Shown: piece after piece, positions 1-33,908 of the stretch
Numbering within the stretch: the first letter of the stretch is position 1
Layout of the letters: every line of letters starts with the position of its first letter
Virus record (IMG/VR): IMGVR_UViG_3300029130_000028
Coordinates: 1-33,908 of that record
Direction: 5' to 3' (one strand)
Length of the DNA stretch: 33,908 nt
Source: a virus
The notes under the pieces: generated by a model
What the model saw: only the letters and a program-made list of their open reading frames with translations
Told to the model about the DNA's origin: nothing
Databases searched by the model: none
Translations under genes and position numbers: made by a program

Positions 1-99
1 CCCGCCGCACCAGCTTGATCACCGCCACCGGCAGCGGCTCCGGCCGCGCCTCCTGCACGCAATCCGGCAGCAGCGCCGTCTTGAGCTGCAGGTGCTGCA
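1..99. repeat. Terminal overlap copy 1, identical to 33810-33908
   Basis: Base-by-base comparison of both ends shows 99/99 identity. A fixed-length overlap is typical of a circular contig assembly artefact. Confidence 0.9.
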
Positions 100-286
100 A
101 GCCTAAATATTGCACGTTGTACACCGCGCACATCCGAGCCACGATGTCGTCGCCCGGCAGCCGCTCCCCAGACTCGTAGGCGCGGATGCTGGTGTCGCTG
201 ACCGCCAGACGCTCCGCTGCGGCCTCCTGCGTCAGACCCGCCGCTTTCCGGGCGGTCTGATAGATGTTTCCACCGTCCTTTGCCAT
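1..286 (-). CDS. XRE-family HTH regulator, 5' part (the 149-aa ORF continues across the junction into 33809..33646)
   Basis: ATG at 286 is preceded by AGGAGGAG (293-300). The translation MAKDGGNIYQTARKAAGLTQEAAAERLAVSDTSIRAYESGERLP is a classic HTH_3 pattern. 286 nt plus 164 nt gives 450 nt, which is in frame with the stop at 33646-33648. Confidence 0.8.
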   Translation of the reverse strand, partial: MAKDGGNIYQTARKAAGLTQEAAAERLAVSDTSIRAYESGERLPGDDIVARMCAVYNVQYLGLQHLQLKTALLPDCVQEARPEPLPVAVIKLVRR

Positions 287-318
287 GGACAACTCCTCCT
301 TTCTCCGCTATGCTGACC

Positions 319-510
319 TTAGTGGGCAGCGTCGCTCATCAGCTCCTGTTCCGTGCACTGCAAGATGGCGCACAGCATGGCGCGGTGCTTCTTGCAGGGC
401 GTACCCTTGCCGCGCTCCCAGATGCTGATCACCGACCGGTCTACATTCAGCTTGTCCGCCAGCTGGGCCTGCGTCAGACCCATTTTCTCGCGGTATTCTT
501 TGACTCTCAT
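319..510 (-). CDS. Cro-like XRE-family HTH protein (63 aa), first gene of the leftward early operon
   Basis: The translation MRVKEYREKMGLTQAQLADKLNVDRSVISIWERGKG shows an HTH_3 signature. The RBS is GGGGAGGTGAGACG before the ATG at 510. The gene is divergent from the XRE gene at 763. Confidence 0.85.
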   Translation of the reverse strand: MRVKEYREKMGLTQAQLADKLNVDRSVISIWERGKGTPCKKHRAMLCAILQCTEQELMSDAAH

Positions 511-542
511 CGTCTCACCTCCCCTATCTGTGAAAATTCACC

Positions 543-571
543 TTGCATGGCAGGGAAAAGGGTGGTATGAT
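543..571 (+). promoter_or_regulatory. Predicted sigma-A promoter (element A): TTGCAT-17-TATGAT with extended -10 TGG
   Basis: TTGCAT is at 543-548 and TATGAT at 566-571, preceded by TGG. The palindrome GTGAAAATTCAC (530-541) abuts the -35. The promoter points toward the XRE gene at 763. Confidence 0.5.
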
Positions 572-674
572 GGTTTTGCTGGAAACTACATACGCACCCT
601 TTTTCTGCTCCGGCTGGCACGGAGATCGCCTCTCTGTACCGCCGTTGTCCACCGTTTCCGGTTGGTACACTTGC

Positions 675-703
675 ATGATATCAAGATATTTCTTGATTGT
701 CAA
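675..703 (-). promoter_or_regulatory. Predicted early leftward promoter: TTGACA-17-TGaTATCAT
   Basis: On the minus strand TTGACA is at 703-698 and TATCAT at 680-675, with a TGn extension. The palindrome TCAAGAtattTCTTGA (681-696) fills the spacer. The promoter is upstream of the cro-like gene. Confidence 0.6.
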
Positions 704-762
704 CACAAAATCATGATTTTTCTTGATTTTGTGAAGTTTAACAAAATCTCGGGAGCCGCTTT

Positions 763-990
763 ATGTACGATACACAGGAAATCGCTTTGCGCATTAAGCA
801 GCGCACGAAGCAAGTGAAAATCCCAATGAAAGTGCTGCTGCCCGACTGCGGCCTTAATATCAACGCGATTTCCGATCTTGCCAACGGAAGGGCCATGTCT
901 TGCGTGTCCCTCGCTCTGATTGCCGACCGGCTGGACTGCTCCGTGGATTACCTCCTGGGCCGCACGAACAACCCCGCCGTCAACCGATAG
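763..990 (+). CDS. XRE-family HTH protein (75 aa), candidate repressor of the divergent switch
   Basis: The translation contains LNINAISDLANGRAMSCVSLALIADRLDCSVDYLLGRT, a typical HTH_3 C-terminal LxxSxDYLLG motif. It is divergent from the cro-like gene. Confidence 0.8.
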   Translation: MYDTQEIALRIKQRTKQVKIPMKVLLPDCGLNINAISDLANGRAMSCVSLALIADRLDCSVDYLLGRTNNPAVNR

Positions 991-996
991 GGGGGG

Positions 997-1296
997 GTGT
1001 CCGAATTGAACGCCTGCAAAGAACGCCGCACCTTGGAGAAGATCTCCGCGGCCGGCAGCACCGCCACGAAAGACGACGCCTTCGGCAAGAACGACGAGGA
1101 GCTGCTGCGCGCCATGCTGCAACAGGACTACGTCTCCCTGGATCCCGTGTACCACCAGCGGCTGATGCTGCGCCCGCAGGGCTACGCCCGGCTGCGAGAG
1201 CTGAAGCATAACCGCGGGGAGTTCGTCCGCTGGGCACTCACCACGGCTATTTCGGCGGCGGCTCTGATCGTTTCTATTGTCGCGATAGCTCGGTAG
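997..1296 (+). CDS. Hypothetical protein with a C-terminal transmembrane anchor (99 aa)
   Basis: A GTG start at 997 follows a G-rich RBS, 7 nt after the XRE stop. The C-terminus WALTTAISAAALIVSIVAIAR is hydrophobic. No family was recognised. Confidence 0.55.
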   Translation: MSELNACKERRTLEKISAAGSTATKDDAFGKNDEELLRAMLQQDYVSLDPVYHQRLMLRPQGYARLRELKHNRGEFVRWALTTAISAAALIVSIVAIAR

Positions 1297-1299
1297 GCG

Positions 1300-1497
1300 T
1301 TAGATCCCGACGACCAGACGAATACCTGCCGTCAGCGCGAGGACGCCTGTGAACGCCGCGCTGATGCCGAACGCATAGCAGGCGAAACAGCAGTCGCGAT
1401 CCTCGCAACGCTGTTCCGCTTTCCACGCCAGATAGCCCAGCAGCAGCGTCAGCGCCAAAAGTACCACCAGTGCAATAAGCCACTTCAAGAGACCCAC
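1300..1497 (-). CDS. Small two-TM hydrophobic protein (about 65 aa; an alternative GTG start is at 1530)
   Basis: The translation is VGLLKWLIALVVLLALTLLLGYLAW...FGISAAFTGVLALTAGIRLVVGI. The RBS AAGGGGGTGA lies upstream of the GTG at 1497. Confidence 0.55.
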   Translation of the reverse strand: MGLLKWLIALVVLLALTLLLGYLAWKAEQRCEDRDCCFACYAFGISAAFTGVLALTAGIRLVVGI

Positions 1498-1530
1498 GCT
1501 TTCACCCCCTTTCACCCCGTGAAAGTTCAC

Positions 1531-1559
1531 CTTCGCCCCCGGAAAAAGGGTGGTATGAT
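1531..1559 (+). promoter_or_regulatory. Predicted promoter (element B), paralogous to element A; extended -10 TGGTATGAT, weak -35
   Basis: TATGAT is at 1554-1559, preceded by TGG. The palindrome GTGAAAGTTCAC is at 1519-1530. The conserved blocks and their spacing match 530-599. Confidence 0.4.
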
Positions 1560-1696
1560 AGTCATGTCAGCAACTTCACACGCACCCATTTCTCCGTAAA
1601 GAGGGAGGACATAATGCGCAAGCAAACCCATCCGACGCGCATCTCAGTGATCCGGCGCACCTTCCGGCGTCGCCGTTCCTCTCGGGGGATGGTATA

Positions 1697-1725
1697 AGCA
1701 TAAATGAGTAATTACGCATTGTCAA
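1697..1725 (-). promoter_or_regulatory. Predicted leftward promoter: TTGACA-17-TATGCT
   Basis: On the minus strand TTGACA is at 1725-1720 and TATGCT at 1702-1697. The 8-bp palindrome GTAATTAC (1708-1715) sits in the spacer. Confidence 0.45.
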
Positions 1726-1789
1726 GCGATTTTGAGTAATTACCTATTATTCGTAATTTTGCATAATTGCCATATAGTATGAGGTCACC

Positions 1790-2110
1790 ATGGAACGAGA
1801 ACTTTTTGTGCAGAATATCAAAGAGCGCTGCCGCGCAAAAGGAGTCAAGCCCACCGTGGCCTGTCGTGAAGCCGGCGTCGGCACCAGCTTTATCACGGAC
1901 ATAAACAAGGGACAAACGCCCTCCGTGGCCAAGGTGCAGTTGCTGGCGCAGTACCTCGGCTGCACCGTCTCCGACCTGCTGGGGGAGAAGGAGACGCCGC
2001 AGGATCCGGTGCGGCAGGAGTTTATGCGCCTGCTGGACAGCATGACCGCCGAGCAGCGGAACGAACTGTTTGCCTTCATGCTCCGCCTGAGACGGGAGCG
2101 GGAAAAATAA
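1790..2110 (+). CDS. CI-like XRE-family HTH repressor (106 aa)
   Basis: The translation contains IKERCRAKGVKPTVACREAGVGTSFITDINKGQTPSVAKVQLLAQYLGCTVSDLLGE. The RBS is GAGGT at 1781-1785. The gene sits in the lysogeny block on the same strand as the integrase. Confidence 0.8.
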   Translation: MERELFVQNIKERCRAKGVKPTVACREAGVGTSFITDINKGQTPSVAKVQLLAQYLGCTVSDLLGEKETPQDPVRQEFMRLLDSMTAEQRNELFAFMLRLRREREK

Positions 2111-2135
2111 AACGGTGCCCGAATCGGGCACCGTT
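2111..2135. terminator. Bidirectional intrinsic terminator hairpin containing palindrome copy 1
   Basis: The sequence AACGGTGCCCGAATCGGGCACCGTT is flanked by AAAATAAA on one side and TTCTC on the other. On the minus strand it is followed by TTTTATTTTT. It lies between convergent genes. Confidence 0.7.
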
Positions 2136-2137
2136 TC

Positions 2138-2248
2138 TCAGAGGATCTCGCCGCTAATGATTTTCAGTGCGGCCGCCAAGGCCTCGGCCTGCGCCGCTTC
2201 GTCCAGACTGTCGAACAACGCCAACAAGTCCTCCTCCCACTCATTCAT
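2138..2248 (-). CDS. Small acidic ORF (36 aa), not in the supplied track
   Basis: The translation is MNEWEEDLLALFDSLDEAAQAEALAAALKIISGEIL. The RBS GGGGGAG precedes the ATG at 2248. It has its own promoter (2277-2304) and ends at the 2111-2135 terminator. Confidence 0.4.
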   Translation of the reverse strand: MNEWEEDLLALFDSLDEAAQAEALAAALKIISGEIL

Positions 2249-2276
2249 GTCGCTCCCCCTTCAAAATAGTACCTTT

Positions 2277-2304
2277 ATTGTACCACTTCGACAAAATATG
2301 TCCA
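2277..2304 (-). promoter_or_regulatory. Predicted promoter: TGGACA-16-TGgTACAAT
   Basis: On the minus strand TGGACA is at 2304-2299 and TACAAT at 2282-2277, preceded by TGG. Confidence 0.5.
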
Positions 2305-2369
2305 GTAAAATGCAAATTTTTTGCAAAAAATATATGTAAGCGGCAGATTTGCCGCGGAAAGGGAAAGAT

Positions 2370-2738
2370 ATGGTCGATTTCAAAAACGGGGTGGTTTTCA
2401 AGCTGAAGGAGTCCAACGAAGTGCCGTCCGCCATCCGCGACATTCTCCTGCCGGGCGAGCAGGTGGTCGGAAACTACAAGGCTATCCGCGACTACGTGCT
2501 GTTCACCGACCGCCGACTCATCTCCTGCAATGTGCAGGGCATCACCGGCAAGAAGCAGGACTTTACATCCTTGCCTTACAAAAATATTACTGTGTTTTCT
2601 GTGGAGACTGCCGGCGTGCTGGATCTGGATAGCGAGCTGGAGTTGTACTTCGCCGGCCTGGGGAAAGTGCATTTTGACTTTTCCGGCAAGTGCGACATCA
2701 AATCCATCGGACGCTGCATAGCGCAGGCGGTTCTTTAA
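2370..2738 (+). CDS. Bacterial PH-domain (YokE/bPH_1-like) protein, 122 aa; a moron between repressor and integrase
   Basis: The translation is MVDFKNGVVFKLKE...LLPGEQVVGNYKAIRDYVLFTDRRLISCNVQGITGKKQDFTSLPYKNITVFSVETAG.LDLDSELELYF. This matches the bPH pattern (GE.v...... rd.lvfTnkRli..d.qg..gkk......pY..I..fs.et). The ATG at 2370 has the RBS AAAGGGAAAG; the track start at 2349 is a TTG. Confidence 0.7.
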   Translation: MVDFKNGVVFKLKESNEVPSAIRDILLPGEQVVGNYKAIRDYVLFTDRRLISCNVQGITGKKQDFTSLPYKNITVFSVETAGVLDLDSELELYFAGLGKVHFDFSGKCDIKSIGRCIAQAVL

Positions 2739-2748
2739 TTTTCGACGC

Positions 2749-2777
2749 AAAGCGGTGCCCGATTCGGGCACCGCTTT
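2749..2777. terminator. Bidirectional hairpin terminator containing palindrome copy 2
   Basis: The sequence is AAAGCGGTGCCCGATTCGGGCACCGCTTT. It lies just after the bPH gene stop and before the integrase RBS. Confidence 0.65.
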
Positions 2778-2799
2778 CTCAAAAGGAGGGAGTCATGCC

Positions 2800-3963
2800 A
2801 TGCAGTGCAAGAATAAGGGCTGCGGCCGCGAGATAGACGCCGACTCCGTCTACTGCAAATGGTGCGGCACCCGGCAGGTCCGGGAGCAGCGCAGCAAGAA
2901 CACCGCCCACACGCCCACCGCCCGGAAGCTTCCCAGCGGCTCATGGGCCTGCCGCGTCCGCGTCAACGGGCAGGATGTGTCCATTACCCGCGAGACCAAG
3001 GAGGAGGCCATTGCCGAGGCCATGGCCATCAAGCACGGCCTAAAGGCGCCCGATAAGGCCGCCCCTACTATGACGTTGCGGGAAGCCTACCGGAAGTACA
3101 TAGAATCCCGCGACGGGGTACTGTCCCCGTCCACCGTGGCTGGATATATGCGCCTGCAGCGAAACACATTCCAGCGGCTCATGCCGATGAAGCTGGGGAA
3201 CATCACCTCCGAGCAGATCCAGCGGGAGATCTCCGCCATGGCCAAGGGCGGAAAGGCCCCGAAGTACATCGCCAACGCCGAGGGTTTGCTATCCTCCGTC
3301 CTTAAACAGTTTAATCCGGGCGCCAGTTACGACCTGCACCTTCCTCCCAAGCGCAAGCCGGAGCTCCAAAAGCTGGAGGACGGGGACATCGCCGGTGTCC
3401 TGGCAGCGTTCCGGGGCGATCCCGTGGAACTGCCGGTGTTGATGGCGCTATGGATGGGGATGCGCATGTCGGAGATCCTCGGCGCAGAGTTCGGCGACAT
3501 CGATGGTGGTCGGCTGCACATCCGCCGCGCCGTTGTCATAGATGCGGAAAACAACAGCGTGGTGAAGGACTCTGCCAAGACCTACGCCGGAGACCGGTGG
3601 GTCGATATTCCGCTCTACATCATGGCTCTCATCCGCGCCGACGGCAGGGACTCCGGGAGGATCGTCACCTTTACCGGCGCAACCATCTACAAGCGCTTTG
3701 TGCGAGGAATGGAGCGGGCAGGACTGCCGCGCTGCCGTTTCCATGACCTTCGTCACGCCAACGCCGCCATCATGGTGCGGCTCGGCGTCGATTCCAAGTA
3801 TGCGCAAGAGCGCAACGGCTGGGCGTCTGACCGGATGTACAAGCAGGTCTACTCTTACACTATGGACGATCAGATGGCCGCGATCAGTCGGCAGATGGAC
3901 GACTATTTTGACAACAAAATGTCAACAGAAATTCAAGAAGCCAAGAAGAAACAACGCGTATAA
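2800..3963 (+). CDS. int: Tyrosine recombinase / phage integrase with an N-terminal zinc ribbon
   Basis: The ATG at 2800 follows AAAAGGAGGG. The N-terminus has CKNKGCG...CKWCG. An R is present in GMRMSEILG, and the HDLRH box and a C-terminal Y region (YKQVYSY) are present. The gene is adjacent to the tRNA-like attP. The track start at 2755 is a GTG inside the palindrome. Confidence 0.9.
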   Translation: MQCKNKGCGREIDADSVYCKWCGTRQVREQRSKNTAHTPTARKLPSGSWACRVRVNGQDVSITRETKEEAIAEAMAIKHGLKAPDKAAPTMTLREAYRKYIESRDGVLSPSTVAGYMRLQRNTFQRLMPMKLGNITSEQIQREISAMAKGGKAPKYIANAEGLLSSVLKQFNPGASYDLHLPPKRKPELQKLEDGDIAGVLAAFRGDPVELPVLMALWMGMRMSEILGAEFGDIDGGRLHIRRAVVIDAENNSVVKDSAKTYAGDRWVDIPLYIMALIRADGRDSGRIVTFTGATIYKRFVRGMERAGLPRCRFHDLRHANAAIMVRLGVDSKYAQERNGWASDRMYKQVYSYTMDDQMAAISRQMDDYFDNKMSTEIQEAKKKQRV

Positions 3964-3974
3964 GCTTCCTTCCA

Positions 3975-4002
3975 AGGGGTTCGACTCCCCTCAGCTCCAC
4001 CA
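3975..4002 (+). other. attP core: 3' end of a tRNA/tmRNA-like gene (T-arm, acceptor strand, ACCA)
   Basis: The elements are AGGGG-TTCGACT-CCCCT (T stem-loop), CAGCTCC (acceptor 3' strand), A (discriminator) and CCA. There is no 5' half upstream, where the int coding sequence lies, so this is a fragment that would regenerate a host gene on integration. Confidence 0.7.
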
Positions 4003-4012
4003 AAATGGAAAA

Positions 4013-4043
4013 CCGCCTGATCGCAACGATCAGGCGGTTTTTT
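4013..4043 (+). terminator. Intrinsic terminator following the tRNA-like fragment
   Basis: CCGCCTGATCG-CAA-CGATCAGGCGG is an 11-bp perfect stem, followed by TTTTTT. Confidence 0.8.
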
Positions 4044-4092
4044 ATTTATTCACAAGGCTTTGCGGCTCGCCGTGCGTCCGAGCCAGCGCAAA

Positions 4093-4116
4093 AACCGTCC
4101 AGCCTTGCGGACGGTT
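4093..4116 (-). terminator. Terminator of the leftward moron transcript (usable in both directions)
   Basis: The stem is AACCGTCC...GGACGGTT. On the minus strand it is followed by TTTTTG. It lies 45 nt downstream of the stop at 4161. Confidence 0.6.
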
Positions 4117-4160
4117 TTACGCTCGATAAAAACAACTTTTGTCAATGAAATGACAACGGG

Positions 4161-4499
4161 CTATCCCTGCGGCCGCTGATACGCTCCGGCTGCCTGTGCC
4201 AGCAGGAGGCGGAGATAGTCTGGGCAGCTCCTCACGCCGCGCTCCCAGTCCTCCAGTGTGCGGGTGGGGATGCAGTAGCGCATAGCAAAGGCTGCTTGGG
4301 ACAGGCCGGTGTGCTGCCGGATGTTGCGGATCGTCAGGTGGGCGGCATCCCAGAGACGCGCCAGCAGATCGATGCGGTCTGCGGGGATGTCTGCGGCGTC
4401 CCCCCAGACGGAGGACAGCGACCAGTCGGAGACAAAAGCGTCTCGGTCGGCGGCGGCGAGTGCTGCGGCGAAAAGGGTGCAAAACAGTTTGTCTGTCAT
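4161..4499 (-). CDS. HTH protein (113 aa) with an antitoxin/Aca-like C-terminal HTH
   Basis: The ATG at 4499 has the RBS AAAGGA. The translation contains IRNIRQHTGLSQAAFAMRYCIPTRTLEDWERGVRSCPDYLRLLL, matching the IPxRTLxxWExGxRxxP motif of small XRE/MqsA-like HTH proteins. Confidence 0.7.
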   Translation of the reverse strand: MTDKLFCTLFAAALAAADRDAFVSDWSLSSVWGDAADIPADRIDLLARLWDAAHLTIRNIRQHTGLSQAAFAMRYCIPTRTLEDWERGVRSCPDYLRLLLAQAAGAYQRPQG

Positions 4500-4539
4500 G
4501 TTTAATATCCTTTCGTAGGTGAAAATGTGAAAAAGGAAA

Positions 4540-4558
4540 AGCACCGGTCACCGGTGCT
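4540..4558 (-). terminator. Intrinsic terminator or attenuator hairpin
   Basis: The minus-strand sequence is AGCACCGG-TGA-CCGGTGCT, followed by TTTTCCTTTTT. Confidence 0.6.
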
Positions 4559-4635
4559 CTTCCCGCGGGTGAAGGACTTGTCCTTCTCACCTTTTCAATC
4601 CACGGATGCAAGCGCCTCCTGCATCCGACGAGAAT

Positions 4636-4664
4636 AGGTTACCACGCTGCGCGGGAAATGTCAA
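4636..4664 (-). promoter_or_regulatory. Predicted promoter: TTGACA-17-TGgTAACCT
   Basis: On the minus strand TTGACA is at 4664-4659. The extended -10 GCGTGGTAACCT closely resembles the 5888-5916 promoter (GCGTGGTAGTAT). Confidence 0.4.
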
Positions 4665-4670
4665 GCGCCG

Positions 4671-5000
4671 TCATGACTGCGTCCCACCCGCCAGATATAT
4701 GGCGTTCTCACGTTCTGTCTGCTCGTAGTCCGCCATCGCGTCCGCGATCATGTCCGCGATCTGCTGCTGGGACTTGTAGCGGGTGGTGATGCCAACCTTA
4801 ATGACGTCAGCGTCGTGGTAGACCGTCCATTCCTCGCGGTCCCAGTGGTACTTGCACCAGACGTCGCCGGTGGACTTGTCGTAGAAAATCTCCACATACT
4901 CCCCCGTGCGGGAGCCGAGGCCCTTGGTGGAATTGGAGGCGTTGGCCAATGTCTCCATGTTGATTTTTCTGCCGTAGGTCTTGATCTCCATGTTTTTCAT
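4671..5000 (-). CDS. Hypothetical protein (109 aa), moron operon
   Basis: AGGAGGAG lies upstream of the ATG at 5000. No family was recognised. Confidence 0.6.
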   Translation of the reverse strand: MKNMEIKTYGRKINMETLANASNSTKGLGSRTGEYVEIFYDKSTGDVWCKYHWDREEWTVYHDADVIKVGITTRYKSQQQIADMIADAMADYEQTERENAIYLAGGTQS

Positions 5001-5013
5001 GACAACTCCTCCT

Positions 5014-5550
5014 TCAGTCCCAAAGGTGGGATTCGCAGTGTGTCGCCCAGTCGCTGTTCATGGCGGCGATGGCCTGTTCGTAGTTTTCGCCGTTGACGAT
5101 GGCGTCCAGCGCCTTCTTGCCAGCTGCGGATTTTGCGTCGTTTTCGGACGCCGCGAACTCCTGCGCGTCCAAATACGCCTTGGCGCAGGGGTACTGGGCG
5201 TACATGGCATCCATGTCATACTTCGGCTTGGGACGGACGCCCACGCCGCCGCCGTTCTCGCTGTCAAAACTGGCGTCAAATTCCAGTTTCCAATTTACCA
5301 GATCGGCACGGGCGGCTTCGATCTCCCGCAGGCCGGGAATGGCGGCGATTTTCTTCTGCCGCTCCTGCTCTGCGCGGATACCGGCTTCGCGCTGCTCCAG
5401 CAGAGTGGCCACGATCTCCGGCTTTGCGGCTTTGATGGCGGCAAGAGCCGCTTTGTCGGCGCGGTACACAACCAGATTTCCGGTGGGCTGGCCGTGTTCG
5501 TCGAGTTTCAGGGAAATCCTGTACCGCAGAATCAGTTCCTGTGCGTTCAT
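5014..5550 (-). CDS. Hypothetical protein (178 aa), moron operon
   Basis: CAGGAGGAAC lies upstream of the ATG at 5550. No family was recognised. Confidence 0.6.
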   Translation of the reverse strand: MNAQELILRYRISLKLDEHGQPTGNLVVYRADKAALAAIKAAKPEIVATLLEQREAGIRAEQERQKKIAAIPGLREIEAARADLVNWKLEFDASFDSENGGGVGVRPKPKYDMDAMYAQYPCAKAYLDAQEFAASENDAKSAAGKKALDAIVNGENYEQAIAAMNSDWATHCESHLWD

Positions 5551-5628
5551 GTTCTGTTCCTCCTGTTCAAAAATTTTTATGGGGTGGGGCTGATGCGCTC
5601 AAACCCTCCAGAAGCGTTGTTGTTGCTA

Positions 5629-5835
5629 TCAGCGGGCCAGCTCTGCCGCCGTAGCGGCCACGCGATCCTCGGCGGCGCGGATGCTGTCCGCCTTGCTGTA
5701 GGTGTGGGCCACCGGGTCGTCCCGGTAATCGTGGGCGGCGAAGGCTTCTGCGGCGGACTTGCTGTCAAACCATGCCTCCCGGGAGAAGCTGGATCCCCAT
5801 ACGCTGTAAGTGACGGAATAAAAAGCCTTTTTCAT
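5629..5835 (-). CDS. Hypothetical protein (68 aa), first gene of the moron operon
   Basis: The ATG at 5835 has the RBS AAAGGGAAA. The translation begins MKKAFYSVTYSVWGSSFSREAWFDSKSAAEAF. Confidence 0.55.
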   Translation of the reverse strand: MKKAFYSVTYSVWGSSFSREAWFDSKSAAEAFAAHDYRDDPVAHTYSKADSIRAAEDRVAATAAELAR

Positions 5836-5887
5836 GATATTTCCCTTTCTGCCGCTGTGCGGCTGCAATGTTTCTTGATCTGTCTAT

Positions 5888-5916
5888 ATACTACCACGCA
5901 ATGCGTGGTATGTCAA
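5888..5916 (-). promoter_or_regulatory. Predicted moron promoter: TTGACA-17-TGgTAGTAT, with a 19-bp perfect palindrome in the spacer
   Basis: On the minus strand TTGACA is at 5916-5911 and TAGTAT at 5893-5888. The palindrome TACCACGCAATGCGTGGTA (5892-5910) overlaps the spacer and -10. Confidence 0.6.
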
Positions 5917-5941
5917 GAGAAAATCGTAATTTTAATCAAAA

Positions 5942-5974
5942 ATATATCCCGCACCGAAACGGTGCGGGATATAT
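5942..5974. terminator. Strong bidirectional terminator after the endolysin gene
   Basis: ATATATCCCGCACCG-AAA-CGGTGCGGGATATAT is a 15-bp perfect stem. T runs flank it on both strands. Confidence 0.85.
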
Positions 5975-5980
5975 TTTGAC

Positions 5981-6781
5981 TTACTCCCCCAACAGCTTGC
6001 CCCAGGTTCCACGGCCTGCGATGCCATCCGCGCCGAGGCCGTACCGAGTCTGGAACTTCTTCAAAGCGGACTCCGTTCCTGTACCAAAGTCGCCGTCCGC
6101 ACCGGACGCACCGCAGGAGAAACCGTAGGCGATCAGCGCCGCCTGCAAGGTCTTGACATCTGCGCCATCCATGCCGCGACGCAGCACGCGCACAGCCACA
6201 GAAACCGTTTCGGCAGGTGCAGGTGACGGGGCTGGCTCCGCATCATCCCTCGCCACAAACGGCACGTCCAGCGCCGCGCAGAGGCCCTTGGCGATGGTCT
6301 CGCCGATCAGGGTGGTGTTGTCGATGATCCACTGCGCGATGCGGGGAACATCGTGGAAGTCCGTCTCGATATACACCGTCGTGGCGACAGGGTGCTTCAC
6401 CTCGTACAGTGCGGGATACGCCCGGATGACATCCGGCGCACCCGGCGTCACAGGCCCCAGCACATCCAACACCGCCTGACACGCCTTGTACCCGGCGCTG
6501 TTCCGGTCGCCGCTGTAACAGAACAGATGCGTACCGCTGGCCTTGCCGTTGCAGGCGTTGGAATGGATGGGGACGTGCAGGTCGGCCTTGAACCAGTTGG
6601 ATTCGGCCACGCGGTTTGCCATAGTGTCGTACTGCCCCAACATCACCTCCACGCCGGAGCGCTCCAGAGCGGCCTTGCAAGCCTCTGCGATGCGCCCGCA
6701 CTGGATGGCCTCGGTAGTGTCGCCCACCGCATAGCTGTTGCTTCGCTGGTCACTGGGGGACAGATACACTCTCTTAGCCAT
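5981..6781 (-). CDS. Endolysin: N-acetylmuramoyl-L-alanine amidase (Amidase_3-like) with a C-terminal PG_binding_1 domain
   Basis: The N-terminus reads MAKRVYLSPSDQRSN...ADLHVPIHSNA. The C-terminus GADVKTLQAALIAYGF..GADGDFGTGTESALKKFQTRYGLGADGIAGRGTW is a classic peptidoglycan-binding repeat. Confidence 0.9.
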   Translation of the reverse strand: MAKRVYLSPSDQRSNSYAVGDTTEAIQCGRIAEACKAALERSGVEVMLGQYDTMANRVAESNWFKADLHVPIHSNACNGKASGTHLFCYSGDRNSAGYKACQAVLDVLGPVTPGAPDVIRAYPALYEVKHPVATTVYIETDFHDVPRIAQWIIDNTTLIGETIAKGLCAALDVPFVARDDAEPAPSPAPAETVSVAVRVLRRGMDGADVKTLQAALIAYGFSCGASGADGDFGTGTESALKKFQTRYGLGADGIAGRGTWGKLLGE

Positions 6782-6989
6782 TGTTGCCAGCCTCCTTGTG
6801 GTACTGTGCCGTGCTGATGCACAGCACCGCGCCGAGGAACGTGTCCACGGCGGTGATGGTGGTCACCACTTCGTCAGCATAGGGCCACGCCCACACCGCC
6901 GCCAGCGCCGCGTACAGCGTGGCCACGGCGGGCATAACGATGATGACCAGCCATTTCAGGATGTCGTATACCTTGTTGTTCAGCTTCAT
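6774..6989 (-). CDS. Holin (71 aa, two TM; r1t/Dp-1-type pattern)
   Basis: The translation is MKLNNKVYDILKWLVIIVMPAVATLYAALAAVWAWPYADEVVTTITAVDTFLGAVL. The gene overlaps the endolysin start by 8 nt. Confidence 0.75.
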   Translation of the reverse strand: MKLNNKVYDILKWLVIIVMPAVATLYAALAAVWAWPYADEVVTTITAVDTFLGAVLCISTAQYHKEAGNNG

Positions 6990-7033
6990 AACAAATTCCT
7001 TTCCGGCGCGTCTGCGCCTGTTCCATTTTTGCC

Positions 7034-7363
7034 TCACCGAATGGGCAGCTTCCGCACTTCTTCCATGACGCGCCGTGCGCTGCCGTTGCCGCCCATCTCC
7101 TCATACGGTTCATAGAGATACACCTGCAAATTTTCGTACTCGTCCTGTGTGACGTAGCCCCGCTCGATGTACACCATGCCGAGGTGAATGATGCGGTCGT
7201 GGGCCAGTCCCACCAGCATCTTCCGATCTGCCTCGTCGGCCTTACTGCGCTTGGCTGTCAGCTCCATCCGCTTGAGGATCACCTTACTCACCACGCCCCA
7301 CAGGGCAGTGGAGGTCAGCAGCGCCACGATCAGCGGCACGCCGACATTCGTCCATGATTCCAT
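7034..7363 (-). CDS. N-terminally membrane-anchored protein upstream of the holin (possible second holin or lysis regulator)
   Basis: One N-terminal TM segment (VGVPLIVALLTSTALWGVV) is followed by a soluble helical part. The RBS is AGGAGGTGA. The call rests on its position in the lysis cassette. Confidence 0.5.
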   Translation of the reverse strand: MESWTNVGVPLIVALLTSTALWGVVSKVILKRMELTAKRSKADEADRKMLVGLAHDRIIHLGMVYIERGYVTQDEYENLQVYLYEPYEEMGGNGSARRVMEEVRKLPIR

Positions 7364-7374
7364 CCGGTCACCTC

Positions 7375-8811
7375 CTACAACTCGGCGCTGAACACGATCT
7401 GTGCCCCTTGCCGCATGAACAGGGCGTAGGTCTCACCCGCCGTCAGGCCGCTGGACGTAAAGATCAGGCTCCGCACGCTGCAAGCCCCGCCGGTCTGCAT
7501 CGCCCATCCGCCTGTGACCCTGGTGACGTCCTTCGGACTGTCGGAGGTCTTTCCCGCCTTGAACAGCGCGGCGCCGCCGGTGGGGACGGTAGGCGTGGGC
7601 GATATGCGCATGGGCACGGCCAGTGGGATGGGTACCCACAGGTCGACGGTGTTGTTGGCGTAGCCGATGGCCACGCCGTTGCCGGAGGTGTCATAGGGCG
7701 CGGCGAGGACTTGCAGATAGCGCATGCACTTGGTCAGCTCCTCGCCGTAGTCGGGGATTTCGTTGAGAACCCACACGCCGTCCTCCTGATGTGCCAGCGT
7801 CTGCTGGGGGCCAAGCTCCAGTTTGACGGCTACGAGCTTTTTCCCATCCGCCGTGACTGTGACCGTCTTGCTTGCGCTGTCGTAGGCCGGCACCACATCG
7901 CCCACTCCGGCCTGCGTCAGGGCAGATGCCGTCACCGTGCCGACCGGCGCGGTCTCCAACACCTGCTGCATGGTTCCGTTCAGCGTGATGCCGTCCGTGT
8001 TGATCGTCACGCTGCCGCTCACCAGCTTCCAGCGATCCAAAAAATACCCTGCGCTGCTGATAGTGCCGCTGACGTCCCGCTGGTTCACCGGATTGCCGAA
8101 ATACCAGTTGTCCAGCAGGTTCCGGTTGCAGGGCTGCACTTTGGCAGCGATGACGCTGCCGCTGATGGCGATACCATCGCCAGCCGTATACGGTGCAGGA
8201 GCGCCGATGTTCGCCCGTGCCTGCTCCTTCTGTTCCTCTGTCAGGGTTTGCTGGGCGTTGTACTTGACAGCGCCCTCGACCGATACCGCAGCGCTATCCG
8301 CGCTATTCTTGGCGGCCGCTGCGTAATCCTTAGCCTGATCTGCTGCGGCCTTCGCGCCTGCGATGTCACCAGCAAGGATGTTGTAGTAGTCGCTGGAGAT
8401 GATCTGCGCATCTGGGAGCACGCAGGGCGCCACCTCGACAATGAAGCGGAATGTGGCCAGCCGCTCAGCCGCTGCCCCTGAACTGCTGCCAAAAATATCG
8501 ATCTCTGCAAATACATCCCCCGCCACAGCCAGAATCTGGGCGGCCACCGGGGCCGTTACAATGCTGCCAGCGTAGGAGACCTTGTTGCCGCCCTCCGTCG
8601 CGTCATACAGGCCGCCAGTGCCGTCCGGTTTCCTAAAGCGGACCATGATGGCCGCCCCCGCCGGAATACTGTAAGGCTGCGCACCGTTCCACAGCGTGGC
8701 CACGATCGTCCGAGAATTGGTGTCGCCCTGCACCATGTGCAGCGTGGGCGGCACGCCGTTCAAAGTCATACTTAGCTGCACGGCCTGCTTGACTGTCAAA
8801 CTATTCGCCAT
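7375..8811 (-). CDS. Baseplate upper protein / receptor-binding tail fibre (BppU N-domain-like)
   Basis: The N-terminus LTVKQAVQLSMTL...VQGDTNSRTIVATLWNG.QPYSIPAGAAIMVRFRKPDGT matches the BppU_N Ig-like pattern. It is the last tail gene before lysis. Confidence 0.7.
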   Translation of the reverse strand: MANSLTVKQAVQLSMTLNGVPPTLHMVQGDTNSRTIVATLWNGAQPYSIPAGAAIMVRFRKPDGTGGLYDATEGGNKVSYAGSIVTAPVAAQILAVAGDVFAEIDIFGSSSGAAAERLATFRFIVEVAPCVLPDAQIISSDYYNILAGDIAGAKAAADQAKDYAAAAKNSADSAAVSVEGAVKYNAQQTLTEEQKEQARANIGAPAPYTAGDGIAISGSVIAAKVQPCNRNLLDNWYFGNPVNQRDVSGTISSAGYFLDRWKLVSGSVTINTDGITLNGTMQQVLETAPVGTVTASALTQAGVGDVVPAYDSASKTVTVTADGKKLVAVKLELGPQQTLAHQEDGVWVLNEIPDYGEELTKCMRYLQVLAAPYDTSGNGVAIGYANNTVDLWVPIPLAVPMRISPTPTVPTGGAALFKAGKTSDSPKDVTRVTGGWAMQTGGACSVRSLIFTSSGLTAGETYALFMRQGAQIVFSAEL

Positions 8812-8823
8812 AACAGCACCTCC

Positions 8824-10890
8824 TTAAAAGTTGTTGACGGTGGACACCCGTGAAATATCTCCGGTGCCCCCGGTTTTCGTGGCGCTGCCCGCACCGTCAA
8901 AGCTGAAGGCGCAGTACCAGTCGTTGGAAGCGCATTGGTAGCTGCCTGACTGCCCCGCGGGGATAAAGCACCCCGCCTGATTCCCGCTGCCGCCCGTGCA
9001 GTACACGACGTACCCGATGACCTTCTGCGTTGGGAATGTGACAGTCTTTCCGTCCTGTTTGTAATTGGATGCGTCGACAGATCCACCTACGGACAGATCC
9101 TTTTCGATCTCGCCGTACTGCGCGCCGATCGTGTTGGCCGCGGCGCGGCCAAATCCCACCGAGAACACGATGTTCTCGGTGTCCGCGCCGGTGATGTTGT
9201 TGTGGTAGACACGATAGATCTTCAAGAGGCTGTTCCCGTCGGCGGGGTCGATGCGCAGGCGCCACCGCGTGGTGAAGTTTACCGTTCGCGCCCCGCTGAT
9301 GATCTGCTGGATCTGCACGGTATCGGTGATGCTGATCGTACCATCGCCATTGACATCCAGCTTTTCATAGTCGGCCAGCGTTGGCGTGACAGCCTTGATG
9401 TTGATCTGGTTGATTCGGTCAAGATCCGCCTGCGAGTAGTTGGAGTTCTTATAAGTCGCGCCGGTGGCGCTGGTGTCGATGGTACCGCCGTCCAGGTTGA
9501 TCAGGAAATTTCCCTGTTCACTGGCGATGGTGCCGGCCACCAGATTGGCTGCCGTGATCATCCACGCCTGGATGCCCCCAGCGATGGTAGCGCCCATCTT
9601 GTAGGGGCCATTGTAGCCGGTGCTGCTGGCGGCCCAGCCCTCGTAGTTGAATCGCCACACCTTCTTGGCTTTGGTGGGGTCAGGATCGTCAGCGATGTAC
9701 TGCTCGTCCGGCTCACCGTCTCCGTTCGTGTCAAGCAGACGGACAGAACCGCCGTTCGCCCCCAGGAGCGCGGCTGTCAGGCCGGATGAAATCTGCTCCA
9801 CCAGCGAGATGGACGGCTTGGCGTCGATCTCGCTTTGCTGCCCGGCGATGGTAGATGCGATGCTGGCCTTGACGCTGCCGAGCGCTACGCTGTCGTAGCG
9901 CTCCAGCAGGCAGTCCCAGACGATCTTGTTTACCCGCGCCTTGGCATCCACACCCAGACGGTGGAAGTAGACGCCTACGGTATCGCCCAGATAGATCTGC
10001 TCCAGGAACACTACATCCTCATACCCGGAGGACTGCGCCAGCAGTGCCAACTTCACATCCCAGCTCACCGCGGGAACGCCGAGGCGGTTCTGCTTGGTGT
10101 AGGATGTAGCTGCGGCCTGCAGCTGCGCTTGCGTGGGCCGCTGCTCGAAGCTGGAGGATAGATCCAGCGGCATGAGGCGGACGTAGCCGTAGTCGCCCTC
10201 TGCGTACACTGGCGCGGCCGTGACCGTGACATCGTTTCCGCGCCAGTAAGGCACCACGCCCGTGTAGCAGTTGGCGCAGTTGGCATCCTGCGTCAGATCG
10301 GTGAGGTTCTTTCCGTACCGGACCGATACGCCCCGGTCCGCTCCGCGGCGCGTCAGCAGCCGCACCATCCACTCGTCAAACTCGTACTCGCCGCCGTATA
10401 CGTCCAGCAGGCTGCCACGCTGACCGCCCAGCAAGCCCCATGCGCTGGTGGGAACCATGACGCTCAAGGTAGCCACGGTGGTCTTATCGGTGCCCAAGGT
10501 AAACGGCATTCCTGCCGGCAGCGCGTGGCTCTTGATGCCCGCCACAGCGGATGGTGCATCCGCTGCCGTGAATGGAGACACCACATAGCCGCCGAGGTCA
10601 TAGGCGATGTGCCGCGCGTAGATGGCCGCTGTGCCGTTCATGCTGGGCACGATGCGATATACCCTAAAAGGCTGCAGCTTGCCGTCTGGGCCAACGGTAG
10701 CCCGAAGAATGGCGCGCAGCGCGATCTCTTCATAGTGGATTCCTTCCACCGGATAGTGCAGCTCCAGTTCGTACTGACCGTTCAGCTCCTGCGTCACCTT
10801 GCAGGACATAGCGTCTGCGAGGACGCCCAGCCCGTTGTCAACGCTCGCCGGGAAGCTTGTGCGGTCGGCGTCATATAGGATCGGTTTCAT
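8824..10890 (-). CDS. Tail-associated lysin / minor structural protein (Tal, prophage-tail endopeptidase N-domain)
   Basis: The translation begins MKPILYDADRTSF...NGLGVLADAMSCKVTQELNGQYELELHYP. There is an ATGA overlap with dit. The protein is 688 aa and contains Ca-binding-like DxNGDG motifs. Confidence 0.8.
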   Translation of the reverse strand: MKPILYDADRTSFPASVDNGLGVLADAMSCKVTQELNGQYELELHYPVEGIHYEEIALRAILRATVGPDGKLQPFRVYRIVPSMNGTAAIYARHIAYDLGGYVVSPFTAADAPSAVAGIKSHALPAGMPFTLGTDKTTVATLSVMVPTSAWGLLGGQRGSLLDVYGGEYEFDEWMVRLLTRRGADRGVSVRYGKNLTDLTQDANCANCYTGVVPYWRGNDVTVTAAPVYAEGDYGYVRLMPLDLSSSFEQRPTQAQLQAAATSYTKQNRLGVPAVSWDVKLALLAQSSGYEDVVFLEQIYLGDTVGVYFHRLGVDAKARVNKIVWDCLLERYDSVALGSVKASIASTIAGQQSEIDAKPSISLVEQISSGLTAALLGANGGSVRLLDTNGDGEPDEQYIADDPDPTKAKKVWRFNYEGWAASSTGYNGPYKMGATIAGGIQAWMITAANLVAGTIASEQGNFLINLDGGTIDTSATGATYKNSNYSQADLDRINQINIKAVTPTLADYEKLDVNGDGTISITDTVQIQQIISGARTVNFTTRWRLRIDPADGNSLLKIYRVYHNNITGADTENIVFSVGFGRAAANTIGAQYGEIEKDLSVGGSVDASNYKQDGKTVTFPTQKVIGYVVYCTGGSGNQAGCFIPAGQSGSYQCASNDWYCAFSFDGAGSATKTGGTGDISRVSTVNNF

Positions 10891-11594
10891 AGTGTCCACC
10901 ACCTCGGGATGATCTCCACGCTTGTAATGCCGCCCGTCCAGCGGACGACGCTTTCTCCGGCCGGCAGCGTGGGAAACTCCGGTGCGGAGATAGTATTGTT
11001 CAAATTAAATGCCCCGTAGGAGGCGTTCTGCGTGCCCGAATCGAGCACAACAGCGCCGCGAGGCATGCTGCTGATGCTGACAGTGACATCGCCTACCGTC
11101 AGGGTTCCGGCCCCCGTTCCGGCGACAGTGATCGTGGGCAGAGCCGTGAACGCGGTGGGGTTTCGCAAAACCTCCCCCTGCACGGCCTGCACCGGCATAT
11201 CTCCGATACGGAGAAACCTCTGCGGCTGGCAGTTAAACTCGATCGTCGCGCGGCCAAACCGGTGCATTACGCTTTCCACGTCCAGCGGGCCGGCAAAATA
11301 GGCCCTGCGGTAGGTCTCTACGTCGTAGCTGTCCTCCAGCTTTTGATACCCACGCGGGCCACAGAGCCAGTCAGCCACCGCGCGCATAGCGCGGGGGAGC
11401 CGCATCCGCTCCGCGCTGATGTAGATGCTGTACGCCTGCACGTAATTCTGGTAGGCGTCCTGGAGAAACAGCAGGTCGCCGTTTCGCCCGGGGACGGACT
11501 GCGTGTCCAGCTTGCGCCCGACCAGCTCCACGCTGGGGTAGCGCTCCACCACGACGTGGACGTCGTCGGAGGATCTTCCAGCCCAGAAAATCAT
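10887..11594 (-). CDS. Distal tail protein (Dit)
   Basis: The translation begins MIFWAGRSSDDVHVVVERYPSVELVGRKLDTQSVPGRNGDLLF. There is an ATGA overlap with the TMP stop. The gene sits in the canonical TMP-Dit-Tal order. Confidence 0.8.
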   Translation of the reverse strand: MIFWAGRSSDDVHVVVERYPSVELVGRKLDTQSVPGRNGDLLFLQDAYQNYVQAYSIYISAERMRLPRAMRAVADWLCGPRGYQKLEDSYDVETYRRAYFAGPLDVESVMHRFGRATIEFNCQPQRFLRIGDMPVQAVQGEVLRNPTAFTALPTITVAGTGAGTLTVGDVTVSISSMPRGAVVLDSGTQNASYGAFNLNNTISAPEFPTLPAGESVVRWTGGITSVEIIPRWWTL

Positions 11595-13645
11595 GCAAAC
11601 ACCGCCTCTCTGCGCTCCACCGCACTCTGCATCCGCGCCATGACGATATCAGCCAGCTCGCTGACGTCCTGCCCCTGCGCTCCGTATACCACGATGTTGA
11701 CGCCGCCCAGATTGGTGGTGCTACTGCCGGGCATCGGGATGTTCGATAGCGCGCCCAGCTCTGCGCTCATGTCGCGCATAGCCTTCGGCATCGCCTTCTC
11801 GACGCCTACCGTGATGCCGGGCGGGATGAACTTGCCCACCTCATCAGCAAAAACCTTGGAGGGGGAATTGATGCCGAACAAACCCTTGACCCAGCCCAGG
11901 ACATCACTTACCCAGCCCCGAAGCTTGTCGTAAAGCCACGACGCCGCATTGGAGATTCCGTCAAATAGGCCGCGAACCAGCTGCGACCCGACTTCGCCAA
12001 TAGCAGCCATTCCGGAAAGGAGACCCTTTACAATGGCACCGATGATCTCCGGCAGCCGCACCACCAGACGGGGCAGCGCCTCGATCAGACCCTGCGTCAA
12101 GCCTGCGATAAGAGATCCCGCCGCGATGATGATCTCATCCACATGGTCCACCAGGCCCTCGGCCACGGTGATGATGGCGTCAACCGCCGCGGGGATCAGC
12201 GCCGGAAGGTTTTCTCCGATGCCCGACGCAAGGGCGGCAATGATATCAATGCCGGCGTTCAGGATCTGCGGCAGCAGTATCGTGATCTGCTCCACCAGCA
12301 TGGGGACCACGGCGGAGATTGCCTCCACCGCCGCCGGCAGAGCCTGCACGATGCCAGAGACAAGACTACCTATCCCCTGCACCAAGGACGGCAACAGCAG
12401 CTCCAGCGCAGGCCCTACATAGGGCACCAGACCGTTCACAAGCTGCGTCATACCCTCCGCGAAGCGCGGCAGCATGACCTGCAGGCGGGGCAGCAGATTG
12501 TCTGCGAAGGTGTTGACGCTGTCAATCACATTCTGCACCAGCTTGTCCAGATCCAGATTCTCGTTACTCATGCCGGTGATAAGGTTACTCCACGCCGACT
12601 TCATGGCGTTGGCGCTGCCCTGGATGGTGGTCGACGCCTCCTTTGCCGTCGTTCCCGTGATGCCCATCTCCGTCTGGACTACGTGGATGGCGTCCACAAT
12701 GTCTGCGTAGCTGGAGAGGTCATATTTGACGCCGGAGATCTTCTCCGCGTCGGCCAGCAGCCGCTCCATCTCCTGTTTCGTGCCGCCATAGCCCAGCTTC
12801 AGGTTGTCCAGCATGGTGTAGTTTTGCTTAGCGAAGCCCTGGTAGGCATCCTGGATGCTGGTCATGTCCGTGCCCAGCTTATTGGCGTTGTCGGACATGT
12901 CCGTAATAGCCTGGTCGGCCTTCTGAGCCGCCGCAGCCGTGTCGCCGCCCAGAGACTGCAGCAGGGATGCGGAGAAGCTGGTCACCGTTTCCATGTACTG
13001 GTTCGCGCTCAAGCCGGCAGTTTTGTAGGCGTCGTTGGCATACTGCTGCACCTGCGCGGAAGACTCCTTGAACAGGGTGTCCACGCCGCCGATGAGCTGC
13101 TCCTGCTCGGCAAAGCCCATAATGGACTGCTTGCCGAGATCCACAAGCGCTGCGGTGGCCTCCTTGATAGCTGACGCCATCGCTTTGATGCCGGAAACGA
13201 CGAAGTCAGAAGCGACGTTGGCCTTTAGGACATCGCCAAAGGACAGGGCCTTCTCGCTGCCCTCGCGCATATCATCGCCCAGCTCCTCTACGCCGCTGGA
13301 GGCGTCGCGCAGCTCGCTCTGCATCTTGTTCAGCGTGGCAGTGGCCTTATTCAGGCTTTCCTGATACTTGAGCGTATACTCATTAAGCGGGCCATACTTG
13401 GCGGCCGCCTTGCCGGTCTGCTCCGCCAGCAGCTTCACGCGATCACGCTGCACATCGATCTGCTTGGACAGCACGGAGGCGGTCTTGGCATTCCTCTCCT
13501 CCGCCGTTGTGGCAGCGGTAAACTGCGAAGCCACCAGCTTCATCTGGCTCTCCAGCGTCTTGGACTGCTGGATGATCTGGCTGATCTGCCGGCGATACTC
13601 CGCCTCACCATCTACGCCGATCTTGGGGCCGATGTTCACAGCCAT
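11591..13645 (-). CDS. Tail tape measure protein (684 aa)
   Basis: The protein is long, Ala/Gly/Ile-rich and helical, with repeats (AAL.GIG..LPALI). It lies between the G/G-T chaperones and dit. Confidence 0.85.
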   Translation of the reverse strand: MAVNIGPKIGVDGEAEYRRQISQIIQQSKTLESQMKLVASQFTAATTAEERNAKTASVLSKQIDVQRDRVKLLAEQTGKAAAKYGPLNEYTLKYQESLNKATATLNKMQSELRDASSGVEELGDDMREGSEKALSFGDVLKANVASDFVVSGIKAMASAIKEATAALVDLGKQSIMGFAEQEQLIGGVDTLFKESSAQVQQYANDAYKTAGLSANQYMETVTSFSASLLQSLGGDTAAAAQKADQAITDMSDNANKLGTDMTSIQDAYQGFAKQNYTMLDNLKLGYGGTKQEMERLLADAEKISGVKYDLSSYADIVDAIHVVQTEMGITGTTAKEASTTIQGSANAMKSAWSNLITGMSNENLDLDKLVQNVIDSVNTFADNLLPRLQVMLPRFAEGMTQLVNGLVPYVGPALELLLPSLVQGIGSLVSGIVQALPAAVEAISAVVPMLVEQITILLPQILNAGIDIIAALASGIGENLPALIPAAVDAIITVAEGLVDHVDEIIIAAGSLIAGLTQGLIEALPRLVVRLPEIIGAIVKGLLSGMAAIGEVGSQLVRGLFDGISNAASWLYDKLRGWVSDVLGWVKGLFGINSPSKVFADEVGKFIPPGITVGVEKAMPKAMRDMSAELGALSNIPMPGSSTTNLGGVNIVVYGAQGQDVSELADIVMARMQSAVERREAVFA

Positions 13646-13649
13646 AGGC

Positions 13650-13863
13650 TCACCTCACTTTCATAGCTTCGTCAAATGTCCAGTGTTTCTGTTTTTTCTT
13701 GGGGGTAGCCCCGTTATAAATGGCGAGGCAGGCGATCATGTCCAGCATCTCACCGTATCGCGTGACCATGATCTCCTGCCTCCTCATATTCAGCTTTCGC
13801 CCGTAAAACAGGAGCCAAGCAAGGTTCAGCTGGACGCCTGCGCCTTGCCGCTTTCTTTTTTTT
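13650..13863 (-). CDS. T extension of the tail assembly chaperone, reached by a -1 frameshift from the G ORF (also has an internal ATG at 13787)
   Basis: The -1 frame is open from the A8 run (13863-13856 on the minus strand) to the TGA at 13652-13650. I translated it by hand as ...RKRQGAGVQLNLAWLLFYGRKLNMRRQEIMVTRYGEMLDMIACLAIYNGATPKKKQKHWTFDEAMKVR. Confidence 0.6.
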
Positions 13864-14218
13864 CGGGCTCTACCTCCACCGTGGGCTTGCTGTCCTCCGT
13901 CCAGGCCGCCAGCGCCGCCTGCTGCAACTGGATGAACTCGCTTTCTCGCAAAGACAAAACCTCGTCCACCGTCAGAGGCCGGGGAGGTATCCAGTCTCCG
14001 CCGATGTCCGCTCTGCCGAAGGTTTCAAATGCAAGGGCCGTCGCATAGCCTTCACTCATGGCGACGATAATTGCGGCTGTGTCCCGCACCACCTTGCCGT
14101 AGCTCCCCTCCAGCACCTCCCCCAGACGGGTGATATCGCCGTCCGGGCAGAGGTCGGAGATCTTAGCGGAGGCGCCCACCGTAAAGCGGAAGCCTACTTC
14201 TCTGCCGTAGATCTGCAT
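13826..14218 (-). CDS. Tail assembly chaperone (gpG-like)
   Basis: The 130-aa ORF lies between the major tail protein and the TMP. It ends in ...EPEKKESGKAQASS, with the slippery A run in GAA AAA AAA. Confidence 0.7.
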   Translation of the reverse strand: MQIYGREVGFRFTVGASAKISDLCPDGDITRLGEVLEGSYGKVVRDTAAIIVAMSEGYATALAFETFGRADIGGDWIPPRPLTVDEVLSLRESEFIQLQQAALAAWTEDSKPTVEVEPEKKESGKAQASS

Positions 14219-14230
14219 AGACGCCTCCTC

Positions 14231-14839
14231 TTACGCCGCGCCGCCCAAGATCGCCTTGAGGACGGCCTCAGCGGCTGCCTCAGTGGGCTGATCAGCACCC
14301 ACCAGCTTCCAGTCGTGGTTGGTGGTGTCGTCGCGCATCAGCGTGGCGGTCAGCTCCTGCGTCTGCCAGTCGATGGACTCTTCCTGCGTAGCAGCATCCA
14401 GGCCGGGCTGCTGGAACCGCGCCTTCGTCAGCACCACGGGCGCGTAGGTCACCACGCCGCCGCTCTGGTAACGGACGATAAAGCCGATGCCCACGTAGGG
14501 GATCTCCATGCCGTCGCCGTAGTGGGAGACCTGCACCGCGCCGCCGCCCGCCTGGATCTCGGTGGCCTCAGGCAGACCGAGGACAAACTTCTCCGCCGCC
14601 GTCAGAAGCCCGTCAACGGTCAGCGTGGCGGTGCCGTCTGCAAATACAGCCGCTGCGGTTTCTGCGGAAATGTTGTCGGCGTAGAACGTGTTGTCGTCCG
14701 TGGTATTCAGGGACAGAGATACGCTGACGCCCCGCGCCAGCAGCATGACGCCGCTGTAGGTGACCGCGCCGCCATCGTTGGAATACTTGGCCACGTACGG
14801 CTTGCTGAAGCCCGTACAGACCTTTCCTGCTGCGCTCAT
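14231..14839 (-). CDS. Major tail protein (phi13/TP901-1-like)
   Basis: The translation begins MSAAGKVCTGFSKPYVAKYSNDGGAVTYSG...FYADN. Its position is upstream of the chaperones. Confidence 0.8.
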   Translation of the reverse strand: MSAAGKVCTGFSKPYVAKYSNDGGAVTYSGVMLLARGVSVSLSLNTTDDNTFYADNISAETAAAVFADGTATLTVDGLLTAAEKFVLGLPEATEIQAGGGAVQVSHYGDGMEIPYVGIGFIVRYQSGGVVTYAPVVLTKARFQQPGLDAATQEESIDWQTQELTATLMRDDTTNHDWKLVGADQPTEAAAEAVLKAILGGAA

Positions 14840-14850
14840 AGCAGCACCTC

Positions 14851-15336
14851 CTATTTTATGATTTTTTCAATTTCGCGGCTGCACGCCGCGTCCATTGCCG
14901 TTTCCGCCGACTTCCTGGCGGAGTTCACGGCCTTGTCCACAAACTTTGTTTTTTTCCGGAAGGTAGTGCCGCTGTTGACGGACCTGGCGATCAATGCGTT
15001 GGGCTGTCCTCGCGGGTACTTTTCCGTCCGGGTGGAGTTGTACCCATCAAAGCCAAGTTTGACGTTGACAAACCCGTCATCATCCTTCATGCGGCTGATG
15101 CCAAAGCCATCCAGAAGCCCCGCCTTCTGCGGCAGGGTGACGGTGTCAACCAGGCCGTCGCCCTGAGCGCGGCCGTCGCCTACAGGAAGAGCCTGTATCG
15201 CGCGCCGCACCGAATCAGCCACGACCGCGGCACCGGCATAGACCGTCTTGCCCACCACGCCGTCCTTGGTGGACTGCTGCAGCTTGTTCAGTTGCTTGAT
15301 GTAGTTGTCGATGCCGGAGAACTCGAACCGCGCCAT
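14851..15336 (-). CDS. HK97 gp10-family tail-component protein
   Basis: The translation is MARFEFSGIDNYIKQLNKL...YPRGQPNALIARSVNSGTTFRKKTKFVDKAV. The ATG at 15336 overlaps the upstream stop (ATGA). Confidence 0.7.
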   Translation of the reverse strand: MARFEFSGIDNYIKQLNKLQQSTKDGVVGKTVYAGAAVVADSVRRAIQALPVGDGRAQGDGLVDTVTLPQKAGLLDGFGISRMKDDDGFVNVKLGFDGYNSTRTEKYPRGQPNALIARSVNSGTTFRKKTKFVDKAVNSARKSAETAMDAACSREIEKIIK

Positions 15337-15692
15337 CAGGCGAACACCTCCCAGTCCCACTCGTAGTGCCAGAAGCCGGTTTCTTCCTCAAACTGGCAGC
15401 TGTTCAGGCTCCAGACGATCTCCGCTGCGTCGAAGGCGGCCTCCAGCTCATCCCGCCAGGGGTCAAACTCCTGTTTCGTGAACAGGTCCGTAGAGCCGGT
15501 AACCGCTTTCTCGGCGTGGACGCCGCCGGCCTCGAAGTCGATCGCGCCGTCTTCCTGCCAGACCAGATAGCGGTCGGACTGGAGACGGCCGCCGTGGCTC
15601 ACAGCATCCGTCACGGCCAGGTGCGCCGCGATGACACGCTGTGCCCACAGTGGCGTTGTGCCCGATTCGGGCACATTTCGCTTTCTACTCAT
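15336..15692 (-). CDS. Head-tail joining protein, family unassigned (118 aa); palindrome copy 3 lies in codons 7-12
   Basis: The ATG at 15692 has the RBS GAGGTG. The C-terminus ...EIVWSLNSCQFEEETGFWHYEWDWEV is typical of Firmicutes phage connector-region proteins. Confidence 0.6.
   Translation of the reverse strand: MSRKRNVPESGTTPLWAQRVIAAHLAVTDAVSHGGRLQSDRYLVWQEDGAIDFEAGGVHAEKAVTGSTDLFTKQEFDPWRDELEAAFDAAEIVWSLNSCQFEEETGFWHYEWDWEVFA
15658..15674. repeat. Palindrome copy 3 (GTGCCCGATTCGGGCAC), inside coding sequence
   Basis: It is an exact 17-mer, identical to 2755-2771 and 23909-23925 and the reverse complement of 2115-2131. Confidence 0.9.
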
Positions 15693-16068
15693 GGGGCACC
15701 TCATACTTCTGCGCGATCCGGACGAGCGTCAAGTCCATGGACGGCGGGTAAACATCCTGCAGCTGCTGCACCAGTTCGATGCCGTACTGCGTGCCATCCT
15801 CCGTGACGGCGATGCACTGTGGGTTCACCGACGGCCGCGTCTGCGTCCGGATCACGCGCTCCACCTGCACCTGCGCCTGCTTGCCGCTGTAATACCGCTG
15901 CAGGCCGACGCGCCGCTCCGCGTAGAACAGCGTTTCCGCCAGCGTCAGCGCCGGCTTAGGCTGATAACCCGGCTGCGCCGCGTCGGTCACGGCGTAGATT
16001 CGTACTACGCCGTCCCGATAGGGCTGCGTGATTTGCCGGTCCTCAGGGCGAAACGGTAGTTTCCGCAT
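15685..16068 (-). CDS. Head closure / head-tail adaptor protein (SPP1 gp16-like family)
   Basis: The translation begins MRKLPFRPEDRQITQPYRDGVVRIYAV and continues with ...FYAERRVGLQRYYSGKQAQVQVERVIR. Position also supports the call. Confidence 0.7.
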   Translation of the reverse strand: MRKLPFRPEDRQITQPYRDGVVRIYAVTDAAQPGYQPKPALTLAETLFYAERRVGLQRYYSGKQAQVQVERVIRTQTRPSVNPQCIAVTEDGTQYGIELVQQLQDVYPPSMDLTLVRIAQKYEVPHE

Positions 16069-16354
16069 AGCTTTTCACCTGCCTGTCGTTCTGCATGGCC
16101 AGCAACCGGTTCAGATAGTTCGTCTCGAATACATCCAGCGCGTCGCTTAAGCCGTAACGGACATACTCCTTCAACAGCGTCAACGGCTCCCCGGGGTTCT
16201 CATAGTCACCAGCCGCGCCGAGCTTCTCGTCAATGTACGCCTCCCCGGAGGCGATGAGGTCGGACGCCTTGGCATCCGTAGCCTCATCGCTCCAGGTGAT
16301 GTTGCAGGCGAGTTTGACGGACGACAGCAGCGCGGCGTTCACCGCGCCCGCCAC
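16043..16354 (-). CDS. gp6-like head-tail connector protein (start uncertain, GTG)
   Basis: The translation ...LSSVKLACNITWSDEATDAKASDLIASGEAYIDEKLG matches the Phage_connect_1 pattern. It lies directly after the capsid gene. Confidence 0.65.
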   Translation of the reverse strand: MAGAVNAALLSSVKLACNITWSDEATDAKASDLIASGEAYIDEKLGAAGDYENPGEPLTLLKEYVRYGLSDALDVFETNYLNRLLAMQNDRQVKSYAETTVSP

Positions 16355-16356
16355 CG

Positions 16357-17832
16357 TTAAGACTTGGTGACGGTGACCTTGTAGGTCTTGGTGGTGGTGC
16401 CGTCAGCGGCAGTCACAACGACCTGCAGGGTGTTGCTGCCGGTCTTCCACGTGGCGGCGGTGCCGTTGTCGATCTCGGTGCCGTTCACGGTCAGCTTCAT
16501 GGCAGCCGCAGCGTTGCCGGGCACAGCGGTCACCACATCAGACGCGCTGGTGGTGGTCGCGGTGTAGGTCAGCGTGCCGGAGGCAAACGCGGGAGTCAGA
16601 GCCAGATCGCCCACAGTCAGAGCGGTCAGCGTGGCGTCGGTAGACGCTGCGGGAGGATCCACCTGCGTCACCTTGTAGGTGGCAGGCGTCAGGCCGGAGA
16701 TGTCCAGCACCAGGAAGGCGTTGTTATCCAGAGGCATACCATTGGCGTAGGCCTTGATCAGGTAGACGCGCTCGTCTTCCAGGAAGCGGTAGTGGTCGCT
16801 GTACTCGATGCGGCCCTCGGGGGAGGTGCCCGCCATGGCCAGGTAACGATAGCCGAGGCCCATCACGGCCTTACCGCGAGGCAGGGCGGCCGTCTGGATC
16901 ACGCTCATGGGATAGGGCAGGACGTCGTTGCGATACGTGCCGTCCGGGGCCATCAGCGTGGTGGCAGGCATCACCTTCTGCAGGTAGTCCTGGGGGTTCA
17001 CCAGCAGGATCACGTCGCGCACCTGGCGGGGCTTGCCATTGGGATCCGCCGCCATGATAGACAGCAGGTTGCCCACGGTGTGAGGAGACAGGTCGTCCAC
17101 CTTAATAGCAGCCTTCTCAGGGTATGCGCCGCCGGTCACGGTGACGCCGTCGCCCACCTGACGGGTCATGCCGATGGGCTTCTTGTTGCCGTCGCCGGCC
17201 ACGGAACCACCCTCCATGCCGTTGCTCAGCGCCTCGTACAGGGTCTGGCGGACGAAGTTGTCCAGCCACTCGGGCCCGAGCTCCAGCATGGCCTTGCAGA
17301 CCGGCAGAAATGCGGACAGCTTCAGCAGCGTGGTGGGGATCTTCTTAATACCGGCCGTCAGCTCCTTGACGATGTCGTCGCACAGATCGCCCCAGGCGGC
17401 CTCCTCGAAGCCATTGGTATTCACCATGATCTCCACGGCACCGCCGGTAGCGCGGAAGTTAATGCGGCTCAGCAGAGGATGAGCGGTCTGCAGCTCCTCA
17501 AATACGGAGTCAATGACGGTCTTCGGCAGGGCGACGTCCAGGCCGGTGACGGCCTGCCGGGGGTCGGAGGACTTCATGGCCGCGCCCAGCTTCTGATAGT
17601 AGGCACGCTCCTCCGTGGTCAGCTGATGCGCGCCGCGCTGGGCAAGGATGCGGGAATCGACTTCCTGCCGCAGGTCATCAAACCGCTGCTCGTACTCGGT
17701 CTGGATGTCCAGACCGATGCGCTGTATCATCTCGTCCAGAACGGAAGAGAATGCGCCGGTGTCGCCGGAGACGGCCGCCTGCTGGAGAGCCTGCCGCAGT
17801 TCCTCGCGGGTGCGAATGTCATTGTTGTTCAT
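16357..17832 (-). CDS. Major capsid protein (HK97 fold) with a C-terminal cadherin-like/Ig-like domain
   Basis: The ATG at 17832 has the RBS AAAGGAG. The size and its position after the ClpP-type protease fit a capsid protein. The C-terminal ~92 aa read LTALTVGDLALTPAFASGTLTYTATT...VNGTEI...GSNTLQVVVTAADGTTTKTYKVTVTKS. Confidence 0.88.
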   Translation of the reverse strand: MNNNDIRTREELRQALQQAAVSGDTGAFSSVLDEMIQRIGLDIQTEYEQRFDDLRQEVDSRILAQRGAHQLTTEERAYYQKLGAAMKSSDPRQAVTGLDVALPKTVIDSVFEELQTAHPLLSRINFRATGGAVEIMVNTNGFEEAAWGDLCDDIVKELTAGIKKIPTTLLKLSAFLPVCKAMLELGPEWLDNFVRQTLYEALSNGMEGGSVAGDGNKKPIGMTRQVGDGVTVTGGAYPEKAAIKVDDLSPHTVGNLLSIMAADPNGKPRQVRDVILLVNPQDYLQKVMPATTLMAPDGTYRNDVLPYPMSVIQTAALPRGKAVMGLGYRYLAMAGTSPEGRIEYSDHYRFLEDERVYLIKAYANGMPLDNNAFLVLDISGLTPATYKVTQVDPPAASTDATLTALTVGDLALTPAFASGTLTYTATTTSASDVVTAVPGNAAAAMKLTVNGTEIDNGTAATWKTGSNTLQVVVTAADGTTTKTYKVTVTKS

Positions 17833-17852
17833 TCTTTTTCTCCTTTCGATTC

Positions 17853-18623
17853 TCAAGAAAACAGTCCGAGAACTTTGTTGATTTTTTCAGGGCTTCCGCC
17901 GCCCTGGGGTTCCTTGTTGGGCGCAGGCACCCAGGGTGCCGCTGCCAAGTCGCGGAGCTGCGCCGCCAGCGATTTCTGATACCGGAGATGCTGCTCCATG
18001 CCGGCGTTCATCTTCTGCAGGATGGTGGACGCGCCGCTCATGTCAGCGTCGGTGTCGGCAAGGCGATCCGCGAGACCGAGCTCAACACACTGCTCAGCGG
18101 TCAGCCACGTTTCCGCGTCCATCATCTCCGACAAACGCTCCTCCGTCAGTTTGTCGCCGGCCTTCTGCAGATACGCCTGCCGCCCCGCAGCATTGATGAC
18201 GTCCAGGTCATCCGCCGCCTTCCGCAGCTCCGTGGCATTGCCGCAGGCGCACATCCACATGTTGTGGATCATCATCAGGGTGTTACGCGGCATGATCACC
18301 TCGTCGCCCGCCATGGCGATCACGGAGGCGATGGAACAGGCGAAGCCGTCCACGTGCACCACCTTCCGCGCCGGATGACGCTTCAGCTGGTTGTAGATCG
18401 CCGTGCCTTCAAAGACGCTGCCACCGTAGCTGTTGATGTAGATCTCGATGCGCGACACGTCGGGATGCTTCGCCAGCTCTTCGCGGAAGTGCTCCGCACT
18501 GTTGTCGCTCTGGACGTACCGCCAGCTCTCCCAATCGAACTCCTCGCCTTCTACGTCACCGTAGATGTAGAGCTGCAGGATGCCCTCCGCAGCCTGCTTG
18601 ATTTCCCAAAGGGGTTTCCTCAT
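17853..18623 (-). CDS. Prohead serine protease (ClpP family)
   Basis: The translation contains IYINSYGGSVFEGTAIYNQLKRHPARKVVHVDGFACSIASVIAMAGDEVIMPRNTLMMIHN. There is an ATGA overlap with the portal stop. Confidence 0.9.
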   Translation of the reverse strand: MRKPLWEIKQAAEGILQLYIYGDVEGEEFDWESWRYVQSDNSAEHFREELAKHPDVSRIEIYINSYGGSVFEGTAIYNQLKRHPARKVVHVDGFACSIASVIAMAGDEVIMPRNTLMMIHNMWMCACGNATELRKAADDLDVINAAGRQAYLQKAGDKLTEERLSEMMDAETWLTAEQCVELGLADRLADTDADMSGASTILQKMNAGMEQHLRYQKSLAAQLRDLAAAPWVPAPNKEPQGGGSPEKINKVLGLFS

Positions 18624-19804
18624 GCGTTTCCTCCTTCCGCACCGCCGAGCACAGAGGTCTCCGAACCCAGCGTTGCAATATTTTTCGTGAGATAGTGCTT
18701 GTCCGCCCAATCCTCCGAGATGGCGGGCAAACCTGCCGCCCGCAAGACCTCGTTGATGGAGAACACGCCGGAGCCGACCAGCTTCTCCACGTTCGCCGCG
18801 TTGGCGAACATATCGAAGTGGCGGATGCTGCTGGTATCAATGCGGAGATAGTCGCCGCGCTGGATCCGGTCGTAGCCGTACCGCTTGCGGTTGATTTCCT
18901 CCTGCAGCTGATCGCAGATGGGATCGATGCAGCCGGTCAGGAATCTGCCCTGCGCGTCCTCCGTGCCTTGGATGCTGCCATCCACCAGTACCGCCGGAAT
19001 CTGGAACGCCTTCGCCGTGAACGCGAAGATGTCCTTCATCTGGCTCTGGATGTCCGACAGTTCTACAGCAGCCTTACCGCCCTCGCTTGTGTAGGCGTAG
19101 CCGTCAAACTCCGGCAGGATAGAGCCATCAGAGTCGAGGAAGGTTTTTACCTGCTCTTCGATCATCTGCGAGAACTTCTGTGTGAAGTCATCCGCGCCGG
19201 AGGCCAGCTGACTCACGTGAACTTTCCAGTGCTGCCCCTTGTCCCACGCATACCGCCGCATGGCGGCATTGATGAGCCGCACGTAGGAGCCGTACAGGCC
19301 ATCCAGCACCGGCTTGATATTCACGTGGTTCAGCGTAAGATGCAGGACTTCCCGCTCGCGGAAGGTCTTCTCGTAGGACACATCGCCTACCTGCACGCTT
19401 GTGTACTCATTCTGCTTGCTGGGATAGCTGCCGCCGGTCATATAGCTGTCCGCTACGACCAACGCGTCATAACCCTCCCGCTGCCGGGTACCGATGACCA
19501 GCGCCTCATTGTCCACCAGCAGCTTCGCGACCAGCTTGTGCAGGAACGCCGTGGAGTTCTGGTTTACGTTCGGTTCCACGTTCCAGAGATAGTGTTCGCG
19601 CTCTCGAACTTCCTTGCCATCCCGGAACGTCCGGAATTCGCAGCGCCCGACGGCGTTGGCGATCATGTTCGCGCAGATCCAGAAGCAGGTGTCCCGCAGC
19701 TGGAATTCCTGCGCCGCTGCCAGAAGATCGCGGCACGTGATCTCCACCGTGGTGGGAGAACGAGCCTTACCTCCGGCGAGCCACTTCCAAAAATTAAGTG
19801 CCAT
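18620..19804 (-). CDS. Portal protein (HK97 family)
   Basis: The 394-aa ORF lies between terL and the protease. The translation begins MALNFWKWLAG... and the RBS is AGGAGGTGG. Confidence 0.88.
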   Translation of the reverse strand: MALNFWKWLAGGKARSPTTVEITCRDLLAAAQEFQLRDTCFWICANMIANAVGRCEFRTFRDGKEVREREHYLWNVEPNVNQNSTAFLHKLVAKLLVDNEALVIGTRQREGYDALVVADSYMTGGSYPSKQNEYTSVQVGDVSYEKTFREREVLHLTLNHVNIKPVLDGLYGSYVRLINAAMRRYAWDKGQHWKVHVSQLASGADDFTQKFSQMIEEQVKTFLDSDGSILPEFDGYAYTSEGGKAAVELSDIQSQMKDIFAFTAKAFQIPAVLVDGSIQGTEDAQGRFLTGCIDPICDQLQEEINRKRYGYDRIQRGDYLRIDTSSIRHFDMFANAANVEKLVGSGVFSINEVLRAAGLPAISEDWADKHYLTKNIATLGSETSVLGGAEGGNA

Positions 19805-19814
19805 TGCCCACCTC

Positions 19815-21500
19815 CTATAGCCGGATCGCGCCGATGGGCGGCAGCTTTACCGGCTCGCCGGTGCCAAGCACCGCCTCCTCAGTCATAGATGCCACCAGAG
19901 CCATGAACGGGTCCGTCTTCCGGCTCTTCGGTTCGATCTTGGCGTAGTAAAAATTTCCTGTATTCGTACCGGCACGTTGGCCGCTGCGCACTCTTTTGGT
20001 ATTGTTCACTCCCCAGCGCAGGGGGGGGTTGTCGCCCCATGTAAACAGGTCGCGATCAAAGCATTCCTGAATCACCGGGTCAACCTGCATGATGTCGCTG
20101 GGTCGAACCAGCTTCACGCGGTTCTTGTCCCTGGCGTCAAAGCCGATGCGCCGCATGGCGTCGCTCACCAGCGTCCAGCGGAAGTGGTCCATTGCCAGTT
20201 TGACGATGCTGTACTTCAAGCCCATCTCCTTCAGGTAGTCCGCCAGGAGGTTGGGGTCGATACTCACATCGTCCACCACCGTCAGCTTTCCCGCCTCCGC
20301 CCAAGCTCGCCACGGGGCGACGATGCGGGAGAGCGACCGGCTCTGCAGGCAGACCCACGAATGGTTGATGTCGAAGCGCTGCGCTCCGATGCGGAAGTGC
20401 AGATTGACGCTCGCCCAGTCGTTGATCTCCGCGTAGTCGATGCCGGCCACGCAGGACTTTCCGCGGAGATCCGGCAGCGGCCGGTTGGTCGCCTTGACCT
20501 TGGCATAGTCCGTCACGCTGATCTCCAGCTGGCCGGCGCGGAGACCCATGCGCTTTGTCAGGAAGTCCCCATTCTGCTCCGGGTTGACCAGCCAGTCCGC
20601 GTATTCCTCCTCGATCTCTTGCCGCAGGTGAGGGACATAGGACAGCGATGGGTTCGCCATGAACCAGTTCTCCGGGTCATTGACCTGCTCCCGGTTTTCC
20701 AGGCAGCAGATGAACGGGAGATAGCCCCCCTCCGGCTCCGCTTCGTTCTCGAAGAGGATCCGCCGCCCCTGAGCTATGAAGTCATCCAGCGGGCCATCAG
20801 ACACGTCGCCGTTCGATGTGAACATCCCGATGCGCGGCTGTCCGACCTTACCCAGACCGGTGACGAAAACCTTGTAGTTGTTGTAGTTCTCAAAGGCGTG
20901 GACTTCGTTAAAGACGACCTTGCCGGAGCGCATACCATCTCGCCCCTTGGGGTTGTTGGTGCGCCCCTTCATCACGCCCTTGTTCTTCCGACCCTGCACC
21001 ATCTCCTTGGTGTGGTAATAGTGCCGGTTGAGCTTTGACTCCCACTTAGGGGATTCAAGGACTTCGGACAGATCCTTCACCGGCGTGACCGCCTGCTCCT
21101 CGTTGTTGGCGCACACGTCCACGTTGTAGTTCTTCACGGGATTGTAAGGGGAGATGGAGCACGCGCCATCAAAGGCGATGAAGCCGTCCTTTCCTGCGCC
21201 GCGCCCCACCATGCAGAGCAGCTTTTTCCACCGTGGCCGCCCATCGGCGCGATACGTACAGTCCCACAGCGCGAGGAGGAACTCCTCCCACGGGAACAGC
21301 CGCTCATAGGGGAAGTAGCGCAGCAGGCTCAGATACCGGCGCAACTGCTCCGTGTCTACGCAGATGTCCTCCGTGTCGAACACGCGGCGGATCATCGCCA
21401 CCAGCGCGTGCTGTTCGGGACAGGCGCGGGGATTATTGGACTCGACAATCTCGATATAGCGCAGAACCTCCGCGGGGATCTCACAGCTCATCGTCATCAT
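19815..21500 (-). CDS. terL: Terminase large subunit
   Basis: The ORF is 561 aa. Walker A-like MVGRGAGKD is present, followed by the nuclease half. It overlaps the terS end. Confidence 0.92.
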   Translation of the reverse strand: MMTMSCEIPAEVLRYIEIVESNNPRACPEQHALVAMIRRVFDTEDICVDTEQLRRYLSLLRYFPYERLFPWEEFLLALWDCTYRADGRPRWKKLLCMVGRGAGKDGFIAFDGACSISPYNPVKNYNVDVCANNEEQAVTPVKDLSEVLESPKWESKLNRHYYHTKEMVQGRKNKGVMKGRTNNPKGRDGMRSGKVVFNEVHAFENYNNYKVFVTGLGKVGQPRIGMFTSNGDVSDGPLDDFIAQGRRILFENEAEPEGGYLPFICCLENREQVNDPENWFMANPSLSYVPHLRQEIEEEYADWLVNPEQNGDFLTKRMGLRAGQLEISVTDYAKVKATNRPLPDLRGKSCVAGIDYAEINDWASVNLHFRIGAQRFDINHSWVCLQSRSLSRIVAPWRAWAEAGKLTVVDDVSIDPNLLADYLKEMGLKYSIVKLAMDHFRWTLVSDAMRRIGFDARDKNRVKLVRPSDIMQVDPVIQECFDRDLFTWGDNPPLRWGVNNTKRVRSGQRAGTNTGNFYYAKIEPKSRKTDPFMALVASMTEEAVLGTGEPVKLPPIGAIRL

Positions 21501-22095
21501 CGCCCCGGGCGGCAGCTGCCAGAGCGTCCTCCTTAAAGCCCAGCGTGGTGAAGATCGCCAGCATCTGGCGGGAGACCTGGATCTCCAGCGACACGCTGCG
21601 GTTTTCCATCAGCCGCCCCCGGTCATCCGTGACGGTCAGCCCGCGCCGGGCAATGTCGTCCCGCAGCTCCTGCCGCCGAACCCAAAAGTCCATATATTCC
21701 TGCACCTTGTCCCGGTACACGTCGCCGTCAAGATCTCTGTCGCTCAGATTCTGCAGCATCGACTGCCGGAGTTCCTTATAGGCGTCCGTCAGGCGGTAGT
21801 TCTTCCTCTTCTGCGGCGGCGCGTCATGGCACGCCCGCTGCGCCTCCAGGTGCCGCGCCATGGACACGTTCTTCTTCGCTGCGGCGACCTGCTCGCCGCG
21901 CAGAACAATGCGCCCCATCATAGCCAGCCGGTCAAACGCGCTCCGGAAGCCCTCGCCGTAGGTGTCCAAGCACCAAGCATTCAGAGCCGCCTCGTCGCAG
22001 CCAAACCAGCCACACAGCTCCTCCACGGAGCACTGCATACTGCACAAGCTCTCAAATTGCTTTCGGTCAAATTCACGCTGCCCGGTCACTACCAT
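21481..22095 (-). CDS. terS: Terminase small subunit (P27-like C-terminal region)
   Basis: The ATG at 22095 lies 4 nt after the radical SAM stop. The translation contains ...YKELRQSMLQNL...EYMDFWVRRQELRDDIARRGLTVTDDRGRLMENRSVSLEIQVSRQMLAIFTTLGF. It sits directly upstream of terL. Confidence 0.7.
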   Translation of the reverse strand: MVVTGQREFDRKQFESLCSMQCSVEELCGWFGCDEAALNAWCLDTYGEGFRSAFDRLAMMGRIVLRGEQVAAAKKNVSMARHLEAQRACHDAPPQKRKNYRLTDAYKELRQSMLQNLSDRDLDGDVYRDKVQEYMDFWVRRQELRDDIARRGLTVTDDRGRLMENRSVSLEIQVSRQMLAIFTTLGFKEDALAAAARGDDDDEL

Positions 22096-22099
22096 CACC

Positions 22100-23434
22100 T
22101 CACTTAAACGGTTTGCCCCACAACTTTTCAACTTTTGCATACGTCCGTAAATACCTGCTGGGGAGCGTTTCCGGACTGAATCGCCCGAATAGGGTATCCA
22201 CATCGAAGTAGCGCTCCAACGTGGCGACCCGGACTGCCGTTGACGCAGACCAGAACTTACGAGACCGCGAAACTCTCATAATCGCGTCCGTGTCCGCAGA
22301 TGACCCACGATGACAGATAGCCGACAGAATGACCGTGGGAAGAGATTCCGTTCCCATGCTTTCTACTGCCCAAAGGTTACGCCCTTGATAGATCAGATTA
22401 CCTTTAAGCCCAGCTCCAAGAACGTGCCCGATCTCTCCACGATAATTGCGGTAGCTCATAGGCTCACACGCCATGGGCGTGGCAGGCATAGCGCGGAACG
22501 GGGTACAGTGCAGAACGATAGACCAAGGCCTGTCTATTAACGCAGAATCCCTATCCGCTTGACCGATAACATCAACAATCTCATACCAGTCCGCCTCTGT
22601 CTCCGTCGGATACCCCACGATGCTGTATAGCTTAACCTGGTGCGGCTTGCCTTGATAGCGAAGCATTGCTCCCAAGAAGTCCAGCAGCACAGCCTTGGTA
22701 ATTGGCTTGTTGACCATCCGCCTAAGGCGCTCGCTCATTCCGTCAATAGAGGTCGTTCGTAGGCGCGAAAAATTTACTTCAGCAAGATTCTTGTGTAAAT
22801 CCAGCAACGCGCGTTCCTTCTCTGCAATCCCGCCAAACAGAGAATCCTGCATGTAGTAAAAGTTATCAGGGGAAACGAAGCGACGCTGCCAGGTGTAACC
22901 ACAGAACATGCACCTATGATTGCAACCGATAGGTCCTTCACGGAAGTCGCGGGTCTCGCTTAGTGAAATCTTGTGAGGATACGGGCTGGAAGCCTGAGCA
23001 ATCTTGTAAATACGATCCGGCGAGAATGTTTTACTGCACGCCACGCTCTCGTGCTCCCATCCTCCATCTCGCTCAATCCCGCGAACCAGCGGCACGATCA
23101 GATTCTCGCCACGACCAAAAATGAAGAAGTCGCCAAACGGCAGGAACGGCGCAATGTGGAGCAGACCCGCGCCGCCGATGACTACCTTGTAATTTCCCGG
23201 CTGCCACTTTGTTCGCTCCGAAATAAAGCTCCACCAATCGCAATCACTGGTTAAAGACACAAGCACCACATCGTAATTGTGAACCGTAGCCGCGCCCGCA
23301 TACTCAACCTCATACCCGGCACGCTCCAGGCAGTCCACAATGACACGAAGTCCGGCAAACTGACGCGTCTCCATGCACTCGTTCTTATAGTTGACTTTGG
23401 CATAAGCTTCTTGGACATAAGCACATATCTTCAT
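22100..23434 (-). CDS. Radical SAM enzyme with an N-terminal Rossmann/B12-binding-like domain (444 aa)
   Basis: GCNHRCMFCGY carries the CX3CX2C 4Fe-4S/SAM motif. The N-terminal region DVVLVSLTSDC...VVIGGAGLLH...FIFGRGENLIVPLV resembles class-B radical SAM N-domains. There is an ATGA overlap with the upstream gene. GC is lower than in the flanks. Confidence 0.85.
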   Translation of the reverse strand: MKICAYVQEAYAKVNYKNECMETRQFAGLRVIVDCLERAGYEVEYAGAATVHNYDVVLVSLTSDCDWWSFISERTKWQPGNYKVVIGGAGLLHIAPFLPFGDFFIFGRGENLIVPLVRGIERDGGWEHESVACSKTFSPDRIYKIAQASSPYPHKISLSETRDFREGPIGCNHRCMFCGYTWQRRFVSPDNFYYMQDSLFGGIAEKERALLDLHKNLAEVNFSRLRTTSIDGMSERLRRMVNKPITKAVLLDFLGAMLRYQGKPHQVKLYSIVGYPTETEADWYEIVDVIGQADRDSALIDRPWSIVLHCTPFRAMPATPMACEPMSYRNYRGEIGHVLGAGLKGNLIYQGRNLWAVESMGTESLPTVILSAICHRGSSADTDAIMRVSRSRKFWSASTAVRVATLERYFDVDTLFGRFSPETLPSRYLRTYAKVEKLWGKPFK

Positions 23435-23895
23435 GCGTCCACCTCAAAGGCAAAGCCGCACTTAGGACAGTGCAGCAGCTGACGGTTGCCGCCATCGGTT
23501 GGTTCGTCATCATCCAGATCAAGCGGAGATTTATCCGGCAAACCCCACTCGAAATCAAACGCCGACAGATCCAGCTCCGGCAGCTCGGCGGCCAGCAGGT
23601 CGAGATCCCACGGACTCTCGTTGGTCTTGTTGTCCACAAGACGCAGGGCGTTCACCTGCTCCGGCGTCAGATCATCGACGCAGACGCAGGGCACCTCGAC
23701 CATGCCCAGCTTCTCCGCCGCCAGGGCGCGGCAATGACCAATGACGATTACGCCGTCCCGGTCTACAACGACCGGCTGCACAAAGCCGTACTGCCGGATA
23801 CTCTCTGCCACATTAGCTACCTGCGCGGCGTCATGCCTCTTGGCGTTGGCGCGATACGGCGTCAGCTCCACCAGCGGCCTGTTCTCGATTCGCAT
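23431..23895 (-). CDS. ParB-like nuclease N-domain (ParBc/Srx fold) protein with a C-terminal zinc ribbon (154 aa)
   Basis: The ATG at 23895 has the RBS AGGAGGTGA. The translation is LTPYRANAKRHD...IRQYGFVQPVVVDRDGVIVIGHCRALAA...DDLTPEQVNALRLVDNK, ending in HCPKCGFAF. The track start at 23925 is a GTG inside the palindrome. Confidence 0.8.
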   Translation of the reverse strand: MRIENRPLVELTPYRANAKRHDAAQVANVAESIRQYGFVQPVVVDRDGVIVIGHCRALAAEKLGMVEVPCVCVDDLTPEQVNALRLVDNKTNESPWDLDLLAAELPELDLSAFDFEWGLPDKSPLDLDDDEPTDGGNRQLLHCPKCGFAFEVDA

Positions 23896-23908
23896 AAAGT
23901 CACCTCCT

Positions 23909-23925
23909 GTGCCCGATTCGGGCAC
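23909..23925. repeat. Palindrome copy 4, one nt upstream of the SD of the ParB-N gene
   Basis: This is an exact copy of the 17-mer GTGCCCGATTCGGGCAC. Confidence 0.9.
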
Positions 23926-24235
23926 CGCGCCCGCCTCAGGCCAGCCAGCCTACGTCAATACCCCGCGCATCCAGCGCAGGCTTTCGGCTGACCAGCCTGA
24001 GGCATTCTTCTGCGGCTTTGCGGGACGGGCGGACGAGCCGCCCGAACCGAGGAAAAAGGAGAAGAGTACTTTCGGAGCTGCCCGCCCCGCAAAACCGCAG
24101 CTTTTCTGAAATTGCCCGGCGATTCTCGCGCCCACGCGCAGCGCGGCACCGCGCAGACGCGGAAATCGCTGGAATGTCTTGGACCCCCGCGAGTAGCAAC
24201 AAGGACGCGAGGGGCGTTTTTTCGAGGGGGGGGCA

Positions 24236-24583
24236 TCAATCCCACCGCTCCGGCGTCAGAGGCGGCGCAGACGGCGCGTATTGCCGCTGGCTATCCGGAT
24301 GCAGCTCCTCATGACAACGCTTGCAGACGGCCTCCAGCTGTCGGCAATCGCCATCGTAGACGGACAGCGCCAGGTCGGGACGATCGCGCAGATGCCTGAC
24401 GTGATGGACGATACTGGCCTTGGAGTACACGCCGCGCCGCTTGCATTCCTGGCACTCGCAGTTATCAACCGTGAGCACCTCCCGGCGCAGCCGCCGCCAC
24501 TCTGGCCAGGAGTAGAACTCATGCTCCGACCCCGCCTCGAGAAGCCCGCGCAGTTCCGCGAGCCTGCTTGCTGAAATTCCCAT
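24236..24583 (-). CDS. HNH endonuclease (packaging-associated type)
   Basis: The ATG at 24583 has the RBS GGGAGGGG. The translation contains CECQECKRRG....IVHHVRHLRDRPDLAL......LEAVCKRCHEELH. Confidence 0.85.
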   Translation of the reverse strand: MGISASRLAELRGLLEAGSEHEFYSWPEWRRLRREVLTVDNCECQECKRRGVYSKASIVHHVRHLRDRPDLALSVYDGDCRQLEAVCKRCHEELHPDSQRQYAPSAPPLTPERWD

Positions 24584-24646
24584 GCGCCCCTCCCGTCTTC
24601 GTCTCCGGCGTTCCGGCTCGCGGCTATCACCTCGCGGCAAAACAAA

Positions 24647-24705
24647 AACGCCGGAGACCATGACGCAGCACCAACGTGTGGTGTCTAATCATGGGCTCCG
24701 GCGTT
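24647..24705 (-). terminator. Long composite hairpin plus U tract at the early/late boundary
   Basis: On the minus strand, AACGCCGGAG pairs with CTCCGGCGTT. Inner stems are CCATGA/TCATGG and CACCA/TGGTG. TTTGTTTTG (24646-24638) follows. The 5' arm overlaps the end of the 24685-24894 ORF. Confidence 0.55.
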
Positions 24706-24894
24706 CAACGCTCCGGCCTCTTGCTCGATATGCAGGATGATCTCCGTTTTACAGTCCCGGCAGTACACAGGCAGCTCCGTGGCGGATGTGCCGGGCAGCA
24801 CCCGCAGGAAGTGTCGATTGCGGTTGCACCTGGGACAGGTCAACCACCCATCGTTCCTTGGGGATATTGTACCGTATTCGGATGTGATACGCAA
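24685..24894 (-). CDS. Cysteine-rich KTR-type small protein (69 aa)
   Basis: The pattern is CPRCNRN...LRVLPGTSATELPVYCRDCKTE. The start is TTG, preceded by AAAGGAGG. Confidence 0.65.
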   Translation of the reverse strand: MRITSEYGTISPRNDGWLTCPRCNRNRHFLRVLPGTSATELPVYCRDCKTEIILHIEQEAGALNAGAHD

Positions 24895-24950
24895 GGGGTT
24901 TTCCTCCTTTTCGTGATTTATTCAACTATATCACAAGTTACATTTACTAT

Positions 24951-25739
24951 TTAGTACATACCGAAACCGCCTTGATGCGGCATACGCTTCCCGTCTATCA
25001 CAGTCGGATGGAGAGGATCCTGCTCAATGTACCAGCCATACTGGTAGTGGCCAAACCCATTATCCACCGTATACCGGCCGCACACCCGGCAATCGTCCGG
25101 AATCTCAATGCTCCCCGAATCAGATCGGAAGTATTCAGGCGGCGGCAACTGCCGCGCAAGGCTGCGCGACGCCACCCACGTCCTGGCATCGATTGGAATG
25201 ACAATGCCGTCGCTGCGCTCCTTGCAGTAGTATCTGGCAGTGCGCCGATAGCTGTCAAATGTGCCCAGCAGCAGGGGCTGCGACGAGATGATATACCCCT
25301 GCCTCCAGAGATCTTCCATGATCATGGGAGGGAAGTCGTTATATCGCACCGTGAGATGCATGTGGTAACGATGGTCCCCATGGCGCCCCTCGATGAGGTA
25401 GACATAGTCAGGCGTCACGCCGTCATGCCACTTCTTCATCTGGTAAAGCAATCGGCGCCAGCACAATCGAACATCTGCAAAACTGGGCGGAAGATGCACC
25501 TCGTCAAAGGTCAGCGTGTAGCTCCACCCATCAAAGCCGAAAAGCGCCAGCAATAGCTCCAGGCGATCCATGCGCGTCCGGCAGACGCCGGAGTCCCGCG
25601 GCGGGCGGAGAATTTTATTTTTCTCCGCCCACTCATACGGGCTGTCGTACTGACTGAGCCGCGGACGTATGGCGCGCTGCTCCTTCACCAGCGGGCCGGC
25701 GCGCTGCCGCACGCAGATCCAGCGCCCTTCACCGGCCAT
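24951..25739 (-). CDS. HUH-type rolling-circle replication initiator-like protein (262 aa)
   Basis: Three motifs occur in the canonical order. Motif I-like is WSYTLTFDE. Motif II is HRYHMHLTV (HUH). Motif III-like is ARYYCKE (YxxK). The ATG at 25739 has the RBS GGAGG. Confidence 0.6.
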   Translation of the reverse strand: MAGEGRWICVRQRAGPLVKEQRAIRPRLSQYDSPYEWAEKNKILRPPRDSGVCRTRMDRLELLLALFGFDGWSYTLTFDEVHLPPSFADVRLCWRRLLYQMKKWHDGVTPDYVYLIEGRHGDHRYHMHLTVRYNDFPPMIMEDLWRQGYIISSQPLLLGTFDSYRRTARYYCKERSDGIVIPIDARTWVASRSLARQLPPPEYFRSDSGSIEIPDDCRVCGRYTVDNGFGHYQYGWYIEQDPLHPTVIDGKRMPHQGGFGMY

Positions 25740-25929
25740 CTCGAGCCTCCACACAAACCGTTTGCAAGCCGTCAGCCACGACACATTGCGCCGCGCTAAT
25801 CGTCCCCGCCACAGCATCCATCACGACCACCGCCGCGGATATGGCTCCGTAGACCTTAGGCGGGACGCACGCAGCAGACTCATCCAGATACGCCCTCAGG
25901 ACTTCGGCCGACTCCACGATGCCCATCAT
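25729..25929 (-). CDS. Hypothetical small protein (66 aa)
   Basis: There is an ATGA overlap with the upstream stop, and the RBS is GGAGGTGGAG. The translation begins MMGIVESAEVLRAYLDESAAC. Confidence 0.45.
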   Translation of the reverse strand: MMGIVESAEVLRAYLDESAACVPPKVYGAISAAVVVMDAVAGTISAAQCVVADGLQTVCVEARDGR

Positions 25930-26195
25930 ATCAACTCCACCTCCACGTTGTATTCTTTCAGCATGCGCCGCACGCCGGCCCAGGTGACGTACCCCTCCGC
26001 CACGCACTCGGCGGCGTGGTTCAGCTCCGCGGCCAACTGCTGCACGTCCTCCATCGGCGCGTCGTGCTTGTCGATCAGCACATACAGCATCAGCTCGATG
26101 CCGCGATTCAGACCCTCGGCGACGCCCTTCGTGTAGGCGGCCGCCACGTCAGCCTCTGTCCGAGGTACCCGCCGCGGATTCACCTTAGCGCTCAT
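25926..26195 (-). CDS. Hypothetical early protein (89 aa)
   Basis: The ATG at 26195 has the RBS GGAG. The translation begins MSAKVNPRRVPRTEADVAAAYTKGVAEG. Confidence 0.55.
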   Translation of the reverse strand: MSAKVNPRRVPRTEADVAAAYTKGVAEGLNRGIELMLYVLIDKHDAPMEDVQQLAAELNHAAECVAEGYVTWAGVRRMLKEYNVEVELI

Positions 26196-26382
26196 CACGG
26201 TACTCCATGACGCTGCTGGGCCTGCCCTCTGCCAGCGTCCGCTCCAGCCATGCGATCATCTCCCGCAGGATGGCGCAACCATGGATGCCGCAGTTATGTT
26301 CATAGCCGCAGCCCACGCACACCAGGCTCCCGGTCTCCACCTTCAGCCGCCGCAGCGCGGCGATCAATTCGCGGTCACTCAT
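26185..26382 (-). CDS. Hypothetical Cys-rich small protein (65 aa)
   Basis: The translation contains LVCVGCGYEHNCGIHGC. The RBS is GAGGTG. Confidence 0.5.
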   Translation of the reverse strand: MSDRELIAALRRLKVETGSLVCVGCGYEHNCGIHGCAILREMIAWLERTLAEGRPSSVMEYRDER

Positions 26383-26578
26383 TGTAAAGCACCTCGTTCA
26401 CGCGGCGGCACCCCGAAACGGATCGAGACTTGCCGTCGGCGCCTCTCACCATGTCGACGATTCCCCAATATGGACACCGCTTTCCGTAACAGCCCGCAAA
26501 CGCCGGCACGCGTCCGCCGTCATCACTCACCAGAGTAGACGGGAGCCATGGACAGACCAGGTCGCTCTTCTCTATCAC
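26375..26578 (-). CDS. Hypothetical small protein (67 aa)
   Basis: A GTG start overlaps the upstream stop. No family was recognised. Confidence 0.4.
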   Translation of the reverse strand: MIEKSDLVCPWLPSTLVSDDGGRVPAFAGCYGKRCPYWGIVDMVRGADGKSRSVSGCRRVNEVLYNE

Positions 26579-27099
26579 GTCACTTCCCCCTTCCTCATCG
26601 CCTCCAGCGCTTTCCTCGCCTCCTCGCGTGTCAGGAAAACCGTCTTGCCGATGTCGGCTTGTTCGAAGATTATCTGGTCGGAAAGCGTCGTGTAGACCAC
26701 ATTCACCTTCCCACTTTCCGACATCCCGACAACAGCTTCATAAAGGGCATCTTCATAGATGTCTCCGTCCTCGATTATGTACAACATGCTTGAAAGAATC
26801 GGCGTAAGTACTGGCTTTACTGGCAGCGCCACCACGCGCTCGTCCTTGTCTGCTTCTGCCAGCTCCCGCAGGCGGGTATAGCCGCAAAGACTTTCCAAAT
26901 CAGCAAGCCGCATGAGCTTCATCGCGATCTCGTCCGCCTTATCCTTCGGCAAAACTTCCTCCGGCGCACACCCGCTGTCCTCGTAGGCGGCGAGGCGTTC
27001 TTGAAGTATGCAAATCCACTCGTCCGTCGTGTATTTTTCTTCGCATTCCGTTGCCATGAGAACTTCTCCCGTCTTAAGCCGGTACGTCAGTCGTTCCAT
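26575..27099 (-). CDS. Hypothetical early protein (174 aa)
   Basis: The ATG at 27099 overlaps the upstream TGA. The translation is MERLTYRLKTGEV...RLAAYEDSGCAPEE...DIGKTVFLTREEARKALE, a pattern common in Clostridia phages of unknown function. Confidence 0.6.
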   Translation of the reverse strand: MERLTYRLKTGEVLMATECEEKYTTDEWICILQERLAAYEDSGCAPEEVLPKDKADEIAMKLMRLADLESLCGYTRLRELAEADKDERVVALPVKPVLTPILSSMLYIIEDGDIYEDALYEAVVGMSESGKVNVVYTTLSDQIIFEQADIGKTVFLTREEARKALEAMRKGEVT

Positions 27100-27494
27100 C
27101 ACTCCACCTCCGGCGCCGCTGGCAGCGGCATCCAATGAGTGACCGCGACATCGTCTCTATCCCCAATGCCGATATGGACACACCATTCCACCCTTTCGGG
27201 AGCGCACCAGCCCATATAGACGCCCCATCTTTCGTGCCAATACGCGACAACGAGGACATTGCTACGATCTTCCGGCAGTCGCTCTGTAACGGGGATCCAC
27301 CGCTGCCGCCCCCGCAGCACCGCGATCTCCTCGGCGTACCGGGCGCAGCGGTCCACCAGCTCCTCCAGCCGGTCGGCGGCGTCCTCCATGATGCGGTCCA
27401 AGCAATCAGCGTTACCGCACTCGTGACCGCAGGTCGAACATTCGCCACGCAAACACGTCCTCAGATCAGCCACCAGATCACTTGTCTTTACCAT
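27099..27494 (-). CDS. DUF551-like protein with an N-terminal Cys-rich module
   Basis: The N-terminus is CLRGECSTCGHECGNADC. The C-terminus is RWIPVTERLPE...VLVVAYW...VTHWMPLPAAPE. Confidence 0.6.
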   Translation of the reverse strand: MVKTSDLVADLRTCLRGECSTCGHECGNADCLDRIMEDAADRLEELVDRCARYAEEIAVLRGRQRWIPVTERLPEDRSNVLVVAYWHERWGVYMGWCAPERVEWCVHIGIGDRDDVAVTHWMPLPAAPEVE

Positions 27495-27963
27495 CCGTAT
27501 CCGCTCCCTTCTCCCGCTCCATCTTGTCCAACGCGGCGGCCACCTCCCGCCAGATTGCCACCGGGAAGCGTTCCCGGTTCAGCATCCGCGCCAGCAGCTC
27601 CGCGCTAATCACCTTTTCATCCACCTTGCCGCAGGCCGCTGCCAGCGGCGCCAGACTGTTCAGGCCATCCTTCTGCCGGTAGGCCGTCAGGCGCTCCAGC
27701 GTGTCGCGCTTCAGCTGCGCCGCCTCCGAGGCCGGAGAGCCGGCCGCCGGGGCATCTTCCGGCTGCGGCTTCCGTGCAGCCGGGGCGTGGGCGGCAACAG
27801 AGGACACCTCCGGCAGCTCCTCCGCAGCCGCCAAGGCGCGGCGGGCCAGCACCAGCATTTCGATCTTCTCAAAGCTGCCTGCGCCCATGCCGTTATTCAG
27901 GATGCCTCGCAGGTAGTTCGCCAGCTCGGCGCACTGCGCCCTAGTCAGGTCAACTCTCGTCAT
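27478..27963 (-). CDS. Hypothetical early protein (161 aa)
   Basis: The ATG at 27963 follows GAGGGGGG. No family was recognised. Confidence 0.5.
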   Translation of the reverse strand: MTRVDLTRAQCAELANYLRGILNNGMGAGSFEKIEMLVLARRALAAAEELPEVSSVAAHAPAARKPQPEDAPAAGSPASEAAQLKRDTLERLTAYRQKDGLNSLAPLAAACGKVDEKVISAELLARMLNRERFPVAIWREVAAALDKMEREKGADTDGKDK

Positions 27964-28261
27964 GCTGCCGCCCCCCCTCAGGATGGTTTTCACCTCCAAA
28001 GAGATCTTTAGCCTGCTTTAAAAGCTCTTTGCCTTCGGAGCGGATCACCACGCGCTCCGAGCTGGGAGGCGGAGACTGCCACATGGGAGAATCCTTGTGG
28101 CTGACGGCCAGCAACACGCACTCCTTGAACAGCGGGCGTATTTCGACTGGGATCTCAAAGTAGATCGCGCGGATCACCTCACAGCAATCCGCCGCGACTT
28201 GCGGGGCGTTCCCGGACGCGCTCACGACAGTCTTCTTGTCATCTCGCACACAGTTAATCAT
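27950..28261 (-). CDS. Hypothetical early protein (103 aa)
   Basis: The ATG at 28261 overlaps the parB stop by 8 nt. Confidence 0.5.
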   Translation of the reverse strand: MINCVRDDKKTVVSASGNAPQVAADCCEVIRAIYFEIPVEIRPLFKECVLLAVSHKDSPMWQSPPPSSERVVIRSEGKELLKQAKDLFGGENHPEGGRQHDES

Positions 28262-29810
28262 CGTTCTCGTCCTCCTTTTCCACCTCCGGCAGCGCCAGCC
28301 ACCGGACGACACGCACCTCGATTTTGTCTCCGCTTTTCCCAAACTGGAATGCCTCACCATCCCACCGGCAGAGCGAGCGGGATGTCAGCTTGCCGTCGCC
28401 GCTCAGATCGAACTCCGCCACCACGTCACACGGCTCTGCCGGCGTCGTGCCGCCCGGCATCCATGCGGCAAGCGCCATCTGACTGGCGCAGACCCGCGGG
28501 ACGGCGGCCACTTCGTCCGCCATACGCGGCTCGCTGGTGCGCAGCATCAGGTAATCCACGCTGCAGCCCAGCGTATCCGCCGCAGCCACCCATCGATTGA
28601 TGTCCGACAGATAGACGTTATAGCCATAGGGCAGCTCCGTGCGCGCGTCGATCTTCCGCCCCGCCTCGTGATCCGCTGCGTCATGCGCCGGGCGGCCATA
28701 GGGGCAGTCAATCTTTTCAAAATACTGCCTCGGCGTCAGGCCTGCCCGCTCGCGCAGAGAGCCGAACCGCTGCCAGATGGCACCGACTCGCTCGACGTTG
28801 GGACGTTCCTTCGCTTCTTTCTCCGCTGCCTCTCGCTGCCGCTCAGCCTTGGCGGCGGCCTTCAGCTCCTTCTGCTTGCCGATCAAATTCGGACACACAT
28901 CTTTGCAGCTTTGCAACGAGTTACACTTCGCGCAGCAACCATATTCACACCCACAATCCGTCCAGCGGCTGTTGATCTTCACCCTGACAACGTGCGCGAC
29001 CTGCGCATCCTTGTGCGAGCACGCCACGCCATCGGGACACAACGGCTTCGAAGCGTTGATTTTGTGCATGGCCTTCGTGACGGACTCCACTGTTCCGGCA
29101 TAAAGATACTTAAGACCATTTCTGTCCTGCTCCTGGCAACGGTACGCATCAACTACCTGACGCTGCACGTCCACCGGAAGACGGGCGAGAGTATAGGCCG
29201 CATCCTCGCTCAAACTCTTACTCTGGGGGCCGTCCCAGTAGGCCTTCCGGATGTCCGGAGCCAAGCCCTTCCGGATAACATCCAGCCGCGCCAGCTTGCT
29301 CTTGCTGATTTTACAGGCCTCGGCCACATGATCTCTCATCCGGCCGGGAAACTCATAGCCTTCCTCCTTCAGCTGGTATAACAGATCGCGGACCTTTTCC
29401 ACCTGCTGGGAGATCTCGGAGGAGCTCAGCGCACGGGTGCTGCTGTTGGCGTAGATCAGGCGCAGCTCCCGCAGTGCCGGGGACGCATCACCTTTTTCGC
29501 GAATACAGGGCACCTCGCGGAGATCTGTCCGCCCGTCCTCCACCAGCTTGCGGATAGCCGCCACGCGGCGGTGGCCGGAGACGATCACCGCGTGACCGTT
29601 CTCGCCGTCCCGCACCCGGATGGGCTGCTGGAGGCCGATGGTAGCGATGTTGTCCGCCAGACTATCCAAATCGCGGAGCGCATAGAAGTTTCCCGGGTCA
29701 CTGTCCAGCAGATCCAGATCGATGTACTCGATCTGCTCCCGCCCTGTGCCCGACTCGGACACCGGCTGCGCCAGCGTCTTGGCAAACTCGCCCATGTCAA
29801 ACTTCGCCAC
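28254..29810 (-). CDS. parB: ParB/Spo0J-family partition protein with a long multi-domain C-terminal extension (518 aa)
   Basis: The N-terminal part reads IEYIDLDLLDSDPGNFY...IATIGLQQPIRVRD...VIVSGHRRVAAIRKL. It is followed by a Cys-rich segment, an XRE-like LGCSVDYLMLRT motif and a W..LPE tail. The gene lies directly downstream of parA. Confidence 0.8.
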   Translation of the reverse strand: MAKFDMGEFAKTLAQPVSESGTGREQIEYIDLDLLDSDPGNFYALRDLDSLADNIATIGLQQPIRVRDGENGHAVIVSGHRRVAAIRKLVEDGRTDLREVPCIREKGDASPALRELRLIYANSSTRALSSSEISQQVEKVRDLLYQLKEEGYEFPGRMRDHVAEACKISKSKLARLDVIRKGLAPDIRKAYWDGPQSKSLSEDAAYTLARLPVDVQRQVVDAYRCQEQDRNGLKYLYAGTVESVTKAMHKINASKPLCPDGVACSHKDAQVAHVVRVKINSRWTDCGCEYGCCAKCNSLQSCKDVCPNLIGKQKELKAAAKAERQREAAEKEAKERPNVERVGAIWQRFGSLRERAGLTPRQYFEKIDCPYGRPAHDAADHEAGRKIDARTELPYGYNVYLSDINRWVAAADTLGCSVDYLMLRTSEPRMADEVAAVPRVCASQMALAAWMPGGTTPAEPCDVVAEFDLSGDGKLTSRSLCRWDGEAFQFGKSGDKIEVRVVRWLALPEVEKEDENDD

Positions 29811-30585
29811 GGTCCGTACCTCCCTCCGCCAGATATTCCCACACCCATGCGCGGTAGTCGGCTGCCGCCGCGCTGCGGGGGCTGTAGTCCATGACCGGCT
29901 GCCGGGAGAACGTGCTCTCCGGCACCTTCTCCGTCCGCCGGATCACCGACGTGAACACCGGCAGGCTCAGGCCCCGCAGCAGCGCCTCGCCCTGCCGCAC
30001 CACGTCGCTGTTGTGCCACTGGCAGATCAAAACGCCGGCCACTTTGATGGCGGGGTTGGCGGCGCGCATGCTGCTGATCTGTGCCGCCATGTCGCTGACG
30101 CCCCAGACGGAGAAGCCATCCACCACCATGGGAACGACCACCTCGTCCGCCGCCATCAGCGCCGCACAGCTCGCCGCCGTGAAACCGGGAGGGCAGTCGA
30201 AGATCATGTAGTCCATGCCGTCGGACGCCGCCGCGTCACGGAAGTCCCGCAAAGAATTGATGCTGTGGATGCTGCTTTTCAGCGCCCGCACGTCCAGCCC
30301 GTACAGGGCGCTGGATGCCGGCAGCAGCTGCACAAGGCCACCGGCGTCCACGGGGATGGTGCTGTCGCTCCACACGGGCTCCGCCTGCCCCTCCAGCACG
30401 TCCGCCACTGTGGCGGTGTTGTCCGGGTCGAGATCCGGAAAGTAGAACCGCGTCAGGCTCATCTGCCCGTCGCAGTCCACCAGAACCACCCGCCTGCCGG
30501 CGCGCCGCAGGGCGTCCGCCAGGTTGATGGCCGTGACGGTTTTCCCCACGCCGCCCTTCAAGTTCATGATCGCTATGGTTTTCAT
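29797..30585 (-). CDS. parA: ParA/Soj-type partition ATPase
   Basis: MKTIAIMNLKGGVGKTVTAINLADAL carries the deviant Walker A KGGxGK[ST]. VVLVDCDGQ follows. Confidence 0.9.
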   Translation of the reverse strand: MKTIAIMNLKGGVGKTVTAINLADALRRAGRRVVLVDCDGQMSLTRFYFPDLDPDNTATVADVLEGQAEPVWSDSTIPVDAGGLVQLLPASSALYGLDVRALKSSIHSINSLRDFRDAAASDGMDYMIFDCPPGFTAASCAALMAADEVVVPMVVDGFSVWGVSDMAAQISSMRAANPAIKVAGVLICQWHNSDVVRQGEALLRGLSLPVFTSVIRRTEKVPESTFSRQPVMDYSPRSAAAADYRAWVWEYLAEGGTDRGEV

Positions 30586-30597
30586 GTTGCTCGTACC

Positions 30598-30789
30598 TCA
30601 CTTTTTCGTTTTTCTGCACGGGATGCATTCCCGATACCTATACCGCCCTGTGCTCCGTTCCACCACCGCAAAACGGCCCTCCGGATGCACCCAGACCACC
30701 GGCACCACGACGCTGGGCGCCCGCAGTTCCGTGTCCTTGGCGTATCGCAGCACAAAGGGAACATATGTAACCTTGTCGCCTGTCTGCAT
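30598..30789 (-). CDS. Hypothetical small protein (63 aa)
   Basis: The ATG at 30789 has the RBS AAGGAG. It fills the dnaB-parA gap. The longer track ORF 30598..31371 is an alternative-frame artefact over dnaB. Confidence 0.5.
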   Translation of the reverse strand: MQTGDKVTYVPFVLRYAKDTELRAPSVVVPVVWVHPEGRFAVVERSTGRYRYRECIPCRKTKK

Positions 30790-30800
30790 AGGGTCTCCTT

Positions 30801-32135
30801 TCAGAACGGCACGTCGCCGTCGTCTTTGATTTCGTGGAAGCTGACCTGCGCCGGAAGCGGCGCCGACTTGGCCACCGGCTTCGGCATGGGGCGGAAGCTC
30901 TGGATACGGCCTTGGAACTGCATCACCTTGTACCAGCCAGCCTGTCCGTCCTTGTTCTTGTCGCATTTCAGTACGCGCGCCCCGGAGCGGTCCTCCGGAT
31001 CCTCCAGATACAGCAGGAAAATGGCGTCCGCGTCCATGGTGATCTGTCGACTCTCTCGCAGGTCGTACATGGTCGGCGCCTCGGTCTTCTTCCGCCCGGT
31101 GTCCGGCGTCAGCTGGGACAGCACCACCGCCGTGATGCCGTGCTCGTGGCTCATCCGCTGCAGGCCGCGGCTGATGGAGCTGACCTCCTCCGGACGGCTC
31201 CAGCCCCTCCGCCCGTCCGCCTCGATGAGCTGCAGGTAGTCGATGAACACCACGTCGTAGTGCCGGGACAGCGCCACGGACTGGATGTCTGCCACGGTGA
31301 AGCCGCTGCACTGCATGATCTGCAGGCCCGTCCTGCTCAGACTGGACGCCGCGTAAGCCAGCTCCTCCCACTCCTTTTCGCCCAGCTTGTTTTGCTTGAT
31401 GTCACTCAGGTCGATCATGGCCCTGGCGGACATGATGCGGTCGGCCAGTTTGGCTTTGTCCGTCTCAAAGGAGAAAAAGCCCACCCGGTACCGCTCCGCC
31501 ATCTTCATGGCCATGCCCAGCGCCAGACACGTCTTTCCGGCGCTGGGGTATCCACCGATGACACAGTAGTCACCTCGAGTGGTGTATACCCGCTCGTCGA
31601 TGAAGTCATAGCCCCAGCGGATGTACTCCGGCTTCTCCGTCTCCCCATGTCGGGCAGAGAAGTTCTCCCACATCCGGGTCATGTCCCAGACCTCCACGCC
31701 GGATTTCAGGCTCATGGCGGCGTTGGCCTTTTCCATCAGCTTTTCCGCCGCCAGAAGATCTTCCGTCTCCGCCAGCGCCGCGCCGATGCTCCGCAGCCGC
31801 CACACGATGCTCTCCCGCTTGAGGATCTCCACGTAGGAGCCCACGTTGGCGCTGGTGGGCGTCACGTCCATCAGCTGCACCAACATCTCGCCGTAGTCCT
31901 GTCCGGCGCGCTCCTTCAGCGCCGCGCCCACCGTCACGGGGTCGACCGGCTGCGCCTCCTGAAACAGCTGCCGGATGCAGCCGTACACCGTGCGGTAGAC
32001 CGACGACACGAACATCGCCTCCGACGTATCCGCCAGCACATCGGCAATGCAGTCCGCGTCGATCAGCATCGCACCCAGCACGGCAGCCTGCGCCGTCGCC
32101 AGCCTCTGGGACTGGATCGGGGCGTCAATTGTCAT
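30801..32135 (-). CDS. dnaB: Replicative DNA helicase DnaB
   Basis: Walker A is GGYPSAGKTCLALGMA. The translations ...FIDYLQLI..., ISRGLQRMSHEHGITAVVLSQL and RESRQITMDADAIFLLY are also present. Confidence 0.93.
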   Translation of the reverse strand: MTIDAPIQSQRLATAQAAVLGAMLIDADCIADVLADTSEAMFVSSVYRTVYGCIRQLFQEAQPVDPVTVGAALKERAGQDYGEMLVQLMDVTPTSANVGSYVEILKRESIVWRLRSIGAALAETEDLLAAEKLMEKANAAMSLKSGVEVWDMTRMWENFSARHGETEKPEYIRWGYDFIDERVYTTRGDYCVIGGYPSAGKTCLALGMAMKMAERYRVGFFSFETDKAKLADRIMSARAMIDLSDIKQNKLGEKEWEELAYAASSLSRTGLQIMQCSGFTVADIQSVALSRHYDVVFIDYLQLIEADGRRGWSRPEEVSSISRGLQRMSHEHGITAVVLSQLTPDTGRKKTEAPTMYDLRESRQITMDADAIFLLYLEDPEDRSGARVLKCDKNKDGQAGWYKVMQFQGRIQSFRPMPKPVAKSAPLPAQVSFHEIKDDGDVPF

Positions 32136-32902
32136 ATCTCGTAGTCACCCTTCCTCTCCTGCACACGGGTGGATGCCGGCACGGCAGGGGAGGGCGCGTC
32201 CAGCTCGTCGGCGTCCTTCCACCTCTGCCCGTTCAAGAACGTGGCCACGTGGGGGATGCCAATGCCGCGCTGCCACTCCTCCGTGGCCAGCAGCTTCTCC
32301 AGCGCCCGCCCGATCCTGGCGATCAGCGCGTCGTCCGGTTTCAGCTTGTCCCAGGCGTCCATGGCCCGCTGCTTGTTCCGCCGCCCCTTGGCCGGATAGT
32401 AGTTCCACATCCCCGCGAAGCGCTCCGGCTTCCAGTCCGGCTGCTCCCGCGGCACACCCTTGTGCACACGTTTTTGCACACCTTCCCCCAATGGGGGTAT
32501 GGGGGTTATATTATAATTATCTGTTCTTATATTGTGGGGGGTCGACTTTTTTGCCGACACCCCCCCGACTTTTTTGCCGAGAGGGGTCTCGGCATTTTTG
32601 CCGACACCCCTTGTGCAAACACCGGCGAAGATCCGGCGCTCGCTTCCGGTGGCCGTAGGTACCATTTCCACCGTCAGGTAGCCCGCGTCCCGGAGCTTCC
32701 GGATCAGCCGTGTTACCGTGTCCGCCGACCAGCCGTACAGCTCCGCGAAGTAGTCGTTCTTTGCCCAGCAGAAGCCTTTCCTGTCACACAATGCGGAGAT
32801 CTCGCCGTATAACAGCTTCGCGTTGGCAGGGAGACGGTCGTCATACCGCACCGGGGCGGGGATGACGCCCCAATAGGCGGGCTGTTCAATTTTTTTGCTC
32901 AT
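32132..32902 (-). CDS. Replisome organizer / replication initiator (N-terminal wHTH, DnaD-like C-terminal domain)
   Basis: The N-terminus reads YWGVIPAPVRYDDRLPANAKLLYGEISALCDRKGFCWAKNDYFAELYGWSADTVTRLIRKLRDAGYL. The C-terminus reads WNYYPAKGRRNKQRAMDAW...FLNGQRWKD. There is an ATGA overlap with dnaB. Confidence 0.8.
   Translation of the reverse strand: MSKKIEQPAYWGVIPAPVRYDDRLPANAKLLYGEISALCDRKGFCWAKNDYFAELYGWSADTVTRLIRKLRDAGYLTVEMVPTATGSERRIFAGVCTRGVGKNAETPLGKKVGGVSAKKSTPHNIRTDNYNITPIPPLGEGVQKRVHKGVPREQPDWKPERFAGMWNYYPAKGRRNKQRAMDAWDKLKPDDALIARIGRALEKLLATEEWQRGIGIPHVATFLNGQRWKDADELDAPSPAVPASTRVQERKGDYEI
32455..32620. promoter_or_regulatory. Candidate origin of replication inside the organizer gene: three to four inverted-repeat iterons plus an AT-rich 30-mer
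   Basis: Three units of the form CGACTTTTTTGCCGA start at 32543, 32566 and 32590, spaced 23-24 bp. A related unit, TGTGCAcacgttttTGCACA, is at 32461-32480. The tract 32506-32535 is almost pure A/T in an otherwise GC-rich genome. Confidence 0.6.
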
Positions 32903-32918
32903 GGCAGTCCTGACCCCC

Positions 32919-32947
32919 TTGTAAAAGCCTCCCGGCTCTGGTATAAT
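32919..32947 (+). promoter_or_regulatory. Near-consensus promoter: TTGTAA-17-TGgTATAAT
   Basis: TTGTAA is at 32919-32924 and TATAAT at 32942-32947, preceded by TGG. It is antisense to the early operon. Confidence 0.6.
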
Positions 32948-32953
32948 TATCTT

Positions 32954-33026
32954 GCTCGTGAGAAGCGCATGCGCTTCGACTCACTGAACCGCTTTCTGGC
33001 TCCACCCAGAGGGCGGTTCTTTTTTT
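32954..33026 (+). ncRNA. Candidate ~73-nt antisense small RNA (promoter, stem-loop and intrinsic terminator)
   Basis: Stem-loop 1 is GTGAGAAGCGC-AT-GCGCTTCGACTCAC (32958-32985). The terminator is GAACCGC...CTGG/CCAG...GCGGTTC (32986-33019), followed by T7 (33020-33026). No plus-strand ORF is present. Confidence 0.5.
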
Positions 33027-33109
33027 GCGCCTTGCCGCAGCCGTCCACCCATCGGACGACGGCCGCCGCACCGGCTGCCGCGCAGATGTACTGCACCGCC
33101 ATTGCCCAG

Positions 33110-33385
33110 CTATCCACAGATCACACCTCCCTCCGGCGTATCCAGCGGCATGAAGCGGATATCGGTGTAGTATTTCTTCCAGCGGGCGGGATCCTCGATG
33201 CCGCCGCCGCTCCGGTAAAACCACAACTTCCGGGCGTCCGGCTCCCGAGGGTCCGTCGCGAAGTGCCCCACGCGGTAGGTGGCGTCCTTGGCAAAACTCA
33301 GCGACCCCGTGCGCACCACCACCGCCTGGCCCAGAGGGGGCCGCATATCGGGGTGTCGGAGATCCAGATAGTTCCACATTGGCAT
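33110..33385 (-). CDS. Hypothetical early protein (91 aa) with a DUF551-like C-terminal ..RFMPLDTPE
   Basis: The ATG at 33385 has the RBS GAGGAGGTGA. Confidence 0.55.
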   Translation of the reverse strand: MPMWNYLDLRHPDMRPPLGQAVVVRTGSLSFAKDATYRVGHFATDPREPDARKLWFYRSGGGIEDPARWKKYYTDIRFMPLDTPEGGVICG

Positions 33386-33397
33386 CCCGTCACCTCC

Positions 33398-33646
33398 TCA
33401 GCACGCCTTCGCCCACGCAGCGAACAGCTCGTCCTTGGGAATGCGCGCCGCCTTGGCGATGGCCGCAATCTCCTTGCCGGAGCAGCTGGGCAGGTCCTTG
33501 ATCCGGGCATAGATAGTGCTGCGGCTCATGCCCGCCGCCCGCGCCATACCGTCCAGGCCACCGTGCAGGGCGTAGGCCTGCGCCTTGATGCGGACCGCCA
33601 TGTCCTTGGCGGCGTCTGTCTTCGCACTCAAAATCGTCCGGGGCAT
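33398..33646 (-). CDS. Small HTH protein (82 aa)
   Basis: The ATG at 33646 overlaps the upstream TGA, and the RBS is GAGGAGGTG. MARAAGMSRSTIYARIKDL is a typical HTH recognition segment. Confidence 0.6.
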   Translation of the reverse strand: MPRTILSAKTDAAKDMAVRIKAQAYALHGGLDGMARAAGMSRSTIYARIKDLPSCSGKEIAAIAKAARIPKDELFAAWAKAC

Positions 33647-33908
33647 CACTGCACCTCCTCTGCGTACTGCAAGGCCAACGCGGCCTGCACGATATCCCCC
33701 AGCTCGCAAGTGATTTCCTCAAAGAGCGCCCGCTCGCCGTCGCTGATGACGCCGTCCTCGGCGATCTCCATCAGCTGGTCGCTGCGGTGCGCCTCCGCGA
33801 AGCGCATCACCCGCCGCACCAGCTTGATCACCGCCACCGGCAGCGGCTCCGGCCGCGCCTCCTGCACGCAATCCGGCAGCAGCGCCGTCTTGAGCTGCAG
33901 GTGCTGCA
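33646..33908 (-). CDS. 3' part of the junction-spanning XRE-family regulator (see 1..286)
   Basis: It is in frame with the ATG at 286 after removal of the 99-bp duplicated overlap. The C-terminal half is ...LPVAVIKLVRRVMRFAEAHRSDQLMEIAEDGVISDGERALFEEITCELGDIVQAALALQYAEEVQ. Confidence 0.75.
   Translation of the reverse strand, partial: QHLQLKTALLPDCVQEARPEPLPVAVIKLVRRVMRFAEAHRSDQLMEIAEDGVISDGERALFEEITCELGDIVQAALALQYAEEVQ
33810..33908. repeat. Terminal overlap copy 2, identical to 1-99
   Basis: Same comparison as for 1-99. Confidence 0.9.

What the first reader, a model, noticed from the sequence alone, without database searches (positions are those of the whole stretch)
2115..23925. Exact 17-nt palindrome GTGCCCGAWTCGGGCAC dispersed four times around the genome, plus two degenerate copies inside dit and parB
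**Copies**
- Exact copies lie at 2115-2131, 2755-2771, 15658-15674 and 23909-23925.
- A 16/17 copy lies at 11032-11048, inside dit.
- A copy with one arm mismatch and a different centre lies at 29746-29762, inside parB.
- I found them because the ORF track repeatedly begins spurious ORFs with MPESGT or MPDSGT (GTG CCC GAA/GAT TCG GGC AC).
- A second chance copy of a given 17-mer in about 68 kb of two-strand sequence is expected at roughly 1e-5. This is a rough estimate.

**Contexts differ**
- Two copies are extended into 25-29-nt hairpins with A/T flanks. These act as bidirectional terminators bracketing the bPH moron.
- One copy ends 1 nt before the SD of the ParB-N gene that heads the ParB-N/radical SAM/terminase block.
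- One copy is inside codons 7-12 of a head-tail gene, where a terminator would be counterproductive.

**Hypotheses (inference)**
- (a) It is a shared RNA hairpin for termination, processing or translational control.
- (b) It is a dispersed parS-like loading site for one of the two ParB-N proteins. The plasmid-prophage N15 has centromere sites scattered through its genome, and chromosomal parS sites often lie inside parB.
- (c) It is an operator for a phage regulator.
Basis: partly seen in the sequence, partly recalled or inferred. Interest (0 to 1): 0.7.

Follow-up and report, generated by a model that had tools for sequence, protein, structure and literature searches.

The report
Dispersed ParB binding sites in phage
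The repeated 17-base palindrome is most likely the DNA docking site (a parS-like centromere/operator) of the phage's own 518-aa ParB protein, one member of a large, undescribed site-protein pair in phages of gut Firmicutes.

Summary
There are four exact copies of GTGCCCGAWTCGGGCAC plus two degenerate ones, against 0 to 0.1 expected by chance.

The palindrome belongs to a family, GTGYCCRA-N-TYGGRCAC. It occurs in hundreds of gut phage contigs of 27-68% GC.

It has the anatomy of a double-stranded DNA site for a symmetric dimer:
- two 8-bp half-sites around one free centre base;
- A8 and T10 invariant;
- a mirror-image flank rule.

Its presence tracks one protein family, a Noc/Spo0J-like ParB encoded next to ParA:
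- 22 of 24 ParB-positive loci carry copies outside parB, against 0 of 70 ParB-negative related loci;
- two prophages of one Flavonifractor strain differ in the same way.

A copy lies at the 5' end of parB in homologs down to 31% identity. Symmetric base changes there rewrite the encoded peptide (VPESGT to VSNLDT).

The other copies sit at gene junctions or in protein tails, almost always in one reading frame. Some coincide with mosaic breakpoints.

Two copies are extended into hairpins, and one of these is terminator-like.

Binding has not been tested. The closest precedents are N15 and KorB.

The parts
2115..2131 (.). Site 1, exact palindrome GTGCCCGAATCGGGCAC. It lies 5 nt after the stop of the HTH (Cro/CI-type) gene and is extended to a 13-bp stem (2109-2137).
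   Evidence: It is terminator-like on the - strand only (stem plus TTTTATTTTT). It is conserved in L003 and L106, and L002 carries the variant GTGTCCGAATTGGACAC.
2755..2771 (.). Site 2, exact palindrome, between the bPH moron and the integrase gene. It is extended to a 13-bp stem (2749-2777), and the integrase ATG at 2797 follows.
   Evidence: It has no T-tract. Homology with L001 and L106 starts exactly here. L001 carries the symmetric variant GTGTCCGAATCGGACAC, with covarying outer stem bases.
11032..11048 (.). Site 3, degenerate (16/17), inside dit (10887-11594, - strand), codons 183-188, read as V-L-D-S-G-T.
   Evidence: The syntenic site is kept across the clade as GTGCTCGATTCGGRCAC in sense orientation. 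It is decaying further in L001 and L002.
15658..15674 (.). Site 4, exact, in the N-terminal tail of the head-tail gene (15336-15692, - strand), codons 7-12, read as V-P-E-S-G-T.
   Evidence: It lies in a 15-codon N-terminal extension that motif-less orthologs lack. In L315 the same gene junction carries the site in the C-terminal tail of the upstream gene.
23909..23925 (.). Site 5, exact, abutting the AGGAGG SD of the ParB-N gene. This is the head of the ParB-N / radical-SAM / TerS / TerL block.
   Evidence: The site is kept in L001, where a different gene follows, and in L002. Phage Cormatin has a family copy just 5' of the TerS SD.
29746..29762 (.). Site 6, degenerate, in parB codons 17-22 (V-S-E-S-G-T). 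This is the linker between the N-terminal MAKFD peptide and the ParB N-domain.
   Evidence: A family palindrome occupies this position in 20 of the 23 ParB-fetched loci, whose ParB homologs span 31-89% identity, and in Cormatin (36% identity to the window's ParB in alignment A1). In the other three loci the site is degraded. It is also at or just upstream of the parB start in 17 of 30 ParB genes from motif-fetched loci.
28254..29810 (-). parB, 518 aa: the proposed reader of the sites. Its parts in order are a ParB/Noc CTPase-fold N-domain (SGHRRxAA), an HTH-like segment GRMRDHVAEACKISKSKLARL, a Cys-rich region, an XRE-like segment and a beta-rich C-terminus.
   Evidence: Pfam ParB_N. The profile matches Noc and ParB in the PDB, E = 5e-12. 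More than 4,000 homologs were found, and sources name them chromosome partitioning protein. Co-occurrence with the motif is shown.
29797..30585 (-). parA, 262 aa Walker-type ATPase, overlapping the parB start.
   Evidence: Pfam AAA_31 / CbiA / ParA, E = 2e-30.
23431..23895 (-). ParB-N-only protein, 154 aa, downstream of site 5.
   Evidence: Pfam ParB_N, E = 1e-6. The gene is absent from L001, L244, L253 and L259, which keep the motif.
997..1013 (.). Possible weak seventh copy, GTGTCCGAATTGAACGC, with 2 mismatches to the family pattern.
   Evidence: Not followed up, and it could be chance (0.17 expected per shuffle at this stringency).

Best explanation
The palindrome is the specific double-stranded DNA site of the phage's 518-aa ParB.

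Proposed mechanism:
- A ParB dimer reads two 8-bp half-sites, [not A]GTGYCCRA, placed around one free base pair.
- By analogy with Spo0J, Noc and KorB, it then closes as a CTP-dependent clamp and slides onto flanking DNA.
- The circular genome of about 33.8 kb carries six such loading sites. One is in the linker-coding part of parB itself.
- The others lie where sequence is cheapest to constrain: short intergenic spacers next to SD sequences, operon ends, and disordered N- or C-terminal tails of proteins.
- In tails the site is nearly always read as V-[PS]-x-[SL]-[GD]-T.
- With ParA, the sites would act as centromeres for the excised or episomal genome.
- Because they sit at the heads and boundaries of transcription units (before the packaging/late block, and around the lysogeny module), they may also silence or insulate genes. 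KorB on RK2 and SopB on N15 do or are thought to do this.

Side effects:
- Where a copy lies at an operon end, its GC-rich dyad is extended into a hairpin that can double as a terminator (2115).
- The identical 17-mers shared by co-infecting phages serve as joints for module exchange, and even for in-frame domain exchange.

Shown here: the anatomy of the site, its family-wide distribution, its co-occurrence with ParB, and its conservation in parB.

Inferred: binding, CTP clamp behaviour, and partition or silencing.
For: 1. Anatomy of a dimer DNA site.
- Across 50 + 57 de-duplicated site families, position -1 is almost never A (3/50 and 1/57). Position +1 is almost never T (2/50 and 1/57).
- The base frequencies at these two positions mirror each other.
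- A8 and T10 are invariant, although they could not pair in a hairpin.
- The centre base is free.

2. Co-occurrence with ParB.
- 70 loci, about 0.95 Mb, were fetched through an HNH protein of a motif-less relative. This retrieval is blind to both the motif and ParB.
- 69 of them have neither a ParB-profile hit nor any family palindrome.
- The one locus with a ParB (L511) is the one with the motif, with one copy inside parB and one elsewhere.
- Over all fetched loci, 22 of 24 ParB-positive loci have at least one copy outside the parB 5' end (53 sites). None of 70 ParB-negative loci has one. Fisher p = 1.7e-19.

3. Same host, opposite states.
- Cormatin and Chenonceau are both prophages of Flavonifractor plautii YL31.
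- Cormatin has parAB and 4 exact family copies, out of only 6 perfect 17-nt palindromes in its genome.
- Chenonceau has no ParB hit and no exact copy.

4. Deep conservation at parB.
- Homologs of 31-89% identity, in phages of 27-63% GC, carry the palindrome at codons about 14-22 or 32-38 nt upstream of the start.
- Symmetric changes keep the dyad while changing the peptide: C4-G14 to T-A, and G7-C11 to A-T. VPESGT becomes VSESDT or VSNLDT.

5. Alleles tend to agree within a genome.
- L462, L463 and L466 carry only GTGTCCAASTTGGACAC.
- In L457 the four near-perfect copies all have T at position 11 and three of them A7-T11.
- The window clade carries G7-C11.
- L002 has the same triple variant at three sites.

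6. The protein.
- It has a ParB/Noc CTPase N-domain with SGHRRxAA, followed by an HTH-like segment.
- A ParA gene is adjacent.
- Foldseek's top hits are all Spo0J, Noc, ParB or KorB, but weakly.

7. Precedent. N15 has four dispersed sites of the form GTGCGACCnnGGTCGCAC (PMC7205306). KorB is a CTP clamp that silences at a distance (PMC11790492).
Against: - No binding or genetic data exist.
- Only 44 of 240 motif-fetched loci show a ParB gene. The loci are partial (2-15 kb of 20-45 kb contigs), so it is not shown that every motif-bearing phage has ParB.
- Many ParB-positive loci are related to each other, so the Fisher test overstates independence.
- Cormatin mixes two alleles: G7-C11 in parB and A7-T11 elsewhere. 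Specificity co-variation is therefore not strict.
- 13 of 30 ParB genes in motif loci have no copy within 150 nt of their start.
- The placement right next to SD sequences, the extended stems at 2115 and 2755, and a mild excess of G.U-compatible over C/A changes on the sense strand leave room for an RNA-level role.
- An odd 8+1+8 dyad is unusual for chromosomal parS (16 bp). KorB's operator is also odd; this point rests on my own knowledge.
- The structure model of ParB is poor (pLDDT 58).
Confidence: 0.7

Rival explanations
1. The primary function is at the RNA level. A 7-bp GC-rich hairpin with a 3-nt loop sits at gene junctions, and it terminates transcription, blocks exonucleases, marks processing sites or tunes translation of the gene that follows.
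For: - Many copies lie 0-30 nt upstream of an SD and start codon.
- Copies at 2115 and 2755, and many in other phages, are extended to 12-15-bp stems, some with T-tracts.
- The outer stem bases covary.
- Single-arm variants are more often G.U-compatible on the sense strand, about 9-10 against 3-4.
Against: - A8 and T10 are invariant and mirror each other, although they would sit in the loop.
- The flank rule is symmetric (no A at -1, no T at +1), which a strand-specific RNA does not predict.
- Four clade members carry a C/A mismatch on the sense strand.
- A generic hairpin would not track one protein family, nor be absent from about 1 Mb of related ParB-less phage DNA.
- It would not keep one sequence from 27% to 68% GC.
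- Only the 2115 copy passes the terminator scan, and only on the - strand.
Confidence: 0.12
2. The site is the operator of a different phage-encoded DNA-binding protein that travels with the par module. Candidates are the 106-aa Cro/CI-type HTH protein, the 154-aa ParB-N protein, or an unrecognised regulator. It would work like the stoperators of cluster A mycobacteriophages or the repeated 17-bp inverted repeats of phiC31.
For: - The anatomy is that of a dyad-symmetric DNA site, with several dispersed copies at gene boundaries.
- Two copies flank the lysogeny-module genes next to the HTH gene.
- Stoperators are a documented precedent for dispersed repressor sites (PMC9283540).
Against: - ParB-N is missing in relatives that keep the motif.
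- No window protein other than the par, replication and lysis genes recurs in the motif loci.
- Immunity operators normally diversify quickly. This site is the same across phages with unrelated gene sets and very different GC.
- The one position conserved in all lineages is the 5' end of parB.
Confidence: 0.08
3. The palindrome is mainly a recombination joint or a small selfish palindromic element. It would be a conserved 'linker' that spreads with modules and mediates their exchange, like the PeSL cassettes of T4-type phages, REP elements or Rickettsia palindromic elements, and would have no binding function of its own.
For: - BLAST alignment ends among motif loci pile up at the outer edge of the motif: 94 against 10.4 expected within 10 nt, with a sharp peak at -2 to +2.
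- One protein has the same N-terminal domain (96% nt identity) joined at VPDSGT to two unrelated C-terminal domains.
- The head-tail copy sits in a 45-nt insertion relative to motif-less orthologs.
- Window/L001 homology begins at site 2, and the gene after site 5 differs in L001.
Against: - The breakpoint enrichment was not controlled for gene boundaries, where phage mosaic joints lie anyway.
- 17 bp with no associated recombinase has no known mobility mechanism.
- The site is held at parB across ParBs of 31% identity with symmetric compensatory changes, which means purifying selection rather than recent spread.
- It is absent from host chromosomes outside prophage-like loci.
- One real intragenic copy is in a different frame, so frame compatibility is not a rule.
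Confidence: 0.06

Closest known systems
Dispersed centromere sites IR1-IR4 of the linear plasmid-prophage N15 (SopA/SopB)
   Same: - It is a temperate phage with a parAB-type module.
- It has a handful of near-identical palindromes scattered through the phage genome rather than one clustered centromere.
- Even the style of the site is alike: GTGCGACC-nn-GGTCGCAC in N15 against GTGCCCGA-W-TCGGGCAC here (PMC7205306).
   Different: - N15 is a linear plasmid prophage of E. coli. These phages carry integrases or are integrated (the window has an integrase; Cormatin is a chromosomal prophage).
- The dyad here is 8+1+8, not 8+2+8.
- One copy lies inside the parB coding sequence, and several lie in protein tails in a fixed frame.
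- The ParB here is a 518-aa multidomain protein.
- Binding is untested here.
KorB and its OB operators on plasmid RK2
   Same: - KorB is a ParB-family CTPase clamp with about a dozen dispersed palindromic sites.
- The sites serve both partition and global, long-range transcriptional silencing (PMC11790492, PMC13584720).
- Its operator is an odd-length palindrome (my own knowledge).
   Different: - RK2 is a plasmid, not a phage.
- KorB needs clamp-locking partners (KorA, TrbA), and no counterpart was identified here.
- A regulatory role of the phage sites is inferred only from their positions.
Chromosomal ParB-parS and Noc-NBS of Firmicutes
   Same: - The N-domain of the phage ParB matches Noc and Spo0J structures (7ol9, E = 5e-12).
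- A parS inside or next to parB is classical (my own knowledge).
   Different: - The site sequence and length differ (16-bp parS, 14-bp NBS).
- The phage protein has added Cys-rich, XRE-like and C-terminal beta domains.
Stoperators of cluster A mycobacteriophages
   Same: They are many copies of one short protein-binding site spread over a phage genome at gene boundaries, some in coding sequence. They act on transcription through the prophage (PMC9283540, PMC6550527).
   Different: Stoperators are asymmetric 13-mers, orientation-biased, 20-30 per genome, and read by a monomeric immunity repressor. The sites here are symmetric, 4-6 per genome, and track ParB.
PeSL mobile regulatory cassettes of T4-type phages, and Botstein-type module linkers (own knowledge, not checked in the library)
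   Same: They are conserved stem-loop-containing sequences at gene junctions that coincide with mosaic joints.
   Different: PeSLs include an early promoter, are longer and are strictly intergenic. Here the joint function looks like a by-product of a shared binding site.

Membership tests
ParABS partition system (site = parS-like centromere) | Short dyad-symmetric DNA site present in one or more copies on the replicon | tested here: met
   Six copies in the window. The dyad is 8+1+8 with a symmetric flank rule.
ParABS partition system (site = parS-like centromere) | Cognate ParB with a CTPase-fold N-domain (GxxRxxA) and an HTH DNA-binding domain | tested here: inconclusive
   The N-domain is met: Pfam ParB_N, a profile hit to Noc and ParB (E = 5e-12), and an invariant SGHRR. 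The HTH is only inferred from the conserved GRMRDHVAxACxVSKSKLARL segment and from weak Foldseek hits spanning the ParB N + HTH domains. Pfam finds no HTH model.
ParABS partition system (site = parS-like centromere) | Adjacent ParA Walker-type ATPase | tested here: met
   The gene at 29797-30585 matches AAA_31 / CbiA / ParA, E = 2e-30, and overlaps the parB start.
ParABS partition system (site = parS-like centromere) | Site and ParB occur together across replicons | tested here: met
   22/24 ParB-positive loci against 0/70 ParB-negative loci. Cormatin and Chenonceau, from the same host strain, differ in the same way. The reverse direction, that every motif genome has ParB, was not testable on partial loci.
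ParABS partition system (site = parS-like centromere) | ParB binds the site, and the site confers ParAB-dependent stability | not testable with these tools
   This needs EMSA or ChIP-seq and plasmid-stability assays.
KorB/N15-type dispersed ParB sites with a regulatory role | Several copies dispersed over the replicon rather than one cluster | tested here: met
   The gaps around the circle of about 33.8 kb are 0.6, 8.3, 4.6, 8.3, 5.8 and 6.2 kb. Cormatin has 4 dispersed copies.
KorB/N15-type dispersed ParB sites with a regulatory role | Sites placed at promoters or operon heads and affecting transcription | tested here: inconclusive
   Copies lie before the ParB-N/TerS block in the window and just before TerS in Cormatin. 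Others lie around the lysogeny module. No promoter or expression evidence was obtained.
Intrinsic (factor-independent) terminator | GC-rich stem followed by a T/U tract | tested here: not met
   Only the 2115 copy qualifies, and only on the - strand. The copies at 2755, 11032, 15658, 23909 and 29746 have no T-tract.
Mycobacteriophage stoperators | Asymmetric site with orientation bias relative to transcription, tens of copies, read by the immunity repressor | tested here: not met
   The site is a perfect palindrome with 4-6 copies per genome. It is the same in phages with unrelated gene sets.
REP / RPE-like mobile palindromic repeats | Many copies spread through the host chromosome, with insertion polymorphism | tested here: not met
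   The genome-collection scan gave single hits in unrelated high-GC taxa, at about the number I estimate for chance (roughly 70 over the collection). Multi-copy hits occurred only in prophage-like Oscillospiraceae loci. One insertion-like case was seen, the head-tail N-terminal extension.

The most novel reading that the evidence does not exclude
The six sites may be more than centromeres. They could form a genome-wide array of ParB clamp-loading points, spaced 5-8 kb apart, through which one CTP-switch protein coats and silences or compacts the whole phage genome during lysogeny or before packaging. The same invariant 17-mers, written in one reading frame into disordered protein tails, would then act as universal in-frame joints. 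These joints would let unrelated gut phages swap genes, and even protein domains, wherever a site exists. A regulatory site would thus double as the long-postulated 'module linker' of phage evolution.
Probability: 0.15. Interest if true: 0.8.

Novelty: new member of a known kind. Interest (0 to 1): 0.6.

Why it matters
- The result assigns a candidate DNA site to a large, uncharacterised family of prophage ParB proteins. More than 4,000 homologs were found in one search. A recent survey of the ParB-CTPase fold treats most phage members as functionally unknown (PMC12704722).
- There is a tractable test system. Cormatin is a prophage of Flavonifractor plautii YL31, a member of the OMM12 model gut community. 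It carries four exact copies.
- If ParB binds the sites, this extends the N15/KorB principle of dispersed ParB sites, with possible gene silencing, to integrating temperate phages of the dominant gut Firmicutes.
- It also gives a clean example of a protein-binding site dictating the amino-acid sequence of protein linkers.
- It shows how a shared binding site can seed module and domain exchange between phages.
- For annotation, the motif explains a class of spurious 'MPESGT...' ORF starts.

Tried and rejected
- **Host-genome repeat, uptake sequence or REP-like element.** Rejected. The scan of 185,579 species genomes gave mostly single hits in unrelated high-GC taxa, about the number I estimate for chance (roughly 70 over 596 Gb). 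Only prophage-like Oscillospiraceae loci had several copies.
- **Host factor site.** Disfavoured by two prophages of the same strain that differ in motif and ParB.
- **Functional peptide VP[DE]SGT.** Rejected. There are intergenic copies. Paired changes such as P to S with G to D, and S to L with E to N, keep the dyad but not the peptide.
- **Strict 'one frame only' rule as proof of in-frame recombination.** Dropped after finding a real copy in another frame, in a Ref-like nuclease gene. Tolerance of the benign frame suffices to explain the bias.
- **ParB-N (154 aa) as reader.** Unlikely, because the gene is absent where the motif stays.
- **Common protein in motif loci, by all-against-all clustering.** Uninformative, because the loci are partial.
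- **Sense-strand G.U bias as a test of an RNA role.** Only weak and mixed.
- **Known RNA family.** Rfam gives nothing for the motif. The only hit in the window is the DUF3800-VIII RNA next to site 5.
- **Literature.** No paper in the library contains either 17-mer or its 15-nt core.
- **Structure prediction of ParB.** It gave a poor model (pLDDT 58). The Foldseek hits point consistently to ParB, Noc and KorB but are weak, so they are used only as soft support.
- **Breakpoint enrichment at the motif.** It is real against random positions. It was not controlled against gene boundaries, so it is not used as primary evidence.

Full report
**1.

The pattern GTGCCCGAWTCGGGCAC occurs exactly four times, at 2115, 2755, 15658 and 23909. 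With mismatches allowed, copies appear at 11032 (one mismatch) and 29746 (one arm mismatch plus centre C). Dinucleotide-preserving shuffles give 0.00 and 0.10 matches respectively.

The window has 60.7% GC. It is a circular assembly, because bases 1-99 recur at 33810-33908.

- On the + strand: a Cro/CI-type HTH gene (1790-2110), a bPH gene (2349-2738) and an integrase (2797-3963).
- On the - strand: dit, the head-tail genes, portal, TerL, TerS, a B12/radical-SAM gene, a 154-aa ParB-N protein, HNH, a 518-aa ParB (28254-29810), ParA and DnaB.

The three intragenic copies are all read in one frame: V-L-D-S-G-T in dit, V-P-E-S-G-T in the head-tail gene and V-S-E-S-G-T in parB.

Both copies that flank the bPH gene are extended to 13-bp stems. 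Only the 2115 hairpin has a T-tract, and only on the - strand.

**2. The motif is not private to this phage**

These fall into 53 flank-distinct site families.

The symmetric variant GTGTCCGAWTCGGACAC occurs in another 120 or more stretches, in 65 families. Those contigs range from 27% to 68% GC.

The contexts recur:
- directly 5' of an SD and start codon of very different genes (holins, integrases, adaptors, lipoproteins, PAAR proteins);
- at gene ends, with extended stems and T-runs;
- inside coding sequence.

Neither sequence appears in any paper of the library.

A scan of one genome per bacterial species gave mainly single hits in unrelated high-GC taxa, about the number I estimate for chance. 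Multi-copy hits occurred only in prophage-like loci of Oscillospiraceae such as Dysosmobacter and Oscillibacter. The element belongs to phages, not to host chromosomes.

**3. Selection acts on the nucleic acid, not on the peptide**

I fetched eighty loci through the head-tail protein, a retrieval that does not depend on the motif.
- The window's clade (58-62% GC) keeps palindromes at three syntenic places.
- More distant orthologs (45-50% GC) have none within 3 mismatches.
- In those distant orthologs the head-tail protein starts M-S-W. The motif lies in a 15-codon N-terminal extension that they lack.
- In L315 the same gene junction carries the motif in the C-terminal tail of the upstream gene.

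Variants at one site include GTGTCC...GGACAC, where P to S and G to D change together and the dyad is kept.

In my classification of the flank-distinct site families, clearly intragenic copies are almost always in the V-[PS]-x-[SL]-[GD]-T frame (13 independent gene contexts). One real exception is read in another frame, inside a Ref-like nuclease gene in ten loci. The frame bias is best explained by tolerance. That frame encodes a benign, linker-like peptide.

**4. The evidence favours DNA over RNA**

The site families were oriented by the sense strand and de-duplicated.
- Position -1 is almost never A (3/50 and 1/57).
- Position +1 is almost never T (2/50 and 1/57).
- The base frequencies at these positions mirror each other.
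- A8 and T10 are invariant, although a hairpin would leave them unpaired.
- The centre base is free.

This is what a symmetric dimer on double-stranded DNA predicts: half-sites [not A]GTGYCCRA around one base pair.

A sense-strand excess of G.U-compatible changes exists but is weak, about 9-10 against 3-4. Four clade members also have a C/A mismatch on the sense strand.

Rfam has nothing for the motif.

**5.

Twenty-three loci were fetched through ParB, with homologs of 31-89% identity. In 20 of them a family palindrome sits at the same N-terminal codons, just before the conserved REQIEYI; in the other three the site is degraded.
- The alleles are GTGYCCGAWTCGGRCAC or GTGTCCAANTTGGACAC. The latter is a perfect dyad with the compensatory A7-T11 pair, and it reads as VSNLDT.
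- In AT-rich phages (27-28% GC) the same 17-mer lies 32-36 nt upstream of the parB start.
- Alleles tend to agree within a genome. L462, L463 and L466 carry only the A7-T11 form, L457's four near-perfect copies all have T at position 11, and the window clade carries G7-C11.

The decisive control came from 70 loci, about 0.95 Mb, fetched through the HNH protein of a motif-less relative.
- 69 have neither a ParB-profile hit nor any family palindrome.
- The single locus with ParB (L511) is the single locus with the motif.
- Overall, 22 of 24 ParB-positive loci have copies outside the parB 5' end (53 sites). None of 70 ParB-negative loci has one. Fisher p = 1.7e-19, with the caveat that many loci are related.

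Two complete prophages of one strain, Flavonifractor plautii YL31, make the same point.
- Cormatin has parAB and four exact family copies. They lie in the parB N-terminus, just 5' of the TerS SD, in the C-terminal tail of the head-tail adaptor, and at an early-gene junction.
- Chenonceau has no ParB and no exact copy.

This argues against a host factor.

The 154-aa ParB-N protein is not required. L001, L244, L253 and L259 lack it and keep the motif.

**6. The protein fits the role**

- Its N-domain matches Noc and Spo0J/ParB structures (7ol9, E = 5e-12), and it has an invariant SGHRR.AA motif in the GxxRxxA position.
- A strongly conserved HTH-like segment follows, and ParA lies immediately upstream.
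- The palindrome in parB lies in the linker between the N-terminal MAKFD peptide and this domain.
- An AlphaFold model was poor (pLDDT 58). Its Foldseek hits are all ParB, Noc, Spo0J or KorB, but with E of 9e-3 or worse.
- The family is large, with more than 4,000 homologs at E below 1e-10. Where sources name it, they call it a chromosome partitioning protein.

**7. How it probably works**

ParB dimers recognise each dyad. By analogy with other ParB-family CTPases, they then clamp and slide onto neighbouring DNA.

With ParA this would segregate the excised or episomal genome. Sites before the packaging block and around the lysogeny module suggest an added silencing or insulating role, as for KorB on RK2 (PMC11790492) and as discussed for N15. 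N15's four dispersed sites, GTGCGACCnnGGTCGCAC, are strikingly similar in style (PMC7205306).

These steps are inferred. Only the anatomy, the distribution and the co-occurrence are shown.

**8. By-products**

Where a copy lies at an operon end, its dyad has been extended into a strong hairpin. A dual use as a terminator is plausible for 2115.

Shared identical 17-mers also coincide with mosaic joints:
- alignment ends pile up at the motif edge, 94 against 10.4 expected;
- homology between the window and L001 begins at site 2;
- the gene after site 5 differs in L001;
- one protein has a 96%-identical N-terminal domain joined at VPDSGT to two unrelated C-terminal domains.

I did not control this for gene boundaries, so I treat it as a consequence of the shared site rather than its purpose.

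**9. Verdict**

Hypothesis (b) is supported, for the large ParB. It is a new member of a known kind: dispersed ParB sites in the manner of N15 and KorB. Its unusual features are:
- a copy written into the parB linker;
- copies in protein tails in one frame;
- very wide spread among gut Firmicutes phages.

Binding remains to be shown.

Noticed in passing
window 23935-24001 (- strand): Rfam match to DUF3800-VIII RNA (RF03075), 46.2 bits against a gathering score of 40.2. It lies directly upstream of site 5, between HNH and ParB-N. The stretch is an insertion of about 80 nt relative to L001 and L002.
   Followed up: partly
window 22100-23434 (- strand): A B12-binding/radical-SAM gene lies between ParB-N and TerS. 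Among about 38 clade members it is present only in the window and L254, so it behaves as a rare moron. ParB-N itself is also variably present.
   Followed up: partly
window 1-99 and 33810-33908: A 99-nt terminal direct repeat. The window is a circular assembly with a unique genome of about 33,809 bp. It carries both an integrase and parAB.
   Followed up: yes
L040:1088, L017:126, L041:1785, L113:6625 versus L029:1166, L032:484: An in-frame domain swap exactly at the palindrome. The same N-terminal domain (96% nt identity) is joined at VPDSGT to two unrelated C-terminal parts. Pfam does not name any of the parts.
   Followed up: partly
L356 (6216/6255, 9850/9888), L392, L352 (64/121), L354 (2676/2725): Tandem pairs of GTGTCCGATTCGGACAC spaced 38-57 nt apart, with up to five copies in 11 kb. 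This may be a clustered centromere arrangement in some phages.
   Followed up: no
L338:2086 and nine related loci (44% GC): An exact palindrome inside a Ref-like RecA-dependent nuclease gene (PF16786, E = 3e-5). It is read in a different frame (C-P-N-R-T-H). There is no variation within the 17-mer, although the flanking third codon positions vary.
   Followed up: partly
L124, L160, L164, L173 (Pseudaminobacter, Aliihoeflea, Chelativorans, Mesorhizobium): The same 17-mer occurs in loci of these alphaproteobacteria that also give a DnaB hit. I did not check whether it lies inside dnaB. It may be a conserved orthologous position unrelated to the phage element.
   Followed up: no
window 2131-2755, and L001 / L002 upstream of the integrase: The bPH gene between sites 1 and 2 is replaced in L001 and L002 by a different gene that ends ...MEKVG*. 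The cargo between the two palindromes is variable.
   Followed up: partly
window 4009-4041: A 15-bp-stem hairpin unrelated to the motif (AAAACCGCCTGATCG...), downstream of the integrase. It is terminator-like on the - strand.
   Followed up: no
L002 (MT835558), sites syntenic to window 2115, 15658 and 29746: Three sites in one genome share the same triple variant, GTGTCCGAATTGGACAC. This points to concerted change of copies within a genome.
   Followed up: partly

Follow-up and report, generated by a model that had tools for sequence, protein, structure and literature searches.

A ParB N-domain (ParB-N) protein and a radical SAM enzyme (rSAM) are encoded side by side in the viral DNA analyzed here (IMG/VR record IMGVR_UViG_3300029130_000028, positions 1 to 33,908; "the window" is this whole stretch of 33,908 nucleotides). 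Since this pair occupies the place of a methyltransferase (MTase) domain in a sister phage and recurs in more than 100 phages, it probably forms a phage DNA-modifying enzyme of a new kind. On the more specific reading, post-replicative modification of phage DNA by a B12-rSAM-like enzyme that is tethered by ParB, gene context and analogy leave us about evenly divided.

The ParB-N and rSAM genes are translationally coupled

The two genes and those surrounding them lie on the minus strand, with an HNH endonuclease gene on one side and the genes for the terminase small subunit (terS), the terminase large subunit (terL) and the portal on the other.

19815..21500, minus strand: terminase large subunit (Pfam TerL_ATPase and TerL_nuclease)
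21481..22095, minus strand: terminase small subunit (Pfam Terminase_4; phrog_5110, 2e-16)
22081..23542, minus strand: apparent exchanged cassette of linker, tail and rSAM (blastn breakpoints against MT835558.1, low GC3)
22100..23434, minus strand: radical SAM enzyme, 444 aa, of a COG1032-like family without a characterised member (family searches, AF2 model, fold matches)
22901..22924, minus strand: CxxxCxxC [4Fe-4S]/SAM cluster motif (C171, C175, C178; CNHRCMFC), invariant in homologs
23431..23895, minus strand: ParB-N partner (ParB/Srx-fold NTP-binding domain), 154 aa from ATG 23895 (Pfam and PHROG matches)
23434..23538, minus strand: acidic linker and C-terminal tail (…LDLDDDEPTDGGNRQLLH-CPKCGFAFEVDA) of the partner (tail conservation and low GC3)
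23469-23455, minus strand: CPKCG knuckle, inside the C-terminal tail of the ParB-N partner
23935..24001, minus strand: DUF3800-VIII structured RNA, 5' leader of the ParB-N/rSAM operon (Rfam RF03075)
24236..24661, minus strand: HNH endonuclease, upstream of the module (Pfam HNH; phrog_119, 5e-19)

The ParB-N stop TGA (23433-23431) overlaps the rSAM ATG (23434-23432) in an ATGA, which upholds the coupling to a 444-aa rSAM that an earlier note on this DNA had described. The coupled genes stand at the head of the late/packaging operon. An AGGAGG at 23908-23903 precedes the ParB-N ATG at 23895, and the longer GTG ORF from 23925 is probably not the used start. The terS start is most likely ATG 22095, 5 nt past the rSAM stop, rather than 22203, given that conservation with the loci L080 and L066 begins after M37 of the program-made ORF, which runs to 22203. 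With 46.2 bits, the match to RF03075 exceeds the gathering score of 40.2; it falls in a stretch of about 80 nt that is missing from relatives. The RNA was not found in 11 related loci and is probably no core part of the module.

An apparent cassette exchange relative to a sister phage

The backbone of the sister phage, MT835558.1, is identical in order (HNH, ParB-N, terS, terL and portal) at 77-91% nucleotide identity. Its ParB-N domain is 92% identical to that in the window over aa 1-128 and then runs into a fused N6/N4 MTase with a DPPY motif, while the homology detected by blastn ends at 23543 (91% identity upstream) and restarts at 22080 (82%). GC3 in the intervening DNA is low, at 0.53 in the linker and tail and 0.58 in the rSAM gene, against 0.79-0.82 in the flanks (0.79 in the ParB-N domain and 0.81 in terS), so that the linker and tail resemble the rSAM gene and not the ParB-N domain that precedes them. 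Total GC follows the same division (52.4% in the rSAM gene versus 62.5% in the ParB-N domain and 62.4% in terS), in keeping with the earlier claim that the rSAM gene is compositionally foreign. Sequence comparison thus indicates that the linker, tail and rSAM make up one exchangeable cassette replacing the N6/N4 MTase domain behind the same ParB-N domain. That the MTase half had given way to a separate radical SAM enzyme was conjecture in the earlier note; the comparison with the MT835558.1 fusion allows it to be seen directly. The module does lie between HNH and terS, as that note had it, but this placement is not a special insertion: MT835558.1 has its MTase fusion there, and in this lineage the HNH-terS interval therefore normally holds a DNA-modification gene.

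Set beside the ParB-N-MTase fusions (phrog_498; the 438-aa ORF of MT835558.1), the window has a homologous ParB-N in the same HNH-terS slot, and in both fusion and pair ParB-N is presumed to be the DNA-engaging module. The fusions carry a Rossmann MTase in the same chain, whereas here the radical SAM protein is separate and ParB-N ends in an acidic linker and the CPKCG knuckle.

The radical SAM enzyme is predicted to have a B12-rSAM-like fold

The cysteine triad of the enzyme (C171-x3-C175-x2-C178) is invariant in 34 of 34 close homologs and in 109 of 109 representatives obtained by clustering at 50% identity, which bears out the SAM cluster motif CNHRCMFC recognized earlier. The family searches comprised 626 homologs and 185 clusters at E<1e-30. 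Three domains can be distinguished: a B12-binding-like Rossmann N-domain (~aa 1-125), an rSAM barrel and a helical C-domain (~aa 365-444). The AF2 model is confident (pLDDT 88.8) and matches the folds of MgmA (best, 4e-10), MtaB, MiaB and OxsB, and its N-domain resembles the corrinoid proteins 1y80 and 8j2x (E ~0.02, probability 0.99). The modeled fold is thus B12-rSAM-like, with the SAM-cluster motif intact. Pfam scores fell below their gathering values both for Radical_SAM (7e-5, 23.5 bits versus 29.5), for which some homologs have a precomputed PF04055 match, and for B12-binding on the N-domain (E=1e-3, 19.4 bits versus 32.1). The B12-binding-like N-domain of the earlier note is a putative assignment, weaker than was claimed given the sub-threshold Pfam score.

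Class B rSAM enzymes such as MgmA (PDB 9ccb) and OxsB (5ul2) have the same arrangement of an N-terminal Rossmann (B12-type) domain followed by the rSAM barrel, and we take the GGxG…GRGE motifs of the window enzyme to resemble those of B12-rSAM N-domains. The two differ in that identity is 12-15% with a TM of ~0.45, that no curated model reaches threshold, and that the substrates of known class B members are proteins, antibiotics or lipids rather than DNA. We found no named homolog of the family. Single-protein and profile searches against PDB sequences returned nothing below E=0.1, tblastn against 50,697 GenBank phage records gave no match, PHROGs offered no family, Pfam had none at threshold and PADLOC yielded nothing meaningful; existing reference collections miss this rSAM family.

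An alternative that we consider unlikely is an auxiliary metabolic or anti-defence role, in which the substrate of the rSAM would be RNA, a free nucleotide or another small molecule (for instance tRNA modification like that of MiaB/MtaB, or SAM consumption) and its pairing with ParB-N would reflect regulation or co-inheritance instead of DNA targeting. The tRNA methylthiotransferases (MTTases) MtaB and MiaB are among the fold matches and have a similar three-part fold (Foldseek 1.7e-6 and 1.5e-4), NCBIfam gives weak matches to MiaB/RimO and MtaB, and 10 distant family members have no tail-bearing partner within 5 kb. Small-molecule kinases such as SerK also occur in ParB/Srx folds (PMC12704722). 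Against this alternative, the three N-terminal cysteines that define MTTases are not conserved: C4, C20 and C65 are kept only in the close subfamily and in 4%, 7% and 21% of the 109 representatives, and we rejected the auxiliary Fe-S cluster/MTTase reading on that account. The triad is the sole set of cysteines conserved across the family, which argues that there is no auxiliary cluster, and, unlike in MiaB/RimO/MtaB, no TRAM domain was detected by Pfam or NCBIfam, the modeled C-terminal region being all-helical. The coupling to the partner is moreover near-obligate across 25-100% rSAM identity. An ORF bearing the partner's tail ends just upstream of 109 of the 122 distinct rSAM genes having upstream sequence, and the pairing persists in rSAM subfamilies whose identity to the window protein is just 25-28%. 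An RNA or small-molecule substrate also fits poorly with a partner that shares 92% identity with ParB-N of a fusion to a DNA MTase.

The ParB-N partner ends in an invariant CPKCG tail

The partner matches Pfam PF02195 (ParB_N) with 28.9 bits, where the cut-off is 26.3. Among the PHROGs it matches phrog_620 (3e-43) and phrog_498, which holds the MTase fusions (1.5e-35). Its 154 aa consist of the N-domain, linker and tail; none of the canonical features of a partition ParB (HTH, C-terminal dimerisation domain, ParA-binding motif) was found, and TIGR00180 scored below threshold (28 bits versus 58.45). Across 108 unique partners the GxxR P-motif is kept (G63 in 99%, R66 in 95%), with a mean column identity of 0.48 for the domain.

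The C-terminus reads H-CPKC-GFAFEVDA, with a single CxxC knuckle, and the CPKCG[F]x[F] ending is common to all rSAM partners. The C, P, C and G of the tail are 100% conserved in the 108 partners and the K is 96% conserved. No part of the partner is thus more conserved in the alignments than the CPKCG tail, and selection acts on it at the protein level. Silent changes are frequent in the codons of 118 distinct tails, and we therefore dropped an RNA or ribosome-binding-site constraint as the cause of the conservation; the overlap with the rSAM Shine-Dalgarno sequence is limited to the final E-V codons, and a terminator-like hairpin in the tail codons was no stronger than expected from shuffling. 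The CPKC zinc ribbon of the earlier note does not hold up, in that each chain has one CxxC knuckle rather than two knuckles or four ligands. No second conserved Cys/His pair was found in cis, and no other Cys or His reaches 80% outside the P-motif region in the 108 partners; the tail therefore falls short of a full zinc ribbon. A mini-protein of 65-72 aa without a ParB-N domain bears the tail in five contigs, and there is thus no strict need for ParB-N in cis.

A tail this conserved might also be a substrate. It is conceivable, though to us distinctly unlikely, that the rSAM works as a maturase of a protein or peptide, namely the partner's own C-terminal tail, with modified ParB-N as the active product; possible reactions include crosslinking at CPKCGFxF (by a thioether or otherwise), C-methylation and, most speculatively, a glycyl-radical-like C-G-[FY] site. 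An invariant C-terminal tail behind a disordered acidic linker, encoded right before the enzyme, is reminiscent of a precursor-maturase pair, the tail and rSAM move as one cassette, some phages have the tail on a mini-protein, and the top-ranking PDB structure by fold, MgmA, is an enzyme that methylates a side chain of a protein. A maturase does not, however, account for about 16 of the 58 sites in an exact-motif scan at which tail-bearing ParB-N occurs without an rSAM and the next gene or genes encode a C5 DNA methylase, a D12 N6A methylase or QueD/QueE/QueC; the tail is thus not exclusive to rSAM. No SPASM/twitch or RRE-type peptide-recognition domain was detected in the enzyme by Pfam or NCBIfam, the lack of conserved Cys beyond the CxxxCxxC triad leaves no auxiliary cluster, and the substitution of the cassette for a DNA MTase domain would go unexplained.

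The module accompanies at least four terminase families

At least four families of terminase (HK97-type, GpA-type, T4-type and Terminase_3) lie directly downstream of the module, which generalizes the association with packaging genes that the earlier note had set out to be checked in related phages and excludes specificity for one terminase type. Most loci have the module immediately upstream of terS/terL, and one lineage has it between terL and portal. The slot ahead of the terminase also houses phage DNA methylases, and the neighbours of an orphan rSAM subfamily are an N6_N4 MTase and a DnaA-HTH/zinc-ribbon protein. Little can be concluded from position by itself, since the region upstream of terminases is a general hot-spot for accessory genes. 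ParB proteins load onto specific DNA sites, and with this positional bias the pair could be imagined to serve genome packaging (cos/pac marking or processing, or action on terminase) instead of genome-wide protection. We regard this as very improbable, given that the accompanying terminase families are unrelated, that the sister phage, whose terminase is the same (82% nucleotide identity), lacks the module, so that packaging does not need it, and that terminases co-occur with DNA-modification genes in general (PMC13229309).

A model for ParB-tethered radical modification of phage DNA

We propose that the pair is a two-subunit, post-replicative DNA-modifying enzyme that would do the same job as the sister's ParB-N-methyltransferase fusion. 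ParB-N, with its GxxR P-motif retained, would engage or open phage dsDNA and activate the rSAM, while the flexible acidic linker and the CPKCG[F]x[F] knuckle would tether the enzyme, the knuckle probably binding metal between two tails or at the enzyme interface. The rSAM would cleave SAM reductively to a 5'-deoxyadenosyl radical, which could alter a nucleobase carbon beyond the reach of ordinary SN2 methyltransferases; with a cobalamin cofactor, the simplest reaction would be C-methylation. The modified genome would then be packaged and would resist host restriction. Only tentatively do we suggest the fullest form of this model, in which the pair is the first radical-SAM (possibly cobalamin-dependent) enzyme to write a carbon-centred mark, such as a C-methyl, on double-stranded phage DNA, delivered or activated by the ParB NTP-switch and tethered through a metal-binding CPKCG knuckle. 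The fold matches speak against a DNA substrate, in that the best, MgmA, modifies protein and the next two, MtaB and MiaB, modify tRNA. Radical SAM enzymes that act on polymeric dsDNA are rare, spore photoproduct lyase being an example.

The activating role that we infer for ParB-N comes from the parallel with ParB-dependent thymine dioxygenases, for which activation has been shown experimentally. A 2026 paper describes a DNA thymine dioxygenase whose action on dsDNA strictly depends on activation by a phage ParB-like protein, and the corresponding gene clusters co-occur with terminases (PMC13229309). In that system, 5mYOX176/ParB176, as in the window, a stand-alone, HTH-less phage ParB-like gene adjoins that of the enzyme, often near terminase genes. 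5mYOX176 modifies DNA post-replication and requires its ParB on dsDNA (PMC13229309), while the pair here is a candidate for such activity. 5mYOX176 belongs to the Fe(II)/2-oxoglutarate dioxygenases rather than to the radical SAM enzymes, and ParB176 has a C-terminal dimerisation domain where the window partner has only a 12-residue knuckle tail. DndB and DpdB are likewise ParB/Srx-fold proteins encoded alongside DNA-modification genes, and one tail-bearing relative (L230) adjoins QueD/E/C. DndB and DpdB differ in being larger regulator or ATPase proteins of host defence islands, with neither a CPKCG tail nor a B12-like rSAM partner.

No description of the ParB-N and rSAM pairing was found in the searched literature, in agreement with the earlier statement that no characterised phage function was known for it, although ParB-assisted phage DNA-modifying enzymes do have a precedent (PMC13229309). 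The sister-phage swap, the universal CPKCG tail and the tail-bearing ParB-N beside DNA methylases or a Que cluster are new relative to that note. If the DNA-modification model is correct, the pair would provide a new enzymatic route to modified phage DNA, adding radical chemistry to a post-replicative repertoire of SN2 methyl transfer and Fe/2OG oxidation, and would extend the recently described role of ParB folds as activators or adaptors of DNA-modifying enzymes. It could also expose a new base modification relevant to restriction evasion, metagenome sequencing artefacts and biotechnology. The invariant CPKCG tail offers a concrete mutable handle on the adaptor mechanism, and the MTase in the same slot makes the sister phage a natural control. 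The rSAM family seems restricted to phages and prophages that are assigned to anaerobes (Clostridia of the gut and lineages from digesters or sediments).

A radical SAM gene coupled to a ParB-N gene

All relevant genes of the window lie on the minus strand in the order orf288, HNH, ParB-N, radical SAM (rSAM), terS, terL and portal, and the ParB-N/rSAM pair that the earlier note placed between HNH and terminase was confirmed with minor corrections:

24951-25817, minus: orf288, a conserved 288-aa ORF upstream of HNH, without a Pfam match, kept in sister phages
24236-24661, minus: HNH endonuclease (Pfam/PHROG annotation)
between HNH and ParB-N, minus: spacer, 340 nt
23431-23895, minus: ParB-N (Pfam and phrog_620)
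22100-23434, minus: radical SAM (sub-threshold Pfam matches)
21481-22095 or 22203, minus: terS, two possible starts
19815-21500, minus: terL
18620-19804, minus: portal

ParB-N starts at ATG 23895, with AGGAGG before it at 23908-23903, and its TGA shares bases with the rSAM ATG in an ATGA overlap. The mechanical terS ORF (21481-22203, minus) runs 104 nt into the 3' end of rSAM; given that likeness to relatives starts only past Met37, the true terS start is probably ATG 22095, 5 nt past the rSAM stop. The IMG/VR contig IMGVR_UViG_3300045988_071938 is ~98% identical to the window.

The tail and rSAM replace a methyltransferase

When GenBank phages were searched by tblastn with ParB-N, the human faecal phage MT835558.1 came up: residues 1-128 are matched at 92%, and the C-terminal CPKCG knuckle (the tail) is left out of the likeness. 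The backbone of this sister phage is identical in order (orf288, HNH, terS, terL, portal), and its ParB-N domain runs on into an N6/N4 methyltransferase (DPPY) in a protein of 438 aa, so rSAM does stand in place of the methyltransferase half, as had been proposed. DNA homology between the two covers 23927-23543 (91%) and 22080-18001 (82%), and the gap, 22081-23542, is therefore a replaced cassette, which contains the acidic linker, the tail and rSAM. The rSAM gene is compositionally foreign, in agreement with the earlier hand counts, with a GC content of 52.4% versus 62-63% in flanking genes and a GC3 of 0.58 versus about 0.8. The linker and tail share this low GC3 (0.53) and not that of the ParB-N domain (0.79), so tail and enzyme came in as one and belong together in function.

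Sequence family and fold of the rSAM protein

The rSAM protein is divergent. Its Cys motif is that of radical SAM enzymes, its Pfam matches to Radical_SAM and B12-binding both fell under threshold, and the B12-binding-like region of the earlier note is a weaker call than stated there. The best NCBIfam match (TIGR03960, 1e-7) was far under its cut-off, neither a PHROG nor a real PADLOC model matched, and PDB sequence searches found nothing. A word-indexed search returned 626 homologs; the best 120 span the full length at 62% identity or more and lack a functional name. Searching 1.84 billion cluster representatives with a profile brought up 1501 matches at E<=1e-3, of which 185 reached E<=1e-30. 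Among 109 full-length representatives, the residues of CxxxCxxC were the only universally conserved Cys. C4, C20, C65 and C323 were invariant among close homologs yet subfamily-specific across the representatives, and an MTTase-type auxiliary cluster was therefore ruled out. Other conserved positions on the N-terminal side were GGxG (87-90), N/H93, D102 and G107-R108-x-E110, which we take to resemble the motifs of B12-rSAM N-domains; further ones were E166, D231-G232, R238, K243, E278, D282, T319-P320 and R376. The AF2 model was confident (pLDDT 88.8, pTM 0.87), with disorder confined to residues 14-23, and Foldseek against the PDB matched it to MgmA (4e-10), MtaB (1.7e-6), MiaB (1.5e-4) and OxsB (3e-4), the N-domain resembling corrinoid-binding domains. 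A single BFVD match was strong (3e-25, TM about 0.7), to an unnamed 'Fe-S oxidoreductase' from a gut siphovirus.

A conserved tail on the ParB-N partner

The partner ends in an acidic linker followed by CPKCG-[F/H/Y]-x-[F/W/Y]-(0-5 residues). Across 108 unique partners, C153, P154, C156 and G157 were kept in 100%, K155 in 96% and F158 in 83%, with a mean column identity of 0.48 for the ParB-N domain and 0.34 for the linker. Every synonymous codon was used at the conserved positions of 118 distinct tails, so it is the peptide that is under selection. The CPKC zinc ribbon of the earlier note was retained as a CxxC knuckle and rejected as a complete ribbon, since no second conserved CxxC pair was found in cis in these 108 partners; four metal ligands would require two tails or a partner surface. 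By analogy, the knuckle is similar to the one that rubredoxins have at their C-terminus, CPxCG, and to the zinc hook of Rad50, an intermolecular CxxC. The ParB-N domain itself passed its Pfam threshold (28.9 versus 26.3 bits) and matched phrog_620 at 3e-43 and also phrog_498 (ParB-N-methyltransferase fusions). NTP binding is plausible, since the 108 partners retain the P-motif residues typical of a ParB fold (G63 99%, R66 95%, N27 95%, N99 96%); the role of the P-motif arginine is described in PMC12704722.

Pairing across loci

The loci came from IMG/VR and GTDB genomes, queried with the rSAM protein, its alignment and alignments of two distant subfamilies. Upstream sequence was present for 122 of the 137 distinct rSAM genes, and in 109 of these 122 an ORF with CP[KR]CG at its end came just before the gene, most often overlapping it by 4 nt or lying <20 nt away. 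One had the tail ORF directly downstream instead, and 12 had no adjoining CP[KR]CG ORF (one CPNCG variant, one frame problem, the rest distant subfamilies). In almost every locus the partner was a ParB-N protein, 150-230 aa long, and the pairing is ancient and, for rSAM, nearly obligate. The GTDB matches were prophage-like contigs assigned to Clostridia, Oscillibacter, Collinsella, Planctomycetes, Dissulfurispiraceae, Hydrogenedentota and others. Co-occurrence with terminases also held, across several types: genes downstream in 71 scanned ORFs included TerL of HK97 type (20), GpA type (7) and T4 type (5), Terminase_3 (3) and P27-type terS (10), so what the module keeps to is the slot and not any single packaging machine.

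Five contigs of one lineage (L016, L018, L052, L058, L070) have as partner a mini-protein of 65-72 aa that carries the acidic linker and tail without a ParB-N domain, which suggests that rSAM requires the tail-bearing peptide and not ParB-N in cis:

L016, 5786-6004, plus: tail-bearing mini-protein between a 741-aa terminase-like ORF (terL) and rSAM

Tails without rSAM

CPKCGFxFE, sought as an exact match, occurs at 62 sites in IMG/VR, 58 of them ParB-N C-termini and 42 directly followed by rSAM. Exclusivity of the tail to rSAM was rejected: where rSAM is missing, nine contigs have a second ParB-N after the tail together with a C5 cytosine DNA methylase, and elsewhere the tail precedes a D12 N6-adenine methylase, the 7-deazaguanine genes QueD/QueE/QueC in a cluster, or terminase or portal directly. 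Such loci, and an rSAM locus without ParB-N, include:

L213, 6111-8219, plus: tandem ParB-N (second tail-less, 154 aa) and C5 methylase; eight similar contigs
L230, 3551-6866, plus: tail-bearing ParB-N, 302-aa unknown protein, QueD, QueE, QueC
L220, tail about 5130-5156, minus: ParB-N tail, then terS/terL directly, no rSAM
L113, 3976-7109, plus: orphan rSAM of a distant subfamily, just ahead of terminase

The L220 tail is nearly identical to those of the rSAM-bearing loci L005 and L212, and L220 looks like a natural rSAM deletion with the tail left behind. The L113 rSAM has on its upstream side one protein that combines a DnaA-C HTH with a double zinc ribbon, and on its downstream side an N6_N4 DNA methylase. 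L230 also has an RNA ligase and a polynucleotide kinase-phosphatase-like gene upstream of its ParB-N. ParB-N-tail proteins are thus neighbours of DNA-modification genes of several kinds, which argues that rSAM falls in the same functional class.

A candidate two-subunit DNA-modifying enzyme

The coupling, conservation, cassette swap and catalytic motif of the pair are shown, whereas its action on DNA, the tail as a tether and the chemistry are inferred; DNA modification is a well-supported hypothesis for its function. We hypothesized that ParB-N and rSAM form a two-subunit DNA-modifying enzyme, a reading that we hold at about even chances. ParB-N would engage DNA, its linker and knuckle would tether and activate rSAM, and rSAM would alter a base via a 5'-deoxyadenosyl radical, possibly with cobalamin. 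That rSAM acts on RNA or a small molecule seems unlikely. Somewhat less likely again is the tail as its substrate: the precursor-like gene layout and the MgmA fold match would fit, but tails occur without rSAM and beside several DNA-modification genes, which argues against a sole role as substrate, and the cassette swaps with a methyltransferase. A part in packaging is very improbable; without the module, the sister phage still packages its DNA, with a terminase that is 82% identical.

No paper on a ParB-rSAM pair was found in the searched literature. A 2025 survey of the ParB-CTPase fold describes phage fusions to N6/N4 methylases and DUFs and nowhere mentions radical SAM (PMC12704722). The module is widespread and unnamed, without a PHROG family and, by sequence search, without an rSAM match in 50,697 GenBank phage records. 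In a 2026 study, a thymine dioxygenase needed a phage ParB-like protein to act on dsDNA, and the dioxygenase clusters co-occurred with ParBs (27%) and terminases (19%) (PMC13229309). That ParB-like protein comprises an NBD and a CTD and has no DNA-binding domain. The study gives post-replicative DNA modification activated by a ParB an experimental footing, and this module would be a variant of that kind.

Other features of the locus

The 288-aa ORF (24951-25817, minus) has 94% identity in the related locus L001 and about 30% in L005, L016 and L066. An Rfam DUF3800-VIII RNA motif (RF03075) lies at 23935-24001 (minus), about 40 nt ahead of the start of ParB-N, and its score of 46.2 bits exceeds the gathering score, 40.2. 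A search of 11 related loci did not find it. The ~80-nt stretch around it is one that the close relatives L080 and L066 lack, and the motif looks like a small structured insertion.
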